From the NCBI GenBank assembly GCA_002269645.1, contig NIVC01000094.1, positions 248,001-312,000 on the forward strand: DNA of 64,000 bases, read 5' to 3'. This DNA comes from Macrostomum lignano (lineage: Eukaryota). The position numbers and the translations under genes were made by a program. Below are positions 1-64,000 of the stretch, in pieces; position 1 is the stretch's first letter; every line of letters begins with the position of its first letter. The notes beneath the pieces are model-generated. The model worked only from the letters and a program-made list of their open reading frames with translations. It made no database searches and had not been told where the DNA came from.

Positions 1-813
<813 letters not shown>

Positions 814-1396
814 GTGGATGAATGGAAAAAGAGCGGACAGCAATAGCAGGCTATTCAGGCTGCAAATCCATGTGCTCGATGAGGCTCCACCCGAGCCTCA
901 AGCAGCTTTCTGAGACGCACTCAGCAGCCGGGCCGCAATGTCCCGCCCAGGCTCTCGGCTCTGCACAGCGCACAGAGACAATGAGGCAGTTCAGCCGGCC
1001 GGGCCACTCGTGCTCTGACAAGCAGCCGCATGATGCGCCCCGCCCGCTTTGTTTGCCCAGTGAGTGCGGCAGGTCATTCAGTGGATAGCCGCCATTTGCG
1101 AGGCCGAGGGCCATGAAAGCCTGTGTCAGTCAAGCTATTCAATTGTACAGCTGACTGGATCGCATGCTTTCTTTATCATAATAATAAGCAAAATCATCCC
1201 TGCTGTTGCAGCTGCGTTTGGCTCAAACTAATTTAGTACTTTATAGATTGCTCTGTGTACGTATTTACAAATTGACATATTTTATGTCGCGCAAACTGAC
1301 ACTAGTGTGAGCCTGGGCCCTGTCCCGTTACCTGCATCACGTGAGTTTTTAATTCAAGTGCTAGGCAATTATAACTGGACTATAAATATCTGCCCC

Positions 1397-1628
1397 TAGC
1401 AGCCAGGTTTCTCACAGCCAATCACAGATGGGCAAGGAACGCCGACCCCCCATCCAGACTAGCAGCCAGGTTACTGACAGCCAATCACTGCTGGGCTGGG
1501 CAAGGAACGCCGACCCCCATCCAGACTAGCAGCCACGTTCCTGAGAGACAATCACAGCTGGGCTGGGTAAGGAACGCCGACCTCCCCATCCAGACTAGCA
1601 CCCAGATTCCTGACAGCCAATCACAGCT
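1397..1628. repeat. ~65-bp tandem repeat (about 3.5 copies) carrying CCAAT boxes
   Basis: The unit ctagcagccagg...cagccaatcacag...gggcaaggaacgccgacccccatccaga recurs. Confidence 0.85.
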
Positions 1629-2643
1629 TCCTTAGTCATATGCTTCGACCTCTCAGATCCCGTCACCAAAATATTTTAAGCAGCTCCTTATATCCCATTG
1701 TGACCAGGCTGGTAGGGCGTGGCACTTGGCTGCCAGCCAGTGCTGCTGGGTTTGCCGTAGAGAATCGCTGGCTGCCACACCCGGTGGGAGGGGCGGTCAT
1801 CGCAGGCTCCAATGCAATCGCTAGACAGATTGTGTGACTGCCACACCTTGGCCCAGTTTGCCTGGCTTCTTTTCTGTTTTTCAGCGCTTCTGCCTTAGGC
1901 CTGTCTTCTGCTTCCTATTCTCATACAGACAATGATGCGGCTTCCTGGCTTACGCGGCGATCTGTCAGGGAGGCTGCGGCGGCTGCTGCTGCATCATAGA
2001 AGCTCAAGCTTAAAAGCCGCCCGCCCATCTCCTGGAAGATTTTCACGCTTGATTGCTTGAGTTGCAGAAACCTGGCAAGCACTAACTGGCCCGTGAAGCC
2101 TCTCTGTATAGCCTCACTAGAATTGAGCCGGCTTTTGGGGCGGGGGGGGGCGGGTGGGGATGTAGATTTGAAGACGAACATCCGGGATCCGGGAATTAAC
2201 AAGCAGCAATAGGAAGTGCTTGTGGGACCCGCGTGCTTTCAGTCTGTTCTGGACTGAATAATCCCGATCCCATCCCTATTGAGCTGATGATGCAAATGAC
2301 GCGAACTTCATCGCATCTGAGTTTGGGTCCACGTTTGACTCTGGCACCAAAATGTCCCCGGGTTCGAATCGCAATGATTTGAGGCTCTGACCATGAAAGT
2401 TGGCCATGAGATTCCCTAGATTAGAAAGTCGGTGCCGCTGTACACCCCGTGTGAGCGGATGAACTATGCTAGCTGGGGTCGGCTGTCGCATCCCATCCCC
2501 ACTCTTCCTCTCCCTCCCATCCTCAATACTCCGCATTTCACTTTCGCCTGCTCAAGAGACATTCCATCTCCGGTTCTGCACAGCAAATGTCAAAAGCGCA
2601 GCAGCCCATTGTCAGGTGGCAAAGCAAACAGAGATTCGCTTTC

Positions 2644-3498
2644 CTAGTGGGGCCACTTAGCAGCGGCAGCTGATTCAGACAATTCCATGCAGCCATGCAC
2701 TTTACGAGTCCAGCCTTTCTGATCCAGCCGCCACGAGTCACAATGACGGAGCTGGGAAATCAATAAGAGCACCGTGCCATTGCTGCTGCTATTGCAATTT
2801 TTCTGGCATTGCGAAAGCTTTTTCATTGATTGCCTGCAGGAATGCGCCCGGGAAGGCTGGGGTTCTGACTCAGCTGGATTGTTGCCAGGGGGGGGGGGGA
2901 AGAAGACAAAAAAGCAATGAAAGCAGAATGATGCGTGCGCAGATTGCTTGCAAATTTTGCTTGAATTTTTTTGTATTCGGGAGTCCAGAAACATCCGCGA
3001 GCGTCGCGCAAAAATTTAATATAATAATAACAATGGTATTTGATGCAGCAAGCAAACAGACCGCCAGTCTGCCTGCTCCAGTGCCTGGCATTTGCATTGT
3101 CTGACTCTATGGGGAAGTTCGCAGGCTATGCTCTGTGTCTATTCACACGGGCAGGCGCCGGCCGGTCACCGGAGCCGCTGCAGGCTGCGCAGGAACCGCC
3201 TGAGCCGCGGCCTGCTGTTGCCGAACAGCTGCCGCAGCGACTGCAGGCTGCGCCGGTTCTCCAGCAGGGCCCGCTGGCTCACCGTCACCGAGTGCCGGCT
3301 CTCCGCGTCCGTCAGCTGATAGGCCGTCACGTGGATGCCCTGCGCCAGGAACCGCCGCTCCTCCGGGCTCAGCGACTTCAAAGGTGACGACAGAGCGGCA
3401 GTGCCGGAGACGGTCGGCGACAGCAGCATCGATAGCAGCAGAAGTGGCAGCAGCTGGAGGCTCAGGCTTGAAGGACACGAGGGCAGCCGCTGCGGCAT
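2644..3498 (-). CDS. Candidate secreted protein. Either single-exon 3498-3166 (110 aa) or spliced 3498-3170 + 2833-2644 (172 aa)
   Basis: Signal-peptide-like N-terminus (MPQRLPSCPSSLSLQLLPLLLLSMLLSPTVSG). Codon usage is strongly GC3-biased like the other genes here. A GTGACC donor overlaps the stop and is phase-compatible with a cctgcag acceptor at 2834. Family not recognised. Confidence 0.55.
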
Positions 3499-4477
3499 CG
3501 CATGGCCGCTGAGCTGAGGCTGAACAGCTGGCGGCCTCCGCCTCTGCTGCTGTTGCTGCTGCTCGAGTATTGCTGCTGGCGAGTTTTCTCTGCTGCTTTT
3601 TCTGCTTCTGCTGTTGCTGCTGCCGGGGCTGAGTTGCATAGCGGTGGGGAGGCGGGGGCTGAGCTGGCAGAGCTTCATATGAACTGGTGAAGCCCGAGCT
3701 CTGAGCGGTCCTCCATTAGCCAGCCACAGCCAGCCAATGGGAGCGCAGCTGGCAGGCAGCACTGCACGACCCCGTTGGATTCCTCTGCGCTGATGAAAAC
3801 CCATTAAAACAGTTTGACACGAGCACAGGCCAGGGATTAAGGCTTGCTCAACAATGTTCACCTGCTGGGTTCTTTGACTCTTGCTTCGGCAGTTTACTCG
3901 GGACCTGGCTCACTCTGGCCTGCGACTGCCCTGACGGAGCCGCTTGGCTCAGTAGGGAAGCACAGGGACTGGGGGTACGGGGTTCGATTGCATTTTCCGG
4001 CCAGCTGAGCACTCGCATATCGTAAATTGATTCTCGATGCGACTTGAGTCCTCCTGACGTCCTCCCCCCCCCCCCCCAGGGCCGACACCCCTTGGGGGCC
4101 CGCCGAGGTCCTCCCTCCGGCAGATCGACCGGAAAAATGGACGGATGACGGAGCAGCGAAAGCGGGATAGGGAGGGGAGGAGGAGGTGGCAATCGAGTTT
4201 GCTGGGCGGAACGCTGGCCCGGCCGCTATCCTCATTAACCTCACTTATCTCCTTGACCGCCTCCCCAACACACAAGGAGGCTGCAGATAAGACTCGGCCC
4301 CACGCTCAGCTTCACTGCTCTCTCTTGACCCGATGGCTGACTTTCCATTTTTTCTCTGCTATTTATTATGACCGTTTGGCCTCTGTCTGGGTATCCCGCC
4401 ACCTGTGCCTGCACCTGATGGCCCCCGCCTATAGTCTTCTGCGGCATTTGCTCGAATAACTTTTAACCCACGGCCTC

Positions 4478-5030
4478 TCTGTTCTACCCACTCTGTTCTA
4501 CCCTCTCTGTCCTACCCTCTCTGTCCTACCCTCTCTGTCCTACCCTCTCCGTTCTACCCTCTCTGTCCTACCCTCTCTGTCCTACCCTCTCTGTCCTACC
4601 CTCTCCGTTCTACCCTCTCTGTTCTACCCACTCTGTTCTACCCACTCTGTTCTACCCTCTATTAGTTTCCCCTCTCTTGATTTCCAGTCTCCGTTCTACC
4701 CTCTCCGTTCTACCCTCTCTACTCTACCCTCTCTCTGTTCTACCCTCTCTGTTCTACCCTCTCTGTCCTACCCTCTCCGTTCCACCCTCTCTGTTGTACC
4801 CTCTCTGTCCTACCCTCTCTGTTTTACCCTCTCTGTCCTACCCTCTCTGTTCTACCCCCTCTCTGTCCTACCCTCTCTGTCCTACCCTCTCTGTCCTACC
4901 CTCTCTGTTTTACCCTCTCTGTCCTACCCTCTCCGTCCTACCCTCTCTGTTGTACCCTCTCCGTCCTACCCTCTCTGTTCTACCCCCTCTCTGTCCTACC
5001 CTCTCTGTTGTACCCTCTCTGCTCTACTTC
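4478..5030. repeat. CT-rich 14-bp minisatellite (ctaccctctctgtc)
   Basis: Tandem units visible directly. The ORF 4677-5156 is a by-product. Confidence 0.95.
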
Positions 5031-5623
5031 CAATCTTTTCAACCCACTGTACCAAATTCTTTCTGTAAAATATTTTCAATTGTCTCCCTCGGTGCTATCA
5101 ATAAAAAGTCATTATCTCAGGGAACTGAAAGCCCTTACTATCGCCCGATGGCTTGATTAAATGCATGGCAATATTTCATCAGAAAATCAGCTCTGCAGCA
5201 TCAGCGTTCACTTCAAAACGATCTCAGTCAAAGCTTAGTCAATTCGTGTACACACTGCGCCCAAACGCTTGAAAACAGCATTAAAATCGCGTCCGTTCTG
5301 TGCAACGATAAAAGCGCCATAAAGTTGTCAAATTTTATTGGCCACCGAAATTGCAAGCAGAGGAGTTTGAGTCCCGGCTCCAAAGAGCTGCCTCAGAGCT
5401 GCCTGATCCTGAGCTGCCTCATCTCTGGCCCCCTAATTAATTATTCACGTTGCTAGGCAGAAACAGATTCCGGATATGTGACTGAGGCAAAGATTCCTGC
5501 GCTGAGCTTCGGGCTTCCGATCAGGGATTCAGATAATCCCTCTTCCTGCAGCCCGCTCGGGATCCAAGCTGCCTACTCGACCTGCTCAGGAAAGTTCGGA
5601 TTCACCATGATTTTTATTCACAC

Positions 5624-6955
<1,332 letters not shown>

Positions 6956-7677
6956 TACAGGCATATACCTATGCGCACACATGATGTACTGATGTAATTA
7001 GGACTGCCTGCACAGGCATGCGCACAGCAATAAACAGTCGCACATCTCTAAACCCACGCGCAGATGTTCAACAACCGCGCTATCTGATTTTCAGAGAATC
7101 TGCGGTCCAGCCTGATTTAAGCTCGGAGCCGAAGCAGATGGTGAAAAGATTTACAAGCTGGGGTAAATCTTGAAAGTCTAAGGGACAGGACCTTAATCCT
7201 GTCAGGACCCTAGTCCTGTCAGCAGCGCTGTCTGCCACTACACGATCCCAGCAGCTGCGTATGACGAACTTGAAAACATTTCTGTCTCAGTAGCCGCGGT
7301 TTCTCAATGGCCAGAAGCTGCGTTTGATTCGAAAGCAAAATGAGAATTGCTGTCAGCTGGACTGCTTTTAGCTCGGAACCAGGGTCAGCCGTGTTGCTAG
7401 GTCGCCTCCCGAAGAGGAGCTAATGGACAGGGCTTGTTAGCGCTGGGCAGACGCTACTTACGGGTAAAAAACTAACATGGGTGCTAAAAGCACTGATTTT
7501 GCATAGCTCAGAGCTGAGAGACATAGACAGAGGGAGACTGCAGACAGGGAGAGGGAGATGATGTGGATTCAGTGAAATTAGAGAAAAAAATGCTTTGACA
7601 TTGTTAAAGATCATTAGTAAAGTGATATAATTAAGTACACGGGAACCCATTATGGACAGGTAAACGCGAGAGTGAAA

Positions 7678-8097
7678 AGGGGGAGATAAGCGGAGAGGGG
7701 GAGATAGGGGAGAGGGGGAGATAGGGGAGAGGGGGGAGATAGGGGAGAGGGGGAGATAGGGGAGAGGGGGGAGATAGGGGAGAGGGGGGAGATAGGGGAG
7801 AGGGGGAGATAGGGGAGAGGGGGAGATAGGGGAGAGGGGGAGATAGGGGAGAGGGGGAGATAGGGGAGAGGGGGAGATAGGGGAGAGGGGGAGATAGGGG
7901 AGAGGGGGAGATAGGGGAGAGGGGAGATAGGGAGAGGGGGAGATAGGGGAGAGGGGGAGATAGGGGAGAGGGGGGATAGGGGAGAGGGGGAGATAGGGGA
8001 GAGTGGGGAGATAGGGGAGAGGGGGAGATAGGGGAGAGGGGGAGATAGGGGAGAGGGGGAGATAGGGGAGAGGGGGAGATAGGGGAGAGGGGGAGTG
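7678..8097. repeat. Purine-rich ~17-18-bp minisatellite (ggggagataggggagag)
   Basis: Tandem units with dense G4-G5 runs. Confidence 0.95.
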
Positions 8098-9696
8098 GGA
8101 CTAGGAGAGAAGCATTGGCTAGAAGACAGAAGAAGAATCAGAGACAGGCAGATTTGAGTCTGAGAAGGGTCCCCCAGCGTGTGTCCTTGGGGTTGGCAAC
8201 TTGGACCCCCGCTGCTCAGTAAGTTGAATAAATTATTGCCACGCCGGAACTTCCGGCTGCTAATTAACACCGCGCCAAATTAGTTCGGTAAGAAAAACTT
8301 GTCGTGACGCAACGAGCCTCTAACCAGATAGATAGAAAGGAACTGCGACCCGATTGGATTCGTGTGACTCAGGAGATTAGCAAGTGAGCTCGAAGCTGCT
8401 GATTAAAAGCGCGCAGTTAGAAAAAGCCTCCAAACTGCAGAACGGCGGCTTCCTCCCTGCCTGCAGGCCCGGGGAGTTTCCTGCCGCTGCTCTGGCTGAG
8501 TAATCGCGCGAATCACGGGAGCCCATAGAGCCGGTCAATCTCCAATCGATGGGCCAGAGAGAGGCGAGAGGGTCGGGTGGAATGAGTCCGCTGCTCTGTG
8601 AATGACTGCACGCAGGTAAGACATGGCCTTACGGACAGTCTGGCGAGCGCCAGTTACGTCATTTCAGCCCAACTGGAGAGGGACAGGACCGAGAGAAGGG
8701 TTTTTAGCAAGGCGTCCAGGTGGAAGGAATCTGATTAATCTGGGGCGCTGAGGCGGGTGGCTCATGTTAGCAGCTGTAGGGCCGCCCCCTCCATTACCGG
8801 AAGCCCCGTTCCACTGCCGACTGGTGCGTCGCTCTGTCAGCTCACTGACCTGAGGGGTGGGGCAGGCAGCTCCAATGGTTGAATGCTGCAGTCCACACCT
8901 CACAGACTGAACCGCCGCCCGCTGAGGCATTGTCCCCACCGACCCTAATTCCCCTTTGTTCCCCTGTCCCCTCAGCTCCACCTACCCAGGAGCGGCACCC
9001 CGCATCAGCGGCCTGGTGCTTCTGAGGCAGGGCGGTGGGTAGCAAGTGCGGCAGCTGCGGCTTTGGCCGGAAAAGAATTGTAGCTCAGTGCATCTGCTGC
9101 AGCTCCTGCCTCTGCCTCCATCGCATGAAAGTCTGATGCGACTCTGTCAATCTGCCTGGCTGCTGCTGCTGCTGCTGCTCAAGTGACAGTAAACATAGTT
9201 GCCTCAAAAACTTGACCCTTTATCGATTGGGCAGCTGAGTCCCCGACCGACTGCTGAAAATGCACATATTTTTTCTATCTCGCTAGTCAGTAAAAATGAA
9301 ACTTTTTTTATCAGCACGATAAGCAAAACAGACCAGCGGCAGTGAGCAGCTCCCTATAGTTATGCCGCTATTCATTATCCCGTTGGGAAACGGTTGAAGC
9401 AACTCTGTCCCTGTACAGCACCGTCTGAAGTGCCGACAGAAGAGACGCAAATTGTTTGGCCTCTCTAATCAAGCCTGTATGGAAGCCGCGGCATCAGAAA
9501 CTTCAGTCGATGAGAAGCTCCCCGCAATCGGTAATTGAGTTTGCAGCCTGGCCCGCTCGGCACCTCTTCGGCAAGCAGCCGGCAATCGAGGGTCACCCGA
9601 GGAGCTTCGCGTCGCCACTTCCTGGAGGTCAATTTAGACTTCTCGAGTCCCGACCGCGATTTCTGTGAATTCAATTCGACGTGTGTCGCCGAATTA

Positions 9697-10216
9697 GCAA
9701 TCTACAGGGTCTCTCTGGGTCTCCGAATCGGCAATCTACAGGGTCTCTCTGGGTCTCCGAATCGGCAATCTACCGAGTCTCTCTGGGTCTCCGAATCGGC
9801 AATCTACAGGGTCTCTCTGGGTCTCCGAATCGGCAATCTACCGAGTCTCTCTGGGTCTCCGAATCGACTATCTATGGAGCCTCTCTGGGTCTCCGAATCG
9901 AAAATCTATGGAGCCTCTCTGGGTCTCCGAATCGACAATCTACAGAGTCTCTCTGGGTCTCCGAATCGACAATCTATGGAGCCTCTCTGGGTCTCCGAAT
10001 CGACAATCTATGGAGCCTCTCTGGGTCTCCGAATCAGCAAACTACAGGGTCTCTCTGGGTCTCCGAATCGACAATCTACAGGGTCTCCGAATCGGCAATC
10101 TACGGGGTCTCTCTGGGTCTCCGAATCGACAATCTACAGGGTCTCTCTGGGTCTCCGAATCGGCAATCTACGGGGTCTCTCTGGGTCTCCGAATCGGCAA
10201 TCTACGGAGTCTCTCT
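9697..10216. repeat. 34-bp minisatellite (gggtctctctgggtctccgaatcggcaatctaca)
   Basis: About 15 head-to-tail copies with no spacers. Confidence 0.95.
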
Positions 10217-12892
10217 GGATTATGCTCCAGAGACTAAAGAAAAGGCTTGAGCCGCCTTGGCGATTTCCCGCAAAGCAAAGTCTACGGTACAGACTCGCTC
10301 TCGGCGATGCAAACACCGGATTTATTTTAAGAATCCTGTGGGGCTTGCATGTCCGGCGCACACCTGCCCGCCCCCCGACCTGGCTGGATGAGTGAGCGAC
10401 AAAGCTCTTGCCGTCCATCAGTCTAAAAGCTGCCCATGCTGTGGACTCAAGCGGCCCCCATGACTGCCAATGCTGGAGTGATTTCCATCAGCGCTCCCCA
10501 CTCAGTCACTTTCTAACACTCCCGCAGCGGGCAAACAGCTCGAACCTGTGTTGAGGGCCGGCCCTGTAGCACTAGAATCGATTGGCAGGGAAAGGCAAGC
10601 AGAGCTGAGAGAGGAATGGGGAGAATCTTGATGGCTGAAGAAGCGGCGACCGACAAAATTGAGCCACAGCGTCATCTGTCTTACTTTTCTGTTGCCTCCA
10701 CGCGTTGTTTTTCTTGTTCGTCTGTTTTTTTCGTTGGCTGGGTCGTTTAGTTTAATTAGCAGGTGCGAAAGCGTGTGTCGCGCGCATCTTTCAGTCACGC
10801 AGCAGCCTATGCAGTTCTACATTTGAAAGCAGCAGCTATTGGCGCCTGTCTCTCAGTTTTGCAGTCAATGAAAGCGACAAAATCGAAAACTCGAAAAAAT
10901 CGTGACAATTTTTGGTCGGCGTTGTCAACTCTCGGCAACCTGCTGTGTATTTGGAAAATCCGATGTGAAACGTACGAGCTAGGTGGGAGTCGGCAATTAC
11001 ATAACTCTCACGAAGGCATTTTGTGTTTGCTAAACTTATACTGGCTGATTTTCAGAGAGGCTCTTTACCTAATATGGGACAGCTGGTTGGTAAATGCACA
11101 GCAACCAGTTCAATGCAGATAGTAGAAAGCGACTCAAAGCATGAGGGCAGAATGGCTCTCCAATTCCCCTCACTCTTGTCCCATACAGCTTTGCCCTTCC
11201 TTCAAGCATTATCCCATCCTACGATGAAGAAATTCTTGGCTTCTGAGCAGCTGGAATGCATGAATTTTAGTAGGCTGAAGCGTTTTAAAGAATCAATTCT
11301 CAACCCCGGCATTCCAATTAATGATCTCTAGCAGAGCGACTATAAGTCAGGGGAGTCTGGAGGGTAAGAACGTTCTTCATCTTCGCTTTGCCCTTCCTCT
11401 TTTCATGTACAAATAAAGCTCTAACTGGCGGCCAGCTTGATTCCCCTCAACAGAATACTTTTTAGCAGCAGTTTCTCGTGTGCAGAGAAAAAGTTCAATC
11501 GATATCATCGGCCCGCGCCGCTCAAGCCGCGTCACTTAAAAGCTTCGGTCAAATCCACAGTAGAAATGCGCCTTGGAGTCTGCACATACATAATTGCACC
11601 CGCCCCATCCCGGCATCTTTCTTACCATTTTTATTAATTAGACACTACTAGTAGACTGTAGTAGACACTACTAGTACACTCCTTAGTTTCAGTTCCCGCA
11701 CACTATAAAATTATTCGTACTTTTCATCACATATGCATGCATATAGCTACATACGTAGTATAGCTACATACATGTATATCCTGTTTATAAATGCATGTAC
11801 ATGTAGTTTCTGGGCAGACCAGTAAACTTATACGCGCATATATTTTCTATAATGTTTCTAAAATTCATTTACATGCGATTTACGATGTTTCATTTACGAT
11901 TTTTTATGTTAAATTGGTCTGTCACTTGAAAAAACGTTTGAAGTAATGACAAGACCAACAATTAAACATGAAAAATCGATTAATGTGTCGTTAGAGCCGC
12001 AGCATGTGAGGCACATAATAGTGTGATTAGAACTTTCTCTGACACTTTAAAGAGACCCAATCACTGTTTTAGTGTTGAAAATCGTTAAATTAGTGTTTTT
12101 TAGTGAATTAGTGAATTTAGTGAAATTCACCGGTGAGGAAAAATCCATAGTGTATTTTTCCAGTGAAACCTGCCTTTAAAACTATTTCTGAACGAAAAGC
12201 TTTATGAATATCGATAGAGCAATAAGAAAGGCACGATATATCAAAAGATGAACACTGGATCTGCCTCCTATCAAAAGCAATAACAAATATTTTTGTGAAA
12301 CCTCCTGTCTCTGTAGTGTATTTTTCTGGGAAAAGTTGCCTTCAAAAACATTTACCATAGATTTCGAGTGTTGCGTCCTTCTACTTAAGTTGTCCTTGGC
12401 CCCAAAATGACCATTCAAACCTAAAAATGACTCAAACTTTTATGCCAAATTACGAAATATTATTTAATAATCATGATAAATATAATATCCAATGTCCGGC
12501 AAACTATGGTACAAAAAAGAAAATTTCACTCAACATATATTACGATTTTTGACAACATGTACAATAGCAATGTAAAGCCAGGATCGTTTTAAGTTCATAG
12601 GATTTATTTCAAACAATCATTCAAATTTGAATCATTGAATCCGCTCAAGATATTCCTGGTTGGCCAGCGTTACATTTGGCCTACCAAAATTTTCAAAATA
12701 CGACAAACGCACTTGAACGCACGTGACTTTTGTGCAAGTTTAAAATCTGAAAATGCATCTGCGCAAACTGCGCTAATGCGCGCGCTAATGATTGCAATCC
12801 AGTGAGGGGCGGCCAAGGTCCACATCATTAAATTGGCCTTCTTTAGTATATATATTTGAACTATTTACTATTTAGATTTATCTATAAATAAA

Positions 12893-15800
12893 ATGAAGCT
12901 TTTCACAGCCAGAGGCAAATTTTTGTTGCCTCTGTTTTTACTTGCATTGCATCAAATTTTCTCTGCGGAAGCGAATCCCCTTTCTTTAGCGAGCGCAGCT
13001 TTTTCTGCTATTGCCTTGTCAGTTAGCTTTGTGTATAAAGATCAATTAAGCTGCTATTTTGCAGAGTGTTGTGGAAAACAATGGGTTGATTTCAACCATA
13101 CAGGTTGGTAACTAGACCTTGCTCTTGTTAATGTTAGGCCTCATTTGACTTATTCTCACTCTTGGTCTATATGCATAGGCCTGTTTTAAGATTTGTCTAT
13201 TCTAATATTTTAATAACACAATTTGATACAATTAAGGCATTAAAATTTTGAACTATGTGTTTAAATTTTGTAGCCTAATATTATTATAATAGGCCTATCT
13301 TAGTTTAAAAAATGAATAATAATTTTCACAATTGGCCTAACTTAATATTAAACCCATTTTGTTATTGGAATAACTATATAGAGAAAATACAAGCAAAAAT
13401 AATAATATACAAGTAAAATTCTATAACATATTTTCAAAATTTAGGGTCTATTTGTTATGACTTATTATAACGACTAATGTTAATCATAGTCCCAAAGATG
13501 TTCTATGCATGCCACAAAAATATAGGTGATGGTCATTTTGTCAACTGGCATTTCGTCAACTTGGTTGACGAAGTGATCAAAGTGTTGGGGTGACTTTACT
13601 AGTGGTTGACGAAATGACCAATGCCTAGGTTTTTCCCATTTGCTTATTGACAAAATGACTAAAATTTTCATTATATGAATGATATATGTATGTAGCTGAT
13701 ATAGCTGCATATCTTGTATAGCTTACAATTATTGTTATATCGATGACTTGTTTTATTAATTGCCTTATTTTAAAAAAACGAACAATTTTTGCAATTTTGC
13801 AATACTAGATTGCATGTCTATTAGGTTAAATGTTTCAATGCAAATATTCTATGCAAATGTGTTACCCCATGTGCACTCATACCCATATGTGTCAGGGCAT
13901 TAATGAATCTTGAGTATTTGTGTTATGCGATCATACATATATATGACTATATATAACATGGGTATTTCTCCTATCAAAACGCGTCGAGGACTACTATAAA
14001 GTCCCCTATATATAGAGTCATAAAAATTAGTAGATGTGCCTTCCCACCCCTCCACCTCGCTGTGCACAGTCAGCCAAAGCCCCCGCAGCGAATCTTAATA
14101 TCCAGTAATGTTTTTGATCAAAGTATATAATTACGTACAATTCATGCGTACTCATCGATCGATCATGCATGCTGTACATGTATAAGGTATTCCTTCACTC
14201 CCTGTCATGCTTAACACTAAAATGTACAATTCACTATAAGAAGACACAAGCAGACACAAGCAGACAGATGCAAAGGCACAGGCAGATGCACAAACCGATC
14301 AACAATATTGGGTGCAGTACCACCATAGCAGCGTGCTCTTGATTCATGCATTCCTGCTCATGTAGCTACACAAGACTTGGCCATATGCCTAAGCCTAGTG
14401 CTTTTACGTGTAGGGTCAGCAAACTTTTTACCTCTGTTTACCTCTTTTTAACTTCTGCATTCAAAATTTAACATATACAAATGTGTAACATGGGATGTCA
14501 ACCCCATCGTGCTGCACACGTTTCAAACACGAGCGCATTATATTTTGTTAGTACATGTACAAGCGTATAACAGAGACGCATCAATTGAAAGCCAGTAGAT
14601 ATTGCAGAAGGGTATGAATATTAATTAGCCTGTCGACTTAGTCATTTCAGGGTTCAGTTTTACCTTTTTGTGGCTGCGGGGGGTAGTTTATTGGCAGTTG
14701 ACGAAGTGACCAATGTTGGAACACTTCCTGTTGGCCAGTTGACCAAGTGACTGAGGTTTGAGATTGCTTCATTGGCTTGTTAACAAAACAACCAATGATA
14801 AAACCAAGTTGATAAAATGGCAAATTGACGAAATGCCAGTTGATGAAATGACTAAGACCCAAAAATATTAGACCCTGACCACTGCATGCCAAGATTATTA
14901 AAAAATCTCATGTGCACCTCACACTACATGCCAAGAGTTTCATCTGCATTGTGCGCTGCATAAAAGACTAATAGAAACAGTTAAAAGCAAAAATATACTC
15001 CTATTATTAGCACCTTGTTAAATAAAAGCAGCAAAGACTATTTAAACAAATTAAATTCATTTTTACACCAATTGGGTTACTTTTTTGTCTTTTATTTTGC
15101 TGCAAAGTTAAAAAATATTATATTACAATTATTTTTATAAATTTTGTTACTAAAGTAATCAAAAAAGCAATTTAAATTAAGACATTAGGCTACCAATTAC
15201 AAATTTCCATGGTCTAGCCAAATCTAAACCTATGTTTTTATTTCCAAATCCATTTTACTCATAGCTATTTACCATTTTTTTGTGTGTACCACTGCATACA
15301 AAGTTTCATTGCATAAAAGCAAAAAATAAATATTCTGTCCAAAGATATAAGTAGTATAAGTAGTTGAAAAGAGAAAAAATGCAATGTCAGCACTAGCAGT
15401 CATTTTACAAAAATTTAAGCAATTGAAGATATATCAGAACCATTCATTTTAAAAAAAGATCAATTGTCATAATGAAGTTGTTCTCAAAAGGCTCTTGACT
15501 CAACTATCTTTAGTTTGCTTTGTTGCTCTCAGGAAGTCTATCCATGTTTGCCCCCACAGGCATTCACCTTCCAGCCACACTCTAACTATTGAGACATTGC
15601 TAACAAAAGAGCAGAAAAAAACCCAACTGAAGACCCCACAGAAACACAAAAAATCATACATGAATGAGAACCAGAAGAGTGAGCTCATGCCAACCTAGCA
15701 CAAGGAGCCCCCTCCCCCTGAAAGACCAAGCGCTAGAAACCCTTCAATGCGCAGGTATGGTGCAGCACTGACCCCCCCCCCCCCAAGCTACACCCCTTTC

Positions 15801-17223
15801 CCCAGTACAATTGCAAACCAATATTGCAAAATAAGTATCATAAATATAAATTTTCCCCAGCTGAGAAGAGCTTCCCACTTTGAACTTCCCAGTGTATATA
15901 AAATAGTATAATAGCAGTATTTAATTGTAGCAATTTTTTTATGGATAATTGACCATATTCTAGCTAGTTTTATATTGCCCTTATGCGTGACAAAACAGGC
16001 ATTTTTACAGATTTTTTGTGACTTTGTGAATAACTTGATAAGATAGTCTATTTTGCTGATTGACCTACAGTCAAGCTGCCACCCAAACCTACTCCCCCCA
16101 TGTCCCCTCAACCATGAAGGATTCAAAGAGGCTCTGGCCGCCAAAGTCTATGGCCAGCCACTGATTGGCCGCCTGTCCGAGGCCGTCCAGGAGCACTGGA
16201 ACAACAGGCACCCGGCCAAGGCTCTGGTGCTGTCACTGCACGGGCCCACTGGCACGGGAAAGAATTACGCAGTGCGCATCCTGGCCGATCACCTGTTCAA
16301 GCGCGGCGGTCGGAGTCGATATTTTCATTTGTTCTCTGCTACAGTGCATTTTCCTCACTCGAGGCTGCTGGACACTTACGCGGTTGGTTTGATTCGGTTT
16401 CAACTCTTTTAGTAAAGTTCATGTCAGTGCTACTCGTAGAATTGATGCAGAACTTATTAGCATTAGATTCTAAACGATGACAGAATAATAGTCTATGACC
16501 TAGGATAGAATGGCAGTCTATGACCTATGATAGAATGGTAGCACATGACCTATGATAGAATGGCAGTCTATGACCTATGATAGAATGGCAGTCTATGACC
16601 TATGATAGAATGGCAATCTATGACCTATGATAGAATAGCAGTCTATGACCTATGATAAAATGGCAGTCTATGACCTATGATAGAATGGCAGTCTATGACC
16701 TATGATAGTGGTAGTCTTTGACTTATGGTAGAATGGTAGTTAATCACCTATAGTAGACTGGTTGGAATATGACCTATGATAGAGTGGTAGTTTAAAGAAT
16801 AACAGTGCTGGCTCTAGTTTATGATCGAATTAAAACAGCGGTATATAAGAATAAAATTCGTCAAAATTCATTGTTACATGTAGAACAGAACTAAAGAACT
16901 ACAGCTAAATAAAAATTTTACAATCAAATAAGTTGGCATTTTTGACCTTCAATTGTTTATCCTAAATACGCCGCCAGGACCAGATACACGAATGGGTCCG
17001 GGGCAACGTGTCTCTCTGCGGCAAGTCCGTGTTTGTATTCGACGAGATTGACAAGATGCCGCACTCGCTGCTTGACGTGCTCAAACCTTTTGTTGATTAT
17101 CATGAGCACATCAATGGCATTGACTATCGGCGGGCCATCTTTATCTTTCTCAGGTAATACTTCTAGCTATGTAACTCTATCCATCTGTAATATCTATCCA
17201 TCCATCTATCTGTCCATCTATCC

Positions 17224-17302
<79 letters not shown>

Positions 17303-17318
17303 ATCTATCTATCTATCC

Positions 17319-17361
<43 letters not shown>

Positions 17362-17398
17362 CATCTATCCATCTATCTATCTATCCATCCATCTATCC

Positions 17399-17429
<31 letters not shown>

Positions 17430-17610
17430 CATCTGTCCATCTATCCATCTATCTATCTATCCATCCATCTATCCATCCATCTATCCATCTATCTATCTAT
17501 CTATCCATCTATCTATCTATCTATCTATCCATCTGTCCATCTATCCATCTATCTATCCATCCATCTATCTGTCCATCTATCTGTCCATCTATCCATCCAT
17601 CTATTTATCC

Positions 17611-17665
<55 letters not shown>

Positions 17666-17866
17666 CATCTGTCCATCTATCCATCTATCTATCTATCCAT
17701 CCATCTATCCATCTATCCATCTATCTATCTATCTATCCATCTGTCCATCTATCCATCTATCTATCTATCCATCCATCTATCCATCCATCCATCCATCTAT
17801 CCATCTATCCATCTATCTATCTATCCATCCATCTATCCATCCATCTATCCATCTATCTATCTATCC

Positions 17867-17897
<31 letters not shown>

Positions 17898-18570
17898 CAT
17901 CCATCTATCCATCTATCCATCTATCCATCCATCTATCCATCTATCCATCTATCTATCTATCCATCTATTTATCTATCCATCAATCAACCAAAAAATATAC
18001 TGCTCCCGGCCGCAGCAACAGCGGTAGCGAGCTCATCATGCGCCGCATGGTTGAACTGAAGCGATCCGGTCACGACCGTTCTGACACGTCTAATATGGCC
18101 AAGTTTGACCACCTGCTGTCCGAGCATGTCTACTCTGATAATAGTAGTAAGTTTTTTGGATTCATTTTTCGTTACGTAGAATCGCGATTATATCCAGCTC
18201 CGAATCGTTGAGCTAGTAGAAGCCTTCTGATCTGAAAAGGCCTTCAAATTTACGCTTGAAAATGGTCGTGTTTTTGACCTGGAGTTTGTCTACTTTAACT
18301 GTGTCCGCAGGTGCGCTGCGTTCCAGCGCCCTACTCCAGCATCACCTGGTGTCACGCTTCATCCCGTTCCTGCCGCTGGAGCGAGATCACGTGATCGGCT
18401 GCATCAAGGACTACCTGAAAGCCAGTCAACCTGCTCATACGGGCGAGAAAGACCTGGTCGACCGGGTGCTGAACGAGCTGCCCTTTGTGCCAAATGATGA
18501 ACGATTCTTTTCAAGCGCCGGTTGCAAGCGTATTGTCGATAAGACTCTCATGGTTTTAAACGATTCCTGA
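12893..18570 (+). CDS. TOR1-like: Torsin family AAA+ ATPase, paralog 1 (346 aa). Exons 12893-13103, 16120-16382, 16978-17153, 18016-18146, 18311-18570
   Basis: Signal peptide plus hydrophobic segment and SCYFAECC. Walker [10 protein letters not shown], Walker [10 protein letters not shown], sensor-1 FLSNSG, sensor-2 SAGCKR. GT-AG introns in phases 1,0,2,1. The exons sum to 1041 nt in frame. Confidence 0.95.
16490..16790. repeat. 25-bp minisatellite in torsin-1 intron 2 (atagaatggcagtctatgacctatg)
   Basis: Tandem units visible. Confidence 0.9.
17176..17982. repeat. (TCTA/TCCA)n microsatellite filling torsin-1 intron 3
   Basis: Direct inspection. It lies between the donor at 17154 and the acceptor at 18015. 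Confidence 0.97.
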
Positions 18571-19599
18571 GGCTCTTTGCTATTGATATTGTTTTCAGCT
18601 TTGATAATTACTTGTGCTTTATAATACGGTGTGGTTATTCAGTTATTTTTCCCGGTTTTCAAAAACTTATTTGCGTGTAAATCTTATTATTTTGTTAACC
18701 CAAATGCGACCCAGCGTTGTTGTGTTGTACAAAGCCGCAAATTAAATACACTGCTTTATAGAAACAGCGACTAGCGTTTCTGTATGCAGTCCCAAAATAG
18801 ATTATACCTAAATCAATAACGTTTATAAAGAAAAGTAAGAAACTTATTTGGGTTCTCTGTTCATTTTAAAAGCTTTTATTCTTTTTTCATTTGTTTTATG
18901 AGCTGGGTTTGGGTTGGGTTGTAATTTTGTTTGAAACTTTGTTTTAACCAAACGTTCATTGGCCAGAAAATTAATGGGCTTACATGTGTAAAAAGAGTTA
19001 TATCAAAATTTAACATAGCACAGGTTGTTCAGAAGTATATATATGTTCAAGTGCTTCTGAACTTAGTACTGTGGATGCTTTTACTCGCAGGTGCTTATGT
19101 CTTTTATACCACGGTTATGGGGTTTCAAACGAACCAAAATTTTCGCCAAACTCCATATGTGCACCCGTGTGTTTGCGTAAAATCAATGAGCACAGCACGA
19201 CTGAAGTTACTTAATTTTTAGTATAATGGATATACGGTATGACAGGATAACTGGTTAATATATGTACATAAAGCAGTAAAATTAATTCGTCAATAATTAA
19301 TAGCAATTAATAATATCATTATTTACAAATTTCAATTTATTTGAAATGCATTACACGAGATTTAAGAGCCCAAAATCGCATTTGACGCAACGCATGCATA
19401 ATGGATACTAAGTTTTGTTATTCTCAATATATATCGATATAATTTGCGTACGACTTTAACTTAGAACCTTGAAACTAATTTAATGTATTAGTATTAGTAA
19501 TTAGATACAATATTTTTGGAGTTTCTTAGTTGTATTTACTTACATAAGCTTAAACTGTCCAACCGTAGAAGTGATCCTTGCTCTCAGTTTTAATTGAAG

Positions 19600-22500
19600 A
19601 TGAAGGTTATTTACTCCTTAACGTTTTTATGCTTTTCAAATTCAATTATAGCATCATTTTTAATATTTCTCACTCTTGGGCAATTATACAGTTCACTCGA
19701 CGATGAAGAAATTTGTGACTCTATGTGGATAAGTTTCAATCACACAGGTAACTATTTAAATTTATTTTGGGCACAAAAATTTTGTTAAAAGTTAACACCA
19801 TACTTTGTGTTTTTATGCTAAGAAAATTTATATTACACATAGTCCTGTCTATGAATATCTTGAATTCAGAAGAGCTAAGTTGTATGAAAAAAATGCACTA
19901 TTTTTAAATATATATATATTACTTTATCTTTAGAATTTCAATAGCAGATACTTTATTGGTTTTATATTCATTTTTATAAGTAAAAATCTATGGACAAAGA
20001 GGGCTGAATTCTCAACATTATTTTAAATGTAACATTCTCAACAGAAGATCCAATAATTTTTTAATAGAAGCATAATAACAAAAATATAATTTTTTTGTTT
20101 TAGTCAATGTTGTCTTATATATATAAAAATGCACATACTTTGAAGTCTTATTGAAAAAACAATTGCCAGAGTTTCTATATTGAATTGATGTTAGAGAATT
20201 ATTGCAACTTTATAAATGAAAACCTTGCTAGTGATTGATTCCAATATATATTCATTAGAAATAATAATTTGAATTTTAAAAGGGACTTTTGCCAGTTTAT
20301 AATATGATAGTATTCTTAATTTAGTATCACTGCAACATTTTGTTTTACTACAGGATTCAAAGAGGCTCTTGACACCAAAGTTTATGGACAGCCATTGGTT
20401 GGTCTCGCAAATGCTGTCTGGCACCACTGGAATGACAAGCAGTCAGCCAAAGCTCTCGTGCTGTCTCTGCATGGCCCTACAGGCACTGGCAAGAACTATG
20501 TGGCCAGAATTCTGGCGAATCATCTGTACACAAGGGGCACAAAAAGCAACTTCTACCGACTATTCCATGCCGCTGTGCATTTCCCTCATAAGAGTCGGTT
20601 GGAAACATACATGGTTGGTTTTCTTAGCAAGCCTTTTGATTTTCTTCTAATCTGTCAGAATCTCTGCTGCACTCAGCATCGGCTTGGATTCTCAATTCAA
20701 ACCATTGCTCTACAGGATCCTCAGTTGCTAGACCTCCCAAATCTTCAGTTGCCAGGCCACTGCCGACCTTTCAGATCCTCAGTTGCTGGGTTGCAGACGC
20801 TCTCAGATCTTCAGTTGCTGGATTGCAGACGCTCTCTCAGATCTTCAGTTGCTGGGTTGCAGACGCTCTCTCAGATCCTATCAGTTGCTGGGTTGCAGAC
20901 GCTCCCTCAGATCTTCAGTTGCTGCGTTTCAGACGCTCTCTCAGATCCTCAGTTGCTGGGTTGCAGACGCTCCCTCAGATCTTCAGTTGCTGCGTTTCAG
21001 ACGCTCTCTCAGATCCTCAGTTGCTGGGTTGCAGACGCTCTCTCAGATCCTATCAGTTGCTGGGTTGCAGACGCTCCCTCAGATCTTCAGTTGCTGCGTT
21101 TCAGACGCTCTCTCAGATCCTCAGTTGCTGGGTTGCAGACGCTCTCTCAGATCCTATCAGTTGCTGGGTTGCAGACGCTCTCTGAGATCCTATCAGTTGC
21201 TGGGTTGCAGACGCTCTCTGAGATCCTATCAGTTGCTGGGTTGCAGACGCTCTCTGAGATCCTATCAGTTGCTGGGTTGCAGACGCTCTCTGAGATCCTA
21301 TCAGTTGCTGGGTTGCAGACGCTCTCTGAGATCCTATCAGTTGCTGGGTTGCAGACGCTCTCTGAGGTCCTATCAGTTGCTGGGTTGCAGACGCTCTCTG
21401 AGATCCTATCAGTTGCTGGGTTGCAGATGCTCTCTCAGATCTTCAGTTGCTGGGTTGCAGACGCTCTCTCAGATCTTCAGTTGCTGGGTTGCAGACGCTC
21501 TCTGAAATCCTATCAGTTGCTGGGTTGCAGACGCTCTCTGAAATCCTATCAGTTGCTGGGTTGCAGCAGACGCTCTCTGAGATCCACAGTTGCTGGGTTG
21601 GCTACCGCCACCGTCCAAGATCTTCAGTTGCTGGGCCACTGCCACCCTTCCAGATCCTCAGTTGCTGAGCAACCATCGCCCTCCAGTTAGTTCTTCAGTT
21701 GCCGGGCCGCTGCCGACCTCCCAAATTTTCACTTGCTGAGCAACCATCGCCCTCCCAAATTCTCAGTTCCTGGGTTGCCGACGCTCTCCCAGATCCGTAA
21801 ATCGCCCCTAGAGTTTTACTTCTAGACCGACTTCATGGTCTACTCGTAGTTTATAAGCTATTTTAAGTGGCTTAAATTGAGCAATCTGGCCAGACATCTC
21901 CCACTGCTGCGTATTTCCCAGAGCGAGCTCCAAGAGTGGGTGCAGGGCAACGTGTCCCGTTGCTCGAAGTCCATGTTCGTCTTTGACGAATTCGACAAGA
22001 TCCCGCACGGCCTGGCGCTGCTCGACGCCCTCAAACCTTTCTTAGACCACAACGACCACATCGGCGGAGTCGACTATCGCCGGGCCATCTTCATCTTTCT
22101 TCGGTAAATTCGAGCGAAAAATTTTATAAGGCCGTCCTGTAGATATGAAAACTTTCTAGAAAGTCCTAATTTGCAACAGAATCTGATGGTCGTGGTAGCT
22201 GCATTTGAAACAAATAAAATCCAGATAGATATTCTGAGTTTGTTATACTTTTTTGTATTTTTCAGAAACGACGGTAGCGACCTGATAATGAGCCACATGG
22301 TCGAGCAGAAGCGACTGGGACGCAAACGCTACGATATCTACACAGATTTTGACAACCTGCTATCCAAGCACCTTGAATCCGAGGCCAAACGTACGAATTC
22401 TTTTCTCCACTGTGTTTTAAGTTAAACTTCTACAAAACCGAAAATTACCTCACGATTGAAGTATCTCTATGAAAACTATCAAAATTTACAAATGGAGAAT

Positions 22501-23160
22501 CCCCATAGAAGTTCACAATGTAAATTCCTGCATGAATCGAAAACAAAACCGTGGAAATTTCTTAGCAGAAATAGAATAGATAACTGTAAAGCTATAAAGA
22601 GGATGTCAGCCTCTCTCCACCTAATCGACGATGGATGTCGCTGTAAATTGGGTAAGTTTGCAATCTACCGACGGATAACGACGTCATACGTCGGCTGAAA
22701 CGTCGTTGAATTGTTAAAACCACCCATTTGCCAGAGACATCCATTGACGCTGACGTCGGATTGCTGCACGGGTTTAAGGTAACGTCCCTTTGAGGGCAAA
22801 ATAAACAAGAAAACTCAGTAACTCGAGTCCGCTCTGCGAACCGCAGGCAGCCAGCAACCAGGCGCTTTACTCTACCACAGCCTGGTGTCGCAATTCATTC
22901 CGCTCCTGCCTCTCGAGAAAGATCACGTGGCCGGCTGTATAGATGACTACCTACTGGATAATCAGCCAGACTATCTGATCCCGACCTGCTTTATCGACCG
23001 CGTGCTGGCCGACATTGATTTTCAGCCCAAAGTCGAGCGCTACTTCGCCTCCTCCGGCTGCAAGCGGGTCATCGAAAAGACGCAGTTCATTCTGGAGCGG
23101 GAGCGAATCGACCTCAAGCGAAAGCGAGAGGCGCGAAAGAAAGAGAAATTATATCTGTGA
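19600..23160 (+). CDS. TOR1-like: Torsin family AAA+ ATPase, paralog 2 (342 aa). Exons 19600-19747, 20354-20613, 21922-22103, 22266-22390, 22847-23160
   Basis: WISFNHTG exon-1 end, [29 protein letters not shown]. Intron phases match paralog 1 and the exons sum to 1029 nt in frame. The start codon is less certain. Confidence 0.92.
20712..21795. repeat. ~34-35-bp minisatellite in torsin-2 intron 2 (cagacgctctctcagatcctatcagttgctgggttg)
   Basis: Tandem units. The repeat explains the read-through ORF 20395-21690. Confidence 0.95.
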
Positions 23161-24406
23161 TCGTTTAATCAGTAGCTTCGAAGTCTATTGTGACTTAATT
23201 AACACTACGATTGTAAATTGAGAAATTATTGTCGATTCTAGCTGGCTAATGCTTGTTTAGCTTTTGATTATTCTTTAGATTATCTCCAAAAGTAAGCAGA
23301 CAATTGATGTGTACAATTAAGTCATAGGACGCTGAAATGCTTCAAGATAATGCAATTTTTCGTGATAAATTAAATGTGATCAGTGTATCGCCTGAAGATG
23401 TCCAGTTGTGTGGCAATCGTATGGCAACGTATCAAGTCAATTCAATAAAAATATTCGAGTCGAACAAAGGTTTTTATCTTGTTTTTTGCATTCTACTTTT
23501 TATTATTACTGTTAATCACTCACGGTGAGGGTGCTGACTTTTCTTTTAATAATATTCGAAGCAAACTAATCTATCTATCCAAAGAAATACAAATGCTAGT
23601 GGATAAATAATTTTTGTGTCATTTTTTTCATGTGTTAAAATTTCGTGTGCAAACAGAGTTACTGGAATTTAGCTCGTTCCTTATGACTTAAACGTATTTT
23701 TAATATGAGCGTATGTAACGATGTTGATACGAGCTATTTATTTCTGAAAATATTCTAGTGTTATTAATGCCCTTTTAGTATTATATTATTAATCTAACTA
23801 CTATTTATTAAACGAATCTTAAATTTATTCTATATTTATACATAAAATTTGTCTTACTGTATCATTCATAGAAATACGGGTATTGCATTATTTAAAAGTG
23901 GGTTATATCGCATTTTTGTTCTCTAGTGTTCTTGTCTCGCTGGGCTCGTGTGTGCTGTTGGTTTGTCCGCCGCGTTGTGCCTATTCGCCATACTTAGTAC
24001 TTACTACCAATAATTTAACAGCAACAGTTAACTCCTGTCTTCAAATAAATAATATAATACGGTTAAATACCATCAGTCGAAGTTAAAATTCTAAACTTTC
24101 TTGCTACGTAGACTCATTTATTGATAAGTGCATAGCCGTCAGCACCGAACAAGAAGGGTCGCGTCACACGTACGTTTGGCTAATATCTACAAGTGGTTCT
24201 AAAAATGGTTCTGAATAAATAATGCTTCTATTATAATTCACTATTTATTCATCATTTTTGTAGAGCCACTTGAAAGATCATAAATGAATTCGACACGCCT
24301 CAGGGACGTTCATACAACCTAAAGGGATCCGTATTGGATACCTAACTTTCCATTGCAGGGATATACTTTCATGTAATTGGATATACAATTTTGTTGTACG
24401 GGAATT

Positions 24407-24483
24407 CACCCCAGTGCGCCAATCAGCACTGCGCCTCAGTGCGACCTTGCCAAGCCTCCAATTTTCATCAGCACGTCGACCAC
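24407..24483. repeat. 77-bp duplicated intergenic element, copy 1
   Basis: 71/77 identical by eye to 31277-31353. Contains gccaatcag and a cactg-N5-cagtg inverted repeat. Confidence 0.85.
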
Positions 24484-25800
24484 ATGTGTCTGCATGATCA
24501 GAGCTCTGACTTCGGCGACCATGCCTGCTGCCTCCCCCCCCAGGCGGCCAGTTTCTGGTGGACCTTCAACAGGTGGCACCAGGTGAGTACTGTAAAATAT
24601 ATAGGCACCTGCGAATCGCGAATTTCTCTAGTTACGCTGATCAAGCCTATAGTATTATTAATGAGTATTTTTCAGCTGCTGAACATCCTCAACCTATACA
24701 TGTACGTACATATGTCTCGTAGTTTCAAGCATTCCATCATGATCACCAGCCGACGCCTTCGGTACCTTCAATAAATGGCATCAGGGTGACGACGACCATA
24801 TGACATGAACATCGACCTGTTGTGCATTCTCTAGCCACTTTCGATCCTGATCTGTTTTATTTGTGTCAGATCAGCATCCTGCACGACCATTTCTATCATG
24901 TACGCATGTTCTCAATTAATTCATATAATATTAAATGTATCACTTTGCAAAACGTTTTCGATTCCGCATGGGTGTGCACAATTATTATTGTTCCTCTCCT
25001 AATTTTGGAAAAAATTTTCTACAAACATTTGCTCGAGGAGTATAGTGTACGTTTTATACATTCTGAATTTTTAAACCGGCCACTATAGTCAATCAATAAG
25101 CAAACGCGTAATTGATATGTGACATCGAGTTAGAGTGCTGGAACGGAAATAATCAGAAGCAAGCATTATTGACTTATTGAAAATGCATGTTTTATATTTA
25201 TGTGCATACCTGATAAACATGCATACACATGTCACACGCAGTACTCAGTTTATCGGGGTAGTATAGTACATCATGCAACGTAAAAAGTGAATTTTTTATT
25301 TTGACATAGAATCTTGACAAATAGAGAGTTTTTTTTCATTATTTTAATTTTTTTAATTTTCCCGAGCCCGAGTTAATTTCATCCCATTCCGAACGGCCCT
25401 TTTGAAGGCGCTTTGCACCCATTATTCCGTCCTAAATTTTTCAGGTCCACATAATAATTGTTCATAAAAAACTTAAAAAGTTTTTGAAAGTTCTTAAATT
25501 TGATTGTATTAACGTTATGAAATCTTTTAATTTATCTTTGTTACATTTTCTGTTTTGTTAGTAATCACCGCGGCGTCAAATTTTAACTTGGTACCTCGTT
25601 TTCATTTTCTCTAAATTAAATTAATAATTAAATTTGGTGTAATTAGGTTAGGTTTAATTTCTGTAACTCTGTTTTGGTAGTTTCTCAAGCAAAGGTTAAA
25701 GCTTTTGTGAATAGCAGACAATATGATCATATCAAATTAAGAGATTTCTTTCTCGTTCGAACTCAAAGTCGTTTTCAAATAAATAGCATCAGGCAACGAA

Positions 25801-28510
25801 ATGCAAACTTCGTTCACGAGTTTCATTAGTTTTAGTATATTTAATGCAGTTCTTAATTTCGGAAAATCGAGAAAAATTTCTTGCAAAAGCACCCAATATT
25901 CTACTATTGTTAAGACCTCATTGTTTTTGTCTATTTGTTTTGCTTTTGGAAGTGCTCAATTTTCTAACAGTTCAAGTGAGGATTATGAAACCTGCACAAG
26001 TCCATGGGTTGATTTTAATTTCACAGGTAGGCCTAATATTTACTTTGGAGTTATTTTTTGTTAATTTATCAAATATATAATACAAAATATTCCTAAATAT
26101 AATATAGCTTTAAAAACTGCAGGAGGTATGGCTAATTAAGATAGCTAAAAATCAATACATTAATTTCTATTATTTGTTCATTTGCTGATAAAGTGTTAAA
26201 CACAACTTTCAGTTTTGTTCTATTAAAATAAAAAAGAATTAAACATGCATAACAAAAATTGTTTATAATTAATATGCAATTATTTATTTAAAGGAATTTT
26301 TTTCTTTCCTAGGTTTTAAAGAAGCCTTGGTCAACAGAGTGTATGGACAACCATTAACTGGGCTAGCAGAGGCCATCCAGCAACATTGGAATGATAGTCA
26401 GGCAGCCAAAGCTCTTGTGATATCAATGCATGGCCCCACAGGCACTGGCAAAAACTATGTATGCCAGATCATGGCAAATCATTTATACAAAGAAGGAACA
26501 AGAAGCCAGTTCTACCACTTGTACCCAGCAACTTTGCACTTCCACCAGAGCAGTCAGCTGCTCAATTATATGGTTGGTAAACTTATTTTTTTTATGAAAA
26601 AATCAACTAGAGTGATAGGCTAACATGATGCAGATAGCAGCTAGCACAAAAGTTATTTTTCAATTTCTTAGAACTTGTTGTATTGTATCTAGAATATTTA
26701 CTTGTTAAGTGGCCTATGAGGCAAATGTGGGGCTACAGCAGACCAGACATTATCCAGAAACAATTTTCAGAATAAATATAACCTATGAGGATATCTTATA
26801 TTTTTAGATGCAGGGAGCATGTGGGCAGGTTTAAGCGACATTGTCACACAACCGGCGATAGGCATTAGTGCCCCTGAGCAGGCTCCACTGACTCCCCTGA
26901 GCAATCACACGAGCACGTAGATACTTATGCATTCATACGCTCAGGCACAGGCCCCGACTTTCTAATCATCAGGCATGTACACCCTGTGCCTTGGAGGTGG
27001 GTGCCCTTAAGGGCATCAATTGCATAAGCAGACGCAAGCCGAGATTCCGATTTAGCCTTAAATTAATGTTGACTAAGAAAGTGACCAATAAGAGCTGGAC
27101 CAATAAGAGCTGGACCAATAAGAGCTGGAGCAATAAGAGCTGGACCAATAAGAGCTGGACCAATAAGAGCTGGACCAATAAGAGCTGGACCAATAAGAGC
27201 TGGACCAATAAGAGCTGGACCAATAAGAGCTGGACCAATAAGAGCTGGACCAATAAGAGCTGGACCAATAAGAGCTGGACCAATAAGAGCTGGACCAATA
27301 AGAGCTAGACCAATAAGAGCTGGACCAATAAGAGCTGGACCAATAAGAGCTGGACCAATAAGAGCTGGACCAATAAGAGCTGGACCAATAAGAGCTGGAC
27401 TACTGGGCTACGCACCCCTAAGACATCCGCTTTACGTGACGTGACTTATTTAAAGTATCAACTACGTAAGCCAAATAATCATAGTAATTATAACGTACTC
27501 TATTACACATATTAAAGCTTGTTTACAAACTTATAAACAATCTCACACCCTATGGAACTTGTCAGAACCGACTTCATTCCTGGATCCGGGGCAATGTGAC
27601 CCGCTGCCCCAGGTCGGTGTTCGTGTTCGACGAGGTTGACAAAATGCCCTTCAGGCTTCTTGACTCGCTGCAACCGCTACTCGACTACCACGAGACCGAC
27701 CAGGTGTTCCACACGTTGGATTTTCGCAGCGCAATTTTCATATTTCTTTTGTGAGACTCACTGACACTGCTGTGACTGTGCTGCTAACTACTTTAAGTAG
27801 TAGGCTGAGAATCAACTTTGACCCAAATTTTCTAACCCGAATTGCAGCAACGAAGGCAGCAGCGCCATCGAGCAGCACATGCTGGAGCAGAAGAGGCTGA
27901 ATCGAAACCGAAGCGATGCTTACAGCAGCTTCAGTTTGAAAAATCAGCTGATCAAGTACCTGCATACACAGAGTGAGCTCAGCTCTGCTTTTTATTGGTA
28001 GATTGATAGACAGACAGACACTACAGACAGACACTATAGACACTATGACAGACAGACACTAAGACAGACAGACACTAAGACAGACAGACACTAAGACAGA
28101 CAGACACTAAGACACATAGACAGACAGACAGACAGACACATACACACATCACTATACCACGTACCACAGGCTCCGTGCGTGACAGCGCCGTCTTCCAGCA
28201 GAACCTGGTGTCGCACTATGTCCCGTTCCTGCCGCTGGAGCGGGAGCACGTGACCGGCTGCATAGAGGACTACCTGCGAGCCAGCCAGCCCAACTACCTG
28301 GCCGCGCAGCGTCGGCAGCTGTTTATCGATCGGGTGCTGAAGCAGCTTCGATTCAAGCCGGAGAATGAGCGATTCTTCTCCGAGTCAGGCTGCAAGATGG
28401 TCATCAGCAAGGCACAGTTCGTGCAGAGCATGTTGGAGGATGAAGCAGACAGAGAGAAGAGCGGAGATGCGGACATGTCGAGAGCAAAATCAAAGAGGAA
28501 AGCTATTTAG
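25801..28510 (+). CDS. TOR1-like: Torsin family AAA+ ATPase, paralog 3 (378 aa). Exons 25801-26026, 26313-26572, 27566-27750, 27848-27972, 28170-28510
   Basis: [37 protein letters not shown]. Intron phases 1,0,2,1, with 1137 nt in frame. N-terminal start uncertain. Confidence 0.92.
27083..27400. repeat. 15-bp minisatellite (accaataagagctgg) in torsin-3 intron 2
   Basis: About 21 near-perfect copies, each containing CCAAT. Confidence 0.95.
28007..28140. repeat. (AGAC)n / agacagacacta repeat in torsin-3 intron 4
   Basis: Direct inspection. Confidence 0.85.
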
Positions 28511-28585
28511 CTACGCAGTATTTTTATTGAGTTAAAAATTTTTAGCGCTAAACTTGGAACTTCAAGGTGGAAACTCAAGCTTATC

Positions 28586-28803
28586 TTAAGCATGGGATAT
28601 CCCTATCTAAAGCATGGGATTCCCCTATTTCAAGCATGGGATCCCCCTATCTAAAGCATGGGATTCCCCTATTTCAAGCATGGGATTCCCCAATCTCAAG
28701 CATGGTATTCCCTTATCTCAAGCATGGGATTCCCCTATCTGAAACCTGGGATTCCCCTATCTGAAACATGGGATTCCCCAATCTGAAGCATGGGATTCCC
28801 CTA
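28586..28803. repeat. 22-bp minisatellite (aagcatgggattcccctatct[c/a]), 10 copies
   Basis: Tandem units. Seven copies contain GGGATTCCCC. Confidence 0.93.
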
Positions 28804-29269
28804 TAAGGACGGGAATGATCCAAGCCGTGCCATTTTGATGGTTTTTAGGCACAGGACATGTACATCTAAGGATCAACACTGCCTCCTATCGAAAGCAATC
28901 GAAATATCGAAAAATCGAAAAATATCGAAAAATATCGAAATATCGAAATAGCAATAACAACATGAGTAGTCGTTGGTTTCTACCTGCACAATTATTGATT
29001 ACATATACCTTTAACTTACCGACTTCATTAAGTTCTGATCTTGGTAGTCGGTTGTCAATGTTGCCAATATTCGATAATTGAAAAATACATGGTGGTACGA
29101 GCTCGAATCATGAATTTCCTCTTGAATAAGTGCAATGCCAGATTTAACAATTAGACTCTGCCTGAAAATATAATATTTTTTACAAATGGTAGCGTGAGAT
29201 CAAAGGCAGTAATCAATCTATTCATTAGTGAAAATGAGCATAGGGAGCGCAACCTAAGTTGAGCTGTGT

Positions 29270-29635
29270 GGACCCTGGAGTTGCAGGACAGGACCAACAG
29301 CGGCAGCTGCTCCTTCAAGCTGGACTCAGTCTCGGTGAACAGCCTCAGCAGCTGCAGCAGCGACTTGTTGCCGCACTATCCCAGGCCGTTTTCTTGGGGA
29401 TGGTAGGGCGTGATGCGGGTCTTCCATGGTGCCCCTGCGCTCGGGGCGTCTCCTGGAAGAGCACTGATCCAAGTGGATGACCAACGGAACTCCTAACAGG
29501 GAGAATGCCTTCAAGGCCGCTACTGCAGCTGTCTTAGCGGTCTGGTCTGGGATTGAACAGCTGTCAGGAACTTGGAGAACTGGTTCTGCACCGCCAGCAG
29601 GCAGCTGTTTCCTCGGTCTAATGGCGGTACCTTCT
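29270..29635 (-). pseudogene. Decayed Ty3/Gypsy-type integrase core fragment
   Basis: Reading across frameshifts gives GNSCLLAVQNQFSKF..., FSLLGVPLVIHLDQ, KTRITPYHP and NKSLLQLLR..LPLL, which are the rve core motifs in the expected order. Confidence 0.75.
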
Positions 29636-29956
29636 GCACGTCAATCAATATACCGTCTCTTCGAGCTGAATCTGAATGTTCTGAATGCTAAATTTTCTTC
29701 GGTTGGAAGGTTTGGTAGTCCCGGCCAGTACGCGGTCTGCTTCAGCGTGTCAGCCATCTCGATTTAAAGTGTCTCGATAATTCTCTGGTTTAAAGTGTCC
29801 GCCGATGAATGAATCGGAGGGATGCTGCATCCCGAATATAAATGCATATTCACTGGTTGCGGGCTCTTGTGAGGGCCGTACTATTTTTCCACCTCGCGCT
29901 AACCGTCTGAGTTTACTTACTACAGGCACCAATATACATGCATAGCGCCTGCGGTG

Positions 29957-30927
29957 CCAAAATGAGTGCCTGGATGTGGCCACAAAATGAGTGCCTGGAT
30001 GGCCACAAAATGAGTGCCTGGATGTGGCCACAAAATGAGTGCCTGGATGTGGTCACAAAATGAGTGCCTGGATGGCCACAAAATAAGTGCCTGGATGTGG
30101 TCACAAAATGAGTGCCTGGATGGCCACAAAATGAGTGCCTGGATGTGGTCACAAAATGAGTGCCTGGATGTGGTCACAAAATGAGTGCCTGGATGTGGTC
30201 ACAAAATGAGTGCCTGGATGTGGCCACAAAATGAGTGCCTGGGTGTGGCCACAAAATGAGTGCCTGGATGGCCACAAAATGAGTGCCTGGGTGTGGCCAC
30301 AAAATGAGTGCCTGGTTGTGGCCACAAAATGAGTGCCTGGTTGTGGCCACAAAATGAGTGCCTGGGTGTGGCCACAAAATGAGTGCCTGGGTGTGGCCAC
30401 AAAATGAGTGCCTGGGTGTGGCCACAAAATGAGTGCCTGGATGTGGTCACAAAATGAGTGCCTGGGTGGTCACAAAATGAGTGCCTGGTTGTGGTCACAA
30501 AATGAGTGCCTGGTTGTGGCCACAAAATGAGTGCCTGGATGGCCACAAAATGAGTGCCTGGGTGTGGCCACAAAATGAGTGCCTGGATGTGGCCACAAAA
30601 TGAGTGCCTGGGTGGTCACAAAATGAGTGCCTGGTTGTGGTCACAAAATGAGTGCCTGGATGGCCACAAAATGAGTGCCTGGATGTGGCCACAAAATGAG
30701 TGCCTGGGTGTGGCCACAAAATGAGTGCCTGGGTGTGGCCACAAAATGAGTGCCTGGATGGCATCAAAATGAGTGCCTGGTTGTGGCCACAAAATGAGTG
30801 CCTGGATGTGGCCACAAAATGAGTGCCTGGATGTGGCCACAAAATGAGTGCCTGGTTGTGGCCACAAAATGAGTGCCTGGGTGTGGCCACAAAATGAGTG
30901 CCTGGGTGTGGCCACAAAATGTGTGCC
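29957..30927. repeat. 25/22-bp minisatellite (tgtggccacaaaatgagtgcctgga)
   Basis: About 40 tandem copies. Confidence 0.97.
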
Positions 30928-31276
30928 TGCTGGCGCTAATTTGTGGTAAGCACTAGAGCAACATTAGAAGAGGTTTCATGCAGTTTTTTCGCTCTGAAAT
31001 GACAGTTCTCGATCACTTTTCGGACAATTGTAAATTGCAAAACGGAGCACGAGACAATCGTCTCAGTCTGTCATTGCCCGGGCAGTCAGTTTGTTTTTCG
31101 CTCTACACATTTACAGTATTGCAGGCGCAGGCACACGAAATTCAAGAACACGAGTTAACTTTTTGTTGCGCACCTTCTCAAACAAGAATCAAGTCGCCAG
31201 CCCTCCGGACCATCGAGATATTCAGTGATTCTGCCAGAAGGTCGGATTTTTCCCATAAGCGCCAGTGTATTCAATG

Positions 31277-31353
31277 CACCCCTGTGCGCCAATCAGCACT
31301 GCGCCTCAGTGCAGCCTTGCCAAACCTTCAAATTTCATCAGCACGTCGACCAC
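31277..31353. repeat. 77-bp duplicated intergenic element, copy 2
   Basis: Matches 24407-24483. Confidence 0.85.
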
Positions 31354-31714
31354 TGCTGAGTCCACTAATGAAGCCGAAGACGTCCAACTGGCGGCGGCCA
31401 GGCGGCTCCAGCCAGCGATGAGTTGGCGGCAATCAGATCTTGTGGAGCCTGAAGAGCCACTGCGCCGCTCTGCTAGGGCCATCAAGGGCAAGCAGATACA
31501 TGTATGACGTGTGTGAATGATACGAACGGTGACTTTTGTTTGTTTTCAAGGACTTTTATGTACATGAATTTTCAATGCAAAGCTTATTGGGTTAATCGGC
31601 TGACTTTGTTGCTTAGAAAAAAAATTATTTATTTCTTGTTTAAATCGAATTTCGTTGTTCATTTTTTATTTAATTGTCTCAAAAATATTGAAAAATATTT
31701 TTTGTACTTTTGAG

Positions 31715-31767
31715 CAGGGACAGCTAAAACACTTTAAGACATAACTAAAGTGTTTTAGTTGTCCCTG
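31715..31767. mobile_element. 53-bp hAT-type MITE
   Basis: 22-bp TIRs cagggacagctaaaacacttta / taaagtgttttagttgtccctg (1 mismatch). Exact 8-bp TSD cttttgag at 31707-31714 and 31768-31775. Confidence 0.8.
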
Positions 31768-32778
31768 CTTTTGAGTTTTCGCAAATGTCTAATGTACAAT
31801 GTTTTGAAAGCGATAATTCATTCGAGCAAATGATTTTAATTCCCCTCTTGATTTTTCTTTATTTGCTAATAGAGATCGAGATTTCAGTGATAGACTTGCA
31901 AATGTATTTTGTTGTGTGCTCACCTCACCTGCTGCCCTAACCCACCGGCCGTCCCCCAATCATTTACGTTGCTATCGATTGGTCAGTCCCTCGCCCCTCG
32001 CTTGACTGGTGTATACTCGAATATATACAAGTGTGCTTTATGCATGGTACACTATTTTGACAAATACAGCTGGTTTTCTCTCGGTCGCACGTTCATTACA
32101 AACGAATTGAGCATTCATAAGCCTTTGTTGATTGAAGGAATAATGTCGGGACTCAGAGTATAGATATAAATCACTTTATGCGCTGCATGGATGGCCTCCC
32201 ACTCCTGTAAGATGGTCATCCGCCCATGCAGAGATTGAATTAATCCGCCACCAATAACCCATGCAAACTGTCTGTCTATCAGTCAGTCTGTTTTAGTTTC
32301 TTTCTGTCTGTCTTTGTGTCTGCCTGTCTATGATTTAAAGATTGTCTAAGGAAGCAAAGTTTTTATCGACTCTTTTGTACAAAAAGGATCAACTTTTGAT
32401 AAAAGACAAAAGTAAAAGACAAAAATTCCGATGTTTTTGTACGTATCAGTGGTAACGTTTTAACAAAGAAACAAAGAATACACGTAAGATGCAACACAAG
32501 CATTTACACTAAAATAAAAAATTCAAATAAAAGAGACATTCAAGAATAAACTGAGGAAAATTATATTCGATAAAATCGAAAACCGAAAATTCGCTAAATT
32601 GAATTTTTTAATATAGTTAGAATCGAGGCTTCCATCCACGCATGCCCTGTGGTTTGTCGTCGAACAAATTACAACGCGAAATGTTTTAAAATATTGTAAA
32701 GTAAAGTGAATCCTAATTTAAAATCGTAGAATTTCTGATTTTCCTGTTTATAAAATAGGTTTCCCTGGAGTTGAGATA

Positions 32779-35029
32779 ATGCGGATTTATCTAAGGCTGC
32801 CATTGGCTTCTATTTTAGCACTGCTGAATTTGTTTTGTTATTCAAATGTTGAATCAATAGCGGGCGTAAACAAGTATCTCTTTGCAAGTGCTACCTTCCC
32901 TACTCTTATTGTGGCCGTGGGCGAGGCGCCATTTAATAATGGATTTTTTAATTGGCTTTTTGATATAATTTTCCCTGAGAGATGCTCAGGATCTTGAATA
33001 GATTTCAGTGCAGAAGGTAGGCCTAAGTATGTAAATGTTAAAACTCTCCACATCTGCTCTCTTTAAAAAAGCCATGTACTTTAAAAATTAATTTCTAGGA
33101 CCTCTTCTTAAATGGTCATTTGAACATTTGAAGATTTGCACAAGCTAGTCTAATAATATCCACTTCAAAATGGAGTTAGCAAATATTCAATAAACTGATT
33201 GAATTTATAGTTTATCAATGAACAATTATGTAATAAATTAAATGAGTCAGAGTCATAAGCCTAGTTTGTAATACCCATTTATATAGAGAAAGCCAAAGTC
33301 AATAAAATAGAACTAATAATAATCATAATATAGAAATATAATAATAATAATCAATTATGCCTGCCCTAATAGCTAGATGTGCAACTGATAGCTCAGCCAC
33401 AACTGATATACTAATAAGGTATTATGTATTATAAATTTTATTAAAATGAAACTGTCTTATATAAAAAACCAAACAGTCAAAAAAGCCTTATAGATATAGG
33501 CATATCACATTTTTGAGGAAAAAACTTACTGTATTGCACTAGCTAGGTAAATTTAGATTGTGCATATATAATATATATATGTTCATAAGTGTACATTATT
33601 GGCCTAAGCTATTTTAATTTAGCTTGTAATAATATCTTCCCCAAATATAGGTCTTGATTTAAAAAAAATTAGGCTGTAAACTATTTTAAACTAGAAAAGA
33701 AAATGGGAATCAATGAAATTATAGAAATAGATAAGATTTTTATACATAATAAATGTCATTTTTAGAAACTAAGATATCTTATTTAAAATAAGTAACCAAT
33801 ATTTTCAATTATCAATCAGGCTTCAACAATGCCCTAAAGGAACGAGTCTATGGCCAGCCACTGATTGGTCTGTCAAATGCAGTTCAACAGCATTGGAGCA
33901 ACAATCAACCTGCCAAAGCTTTGCTGCTCTCCATGCATGGCCCACCTGGCACAGGGAAAAACTATGTGTCTGGCATTCTTATTAGGCATCTATTTATAAA
34001 AGATTCAAAAAGCAAGTTTTATCATCTGTTCTCGGGCACTGTGCACTTTCCGCATAAAAACCAAGTGCAAAATTATAAGGTTGGTTAGTCAGTAAATTAC
34101 TAATCATATTTTTTTATTTCATAAACAAAGTTTTTGCTTTCACCAAGGCTTTATTATCGGCAAATTAATAATGCAAAATAGGACCAGATCCAAGCCTGGG
34201 TTCGTGGCAACGTATCGATCTGCCCAAAATCTGTGTTCGTGTTCGATGAAGTTGACAAAATGCCCGCCACACTGCTCGACGCGCTTAAGCCATTTGTTGA
34301 CTCTTACCAGCATATTGACCGAGTGGATTATCGCAGAGCGATATTCATCTTTCTAAGGTGGGACTTCAGTTTCAAATATAAATTTGCTTTAATTTCTCGT
34401 GCAATTTAATTCCTAATAAATTTAGCCTATGAATAATTTCAGCAACAGTGGAAGTGATATGATTTCTCGGTACATGCTTGCCCAGAAAAAGCTGGGCAAA
34501 GATCGCTCGGAAGTTTACAGCAAACTTGACGACAAACTGCCATTGTATCTTTATGACGAAAGCAATGGTGCGTTCTGTTTTTCATCTACTAATAATCAAT
34601 CATTACCGTGAACATCATGCATATCGGGCCACATGAGCCCCATTTTCGAAGCCCCATAACCTCAGCAACAGGGACCGAAGTGATTCAAATATAACTTTAG
34701 CTCATTGATGCACTATGATTGCTGCAGGCCCTCTCCGCAAAAGCGACCTACTTAAACATCACCTGGTGTCCCGTTTCATCCCATTCCTACCGCTGGAGCG
34801 ACTCCACGTGACCGAGTGCATCAAGGACTACCTGAAACTCCACTATCCTGACTGGCTGTACGGATCGGACTTCATCGAGCGGGTGCTGAACAAACTGGTA
34901 TTCGTGCCTGAGCTGGAGAAGTTCTTCTCCAGCACCGGCTGCAAGCGAGTAGCTGATAAAGTTCAACTTCAGATGAGTATCGACGAGATGTCGGACAAGG
35001 ATAAAAGGAGGAGGAGAAACGAGCTTTAG
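32779..35029 (+). pseudogene. TOR1-like: Torsin family AAA+ ATPase, paralog 4, with an in-frame TGA at 32995-32997 (nonsense allele, assembly error or readthrough). Exons 32779-33016, 33820-34079, 34182-34357, 34443-34567, 34728-35029
   Basis: [29 protein letters not shown] and C-terminal RNEL. All splice sites are intact and the exons sum to 1101 nt in frame. Exon 1 reads CSGS*IDFSAEG where the paralogs read W[VI][DS]FN[HF]TG. Confidence 0.88.
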
Positions 35030-35439
35030 GCTTGACAGTCACTCAATTCATCCGTGCAGCTGGCCAGTGTAATAGTACATGTATAATTTCCTATAGGATG
35101 GACCAATTTTTTATAAGTTCATTACCTTAATATGAGTTTTCCTCCTGCATTGAGTTAGTTTTGGTGAAGCTGTTGATCTTACAGCACCCCGTTTTGGCTG
35201 CTGCATTTTTTTTCACTCTATATATAGCTTACTGTACCAGCTTACACTGTGGTCTTGGATTTGGTGTTTTGTAGCCTAATTACGAAATTGATAGAATTTT
35301 TATTTTATTCTTTTTTATCCAGAGGCAATAAAACTGGCTTTGAATCTCTTGCTTGATATACTCGTATTTACAGTTTTTTTGAATTGCATCAAAAATATTT
35401 TGGCACTGTGTCTGTTTTTGGTTATTTTGATAATTAGAA

Positions 35440-36510
35440 TCGAGATGTCTAGTCACGGACGACTGGAGTATATTGACGTAACTTTTAGATTAAGACTCAT
35501 TAAACTCATTGAGCCAGTGGAAGGACCGGTAACTAACGCTTCATTCTCCCGTGGTGTAGGGCTTAAGCATAAGCGTAGGAACGATTAGAAATGTGGGGGC
35601 CCATGGCCCCACTGTCCTCCCTCCCGTTCCTACGCCTATGGGCTTAAGAAATCCGATAGTTCGCTCAGGATATGCGCGGACTATTGCATGGTCAACCATG
35701 TAAATGCAAAGATAAAGTTGGAGTCGTACCCCATTCCATCTACTGAGCATCTGTTTGCCAAGCTTATAAGAACGCTAAGAAGTTTGAAAAAAGGTAGACC
35801 TAAAGATTGGCTTACTTGAAAATTGCTTTTGAGGAGGACGCACAGGAGATTTCAAACAGCAACACCCACGCGGATTCAACCGAGTTTAGCAACTGCAGAT
35901 GGGCATGAAAAATGGTTTATTTATATTCCAAGGGCGATGGAGAGTATCCTGGCCAATCTAAAAGGAAAATTTATTTATCAGGATGATGTTCTTCTTTTTG
36001 CTGAGAATGCCGACTCGCTTTGTAAGCGACTGACCTCGGTGTTGAGACGAGACTGAATGCAGAGAAGAAAGTCAGCGGCAATTAAAACAGTGCATTCGAC
36101 GAGATTACGAGTGCTTTCCAATTGGCTTCAAAATTTCGGCGGCTGGGATATGGCCCGATGACAAGCTGATGGAAAAGATCCGTCATATATCCACCCCCTT
36201 CCGAGTTCGAAAAGCGAGGTCGAGAAGTTTTTGGGGCTGTTCAATTTTTCGACGCTTCGTTCCTGAATTTTCATCCAAAGGTGTGCCATATTAAACCGTC
36301 TAGGCAAGCCACCCCCTTATCTGGTCGGAGGACTGTACTCAATCTTGAAAAAGTAAATCTCCACGAGACCTGTAGTGCAACCTTACTCACGCACGAGAAG
36401 GAGGTCACGTTGACAACGGACACATCAAGGGGCACAGCTGGCTTGTGTCCTGACACAAGAAGGCCATCCGGTAATCTTCATTTCCAGAACGCGCTTTCGC
36501 ATTATTTGAT
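35440..36510 (+). pseudogene. Decayed Ty3/Gypsy reverse transcriptase / RNase H fragment
   Basis: VNAKIKLESYPIPSTEHLFAKL, AMESILANLKGKFIYQDDVLLFA (YQDD at 35976-35987) and EVTLTTDTS, broken by multiple frameshifts and stops. Confidence 0.8.
35568..35640. mobile_element. 73-bp hAT-type MITE nested in the RT relic
   Basis: 16-bp TIRs cataagcgtaggaacg / cgttcctacgcctatg (1 mismatch). Exact 8-bp TSD ggcttaag at 35560-35567 and 35641-35648. Confidence 0.82.
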
Positions 36511-36906
36511 TTTAATTTCATTATTTGACAAGTATTTTTAAGCAATTACACGTAAGCGTGGACTCGTGGACACTTGGCGATATTTAGTTAAGTTGAAGAA
36601 GTTAAATATTGACGTAATAATAATTAGTTTTAATTGATTGTACATTTTTAAAGAGCTGGCATATTCTTGACATACATGTACGGTACGCTTGACTGGCTTA
36701 TGCTTTTGTGATTCGTTAAAAATATAAAAGATAAAAAGTACGCTTAACCCGCTGCGATTGCGTACTAACCGCAGCCAACCCTGCTTAACTTGCAAGACTG
36801 CGCTCCCCACTAGACTAGCAGCACTATGGATAGATAAAATTATTGCTATCTCGTAGTATCCTTTATTTATGTTACTTGAGTACTCTAATTGAGTTGTCCT
36901 CCTTGC

Positions 36907-39839
36907 TCAATCGGTGCTCAGCATCATTCGAATCTCTAGCAGCGACATCCAGTTCTTCACGTGCAGGCAGGCCATGAACTCCTCCTCGCCGGTCCTGTTG
37001 GTGGCCGAATACGGGCCGTTCGGGTTGCAGCTGAGGCACTGCTGGAACCAGAAGCCGCCGCCGCCCCACAGTTGGGAGCACCTGCCATCGGAAATGTCAT
37101 TGTCCCTGTCCAGAGTTGAGAACTGCATGCCATTGTGGTTCGTCAGGGTGTCGCCGCTGATGTTGGACTTGTCGGGCAGGTAGGCCGAGTAGTTCATGCG
37201 GTAGTTGGTGCTGGCGTCCTCCACAGAGAAGCCCGACCACTCGGCCACCAGGAAGGTCCGGTCGAATGTTGTCATCTCCATGCGAAGGCAGCGACTGCCG
37301 TACGGCTGAGTGCGAGTGGAGATCGACAGCAGACCTGCACGTTGAGCGGTGGTGAGAAGTGTACATTGATGAGTGGTGAGGAGTGTACATTGATGAGTGG
37401 TGAGGAGTGTACATTGATGGGGTGGTGAGGAGTGTACATTGATGAGTGGTGAGGAGTGTACATTGATGAGTGGTGAGGAGTGTACATTGATGAGTGGTGA
37501 GGAGTGTACATTGATGAGTGGTGAGGAGTGTACATTGATGAGTGGTGAGGAGTGTACATTGATGGGGTGGTGAGGAGTGTACATTGATGAGTGGTGAGGA
37601 GTGTACATTGATGAGTGGTGAGGAGTGGACATTTGATAAATGGTGAGGAGTGTACATTGATGAGTGGTGAGGAGTGTACATTGATGAGTGGTGAGGAGTA
37701 TACATTGATGAGTGGTGAGGAGTGTACATTGATGAGTGGTGAGGAGTATACATTGATGAGTGGTGAGGAGTGTACATTGATGAGTGGTGAGGAGTGTACA
37801 TTGATGAGTGGTGAGGAGTGTACGTTGATGGGGTGGTGAGGAGTGTACATTGATGAGTGGTGAGGAGTGTACATTGATGAGTGGTGAGGAGTGTACATTG
37901 ATGAGTGGTGAGGAGTGTACATTGATGGGTGGTGAGGAGTGGATATTTGATAAATGGTGAGGAGTGTACATTTGATAAATGGTGAGGAGTGTACATTGAT
38001 GGGGGGTGAGGAGTGTACTCGTACACTAATGGAGTGGTGAGGGATAAAATTGCTGACTAACCGCTCCAAAAGTCGTCCGCAGTCCCGAAGCCTGTCTCAT
38101 AGTCGGTCCAGTTTCTGGCAAAGTCGACCCGGCCGCTCCGTCTCTGCTGGAACACCCAGAAGCTCTGGCCGCTGTCGACAACAGTTTCGTAGCCGAAGGT
38201 CTCCGGAGCCGCTGGATTTTCCGATTCTGTCCAAAAAATATTTCGAATGTACATGTAGGAACTTGAAATTAATGGTATAGCGTGACTATATATGCACACG
38301 TATCTGATATATATATCTGGAAAAGCACCCCTGATACCTGTTGCCCCTGGTGCTGGCGCCCCCTGGTGCTGGCGCCCCCTGGTGCTGGCGCCCCCTGGTG
38401 CTGGCGCCCCCTGGTACTGGCGCCCCCTGGTGCTGGCGCCCCTGGTGCTGGCGCCCCCTGGTGCTGGCGCCCCCTGGTGCTGGCGCCCCTGGTGCTGGCG
38501 CCCCCTGGTGCTGGCGCCCCCTGGTGCTGGCGCCCCCTGGTGCTGGCGCCCCTGGTGCTGGCGCCCCCTGGTGCTGGCGCCCCCTGGTGCTGGCGCCCCC
38601 TGGTGCTGGCGCCCCCTGGTGCTGGCGCCCCTGGTGCTGGCGCCCCCTGGTGCTGGCGCCCCCTGGTGCTGGCGCCCCCTGGTGCTGGCGCCCCCTGGTG
38701 CTGACTCAGTAGCTGATCCAGAAAATTTTGAACGGGGGAGGGGGCGCAGACTACTAAGGTACATATATATTCATATCATGTACAAGTATATGTACATGAT
38801 AATGTGTATTTTTCATATAAAAAATAAAAAAAATCAAACTCAACGGGGGGTGCGCGCCCTGTGTGCTTTTGTGTGCTGGCGCCCCCTGGTGCTGGCGCCC
38901 CCTGGTGCTGGCGCCCCCTGGTGCTGGCGCCCCTATCAGTCTGCTCACCCGACCGTCTCCGATAGACCCGCCCGTCAGCGCCCGCACACAGCGGCGCGTC
39001 CGCCAGGGAGCAGCCGGTCTCGCCGGCACCACAGCGGAGGTAGTGAGCTCGGCGAACTGCTGCCGCCGCGGCGCACCGAAGGCAGCTGCCGTTGATTGAC
39101 GATGATGCAGCTGGCGGTGTGCAGCTGCCGCCTGCCGCCGGCTCTGCTGGCTGGACTGCATCGAAGTGGACAACCGAGGTGGCCGCGGCTGAGGCTTGAG
39201 GAATTGTGGTGGCAGTCAGTTGGCGGGGCTACTATCTAATAGGTGAGGCTACTGTCTAACAGGTGAGGCTACTGTCTAACAGGTGAGGCTACTGTCTAAC
39301 AGGTGAGGCTACTATCTAACAGGTTAGGCTACTGTCTAACAGGTGAGGCTACTGTCTAACAGGTGAGGGTACTGTCTAACAGATGAGGCTACTATCTAAC
39401 AGGTGAGGCTACTATCTAACAGGTGAAGCTACTATCTAACAGGTGAGGCTACTATCTAACAGGTGAGGCTACTGTCAAACAGGTGAGGCTACTGTCAAAC
39501 AGGTGAGGCTACTGTCTAACAGATGAGGCTACTATCTAACAGGTGAGGCTACTGTCTAACAGGTGAGGCTACTGTCTAACAGGTGAGGCTACTGTCTAAC
39601 AGGTGAGGCTACTGTCTAACAGGTGAGGCTACTGTCTAACAGGTGAGGCTACTGTCTAACAGGTGAGGCTACTGTCTAACAGGTGAGGCTACTGTCTAAC
39701 AGGTGAGGCTACTGTCTAACAGGCGAGGCTACTCAGTGCTTTTGACCAAGAAGTCATTTTTGCCTTTAGTCTTACCTTGAATATTGATGCAGGCTAAAAC
39801 GCATGACATCAAGAAAATATCAAACTTGAATTTTCGCAT
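36907..39839 (-). CDS. Secreted fibrinogen-related domain (FReD) protein, 298 aa. Exons 39839-39776, 39188-38949, 38226-38062, 37334-36907
   Basis: Signal peptide MRKFKFDIFLMSCVLACINIQA. FBG motifs WVFQQRRSGRVDFARNWTDYETGFG..DFWSGL, HNGMQFSTLDRDND, C...GGGFWFQQC and NPNGPY. All three introns are GT-AG phase 1, with 897 nt in frame. Confidence 0.9.
37345..38040. repeat. 24-bp minisatellite filling FReD intron 3 (gagtggtgaggagtgtacattgat)
   Basis: Tandem units. Confidence 0.96.
38343..38935. repeat. 15-16-bp GC-rich minisatellite in FReD intron 2 (ggtgctggcgccccct), blocks 38343-38703 and 38872-38935
   Basis: Tandem units interrupted by an AT-rich segment. Confidence 0.94.
39226..39733. repeat. 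20-bp minisatellite in FReD intron 1 (aggtgaggctactgtctaac)
   Basis: About 25 tandem copies. Confidence 0.96.
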
Positions 39840-40547
39840 TCTGCTCAGCTAGTGGCTATACTTGAACTTGGCAACCGTTAACACCGTCCACAGGCACAAG
39901 ATGCATATTTATACACGCTCTGTGACGCAGCCTCTGGCTACAGGTATAACTTACTCAAAGATATTCCTCATCAAAGATGGATCTGTCATTAAGGATTCAA
40001 AATGGGTGTTTTCTGCTTTTGCAGGCCCCAAAACTCTACTTTTCTTTGACAATATTTGAGAAAGAATTATTGAGAAGTAATTTAAAATCCAGCTGTCGAT
40101 TCAAACAAAAGAACTCCGCTCGAATTTTAGATCTGGGAAAGCTGGCATCTGGATGAGGTGTTTTTGTATTCATTCAGAATTCACAACTCAAGCAGAAAGC
40201 GCAAGTCTAGTGAATTATCAAGCAGAGAGGCTGCGGGCACCCAGATGCCTCCGGCGACATAGTACTCGTATATGGAAAAAACTGCATCTTTCCAATCTCA
40301 GCAATGAAGTTTTCACGAGTTTCTTGGCTTAGCACCCTCTTTCACATCAGTTCTGAATATGAGGTTGCATTGCTTAGTTCAGAAATTCCTGTGACAGATG
40401 CTATTTTTAGAATGCCAATCACTTTTACCATAGACTTAATTGCTCAGGCCGACAAATCGTCACTCTTGCAGCTGAAATTTTTTTTAAACTTCGATTAAAA
40501 ATGCTTTAATCCTTCATACTCATTGCCAAAACTGAAAAGGCGTCATC

Positions 40548-41383
40548 ATGGTTCACTACCTGGAGAACTGGTCCATGTTTGACGAGTTCCGCAGGCGTCG
40601 AGTGTTCTTTGTCAATATCCCCACGCAGCACACATTCGAGGATTATTACTGCGCCGTGCTCAACGGCTTCTACGCCGACTGCAGCGTGGCCTACATTCGG
40701 CGGGCTCTGGTGCCACTCTGGCACAGAATCTGCCACAATGTTCGGTGAGACTGCTTCTGCTCGACTACCGCAGCACTCCCCGCAAGCCTACCCCACTCAC
40801 TGTACACCCACCCCACCCTCTGCACACCCACCCCACTCACCGCACATCCACCCCACTCCCCGCACACCCACCCCACTCCCCGCACACCCACCCCACTCCC
40901 CGCACACCCACCCCACTCACCGCACATCCACTCTACTCACTGCACACCCACCCCACTCCCCACACAACCAACCCACTCCCCGTACAACCACCCCACTCAC
41001 AGCACACCCACACAAACCCCGAACACCCCGCCGTCAGCTACAACCTGCAGCCGCCCTACAAGCTGGCCTTCGTGATCATCCGGCCGCCCCGCTGGGAGAT
41101 GCCGATGTTGGACCAGTCGGAAGCCGCGGTGTACACCGCCGCCTGGTTCAGCGGTCCGGAGGAGCGGCTCATCCGGGTCTTCCCGCCGAAGACAAAGGAC
41201 GGCAAGGAGCTGCAGGACATTGGGTTGAGCTTCCCGTTCTCGCCGCAGGCGCTCCGCGGCTTCGAAAACCAGCTGTACATCGAGGCGCTACTATTCAACT
41301 TCATCCTCACCTTCATAGCCAATCAGGAGCTGGCGATCCTGTGCGGCAGGGACCAGCAGCTGGCGGCTGAGATTTGCCCGTGA
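40548..41383 (+). CDS. Hypothetical protein, 180 aa. Exons 40548-40744 and 41038-41383
   Basis: A GTGAGA donor and ccgtcag acceptor join in phase 2 (...HNVR|YNLQPP...). GC3-rich codon usage. No family recognised. It may have an upstream exon (possible acceptor at 40539). Confidence 0.7.
40795..41010. repeat. ~20-bp CA-rich minisatellite in the intron of the 180-aa gene
   Basis: cacacccaccccactccccg-type units. Confidence 0.85.
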
Positions 41384-41639
41384 TGAAGCACCTTCTTCTA
41401 GAAGAAAATTGATTCTGAAATTCATTCTGCAAATACTAATTGTCGTTTAATAGAATTCTGTCAATCTATCAATTTTAAACAGGTCGAAAATTTACAAAAA
41501 ATCTTTAGTTTTCAGTTCAATATATTTGGCGAGATGAACTTGGTTTTCAATCAAAACAATCAGTATCGATATTACGAGCGAGAGGGTGCGGAATGTTAAT
41601 ATGAGCATGCAGTGCTCGATGGCAAACGGATAAAACAGG

Positions 41640-41833
41640 TGTAGTCTGGCTTGTTGGTGCGCGTGCACTTAGATGTGCACGTCTGGCTGGTTTGGGGGTT
41701 GGGGTTTAGCGCTGCGGCGTGTGCGTGCTTAGGGTGGTTACACCCACCCCAACTTTGGCAATAAATATATTGGCGTGAGCCAGTGAGGTCTCCTCACGTT
41801 TTGATTCTCTGCAATTCAACCCACGGTCTTACA
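41640..41833 (+). repeat. 5' LTR
   Basis: tgtagtctgg...ggtcttaca, with AATAAA at 41760-41765. Confidence 0.97.
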
Positions 41834-41834
41834 C

Positions 41835-41847
41835 TGGTGGCAGCGGT
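41835..41847 (+). promoter_or_regulatory. Primer-binding site, probably tRNA-Leu
   Basis: tggtggcagcggt begins 2 nt after the LTR end. It is complementary to the 3' end ACCGCUGCCACCA that I recall for eukaryotic tRNA-Leu(AAG/UAG). Confidence 0.8.
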
Positions 41848-41853
41848 CTCAGT

Positions 41854-42648
41854 ATGGCCAAATCAGAGCAAGCCAGTTTATTGCCTCCAAAGTTCAGCGG
41901 CGACTCCAACGTGAGAATGTGGCTAAGCACGTTTGAGGACTTCGCCGACGACTGCGAATGGGACGACAAGAAGAAGGCAAAGAAGCTGAGACTGCTGGTG
42001 ACAGGAGAAGCGCAAATCTTCGTCTGGGAGCAGCCGGCAGACGTGTCAGCCAGCTATGAAAGGCTGAAGGAGAAGCTGATCGAGTGCTTCGGCAACAGTC
42101 TGAGCTGCTACAGAGCAATGGAGGAGTTTGAAGAGCGAAAGCGACAGCCCAACGAGTCGCTGAGGGAGCTCGCTTACAGCCTGAAGCTTCTCCACCTTCG
42201 GGCCCGCCCGGACGACTCCGTGGCGGCTCGGGAAAAGGACGTGAAGTTTCGTCTGATGCGCCTCCTGCCATCTGCCGTGAGAGATGCGCTGTTGAAGGAC
42301 CAGGACGCGGACTCGTGTTCGCTGGCCGCCATCGTCGACAGAGCTGCGCAGCTTGAGCTGGTGAGCCACGCAACTACAGCCTCATCAGCCGCGGTGTCGG
42401 TAGAAGACAGACGGCTGAGCCAGCTGGAGCAGCAGATGCAGCAGCTGACAGCCAGCGTGCGAACGGGACCACCCGGAAGAGACAGGCGTCAGAAGGGACC
42501 CATTAAGTGCTTCAGCTGCGGCGAGCCGGGTCACATTGCTAGGCGGTGCCCAAAGGCGATCGGCAGCCGCTGCAGCCGGTGCTCAGGCAAGGGTCACTCC
42601 GCCGCGGTGTGCCCGACACCAACTGGTCAGCCGCAGGGAAACTTCTGA
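41854..42648 (+). CDS. gag: Gag (264 aa) with two CCHC zinc knuckles
   Basis: PKFSGD capsid-like start. CFSCGEPGHIARRC and CSRCSGKGHSAAVC are both CX2CX4HX4C. Confidence 0.95.
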   Translation: MAKSEQASLLPPKFSGDSNVRMWLSTFEDFADDCEWDDKKKAKKLRLLVTGEAQIFVWEQPADVSASYERLKEKLIECFGNSLSCYRAMEEFEERKRQPNESLRELAYSLKLLHLRARPDDSVAAREKDVKFRLMRLLPSAVRDALLKDQDADSCSLAAIVDRAAQLELVSHATTASSAAVSVEDRRLSQLEQQMQQLTASVRTGPPGRDRRQKGPIKCFSCGEPGHIARRCPKAIGSRCSRCSGKGHSAAVCPTPTGQPQGNF

Positions 42649-42698
42649 GGGTCGGCAGCCTGGGGCCAGCACCGACCCGCTCAAAAGGGGCCCTCAGA
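42636..42698 (+). promoter_or_regulatory. -1 programmed ribosomal frameshift signal
   Basis: G GGA AAC in the gag frame (42636-42642), a 6-nt spacer, then stem gggtcgg/ccgaccc (42649-42655 / 42672-42678). pol is in the -1 frame and has no ATG of its own near its start. Confidence 0.85.
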
Positions 42699-45600
42699 TC
42701 AGCGCCTTCAGTCTTCGTGAAGGTGCACTTTGGCAGCGTGTCAGCGCCTGCTCTGCTCGACACCGGCGCGCAAGTTTCGTTGATGGACAAGTCGCTGTTC
42801 GACAGACTGCAGTGCAAGATCGACTCCACCGACATCGGTGCGCTGCCGACGGCTGTCGACGGATCCCGGCTGCGCTGCCTTGGCCTGTCAGCAGCGGATG
42901 TTTCGATCGGCCAGACCATCCGCGTGCGCCATCGCTTCACAGTCGTGGACGGCATCCAGCCCAGCCTGATCATCGGCATGGACTTCATTGGCGAGGTGTC
43001 GCAGGCGATGACCATTGACATTAAAGAAGGCGTCGTCAGGTTCGACGGCACAGCTGTGCCTTTCAGCAGCGAGCCGGCTCGAGCAGATTGTCGCCTGGTG
43101 CCGAGTGTCCTGGTGGCGCGTGTGGCGGCAACTACGGAGCTGCCCGCCCGCAGCGAGAAGCTGGTGTGGCTCAAGGTGGATTCCAGCGGCGAGCAGGGAG
43201 TCTTTGAGCCGTCTGAGGACTTCGTGAAGTCCACTGCCGTCCTGCCGGGCCGCGTGCTGGCGGTCTCGGACGACTGCCGCATCCCGGTGAAAATGTGCAA
43301 CCTTGCAGAGGAGCCCGTGCTGCTGTACGCCAACAAGGCGGTCGGCACGTTCGAAGGCGCGATGACAGACGGGGACGGTCGCCAGGAGGCGGCCCAGGAG
43401 AACCCCGTCGGTTGGAACATCAACGCGGAGCTGCCCGAACCGGATGCTGCGAGGCTGCGACAGCTGTTGGAGAGCAACGAGGACCTGTTCGCCAGGCACG
43501 AGTACGACCTGGGCACGACGGCGTTGCTGCAGCACCAAATCGAGCTGGAGCCGGGAGCGCGGCCACACCGGCAGGTCCAGCGCCGGCTGCCGCTGTCTGT
43601 GCGAGACCAGGTGGACAAGAAGATCGGTCAGATGCTGGAAAGCGGCATCATCGAACCGTCGACATCGCCATGGGCCAGCAACCTGCTGGTGGTCCGCAAG
43701 AAGAACGGCGACATCAGACTGTGCACGGACTGGCGGCAGCTCAACGCCTGCACGGTCAAGGATGCATACCCGCTGCCGCACCTGCAGCAGGCCATGGATG
43801 CGCTTGTCGGATGCTCCTGGTTCTCCACCATCGACTGCCGGCAGGGCTACCACCAGGTGGAGGTGGCGGAGGAGGACCGGTACAAGACGGCTTTCTATTC
43901 GACGCGCGGCCTGATGCAATTCTGCAAGATGGGCTTCGGGATGTGCAATGCCCCGGCGACGTTCCAGCGGCTCATGGAGCTGGTGATGTCCGGCCTGTCC
44001 TGGGAGTCCGTGCTGACTTATATCGACGACATCATTGTCTTCAGCAGGACGTTCGACGAGCACTTAGAGAGGCTGGCGGAAGTTTTTAAGCGGCTGCGAG
44101 ACGCGGGACTCAAGCTGCACAAGGCCAAGAGCGCGTTCGGCCATCGCCGGGTGTTGTACCTGGGACACCTGATCAGCGAGCAGGGCATCGCACCGGATCC
44201 CGGCAAGGTCGAGGCCATTCGCAGCATGCCCAGCCCAACGACGAACGAGGAGGTGAAGCGGTTTCTTGGAATGCTGGGTTTCTACCGCCGGTTCATCCCA
44301 GGCTTCAGCCAGACGGCGAGGGTCCTGCACGACGTCAGCGTGAAATCGAGGGACTTCGCGTGGAGCAGCGACTGCGAGCGAGCGTTCCGCGAGTTGAAGG
44401 ACCGGCTGACGACAGCTCCGGTGCTGAGACTGCCAGATTTCACCAAGCAGTTTGTGCTCAGCTGCGACAGCAGTCAGTTCGCCGTCGGCGCGGTGCTCAG
44501 CCAGCTGCACGGTGACGCCGAGCTGCCTGTGGCGTTCGCCTCTCGCACCCTCAACAAGGCCGAGCGCAACTACTCGGCGACCGACCGCGAGCTGCTGGCG
44601 CTTGTCTGGAGTTTGAAGCACTTCAGGACGTACCTGCTGAGTGTTCCGAGCTTCAGAGTCTACTCGGACCACCGGCCACTGCAAGGTCTGCTGGCAACGA
44701 AGGACCCCGAAGGTCGGCTGGCGCGATGGCTTTCTACGCTGCAGCAGTTTTCGTTCGAGCTGCTGTACCGGCCTGGCATGGACAACGTCGTGCCGGATGC
44801 GCTGAGCCGGGTGGCCGGCACGCGCCTGCAGCCTCGGTGGGACGACAGCCGCCTGCACGAGGAGCAACTGCAAGATCCGCTGCTGAGCAAGGCGTTCCAG
44901 GCGCTGACCGAAGGGATTGACAGCCTGTCCGATTCATGGGCGGCGCAGGTTCGCGAGCTGCTGGACGAGGCCTCGGTGAGCTCGGCGGGAGTCCTGCTGG
45001 TCGGTGGCCGGCCAGTCATTCCCGGTCACCTGCGGCCACATTTCCTGCAGCAGGCGCACTCGTGTGACCAGAGCGGACACCTCGGCGTCGACAAGACCGG
45101 AGCGAGATTGTCTGAGCGCTGCTGGTGGCCTGGTCTGCGACGGGACGTCGAGAACTGGGTGGCCAGCTGTGCGGTCTGCCTGGCCAAGAAGAGTCCAACC
45201 AAGCCGCAGAAGGCGCCGCTACAGTCGACGTGCCAGCCGACGGCTCCGTGGCAGCTGGTGCAGATCGACATCAAAGGGCCGCTTCCGCGTACGACTGATG
45301 GCAAGGCGTACATCCTGAGCATGTGCGACGCCTTCTCCAAGTGGATGGAGACGGCAGCCCTGGCGGCGATCGACGCGGTTACGGTGGCGGATGCGCTGCT
45401 CAAGTCGGTGGTTCTGCGTCACGGCGCTCCTCAGGTGCTGCACAGTGACCAGGGACGGCAATTCGAGAGCGAGGTGTTCGGCCGGCTCTGCGAGAAGCTG
45501 GGCGTCGAAAAGACGCGCACGTCGCCGTTTCATCCGAGCGGCAACGGAATCGTCGAGCGAGGCAACCGGACGCTCGGCGATATGCTGGCGACGACGGTGG

Positions 45601-46352
45601 CCGAGAACCAGCAGGATTGGGACAGCAAGCTGCCATATGTGACCTGGGCCTACAACACCTCCGTGCACAGCACCATCGGCCTCAGTCCGTACCAGGTCCT
45701 CCACGGCTGGCCACCGAGGCTGGATCTCGACAGCTGGCTGATAAGCGGCGACCGGCCGGCAGCCGACGGTGGACATCACGGCTTCCTGCGGCGGACTCAG
45801 GAGAACCTGCAGAGCGCCTTCGACACGGTGCACGGCCGACTGCGGAGCGCCCAGGCCGAGCGCAACCGGCTGGCCAACCAGGACTCTCGGTTTGTGCCGT
45901 TCGAAGAGGGCCAGCTCGTGATGCTGCGCAACTCCGTCGTCAAGCGCGGCCAGACGCGGTGTTTGAGCGCCAAGTGGAAGGGGCCGTACCGAGTCCTGAG
46001 GCGCCTGGGCGAGGTCAATTACCGCATCCAGGACGAGACCGGCCGCAGGCGCCGGCTGGTGGTGCACCACGACCGCCTCAAGTGCTTCGTGCAGCGGCGG
46101 GCGTCACTGGAGCTTCCGGCCGCAGCAGACCACCAGCCGCCGGCCGCCGACTTCGACAACGACGGCACCGTCGCTGAGCCGCCCGGGCAGGCGGCCGATC
46201 CTGGCGGCGACGCGGTGACCTTCTGGCCCGAGCTGCAGGCAGACGAGGCACCCGAGGAGCAGCCGGCGGCACCGGCCGAGCCGGTCACGGTTCCGCGGCG
46301 GTCGGAGAGAGAGCGGCGGCCACCTGACTTGTACATGGCGGGCTTTGCTTGA
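42642..46352 (+). CDS. pol: Pol polyprotein (protease, RT, RNase H, integrase), expressed as a ~1500-aa Gag-Pol fusion
   Basis: LLDTGAQ, YIDDII, LSCDSS...ELLAL...SDHRPL, H-H-C-C zinc finger, IDIKGP / HSDQG / VERGNRTL and GPY. The open frame is uninterrupted. Confidence 0.97.
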   Translation, partial: LLRVGSLGPAPTRSKGALRSAPSVFVKVHFGSVSAPALLDTGAQVSLMDKSLFDRLQCKIDSTDIGALPTAVDGSRLRCLGLSAADVSIGQTIRVRHRFTVVDGIQPSLIIGMDFIGEVSQAMTIDIKEGVVRFDGTAVPFSSEPARADCRLVPSVLVARVAATTELPARSEKLVWLKVDSSGEQGVFEPSEDFVKSTAVLPGRVLAVSDDCRIPVKMCNLAEEPVLLYANKAVGTFEGAMTDGDGRQEAAQENPVGWNINAELPEPDAARLRQLLESNEDLFARHEYDLGTTALLQHQIELEPGARPHRQVQRRLPLSVRDQVDKKIGQMLESGIIEPSTSPWASNLLVVRKKNGDIRLCTDWRQLNACTVKDAYPLPHLQQAMDALVGCSWFSTIDCRQGYHQVEVAEEDRYKTAFYSTRGLMQFCKMGFGMCNAPATFQRLMELVMSGLSWESVLTYIDDIIVFSRTFDEHLERLAEVFKRLRDAGLKLHKAKSAFGHRRVLYLGHLISEQGIAPDPGKVEAIRSMPSPTTNEEVKRFLGMLGFYRRFIPGFSQTARVLHDVSVKSRDFAWSSDCERAFRELKDRLTTAPVLRLPDFTKQFVLSCDSSQFAVGAVLSQLHGDAELPVAFASRTLNKAERNYSATDRELLALVWSLKHFRTYLLSVPSFRVYSDHRPLQGLLATKDPEGRLARWLSTLQQFSFELLYRPGMDNVVPDALSRVAGTRLQPRWDDSRLHEEQLQDPLLSKAFQALTEGIDSLSDSWAAQVRELLDEASVSSAGVLLVGGRPVIPGHLRPHFLQQAHSCDQSGHLGVDKTGARLSERCWWPGLRRDVENWVASCAVCLAKKSPTKPQKAPLQSTCQPTAPWQLVQIDIKGPLPRTTDGKAYILSMCDAFSKWMETAALAAIDAVTVADALLKSVVLRHGAPQVLHSDQGRQFESEVFGRLCEKLGVEKTRTSPFHPSGNGIVERGNRTLGDMLATTVAENQQDWDSKLPYVTWAYNTSVHSTIGLSPYQVLHGWPPRLDLDSWLISGDRPAADGGHHGFLRRTQENLQSAFDTVHGRLRSAQAERNRLANQDSRFVPFEEGQLVMLRNSVVKRGQTRCLSAKWKGPYRVLRRLGEVNYRIQDETGRRRRLVVHHDRLKCFVQRRASLELPAAADHQPPAADFDNDGTVAEPPGQAADPGGDAVTFWPELQADEAPEEQPAAPAEPVTVPRRSERERRPPDLYMAGFA

Positions 46353-46374
46353 CTCTGGAACTGTCTTTTGCTTC

Positions 46375-46388
46375 TAGGGGGAAAGTAG
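46375..46388 (+). promoter_or_regulatory. Polypurine tract
   Basis: Purine-rich run (...aggggggaaagtag-like) immediately before the 3' LTR. Confidence 0.85.
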
Positions 46389-46582
46389 TGTAGTCTGGCT
46401 TGTTGGTGCGCGTGCACTTAGATGTGCACGTCTGGCTGGTTTGGGGGTTGGGGTTTAGCGCTGCGGCGTGTGCGTGCTTAGGGTGGTTACACCCACCCCA
46501 ACTTTGGCAATAAATATATTGGCGTGAGCCAGTGAGGTCTCCTCACGTTTTGATTCTCTGCAATTCAACCCACGGTCTTACA
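46389..46582 (+). repeat. 3' LTR
   Basis: Identical by eye to 41640-41833. Confidence 0.97.
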
Positions 46583-46614
46583 CAGGGAAAACGTTTACAA
46601 AAATTTTACATTTG

Positions 46615-47100
46615 AGTGAGACGGAAGCTACAGGAGAGTGAGATGGATAGAGAAGGGTGAGATGGATAGAGAAGGGTGAGACGGATAGAGAAGGGTGAGA
46701 TGGATAGAGAAGGGTGAGATGGATAGAGAAGGGTGAGATGGATAGAGAAGGGTGAGATGGATAGAGAAGGGTCAGACGGATAGAGAAGGGTGAGACGGAT
46801 AGAGAAGGGTGAGACGGATAGAGAAGGGTGAGACGGATAGAGAAGGGTGAGATTGATAGAGGAGGGTGAGATGGATAGAAGGGTGAGACGGATAGAGAAG
46901 GGTGAGATTGATAGAGGAGGGTGAGATGGATAGAGAAGGGTGAGACGGATAGAGAAGGGTGAGATTGATAGAGAAGGGTGAGATGGATAGAGAAGGGTGA
47001 GACGGATAGAGAAGGGTGAGATTGATAGAGGAGGGTGAGATAGATTAGGATGAGATGGAAGCTACAGAAGGATGAGATGAAAACTAGAGGGGGTTAGATG
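46615..47100. repeat. 19-bp purine-rich minisatellite (gagaagggtgagatggata)
   Basis: Tandem units between the LTR and the stop codon of the IRAG/LRMP-like gene. Confidence 0.92.
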
Positions 47101-47164
47101 GAAGCTGTATAAGGGTGAAGCAAAAGCAGATAAAAGCACGCTAGGCTGGGCAGTTCCTTTGCCC

Positions 47165-50100
47165 TCATCGACCCAGCAACTGCTTGACAACGGGGTAGGC
47201 GATGGCCCAGATGAGTAGTGCCGTTACTGCCAGCAGAGTGCAGGGCGCCAGGAACAGCCGCAGGCGCTTGTCGCCCAGCCAATCAGAAGTGAGCCGGTCA
47301 AGGTCGGCCTCCTCGGCCTCCGTCAGGTGCTGCCTGTCCATCAGCCGCTCGAGCTGGTCGGAGAAGGCCGCCTGCTCAGTTTTGAGCTGCGACAACTGCT
47401 GGCTGGTTGACATGCGGACTCCGCGCTCGAAGCCGGACTGGTAAATCTCCTCCTCGATCTTCCACTTCTTGCTGTCTTTGGAGCCATCTCTTCTGTGGGT
47501 GTGGCATCCCGACATCTGCTGTACCTCCTGACATCTGCTGTACCTCCTGACATCTGCTGTACCTCCTGACATCTGCTGTACCTCCTGACATCTGCTGTAC
47601 CTCCTGACATCTGCTGTACCTCCTGACATCTGCTGTACCTCCTGACATCTGCTGTACCTCCTGACATCTGCTGTACCTCCTGACATCTGCTGTACCTCTT
47701 GACATCTGCTGTACCTCCCGACATCTGCTGTACCTCCTGACATCTGCTGTACCTCCCGACATCTGCTGTACCTCCTGACATCTGCTGTACCACCTGACAT
47801 CTGCTGTACCTCCTGACATCTGCTGTACCTCCTGACATCTGCTGTACCTCCTGACATCTGCTGTACCTCCCGACATCTGCTGTACCTCCTGACATCTGCT
47901 GTACCTCCCGACATCTGCTGTACCTCCTGACATCTGCTGTACCTCCCGACATCTGCTGTACCTCCTGACATCTGCTGTACCTCCTGACATCTGCTGTACC
48001 TCCTGACATCTGCTGTACCTCCCGACATCTGCTGTACCTCCTGACATCTGCTGTACCTCCCGACATCTGCTGTACCTCCTGACATCTGCTGTACCTCCCG
48101 ACATCTGCTGTACCTCCTGACATCTGCTGTACCTCCTGACATCTGCTGTACGTCCTGACATCTGCTGTACCTCCCGACATCTGCTGTACCTCCCGACATC
48201 TGCTGTACCTCCTGACATCTGCTGTACCTCCTGACATCTGCTGTGCCTCCTGACATCTGCTGTACCTCCTGACATCTGCTGTACCTCCTGACATCTGCTG
48301 TACCTCCCGACATCTGCTGTACCTCCCGACATCTGCTGTACCTCCTGACATCTGCTGTACCTCCCGACATCTGCTGTACCTCCTGACATCTGCTGTACCA
48401 CCTGACATCTGCTGTACCTCCTGACATCTGCTGTACCTCCTGACATCTGCTGTACCTCCTGACATCTGCTGTACCTCCTGACATCTGCTGTACCTCCTGA
48501 CATCTGCTGTACCTCCTGACATCTGCTGTACCTCCCGACATCTGCTGTACCTCCTGACATCTGCTGTACCACCTGACATCTGCTGTACCTCCTGACATCT
48601 GCTGTACCTCCTGACATCTGCTGTACCTCCTGACATCTGCTGTACCTCCTGACATCTGCTGTACCTCCTGACATCTGCTGTACCTCCTGACATCTGCTGT
48701 ACCTCCTGACATCTGCTGTACCTCCTGACATCTGCTGTACCGATCCGGACATCTATCTACTGATATCTAATCCTCTGAAATCTACTTCATTAATCATAAA
48801 TATTCTGAGTCCGAAATCTTCCCTTCCTACTCACCCGTCTGGATCCTCCGCGCTCTTTAGATCACGTGACATCCTCCTACGCAGCGACGTGATGGACGAA
48901 GTTCTGGCCACCGTTCGGCCGAGATCCTGGAACTTGCTGCGCTGGCTCTCCTGCTACGGGAGGGGAGATGGAGTGGCAGAGTGTGAGACTCTGAGAGGAG
49001 AGGGTGAGACTGGATTATGATAGTAAGCTTGGAATAGGTGAGGGTGAGACAGGATTGGGAGAGGATGAAACTGGACTGGGAGAGGGTGAGACTGGACTGG
49101 GAGAGGGTGAGACTGGACGGGGAGAGGGTGAGACCAAAGTGGAAGAGGGTGAGACTGGATTATGATAGGATAAGATTGGACTAGGTGAGGGTGAGACTGG
49201 AGTGGGAGAGTGTGAGACTGAACTTGGAGAGGGTGAGACTGGATTATGATAGGATAAGATTGGACTAGGTGAGGGTGAGACTGGAGTGGGAGAGTGTGAG
49301 ACTGGACTTGGAGAGGGTGAGACTGGATTATGATAGTAAGCTTGGAATAGGTGAGGGTGAGACAGGATTGGGAGAGGATGAAACTGGACTGGGAGAGGGT
49401 GAGACTGGACTGGGAGAGGGTGAGACTGGACGGGGAGAGGGTGAGACCAAAGTGGAAGAGGGTGAGACTGGATTATGATAGGATAAGATTGGACTAGGTG
49501 AGGGTGAGACTGGAGTGGGAGAGTGTGAGACTGAACTTGGAGAGGGTGAGACTGGATTATGATAGGATAAGATTGGACTAGGTGAGGGTGAGACTGGAGT
49601 GGGAGAGTGTGAGACTGGACTTGGAGAGGGTGAGACTGGATTATGATAGGATAAGATTGGACTAGGTGAGGGTGAGACTGGACTGGGAGAGAGTGAGACT
49701 GGACTTGGAGAGGGTGAGCATTGATAAGCCGACAGCACCTTCTGACTGGCCGCTCCAATGACGGACTTGGACCGCTTGCTCATCAGGTCTTCATCCGGCA
49801 TGTAGAATTTTCCTTCATCCATCGCTTGCCTATATTTGGTAGATAGCGATCAGATAAATATAACAGAATTATAATTCAATGATCTGCATCAAGGAGTTTT
49901 CACTGGCCTCATCTGCTCCAGCTCCACCGTCAACTTCTCCTTGTCCTCCTTGAGCAGCTCCATGTGCTTCAGCATCAGGTGAAACGCGTAGTTCAAGCGG
50001 CTCTCCTGTCGGGGGTGTCAGGAAACCGCTGGTTTTTCGAGCGAACCCAGCCTTGAAATTTTTCAAAGAAACAACGATGTCTCCCATTCGTCAAGTTCAC

Positions 50101-52990
50101 CGACCTGCTGCACAGCTCCGAGAATCTCCGACGTCCTGTTGAGCTTCTCCAGCAGCTCTCTGAGCACGACGAACCTCGATGAGGTCGGCGGCAGCTGCTC
50201 GCCCGAGTTGGCCTTGGCAAGGTCGGACTCCAGGGCCTGCAGCTCCGAGCTGATGTCCTGCTCCTGGTTTGTCCGGGCCAGGAACAGCCGCTTGACCCGG
50301 ACTACCAGGGTGGTGGCGTCATTGGAGAAGGAGATGGCCAGGGCGCGAACCCGGTCCTCCAGCTCCGTGTCCGGGATGTCGTCTAGGCGGAATCGTCGGC
50401 TCGGGTCAATTAAGGACACGGAGCCGTTCCTGGCGTCCAAGTCGGACAGAGAGGCCGGCAGCAGGGACAGGGAGTGCAGCCTGGAGTTCGGCAGCGAGGG
50501 GAACGGCACCAGCTGGTCCGCCTTCGATGCTTCTCTGGGCTGCGAAGGTGCCGCTGCCACCTCCGCATCTTGAGACTGATCGGCCTGCGACTGCGATCCG
50601 GAGAACTCGTCAGCTGAGAGTGAAGCCCCAGCGGTCTCCGACCGGCTCCACAAACTGTAGTCTGACTCCTGCTGCGGGATCGGGTTCAGGGAGGGTCTGT
50701 GCGACTCCTGCTGCGGGATCGGGTTCAGGGAGGGTCTGTGCGACTCCTGCTGCGGGATCGGGTTCAGGGAGGGTCTGTGCGACTCCTGCTGCGGGATCGG
50801 GTTCAGAGAGGGTCTGTGCGACTCCTGCTGCGGGATCGGGTTCAGGGAGGGTCTGTGTGACTCCTGCTGCGGGATCGGGTTCAGAGAGGGTCTGTGCGAC
50901 TCCTGCTGCGGGATCGGGTTCAGGGAGGGTCTGTGCGACTCCTGCTGCGGGATCGGGTTCAGGGAGGGTCTGTGCGACTCCTGCTGCGGGATCGGGTTCA
51001 GGGAGGGTCCATCCCCCTCCAGAAGCCAATAGAGACCTTCAGCGACGACAAAAACGACGAAGAAGTCCTGCTTGGCCGGTTGTTGTGCCGGGGCGAGTTG
51101 TCTGGTGACGAGGCGGTGCTGTCCTCCCTCTGACGGCTGCTGGCTTCGGCGGCCTGGCGCAGCAGCAGCGAGTTCCGCTGCCTGTCCTCGTCGGTGAGGC
51201 TGGCGTCCTCCTGCTGCACGGGCCGGCGTACAAGATCCTGCAGGTAGCGCTCGTGCTCCTGCTGGTCCTGGGAGCGGAAATAGGGCTTCTCTGTCAGCCA
51301 ATGAGAGACGAGTATCGATTAAAAGCCAGCCAATAGGATTTAGAGCATTGATTTACGCCGAGCCAATCAGAGACGACTATTGATTAGCAGTTGGCCAATA
51401 AGAGACAAGCATTGATTTACGCCGAGCCAATCAGAGACGACTATTGATTAGCAGTATGACTACTATGACATGATTATTCATGACAGGCTCTCAGTACATT
51501 TGTGGCAGAAACAGATAATCTACTCACAGGAACTATACTCAGTGGAGAACCGAATGAAACTCGTCGTTTCCTGGAAAAAAAATGGGCAGTTAAATTTAAA
51601 TTATAAATTCGCCGTCAAATCACACAGACGCATTGAAAAGCAAAGCATGCAACCTTCGGGAGAACTGGTTTCCATTAGCATTCGTAGCCGAGTCTCTGCT
51701 TTCAGAAGATTGCGCAACATTTTGCTGTTGTTGCTGCTGCTGCCGCTTCTGCGAAGCCAAATTTTTTTGCAGTCTCGACATAAATTCGCCTAGGGCTGAG
51801 TCTGAGCCGTTCGTCTGGGCTACTGGGGTTGCTAGGGCTTTTGCGGACACCGATCCTGATTTCACAGCCAGATCGAGAGCCTCTGCGGTTTTTGAATAAA
51901 AGAGAATTTCAACAAATTTTAAAACTGATTACACACGGCTCAACGAAATCACAGAAATTTTGTGTTGATATATTTTGTTGCCTTTTTGACACCATTAGGG
52001 TATTTCTAAGGAAGGCTATTTCTAAGGAAGGCTATTTCTAAGGAAGGCTATTTCTAAGGAAGGCTATTTCTAAGGAAGGCTATTTCTAAGGAAGGCTATT
52101 TCTAAGGAAGGCTATTTCTAAGGATGGCTATTTCTAAGGAAGGCTATTTCTAAGGAAGGCTATTTCTAAGAAAGGCTATTTCTAAGAAAGGCTATTTCTA
52201 AGGAAGGCTATTTCTAAAAAAGGCTATTTCTAAGGAAGGCTATTTCTAAGAAAGGCTATTTCTAAGGAAGGGTGTTTCTAAGGAAGACTATTTCTAAGGA
52301 AGGGCATTTCTGAGGAACGGTTTTTCTAAGGAAGGCTGTTTTTGTGGAAGGGTACTTTTTTACTTATACGTGAATTGTTTTGGCATAAGCACGTCTATAT
52401 TCTCTGAAGTGCCCTGGAATCTTGGATTGGACTGAGAACTTAAAATTGTAGAGCAGCTCCTGCTCCTGATACTAACACATTTATCATGATAAACTGCTCA
52501 AAACTCACCAAAGGCGCTGCTGATTCTCAGCTGAGTGGCCTCTGCTCCGCTCCGGTTAAATTTGCCAATCTGAATTGGGATTCGAAGCAGACAGGATTTA
52601 TTCGAACTGGTAGAAACTTAGTTGCCATGGCGACGCAGGAAGCTCTTATCTCTAGCCCAACCAGCTGCAGCCGTGTTTGCCTTGTGTAGCTTCGGCCTTT
52701 GCCCCGACTTCTCCCCAACCCCACCGCTTACCCGCCCTGTGGACAGCCTCCGGTGCTGATGCAGAAAGACGCTGCGCGGGAAGCGGGCGTCAAATCGGCC
52801 AGGCTCTGGAGTGGAGCGGAGGGGAGGGACTTGGGGATTTATCTGCGCCCACGGATACTGAATACGGCGCCGCGGCTGCTGCAGGGAGGCTCGGCAAATC
52901 TGTCTGCTGCCCTGTGCGCGGCCGCAGTTGAAGGCAATGCAGGCTTTGGCCAGCCTTTGTACACTTTGCCGGCACCGGGGCTTTTACGGC

Positions 52991-53033
<43 letters not shown>

Positions 53034-56000
53034 AACCCAAATTGCAACTCACCTGACCGCAAGAAGGGCTCGCCGACTTGACAGGCGCTGTCGCTGAAGG
53101 CGCTTGTCTGTCTGCTGTGGCAACGCTTGAGCTGCAATGTACATGCAATGTAATTGTAAAGGCACTTTCTAGTCAATTTTTGCAAAGGGAAATACAAAAA
53201 TATACACATAACTATATATTTCTACTTTCAGTAACTGCAGCGAATGTGACTTTAATTATTGTTAGTGGGTTCTACTAGTAAAGAAAATTCTAGAATCGGT
53301 GTTCTAAAAATAGCACAGCGAAGCAGAGGGCCAATGTGTGACGGCGTGAATGGGGAATTCTGGAAATTTCTCGAAGCTGAGCTGCAGTCTATAAAAGCAG
53401 GCGGTCCTGCTGGCCCAGGAGCAAGCAGTTCGGATCGCAACCAAAGCAATCCAGAAGCATCCAAAGCAAGACAAGCCTTCCTCATCGAAGAAGCCTCTTT
53501 CTCAGTCAAGCTCAGCTCTGTGAAGAAGCATCATGGGCAAGAGGAGCAACGGACCTGCAATCGGCATCGACCTGGGCACCACGTACTCGTGCGTGGGCGT
53601 GTTCCAGGCAGGCAAAGTGGAGATCATCGCCAATGACCAGGGCAACCGAACCACGCCCAGCTACGTGGCCTTCACGGACACGGAGAGGCTGGTGGGCGAC
53701 GCGGCGAAGAACCAGGTGGCGATGAACCCGGAGAACACGGTGTTCGACGCCAAGCGACTCATCGGGAGGAAGTTCAGCGACGAGACGGTGCAGCGGGACA
53801 TGAAGCTGTGGCCGTTCAAAGTGGCGAACGACGGTGGGCGGCCGAAGATCGAGGTTCAGTACATGGGCGAGAGGCGGAGCTTCTACCCGGAGGAGATCTC
53901 GGCCATGGTGCTGACCAAGATGAAGGAGACGGCGGAGGCGTACCTCGGCGAGAAGGTGACTGACGCGGTGATCACGGTGCCGGCCTACTTCAACGACAGC
54001 CAGCGGCAAGCGACGAAGGACGCTGGCGCGATCGCCGGGCTGAATGTGCTGCGGATTGTGAACGAGCCGACGGCGGCTGCCCTGGCCTACGGGCTGGACA
54101 AGAGCCTGGACGGCGAGAAGAACATTCTGATCTTCGACCTGGGAGGCGGCACATTCGACGTGTCCATCCTGACGGTGTCGGAGGCAGCATGTTCGAGGTG
54201 CGATCGACGGCCGGTGACACTCATTTGGGCGGCGAAGACTTTGACAACCGGCTGGTGGAGCACCTGATCCAGGAGTTCAAGCGCAAGTACCGCAAGGACA
54301 TGAGCGGCAACGCCCGAGCAGTGAGGCGGCTGCGCACAGCGGCTGAGCGAGCGAAGCGAACTCTGAGCAGCTCAGCGCAGGCGAGCATTGAGATCGACTC
54401 GCTGTTCGAGGGCATCGACTTTTACACCAGCGTGACCAGGGCTCGGTTCGAGGAGCTGTGCGCTGACCTCTTCCGTCAGACGATGGAGCCGGTGGAGCGA
54501 GCGCTGAGGGACGCCAAGATGGACAAGAGCAGCGTCAGTGAGATTGTTCTGGTCGGCGGATCGACGAGGATCCCGAAGGTGCAGAAGCTGCTGCAGGAGT
54601 TCATGGGCGGCCGGACGCTGAACAAGTCGATCAACCCGGATGAGGCGGTCGCGTACGGAGCCGCGGTGCAGGCGGCGGTGCTGACCGGTGTGAAGGACGA
54701 GAAGATCGAAGACCTGCTGCTGCTTGACGTGGCTCCGCTGTCGCTGGGCATCGAGACTGCCGGCGGCGTGATGACCAAGATCGTGGAGAGGAACAGCCGC
54801 ATCCCAACCAAGGCGACGCAGACGTTCACCACGTACTCGGACAACCAGAGCGGCGTCACGGTGCAGGTGTTTGAGGGCGAGCGGGCGCTGACCAGGGACA
54901 ACCACCTGCTGGGCCGGTTCAACCTGGACGGCATCCCGCCAGCGCCGCGCGGAGTCCCGCAGATCGAGGTGACCTTCGACGTAGACGCCAACGGAATCCT
55001 GGTGGTGTCGGCGAAGGACAAGAGCACCAGCAAGGAGGAGAAGATCACGATCACGAACGACAAGGGTCGCCTGTCGAAGGACGAGATCGAGCGGATAGTG
55101 CGGGACGCGGAGAAGTTCCGCGAGGAGGACGAGCGGCACCGCGAGCGCCTGGCGGCCCGCAACCAGCTGGAATCGCTCGCCTTCCAGTACAAGCAGGCGG
55201 CCAACGACTGCAAGGACCGGCTGGGCGAGAAGGAGGCCGGCGAGGTGACCGCCGCTTGCGACCGCGTCATCTCCTGGCTGGAGAACAACCAGACGGCCGA
55301 CAAGGACGAGATCGCCGAACAGCAGCGGCAGCTGAGCAGCCTGTGCTCGCCTCTCATGGCCAAGCTGCATCAGCAGCAGCAGCAGCCGCCTCCGCAGGGT
55401 CCGCAGCGAGCGGGACGAACGGGCGGACCCACCGTCGAGGAGGTCGACTGAGCTGCCGTCGCTGCCCAAATTAGGATGACTTGAGCTCTGAAGTGCACCG
55501 ATCAGCACTGAATTTCATAACTGTTTTCTCTGCTTTTGACTGATTTTTACTTCCGTATTGCGTCTTGTAGTGCAATTAATATGCAGAATCATTTCTTTCA
55601 TATAGCTTTGCCTGCTAAATTGAATGCTTTTCCCATTGCCTCTTCTGTCTGCGCTTGATTTGTGCATGCGTTTGCTTGCCCCACTGTGTCTTACACGTAT
55701 TGCGGTATAATTATATGAACAAATACATTTGAACTAGTTGCTGCTTCAAGCGGCAGAAATTTATGATTATATGCATAAATAATTTTTTCAAGCAACTAAG
55801 AAAGTTTTGTGGTTCATATTTTAAAGTAGTTGCCATTAGAACCAGGCACAAACATGTCAGAAGTCCCAGCCACAGACATGTCAGCAGCCACAGCCACAGC
55901 CACAGACATTTCAGTAGTAGCCACAGCCACAGCCACAGACATGTCAGTAATAGCCACAGCCACAGCCACAGACATGTCAGCAGCCACAGCCACAGCCACA

Positions 56001-59000
56001 GACATTTCAGTAGTAGCCACAGCCACAGCCACAGACATGTCAGTAATAGCCACAGCCACAGCCACAGACATGTCAGTAATAGCCACAGCCACAGCCACAG
56101 ACATGTCAGTAATAGCCACAGCCACAGCCACAGACATGTCAGTAATAGCCACAGCCACAGCCACAGACATGTCAGTAATAGCCACAGCCACAGCCACAGC
56201 CACAGCCACAGACATGTCAGTAATAGCCACAGCCACAGCCACAGCCACAGACATTTCAGTAGTAGCCACAGCCACAGCCACAGACATGTCAGTAATAGCC
56301 ACAGCCACAGCCACAGACATGTCAGTAATAGCCACAGCCACAGCCACAGACATGTCAGTAATAGCCACAGCCACAGCCACAGACATGTCAGTAATAGCCA
56401 CAGCCACAGCCACAGACATGTCAGTAATAGCCACAGCCACAGCCACAGACATGTCAGTAATAGCCACAGCCACAGCCACAGACATGTCAGTAATAGCCAC
56501 AGCCACAGCCACAGCCACAGCCACAGACATGTCAGTAATAGCCACAGCCACAGCCACAGCCACAGACATGTCAGTAATAGCCACAGCCACAGCCACAGAC
56601 ATGTCAGTAATAGCCACAGCCACAGCCACAGACATGTCAGTAATAGCCACAGCCACAGCCACAGACATGTCAGTAATAGCCACAGCCACAGCCACAGCCA
56701 CAGCCACAGACATGTCAGTAATAGCCACAGCCACAGCCACAGCCACAGACATGTCAGTAATAGCCACAGCCACAGCCACAGACATGTCAGTAATAGCCAC
56801 AGCCACAGCCACAGACATGTCAGTAATAGCCACAGCCACAGCCACAGACATGTCAGTAATAGCCACAGCCACAGCCACAGACATGTCAGTAATAGCCACA
56901 GCCACAGCCACAGACATGTCAGTAATAGCCACAGCCACAGCCACAGACATGTCAGCAGCCGCAGCCCCAGCCACAGACATGTCAGCAGCCACAGCCACAG
57001 CCACAGCCACAGACATGTCAGTAATAGCCACACCCACAGCCACAGACATGTCAGTAATAGCCACAGCCACAGCCACAGACATGTCAGTAATAGCCACAGC
57101 CACAGCCCCAGCCACAGACATGTCAGCAGCCGCAGCCCCAGCCACAGACATGTCAGCAGCCACAGCCACAGCCACAGCCACAGCCACAGCCACAGCCACA
57201 GACATGTCAGTAATAGCCACACCCACAGCCCCAGCCACAGACATGTCAGCAGCCGCAGCCCCAGCCACAGACATGTCAGCAGCCGCAGCCCCAGCCACAG
57301 ACATGTCAGCAGCCGCAGCCCCAGCCACAGACATGTCAGCAGCCACAGCCACAGCCACAGCCACAGACATGTCAGTAATAGCCACAGCCACAGCCACAGC
57401 CACAGCCACAGACATGTCAGCAGCCGTAGCCACAGCCACAGACATGTCAGCAGCCGCAGCCCCAGCACCATTAGGCCCACAAAGTCACCTGTTCAGCCAG
57501 CCGGCAGTTCTCTCGCCTCTCCAGCCGCACCTGTCTCTCGAGCGCGTTGAATTTCTCCAGCAGGCCGTGGCGAATCAGGCCAGCAGTGGATCGCATCCGC
57601 TCCGAGGCCTCGTGCAGCTGCTGGCGGTACAGATCTCGCTCCTCTGTTGATGCCCCAGTATGCTAGTGGATTACACTGAGCTTTAGAGAAGCTTGAAAAT
57701 CTAGACATCTCACCCATCAGTTTTGACACGTCAAGTGACTCTGGGGCGCCACGCCGCATCGCCGTCGCCTTGCCGCAGAACGGACTCGGGCCGCCGCAGC
57801 TCAGGCCTTGACCTTCGTTGACCTTCCATAGATGGACGAATATTGAATTAGTTTTAGTTTTACTACTAATAGTACTCTTGAAGCAGCATTCATCAATCGC
57901 AGTAATTACCTGCGACAAAATTTCGTCGCGAATGCTTTGCTCAAATCTAGGCGAGCTTCGAGTTTCTTGTGGCCGCTCTTGGTGGTTTTGCGGCTCCTGG
58001 TGGGGCTCTGGCTTGGATTGTTTCTTCTGCTGTTGCTGCGAAGAAGCCGCACTCAGCCGGTTGCAACCGTCTCGCAGGCTGGCCAGATCCTCTTCCAGCT
58101 TCTTGATGCAGGCTCTCTTCTGTGTAGCAAAAGAGTGAGACAGAGCCGAAGATGGAGATAAATGATTGCTTTTTGTCAGTCCACACGGAGGGCGATGGGC
58201 GAGAGAGATAGTTAGAGAGAAAGGCGGTGAGCTGGGTGTGAGAATGGCAAACAAGTTCATGACTCGAGTGCGGCAGGCAGAGGGAAGGAACCAGTCTGCC
58301 AAGTCAAGTGGGCCTGTCAGACCGGGCTCATGGAATCTGCACTCCATCTTGCATTCCTGAGGGTCACCCTTAACAAAAACTGCGTTTAGCTTTGCATTTT
58401 GTGATATTGATGAGGAAATTGTGAGCAGAATGGAGAGGGATTGAAGCTGGCGTTGGCTGAAACAATCTTCATTGGTTGGGCCCTGAGACTAAGATGGACA
58501 CTAAGATGGACACTAAGACGGACACTAAGATGGACACTAAGACAGATACTAAGATGGACACTAAGACGGACACTAAGATGGACACTAAGACAGATACTAA
58601 GATGGACACTAAGACAGATACTAAGATGGACACTAAGACGGACACTAAGATGGACACTAAGACAGATACTAAGATGGACACTAAGACAGATACTAAGATG
58701 GACACTAAGACGGACACTAAGATGGACACTAAGACGGACACTAAGATGGACACTAAGACAGATACTAAGATGGACACTAAGACAGATACTAAGACGGACA
58801 CTAAGATGGACACTAAGACGGACACTAAGATGGACACTAAGACAGATACTAAGATGGACACTAAGACAGATACTAAGACGGACACTAAGATGGACACTAA
58901 GATGGACACTAAGACAAGATACTAAGACGGACACTAAGACGGACACTAAGATGGACACTAAGACAGATACTAAGATGGACACTAAGACAGATACTAAGAC

Positions 59001-61801
59001 GGACACTAAGATGGACACTAAGATGGACACTAAGACAGACACTAAGATGGACACTACGATGGACACTAAGATGGACACTAAGATGGACACTATAACAGAC
59101 ACTAAGACGGACACCATAACGGACACCATAACGGACACCATAACGGACACTAAGATGGACACTAAGATGGACACTATAACAGACACTAAAACGGACACCA
59201 TAACGGACACTAAGATGGACACTAAGATGGACACTAAGACGGACACTAAGATAGAAACTAAGACGGACACTAATATGGACACTAAGATGGACACTAAGAT
59301 GGACACTAAGATGGACACTAAGATGGACACTAAGATGGACACTAAGATGGACACTAAGATGGACACTAAGATGGACACTAAGACGGACACTAAAATGGAC
59401 ACTAAGACGGGCACTAAGATGGACACTAAGACGGGCACTAAGATGGACACTAAGATGGACACTAAGACGGACACTAAAATGGACACTAAGACAGGCACTA
59501 AGATGGACACTAAGACGGGCACTAAGATGGACACTAAGATGGACACTAAGACGGGCACTATAAAAGATACTGTGAGAGACACTATGACAGACATTAAAAC
59601 AATGACAGACGCCAAATCATCAGGAGAGAGCGTTTTAGGTTAGGGTTTAGGTTTGGGTCTATTGTAGGTTATTGTTTAAGGATGTTTAGGTTAGGTTCGG
59701 GAGTCAATAATCATAGTCCCGATCATCAGAAAACACTGAAGTTTCCCAGCCTCTGAAACCTGAACCCGCTGTCTCCATGACAACAAGTAGCTCATCCTCA
59801 CCTCGGCCACATCGTTAAGAAAGCCGGCAATACTGCCCTGGCTGTGCCGCAGTTCCTCCCGCAGCCGGCCGTTCCGGTCCCGCAGCCGGCCAACCTCCTG
59901 GCTGAGCGCAGCTCCAGCCGACTCCGCCTGAGCTGCCCGACGCTCCATGGCCTCTGCCCGGGCGGTCTCCTCCTCCAGGCGACGCTTCAGCTGGTGGTTG
60001 GTCCGGCGGAGGCTGCGAAGATGCGCGGCGGGGACGACTTGAAAGTGCGCTCTGCCTTCGGAGCTTTAAGAGGCTTTTACTTTTATTAGTTTATGAGTGT
60101 CTCCGAGCTCTATTTGCCAACCAACCCTGCTCGTGAGTCAGATCAACCCCAGTTTGAAGGCAGTGTTTAACAATAAACAGAACTAAAAAGGCAGACGCGC
60201 GAATCATGGGCGAAAGACGAAAAATCAACAAGAACGAGTGCGAATTGGTAGTCAGTCAGTCTTCTGGGCAAGCACAAGCACAAGCGTAGCCTTGTGTCAG
60301 TCAATTCACTGGACGCCCGGGCACGGGATCAAATGTGCGAAAATGACGCGCTTTAGGGAAATAAAAAATTGTTTTTGAGGGCCTATATTAGCTAACCGTT
60401 ATGCCGTTATGTCAACTAACCCTGCCAGTTCGACCTCCAGGCTCTTGACTCGGTCGCTCAGCTGCTTGTTGGCGTCCTCGCTGGTGTCCAGCAGCTCCTC
60501 CAGCTGCCGCTTGTGATGGCGCAGCCGGTTCCGCTCGAACAGCAGCTGGTGCCGCTCGTCGACCGCCCGAGCCCGGAGTGCCTCGGCCGCGTCAGATTCG
60601 AATACGTCGCCGCTGGCGCCGTCCCCCGCATCGGCGGTGAACTCCTCATCGCCTTGGCGACACGCTTCTGCGTCGTAGTCTTCCTCGTCTCCGTTGACTG
60701 AGGTGCTTCCGCCACCGCTGCCGCCGCTGCCGCTGAAGCCGGCCACAGCGGAGGGCACAGCGCGGCTGGACACCAGCAGACCGCGCCGCCGGGCCCCGCC
60801 GCCTCCGGCCTCGTCCTTGCCGCTCTCGCTGTCGCGTCGAAGGTCATCGGTATCGGACTCGCTGCTGAAATGCGTCGTGTGCGAGACTGCGCGTAGACGC
60901 CGCTCTTCGTTTCTTTTGAAGGCTTACTTTTGAGCGGAAACACATTACCCAAAGGAGAAGAATTTAATTTCGATGAAATGTATTTAATTTAATTGTTTTT
61001 TACTCCATACAGTACTGTTGGGAGGGGGGCTTCGCACGGAATCGAACCAGGGGTCGCGGCTAGCACCCTTGGTTAAACTGCAAGCATTTAAACGTACTAA
61101 AAAACACGTGTGCCCTTGCCGGATTGCATACCGGATAGCAGGTGTGAAGTTTCAAAGGCGGAGGGCCGGGCGGAGAGGCTTCGCGAGACGCAGTTTGTCG
61201 GTCCAATCTCTCTTAGACTGGGAACTGTTTCCCCTTACCTTCGCCAGAACCGATCGGTTGCCGAATTCATGCCCGGCACAGGCGGTCGCAGGGTCTTTCG
61301 CCTTTCGCCAGCCTCTTGAGCTGGTCTGGCTTGAGGCGGCAGATCCTACTAGCAGAAGAAGTTGCTTTTATTTGCTATTTCTATGAAACAGTTTCCATGA
61401 AAACGGAAGCGTCGTGGGTATGCGCGGCTCCTCCCATTACGAGCTAGAATATATTTGCTTTATTTATTTGAGTACCGCAATTAGCACTTTTCTGTGTCTG
61501 CCGCTTCCTTCGGATCTGATCCAACCCGTGAGCAGCCAGCAGCGCACTGAGTCACTCTTTCGATTTGGAATCGACTGGCTATTGAGGATTGAATCGCGTT
61601 TGCCTACTAACAAGTAGAACGTTGCGTGGCATGTTTTGCAGGTGATGCAGACATGAAAGTAGTTTCAGTTTGACTTTATCGACCTAGAGATTTTAAGCTG
61701 GTGGTAGTAATTATTATACTCGTATCTCGAACTCACCTTCGTAGGTCGCTCGACAATGACTCGGTGAAAATGTCTGCCCTAGCAGTTCGCCTTGGAAACA
61801 T
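47165..61801 (-). CDS. IRAG/LRMP (MRVI1/JAW1)-like coiled-coil tail-anchored protein. Supported exons: 61801-61737 (tentative start), 60912-60421, 60012-59802, 58119-57910, 57822-57714, 57643-57489, 53131-53053, [unresolved 52980-51640], 51290-51037, (50983..50671)-50105, 50005-49908, 49829-49739, 48950-48835, 47492-47165
   Basis: [24 protein letters not shown]...SEILGAVQQ|[32 protein letters not shown] matches my recollection of the LRMP/MRVI1 core (VEAEFLRLSLGFKCD..TLEKRVK...AEMLGAINQESRVSKAVEVMIQHVENLK). It has N-terminal coiled coils and a C-terminal TM ([21 protein letters not shown]). The listed adjacent exons join in matching phases. The central exons could not be closed. Confidence 0.78.
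47509..48752. repeat. 19-bp minisatellite (ctgacatctgctgtacctc) filling the last intron
   Basis: About 65 copies. Source of the [19 protein letters not shown] ORFs. Confidence 0.98.
48965..49720. repeat. Composite ~21-bp purine-rich minisatellite (ggagagggtgagactggact) with higher-order duplication
   Basis: Intronic. The block 49015-49325 is repeated at 49328-49640. Confidence 0.9.
50664..51009. repeat. 39-bp minisatellite (9 copies) built from a 3' splice site
   Basis: On the - strand each unit reads ...ccctccctgaacccgatcccgcag|caggagtcgcacaga. Confidence 0.95.
51343..51454. repeat. ~64-bp duplication rich in CCAAT boxes
   Basis: agcattgatttacgccgagccaatcagagacgactattgattagcagt occurs twice. 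There are five CCAAT motifs in 51297-51430. Confidence 0.8.
51995..52335. repeat. 16-bp minisatellite (aaggctatttctaagg)
   Basis: About 20 copies. Confidence 0.95.
53282..53396 (+). promoter_or_regulatory. hsp70 promoter: two heat-shock elements and a TATA box
   Basis: aGAAaaTTCtaGAAt (53282-53296, 3 units), aTTCtgGAAatTTCtcGAAg (53357-53376, 4 perfect alternating nGAAn units), CCAAT near 53331 and TATAAAA at 53390-53396. Confidence 0.92.
53533..55451 (+). CDS. hsp70: Cytosolic heat-inducible Hsp70, intronless, with a 1-bp frameshift at 54183-54184 (639 aa if restored)
   Basis: [43 protein letters not shown] and C-terminal GPTVEEVD. Inserting one G in gagg(g)cagc restores TVSEGSMFEV and joins ORFs 53533-54267 and 54189-55451. 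Confidence 0.96.
55860..57462. repeat. ~33-bp minisatellite with a variable (cacagc)n core, intronic
   Basis: gacatgtcagtaatagccacagccacagccaca units with 6-nt length variants. Confidence 0.97.
58485..59610. repeat. 12-bp minisatellite (gacactaagatg), intronic
   Basis: Tandem units with acg/acag variants. Confidence 0.97.
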
Positions 61802-62289
61802 TTTTATGCTGCTTGTGACCAGCTTTGCTGCTACAAGGCGGTCTTCTCTGGCAGGAGATGCGCGATGTCTACTTGAAGGATCCTTGATATCAGAAGATTG
61901 GTCGCATTTCGCTTAACACTTCTAGCCTTCGGTTTATCAAAGTTTCCGCGCATGCACGCAGATTTTGATTTAACAAGTTTACAAGGAATGCGGAAAGCTT
62001 CAGCCGGCAGTTCGTACGTTCCAGTCCAAAAATATACTTCCCTTCGAGGTCTCTCACCACACCTCTCACTGGGAGGCCTGTGGTGATAAGAAGACAGTTG
62101 TAGCCCTGATAGCCCTGGCCGCCCTGGCCGCATGTGCGCCTGTATAGCAGAATGTGAGTGTGCTTAACTGTCCCGCTTGTTGCACTCCGAGCTGAGAACC
62201 GAACTGCATGTGACCAAATCGATTCATTTAAATCTGTCTCGTGTTTCACCAATATAATTTTTTATGAGCAGCAGAAGAGACTGTTCGTA

Positions 62290-64000
62290 GTGGTTGATGA
62301 CCAACTGAACACTGTTTTGAGTGGTTGATGACCAACTGAACACTGTTTAGAGTGGGTGATCACCAACTGAACACTGTTTTGAGTGGGTGATCACCAACTG
62401 AACACTGTTTTGAGTGGTTGATGACCAACTGAACACTGTTTAGAGTGGGTGATGACCAACTAAACACTGTTTTGAGTGGGTGATGACCAACTGAACACTG
62501 CTTAGAGTGGGTGATGACCAACTGAACACTGCTTAGAGTGGGTGATGACCAACTGAACACTGTTTAGAGTGGGTGATGACCAACTAAACACTGCTTAGAG
62601 TGGGTGATGACCAACTGAACACTGCTTAGAGTGGGTGATGACCAACTGAACACTGCTTAGAGTGGTTGATGACCAACTGAACACTGTTTAGAGTGGGTGA
62701 TGACCAACTAAACACTGTTTTTGAGTGGGTGATGACCAACTGAACACTGCTTAGAGTGGGTGATGACCAACTGAACACTGTTTTGAGTGGGTGATGACCA
62801 ACTGAACACTGCTTAGAGTGGGTGATGACCAACTGAACACTGCTTAGAGTGGGTGATGACCAACTGAACACTGTTTTGAGTGGGTGATGACCAACTAAAC
62901 ACTGTTTTGAGTGGGTGATCACCAACTGAACACTGTTTTGAGTGGGTGATGACCAACTGAACACTGTTTTGAGTGGGTGATCACCAACTGAACACTGTTT
63001 TGAGTGGGTGATGACCAACTGAACACTGTTTTGAGTGGGTGATGACCAACTGAACACTGTTTAGAGTGGGTGATGACCAACTAAACACTGTTTTGAGTGG
63101 GTGATCACCAACTGAACACTGCTTAGAGTGGGTGATGACCAACTAAACACTGTTTTGAGTGGGTGATGACCAACTGAACACTGCTTAGAGTGGGTGATGA
63201 CCAACTGAACACTGCTTAGAGTGGGTGATGACCAACTGAACACTGTTTTGAGTGGGTGATGATCAACTGAACACTGTTTTGAGTGGGTGATACCCAACTG
63301 AACACTGTTTTGAGTGGGTGATGACCAACTGAACACTGTTTTGAGTGGGTGATCACCAACTGAACACTGCTTAGAGTGGGTGATGACCAACTGAACACTG
63401 CTTAGAGTGGTTGATGACCAACTGAACACTGTTTAGAGTGGGTGATGACCAACTAAACACTGTTTTGAGTGGGTGATCACCAACTGAACACTGCTTAGAG
63501 TGGGTGATGACCAACTAAACACTGCTTAGAGTGGTTGATGACCAACTGAACACTGCTTAGAGTGGGTGATGACCAACTAAACACTGTTTTGAGTGGGTGA
63601 TCACCAACTGAACACTGCTTAGAGTGGGTGATGACCAACTGAACACTGTTTTGAGTGGGTGATCACCAACTGAACACTGTTTTGAGTGGGTGATGACCAA
63701 CTGAACACTGTTTTGAGTGGGTGATCACCAACTGAACACTGCTTAGAGTGGGTGATGACCAACTGAACACTGCGTAGAGTGGTTGATGACCAACTGAACA
63801 CTGTTTAGAGTGGGTGATGACCAACTAAACACTGTTTTGAGTGGGTGATGACCAACTGAACACTGCTTAGAGTGGGTGATGACCAACTAAACACTGCTTA
63901 GAGTGGTTGATGACCAACTGAACACTGTTTAGAGTGGGTGATGACCAACTAAACACTGTTTTGAGTGGGTGATCACCAACTGAACACTGCTTAGAGTGGG
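62290..64000. repeat. 31-bp minisatellite (gagtgggtgatgaccaactgaacactgtttt), runs off the window end
   Basis: More than 50 tandem copies. Confidence 0.98.

Follow-up and report, generated by a model that had tools for sequence, protein, structure and literature searches.

A tandem array of four diverged torsin genes in Macrostomum lignano, a flatworm

A stretch of the Macrostomum lignano genome in which four torsin genes follow one another head-to-tail raises the question of whether these are real and intact genes and, if so, how old they are and how they arose. The window analysed here, 64,000 nucleotides of contig NIVC01000094.1 (positions 248,001 to 312,000 of the forward strand, assembly GCA_002269645.1), carries them on the plus strand at window positions 12893-18570 (T1), 19600-23160 (T2), 25801-28510 (T3) and 32779-35029 (T4), so that the array extends from the ATG of T1 to the final base of the T4 stop codon. 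An earlier, sequence-only reading had described four tandem torsin genes of five exons each, and models that we rebuilt independently reproduced it almost exactly, with exon phases of 1,0,2,1 in every gene, an exon 2 of 263, 260, 260 and 260 nt, and an exon 3 of 176, 182, 185 and 176 nt in T1, T2, T3 and T4, respectively; all 16 introns are bounded by GT..AG. By tblastn the window holds exactly four torsin copies, all inside this interval, with none on the minus strand or beyond 12893-35029. Pfam represents the Torsin family, ER-lumenal AAA+ ATPases, by entries PF06309 and PF21376. T1 to T4 match the PF06309 Torsin profile with E-values of 5e-38, 3e-37, 2e-32 and 5e-32 (130.5, 128.2, 112.7 and 111.1 bits, against a curated cut-off of 27), and T1 also exceeds the cut-off of the TOR1A_C profile, with T2-T4 slightly under it. 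For the four predicted proteins, this match is far in excess of chance. The array is real, old and diverged, an ordinary lineage-specific gene-family expansion. Our best explanation of the whole, to which we assign a probability of roughly 85%, is a Macrostomum-specific four-gene tandem array that arose by old duplications at the DNA level and probably encodes proteins with torsin biochemistry and divergent ends, and whose T4 is null in this copy.

T1 (346 aa; exons 12893-13103, 16120-16382, 16978-17153, 18016-18146 and 18311-18570; stop TGA) is the paralog that has changed least. Our model is identical to GenBank PAA91111.1 (BOX15_Mlig029178g3) and matches human Torsin-1A in the PDB with E 8e-69; like human torsinA it keeps a C-x-FAECC N-terminal cysteine cluster, and a hydropathy scan suggests a signal peptide followed by a second hydrophobic segment. 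T2 (342 aa; 19600-19747, 20354-20613, 21922-22103, 22266-22390 and 22847-23160; stop TGA), identical to PAA91112.1 (Mlig000610g2), has a short N-terminus with one hydrophobic segment and, at the other end, a tail rich in Lys and Arg; its intron 2 contains a 36-bp minisatellite at 20771-21600. T3 (378 aa; 25801-26026, 26313-26572, 27566-27750, 27848-27972 and 28170-28510; stop TAG) has changed most: its N-terminus is long and atypical, three residues are inserted past Walker B, and its C-terminal tail is charged. Its GenBank model, PAA91113.1 (Mlig000610g1), is 5'-partial, starting at Gly86 and identical to ours thereafter; our exon 1 is based on homology (C-x3-WVDFNFTG), a phase-1 GT donor and 99.6% conservation in two other copies of the array. 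T4 spans 366 codons and is interrupted (32779-33016, 33820-34079, 34182-34357, 34443-34567 and 34728-35029; stop TAG). Its predicted C-terminus is RNEL, a putative ER-retrieval motif of the KDEL type. Internal spliced-leader trans-splicing was considered for the 5'-partial GenBank models of T3 and T4, whose starts do not consistently follow AG acceptors.

The torsin motifs are kept in all four paralogs, as had been claimed, and their columns are invariant in a four-way alignment. Walker A reads GPTGTGKN in T1-T3 and GPPGTGKN in T4 (GxxGxGKN, with Asn after Lys), and Walker B reads FVFDE[IFV]DK throughout; sensor-1 (FIFL[SRF]N), HV..CI and GCK are likewise shared. In a HMMER alignment, T1 C291 and C332 face the cysteines of human KMCIR and KGCK, the human sensor-2 pair being C280/C319. 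All four paralogs carry the GNV[ST].C sequon, and T1-T3 carry an N-x-T sequon in exon 1. By homology to torsinA, the proteins would enter the ER lumen through an N-terminal signal or hydrophobic segment, be N-glycosylated at the GNV[ST] sequon, bind ATP through the Walker A GxxGxGKN and hydrolyse it through the Walker B DE and the sensor-1 Asn, and the sensor-2 GCK cysteine would be redox-sensitive, paired with that of HVxxCI. Opposite N-L-I-D of torsinA, T1-T4 align [HSN]-L-V-S, at a position that we take, following Clp/torsin alignments, to be the site of the missing arginine finger. With this finger absent, activation would need a cofactor of the LAP1/LULL1 type.

The sequence-only reading had assumed four intact genes and had missed an in-frame TGA in exon 1 of T4 (codon 73; 32995-32997, plus strand), because of which T4 in this window is not an intact open reading frame. 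T1-T3 have at this site the conserved Trp of a C-x3-W-[VI]-[DS]-F motif, and two further T4 copies in the assembly (T4b and T4c) read TGG, a single G-to-A difference from the window copy (T4a). A variant code in which TGA specifies Trp is ruled out, since T1 and T2 themselves end with TGA, which is thus a genuine stop in this genome. An older 1156-aa UniRef model, A0A1I8I912, joins the four genes of this very array copy into one and leaves out exon 1 of T2-T4, and for both reasons it offers no independent reading of the codon. If the TGA were a base-calling or polishing error of this PacBio-based assembly, all four window genes would be intact and functional, and the lone G-to-A difference from two other copies fits that account, as do the intact splice sites and the lack of frameshifts elsewhere in T4a. 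However, the GenBank submitters' coding sequence is likewise 5'-truncated here (PAA91114.1, partial from Glu86), T4a has a further derived difference, R329L, at a residue that is Arg in T1-T3, T4b, T4c and human torsinA, and substitutions are, as a matter of general knowledge, the rarer type of error in polished long-read assemblies. We consider an error improbable, and T4 in this window looks like a null copy (W73*, R329L). Such a null might be tolerated owing to the two intact T4 copies elsewhere in the genome; an intact counterpart, PAA85322.1 on NIVC01000337.1, has 366 aa and an equal exon structure.

These additional T4 genes belong to whole arrays: the assembly, which is redundant, contains three near-identical, colinear copies of all four genes in the same order, those on other contigs being 92-99% identical in DNA. 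Across the three copies exons are 97-100% identical, and introns differ by ~1-4% with many indels. High redundancy is a known property of the Mlig_3_7 assembly, and duplicated blocks of at least 95% identity add up to 180 Mb according to the genome paper, which ascribes them to the karyotype (PMC5730564).

Comparison of the copies bears on an earlier claim that purifying selection maintains all four genes. For the long term this claim stands, in that dN/dS between paralogs is at most 0.12-0.27 and the catalytic motifs are kept; for the present it does not extend to the whole array. Among the recent copies dN/dS is 0.11-0.22 in T1 and T2 but 0.88-0.97 in T3 and ~0.9-1.1 in T4 on small counts, so that purifying selection is clearly shown today only for T1 and T2; synonymous to nonsynonymous events number 5:19 in T3 and T4 together versus 18:9 in T1 and T2 (Fisher p = 0.0017, again on small counts). 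T1 and T2 are constrained today, and for T3 and T4 these few recent substitutions reveal no constraint. The values near 0.9-1 could signal general loss of function, such that T3 and T4, quite apart from T4a, are pseudogenising or neutral and only T1 and T2 are working torsins. The 5'-partial GenBank models of T3 at all three loci and the loss of the exon-1 N-x-T sequon in T4 point the same way. Yet this case is built on small substitution counts, the long-term dN/dS of 0.12-0.27 holds for T3 and T4 against the other paralogs as well, and frame, splice sites and catalytic motifs are intact in all three copies of T3 and in two of the three of T4. Moreover, 13 of the 14 T3 replacements among the three copies avoid paralog-invariant columns (1 falls inside, versus ~4 expected), so the T3 core still looks protected, and T3 exons diverge by ~1% as opposed to 2-7% for its introns. 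General decay of T3 and T4 is, on balance, unlikely.

T1-T4 share 44-55% protein identity in pairwise comparisons, with pS of 0.65-0.74 and dN of 0.37-0.48; synonymous sites are saturated, in agreement with the view that the expansion is old, and protein distances among the four are ~60-70% of those to other phyla. From a scan of 1.8 billion representatives we took 122 torsins for a neighbour-joining tree with simple Kimura distances. T1-T4 stay together, to the exclusion of all others, in 100 of 100 bootstraps, which bears out a lineage-specific expansion; the internal branching order is weakly resolved (bootstraps at most 56). The same scan yielded no relative closer than Macrostomum proteins, the next best match scoring 304 bits versus 427-581. 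Since no other flatworm is identifiable in the tree, "lineage-specific" here means after divergence from all sampled taxa, and no narrower.

The five-exon structure is not confined to Macrostomum. That the exon phases match TOR1A, as the sequence-only reading had stated for the human gene, proves correct for gibbon TOR1A (coding exons of 274/266/176/128/251 nt, phases 1,0,2,1) and equally for a torsin of the snail Lymnaea (163/266/176/128/293 nt, phases 1,0,2,1). Intron 2 of gibbon TOR1A has a GC donor. Because this structure is common to snail and primate, the duplications took place at the DNA level. We propose that successive tandem duplications of one ancestral five-exon torsin gene, probably by unequal crossing-over, carried all introns along, and that they would have occurred long before the recent genome duplication of M. 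lignano, which together with karyotype redundancy would have given rise to the three near-identical arrays. The possibility that the four genes are haplotypes or homeologs collapsed in tandem draws on the high redundancy of Mlig_3_7 but is refuted, with next to no probability left to it, by residue differences of 45-56%, by saturation at synonymous sites and by redundant copies that lie elsewhere as whole, colinear four-gene arrays, as the sequence-only reading had anticipated from divergence. Retroposition of torsin mRNA has nothing in its favour and just as negligible a chance: each of the four genes retains the four ancestral introns, with matching positions and phases, which refutes it.

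Divergence among the paralogs of this old tandem array is concentrated in the targeting ends. N-terminal hydrophobic segments are clear in T1, T2 and T4 in a simple hydropathy scan, T1 and T4 having, like torsinA, a putative signal peptide plus second hydrophobic segment, and the same scan finds in T3 an internal segment only (residues 35-50), preceded by an unusual leader of 34 residues; T2-T4 have charged tails. This pattern suggests that the predicted proteins may have specialised in ER/nuclear-envelope retention or in partners, and not in catalysis. Subfunctionalisation and tissue or germline specificity, as previously proposed, are pure inference. One could imagine a division of labour in which T1 would be membrane-associated in the manner of torsinA, T2 soluble, T4 retrieved by the KDEL receptor through RNEL and T3 fast-evolving with its unusual N-terminus, the four forming mixed rings or occupying different ER/nuclear-envelope compartments or cell types (e.g. 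germline versus soma); we give this scheme little credence. If it were true, genetics in M. lignano could pull apart functions that are intertwined in torsinA and torsinB of mammals.

GenBank already lists all four genes, without names, as "hypothetical proteins", in an annotation derived from RNA-seq with StringTie/TACO and a de novo transcriptome (PMC5730564). These transcript-derived models match our splice junctions, with those of T3 and T4 being 5'-partial. Look-ups of exact sequences for T1-T4 returned no Logan RNA-seq contigs, matching GenBank assembly records only. Full-text literature searches gave no mention of Macrostomum torsins by name or by six Mlig gene identifiers, and nothing pertinent came up in a general search on the evolution of torsins. 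Torsin, TOR1A and the Mlig identifiers are also absent from the searchable supplements of the eLife 2016 germline/neoblast study, the Sci Rep 2018 re-analysis and the Cells 2026 ploidy study, a weak negative because other identifiers may be in use there. Small gene families commonly expand by tandem duplication within one lineage, and the predicted biochemistry is that of a standard torsin; the practical value of this work lies mostly in corrected annotation: four separate torsins instead of "hypothetical proteins" or the 1156-aa WormBase-era fusion, full-length models for T3 and T4, and a flagged nonsense copy of T4. Interest in torsins comes chiefly from DYT1 dystonia, and what they do in the cell is still under debate. 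Transgenesis and RNAi both work in M. lignano, and an invertebrate of this kind with four diverged, motif-complete torsins could help to disentangle torsin functions; for one paralog, T4, it offers an apparently null copy as well as intact ones, all of them natural.

Among known systems, a close likeness is to the torsin-1 proteins of humans and other vertebrates (TOR1A/torsinA and TOR1B/torsinB; PDB 5J1S, 5J1T and 6OIF), with ~40-43% identity over the whole AAA+ domain. TOR1A and T1-T4 share five coding exons in phases 1,0,2,1 and a 176-nt exon 3 (182 and 185 nt in T2 and T3), and torsinA has the same Walker A ending in GKN, Walker B DE, GNVS.C sequon and cysteine, and sensor-2 GCK plus partner cysteine; T1 further shares the C-x-FAECC cluster and the second hydrophobic segment. 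TorsinA differs in lacking the charged C-terminal tails of T2-T4 and the RNEL terminus of T4. TOR1A and TOR1B are also neighbouring duplicates, but two in number, whereas the flatworm has four head-to-tail. The best matches of T1 are uniformly of the torsin-1 type, and in our tree, in which TOR2A, TOR3A and TOR4A are not explicitly named, none of T1-T4 grouped with one vertebrate subfamily (TOR1A, TOR1B, TOR2A or TOR3A). Because T1-T4 form a clade of their own, they arose independently of the vertebrate TOR1A/1B/2A/3A split, and that clade together with the matches of T1 makes them co-orthologs of torsin-1-like genes, not one-to-one counterparts.

Caenorhabditis elegans, in which tor-1 and tor-2 are presumably adjacent, also has a small lineage-specific torsin family (OOC-5, TOR-1 and TOR-2), with three genes as opposed to four and with nematode torsins falling outside the T1-T4 clade. 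One of the three, TOR-1, is marked as possibly a pseudogene (PMC3580786, Table 1), a parallel to the coexistence of constrained with relaxed copies in Macrostomum. The same source lists one torsin homolog for Drosophila (PMC3580786). Single-copy invertebrate torsins of this family (Drosophila Torsin/torp4a and Lymnaea stagnalis CAL1538966.1) are among the best matches outside Macrostomum. The Lymnaea gene has a five-exon structure equal to that of T1-T4, but it is the lone torsin within 10 kb on either side, whereas Macrostomum has four in tandem, three times over in its assembly.

We searched window positions 12000-36000 for gene segments as stop-to-stop reading frames, setting boundaries by hand at frame-keeping GT/AG dinucleotides, and recovered, on the + strand, torsin-like segments that fall into four sets. 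These assemble into four five-exon genes: T1 (exons 12893-13103, 16120-16382, 16978-17153, 18016-18146 and 18311-18570; 346 aa), T2 (19600-19747, 20354-20613, 21922-22103, 22266-22390 and 22847-23160; 342 aa), T3 (25801-26026, 26313-26572, 27566-27750, 27848-27972 and 28170-28510; 378 aa) and T4 (32779-33016, 33820-34079, 34182-34357, 34443-34567 and 34728-35029; 366 codons). Every intron is GT..AG, with phases 1,0,2,1 in all four genes; exon 2 measures 263, 260, 260 and 260 nt and exon 3 measures 176, 182, 185 and 176 nt in T1 to T4, the same figures that a sequence-only reading of this DNA had given. All four products match the Pfam Torsin family (PF06309; E 5e-38 to 5e-32), and T1 aligns with human Torsin-1A chains 6OIF, 5J1S and 5J1T at E about 1e-68. 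A tblastn search with the four products matched their 20 exons and found no further torsin copies in the 64 kb window. Across the four-way alignment the Walker A (GP[TP]GTGKN) and Walker B (FVFDE.DK) motifs, the sequon GNV[ST].C, the sensor-1 Asn in FIFL.N, HV..CI and GCK are all invariant. The observation of four torsin genes keeping these motifs is thus borne out by the models, Pfam, tblastn and the alignment alike. The catalytic and redox motifs are kept in each paralog; by homology, the products would be ER and nuclear-envelope lumenal AAA+ ATPases of torsin type, presumably sharing the cofactor dependence of torsins.

Cluster and contig look-ups placed the four genes, with their order unchanged, at two more loci: copy b (NIVC01000207.1 + NIVC01000008.1) and copy c (NIVC01000337.1), the window's array (the window being NIVC01000094.1:248001-312000, assembly GCA_002269645.1) serving as copy a. 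In GenBank, T1 is 100% identical to Macrostomum lignano PAA91111.1 (BOX15_Mlig029178g3) and T2 is identical to PAA91112.1; the 5'-partial PAA91113.1 matches T3 exactly from Gly86 on. At each of the three loci the T3 model starts at the same residue, is 5'-partial and does not reach T3 intron 1. PAA91114.1, also 5'-partial, matches T4 exactly from Glu86 on, and support for T4 intron 1 comes instead from the full-length copy-c model. Because the RNA-seq-based annotation of the assembly (PMC5730564) combined StringTie/TACO with a de novo transcriptome and used TransDecoder to call ORFs, these models lend indirect transcript support to 15 of the 16 splice junctions, all but T3 intron 1, and indirectly to expression of all four genes. 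An older UniRef entry, A0A1I8I912 (1156 aa), fuses all four genes of the window locus. The names Mlig000610g2 (T2) and Mlig000610g1 (T3) have a common transcript-cluster prefix, as do Mlig030646g1 and Mlig030646g2 in copy b; under the genome paper's naming scheme, T2 and T3 may have been assembled as a single transcriptional unit, in which case they might be co-transcribed or linked by read-through.

When a profile built from T1-T4 was run against 1.84 billion representative proteins, the Macrostomum proteins scored 427-581 bits and the next match 304 bits; the top non-self matches were snail, beetle, bryozoan and unnamed metatranscriptome sequences, that is, from unrelated phyla. A neighbor-joining tree of 122 torsins, computed from Kimura distances over 313 columns, placed T1-T4 in an exclusive clade in 100/100 bootstraps, upholding the proposal of a lineage-specific expansion, with support of ≤56 for the branching order inside the clade. 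Distances among the paralogs (0.65-0.87) are roughly two-thirds of those to other phyla (1.03-1.24). The exon phases had also been likened to those of TOR1A, and gibbon TOR1A does have phases 1,0,2,1; its coding exons measure 274 nt (178 nt if counted from the start codon used in human), 266, 176, 128 and 251 nt. A Lymnaea torsin has the same phases and exons of 163, 266, 176, 128 and 293 nt. Because this five-exon structure is common to gibbon, Lymnaea and T1-T4, it is ancestral, and all four introns passed to every Macrostomum paralog. The copies therefore arose by tandem duplication at the DNA level; retroposition is ruled out, since it is at odds with the retention of all four introns in each paralog.

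Pairwise amino-acid identity among the paralogs is 44-55%. Synonymous sites are saturated (difference proportion 0.65-0.74), dN is 0.37-0.48 and dN/dS is ≤0.12-0.27; these values indicate old duplicates under long-term purifying selection. The proteins differ chiefly at their ends. T1, like human torsinA, has a signal peptide, a second hydrophobic segment and a C-x-FAECC cluster, and terminates soon after the AAA+ domain. T2 has one hydrophobic segment, N-terminal; in T3 the hydrophobic segment is preceded by a 34-residue leader, and three residues are inserted after Walker B. T4 no longer has the N-x-T sequon of exon 1, and its last four residues, RNEL, match the KDEL-type retrieval pattern [KRHQSA]-[DENQ]-E-L. 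T2, T3 and T4 have Lys/Arg-rich tails. That the differences lie mainly at the ends suggests that the paralogs specialized in retention, topology or partners; the literature searched yielded no data on the tissue or germline specificity that had also been raised.

Copies b and c each run colinear to the window sequence, with DNA identity of 92-99%. Exons are 97-100% identical between copies, with no indels, and introns carry about 1-4% substitutions on average and many indels. In the T1 region b and c are nearly identical and both lie about 3% from a; in T2 introns 3-4 a and b are the closest pair; and in the T4 region all three are ≤1% apart. This mosaic kinship suggests recombination or gene conversion between duplicated chromosomes. 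T1 intron 1 is 3016 nt in the window versus 1665 and 1663 nt in the other copies; a 1.3-kb stretch within it (13524-14859) occurs in the window copy only and has no second match within the window.

Among the three copies, Nei-Gojobori dN/dS is 0.15-0.22 for T1 and 0.11-0.17 for T2, versus 0.88-0.97 for T3 and about 0.9-1.1 for T4. Synonymous to nonsynonymous events number 18:9 in T1+T2 and 5:19 (plus one nonsense) in T3+T4 (Fisher's exact p = 0.0017, on small counts); T1+T2 deviates from neutral expectation (binomial p = 2e-6), T3+T4 showing no such departure, again on small counts. We read T1 and T2 as under strong constraint at the present day. On T3 and T4, constraint seems to be weaker or limited to the core, and we are cautious about calling them neutral because counts are small, 13 of the 14 T3 replacements fall in the two terminal regions (N-terminus and C-terminal tail) or the variable segment of exon 4 (one of the 14 is in a column invariant among paralogs), and T3 introns are more diverged than its exons. 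The claim of purifying selection thus stands for all four genes over the long term (dN/dS ≤0.27) and for T1 and T2 among recent copies, but among these it is not clearly shown for T3 and T4 (about 0.9-1.1).

T4 exon 1 contains an in-frame TGA (32995-32997, codon 73) that the sequence-only reading had overlooked. T1-T3 have at this position the Trp of a conserved C-x3-W-[VI]-[DS]-F-N-x-T-G block. Because T1 and T2 themselves end in TGA, this codon is a stop in the M. lignano genome. T4 exon 1 has no alternative GT donor 5' of the TGA able to skip it, and PAA91114.1 begins downstream of it. Because the next in-frame Met lies immediately before Walker A, a re-initiated product would be without any ER-targeting sequence. 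Codon 73 is TGG (Trp) in copies b and c, and the copy-c protein, PAA85322.1, is annotated at its full 366 aa with the exon structure of our T4 model. The window's T4 carries a second change, R329L, in the E-R-[FYV]-F motif directly before GCK, where T4 of copies b and c, T1-T3 and human torsinA all have Arg. The TGA may be an assembly error; given TGG in both other copies and the additional R329L, the simplest reading of the window's T4 is a null copy that is tolerated thanks to the intact T4 copies.

Elsewhere in the window, an LTR retrotransposon (41640-46583, + strand) is bounded by 196-bp LTRs at about 41639-41834 and 46388-46583, which show 100% identity to each other. Between them lie one gag-like ORF at 41854-42648 and, at 42546-46352, a pol ORF of 1268 aa (protease, RT, RNase H, integrase). 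The region's other two copies lack the element at the homologous site, so it is a very recent insertion in the window copy only. An Hsp70-family gene (53533-55451, + strand) is split into overlapping ORFs 53533-54267 and 54189-55451, the frame shifting around 54175-54190, after ...FDVSILTV; either the gene is a pseudogene with a frameshift or the assembly has an indel error here. Just downstream of T4, on the - strand, putative fibrinogen-C-domain-like coding segments (36907-37300 and 38057-38250; reading, for example, ...FSTLDRDND...CSQLWGGGGFWFQQC... and ...RVDFARNWTDYETGFG...) flank a 24-bp minisatellite (37349-38018). Micro- and minisatellites are very dense across positions 1-64000 (for example 1-813, 5624-6957, 17191-17985, 20771-21600, 27083-27400, 29958-30929, 47507-48754, 55867-57399 and 62289-64000), including T1 intron 3, T2 intron 2, T3 intron 2 and the T3-T4 gap; they are the source of most length differences among the three array copies and give many long spurious ORFs.

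The literature searched makes no mention of Macrostomum torsins. Mammals have four torsins, Drosophila one and C. elegans three, of which one is a possible pseudogene (PMC3580786). Against these invertebrate counts, Macrostomum's four lie at the high end, and the array is a small lineage-specific expansion of a familiar sort, with standard predicted biochemistry.
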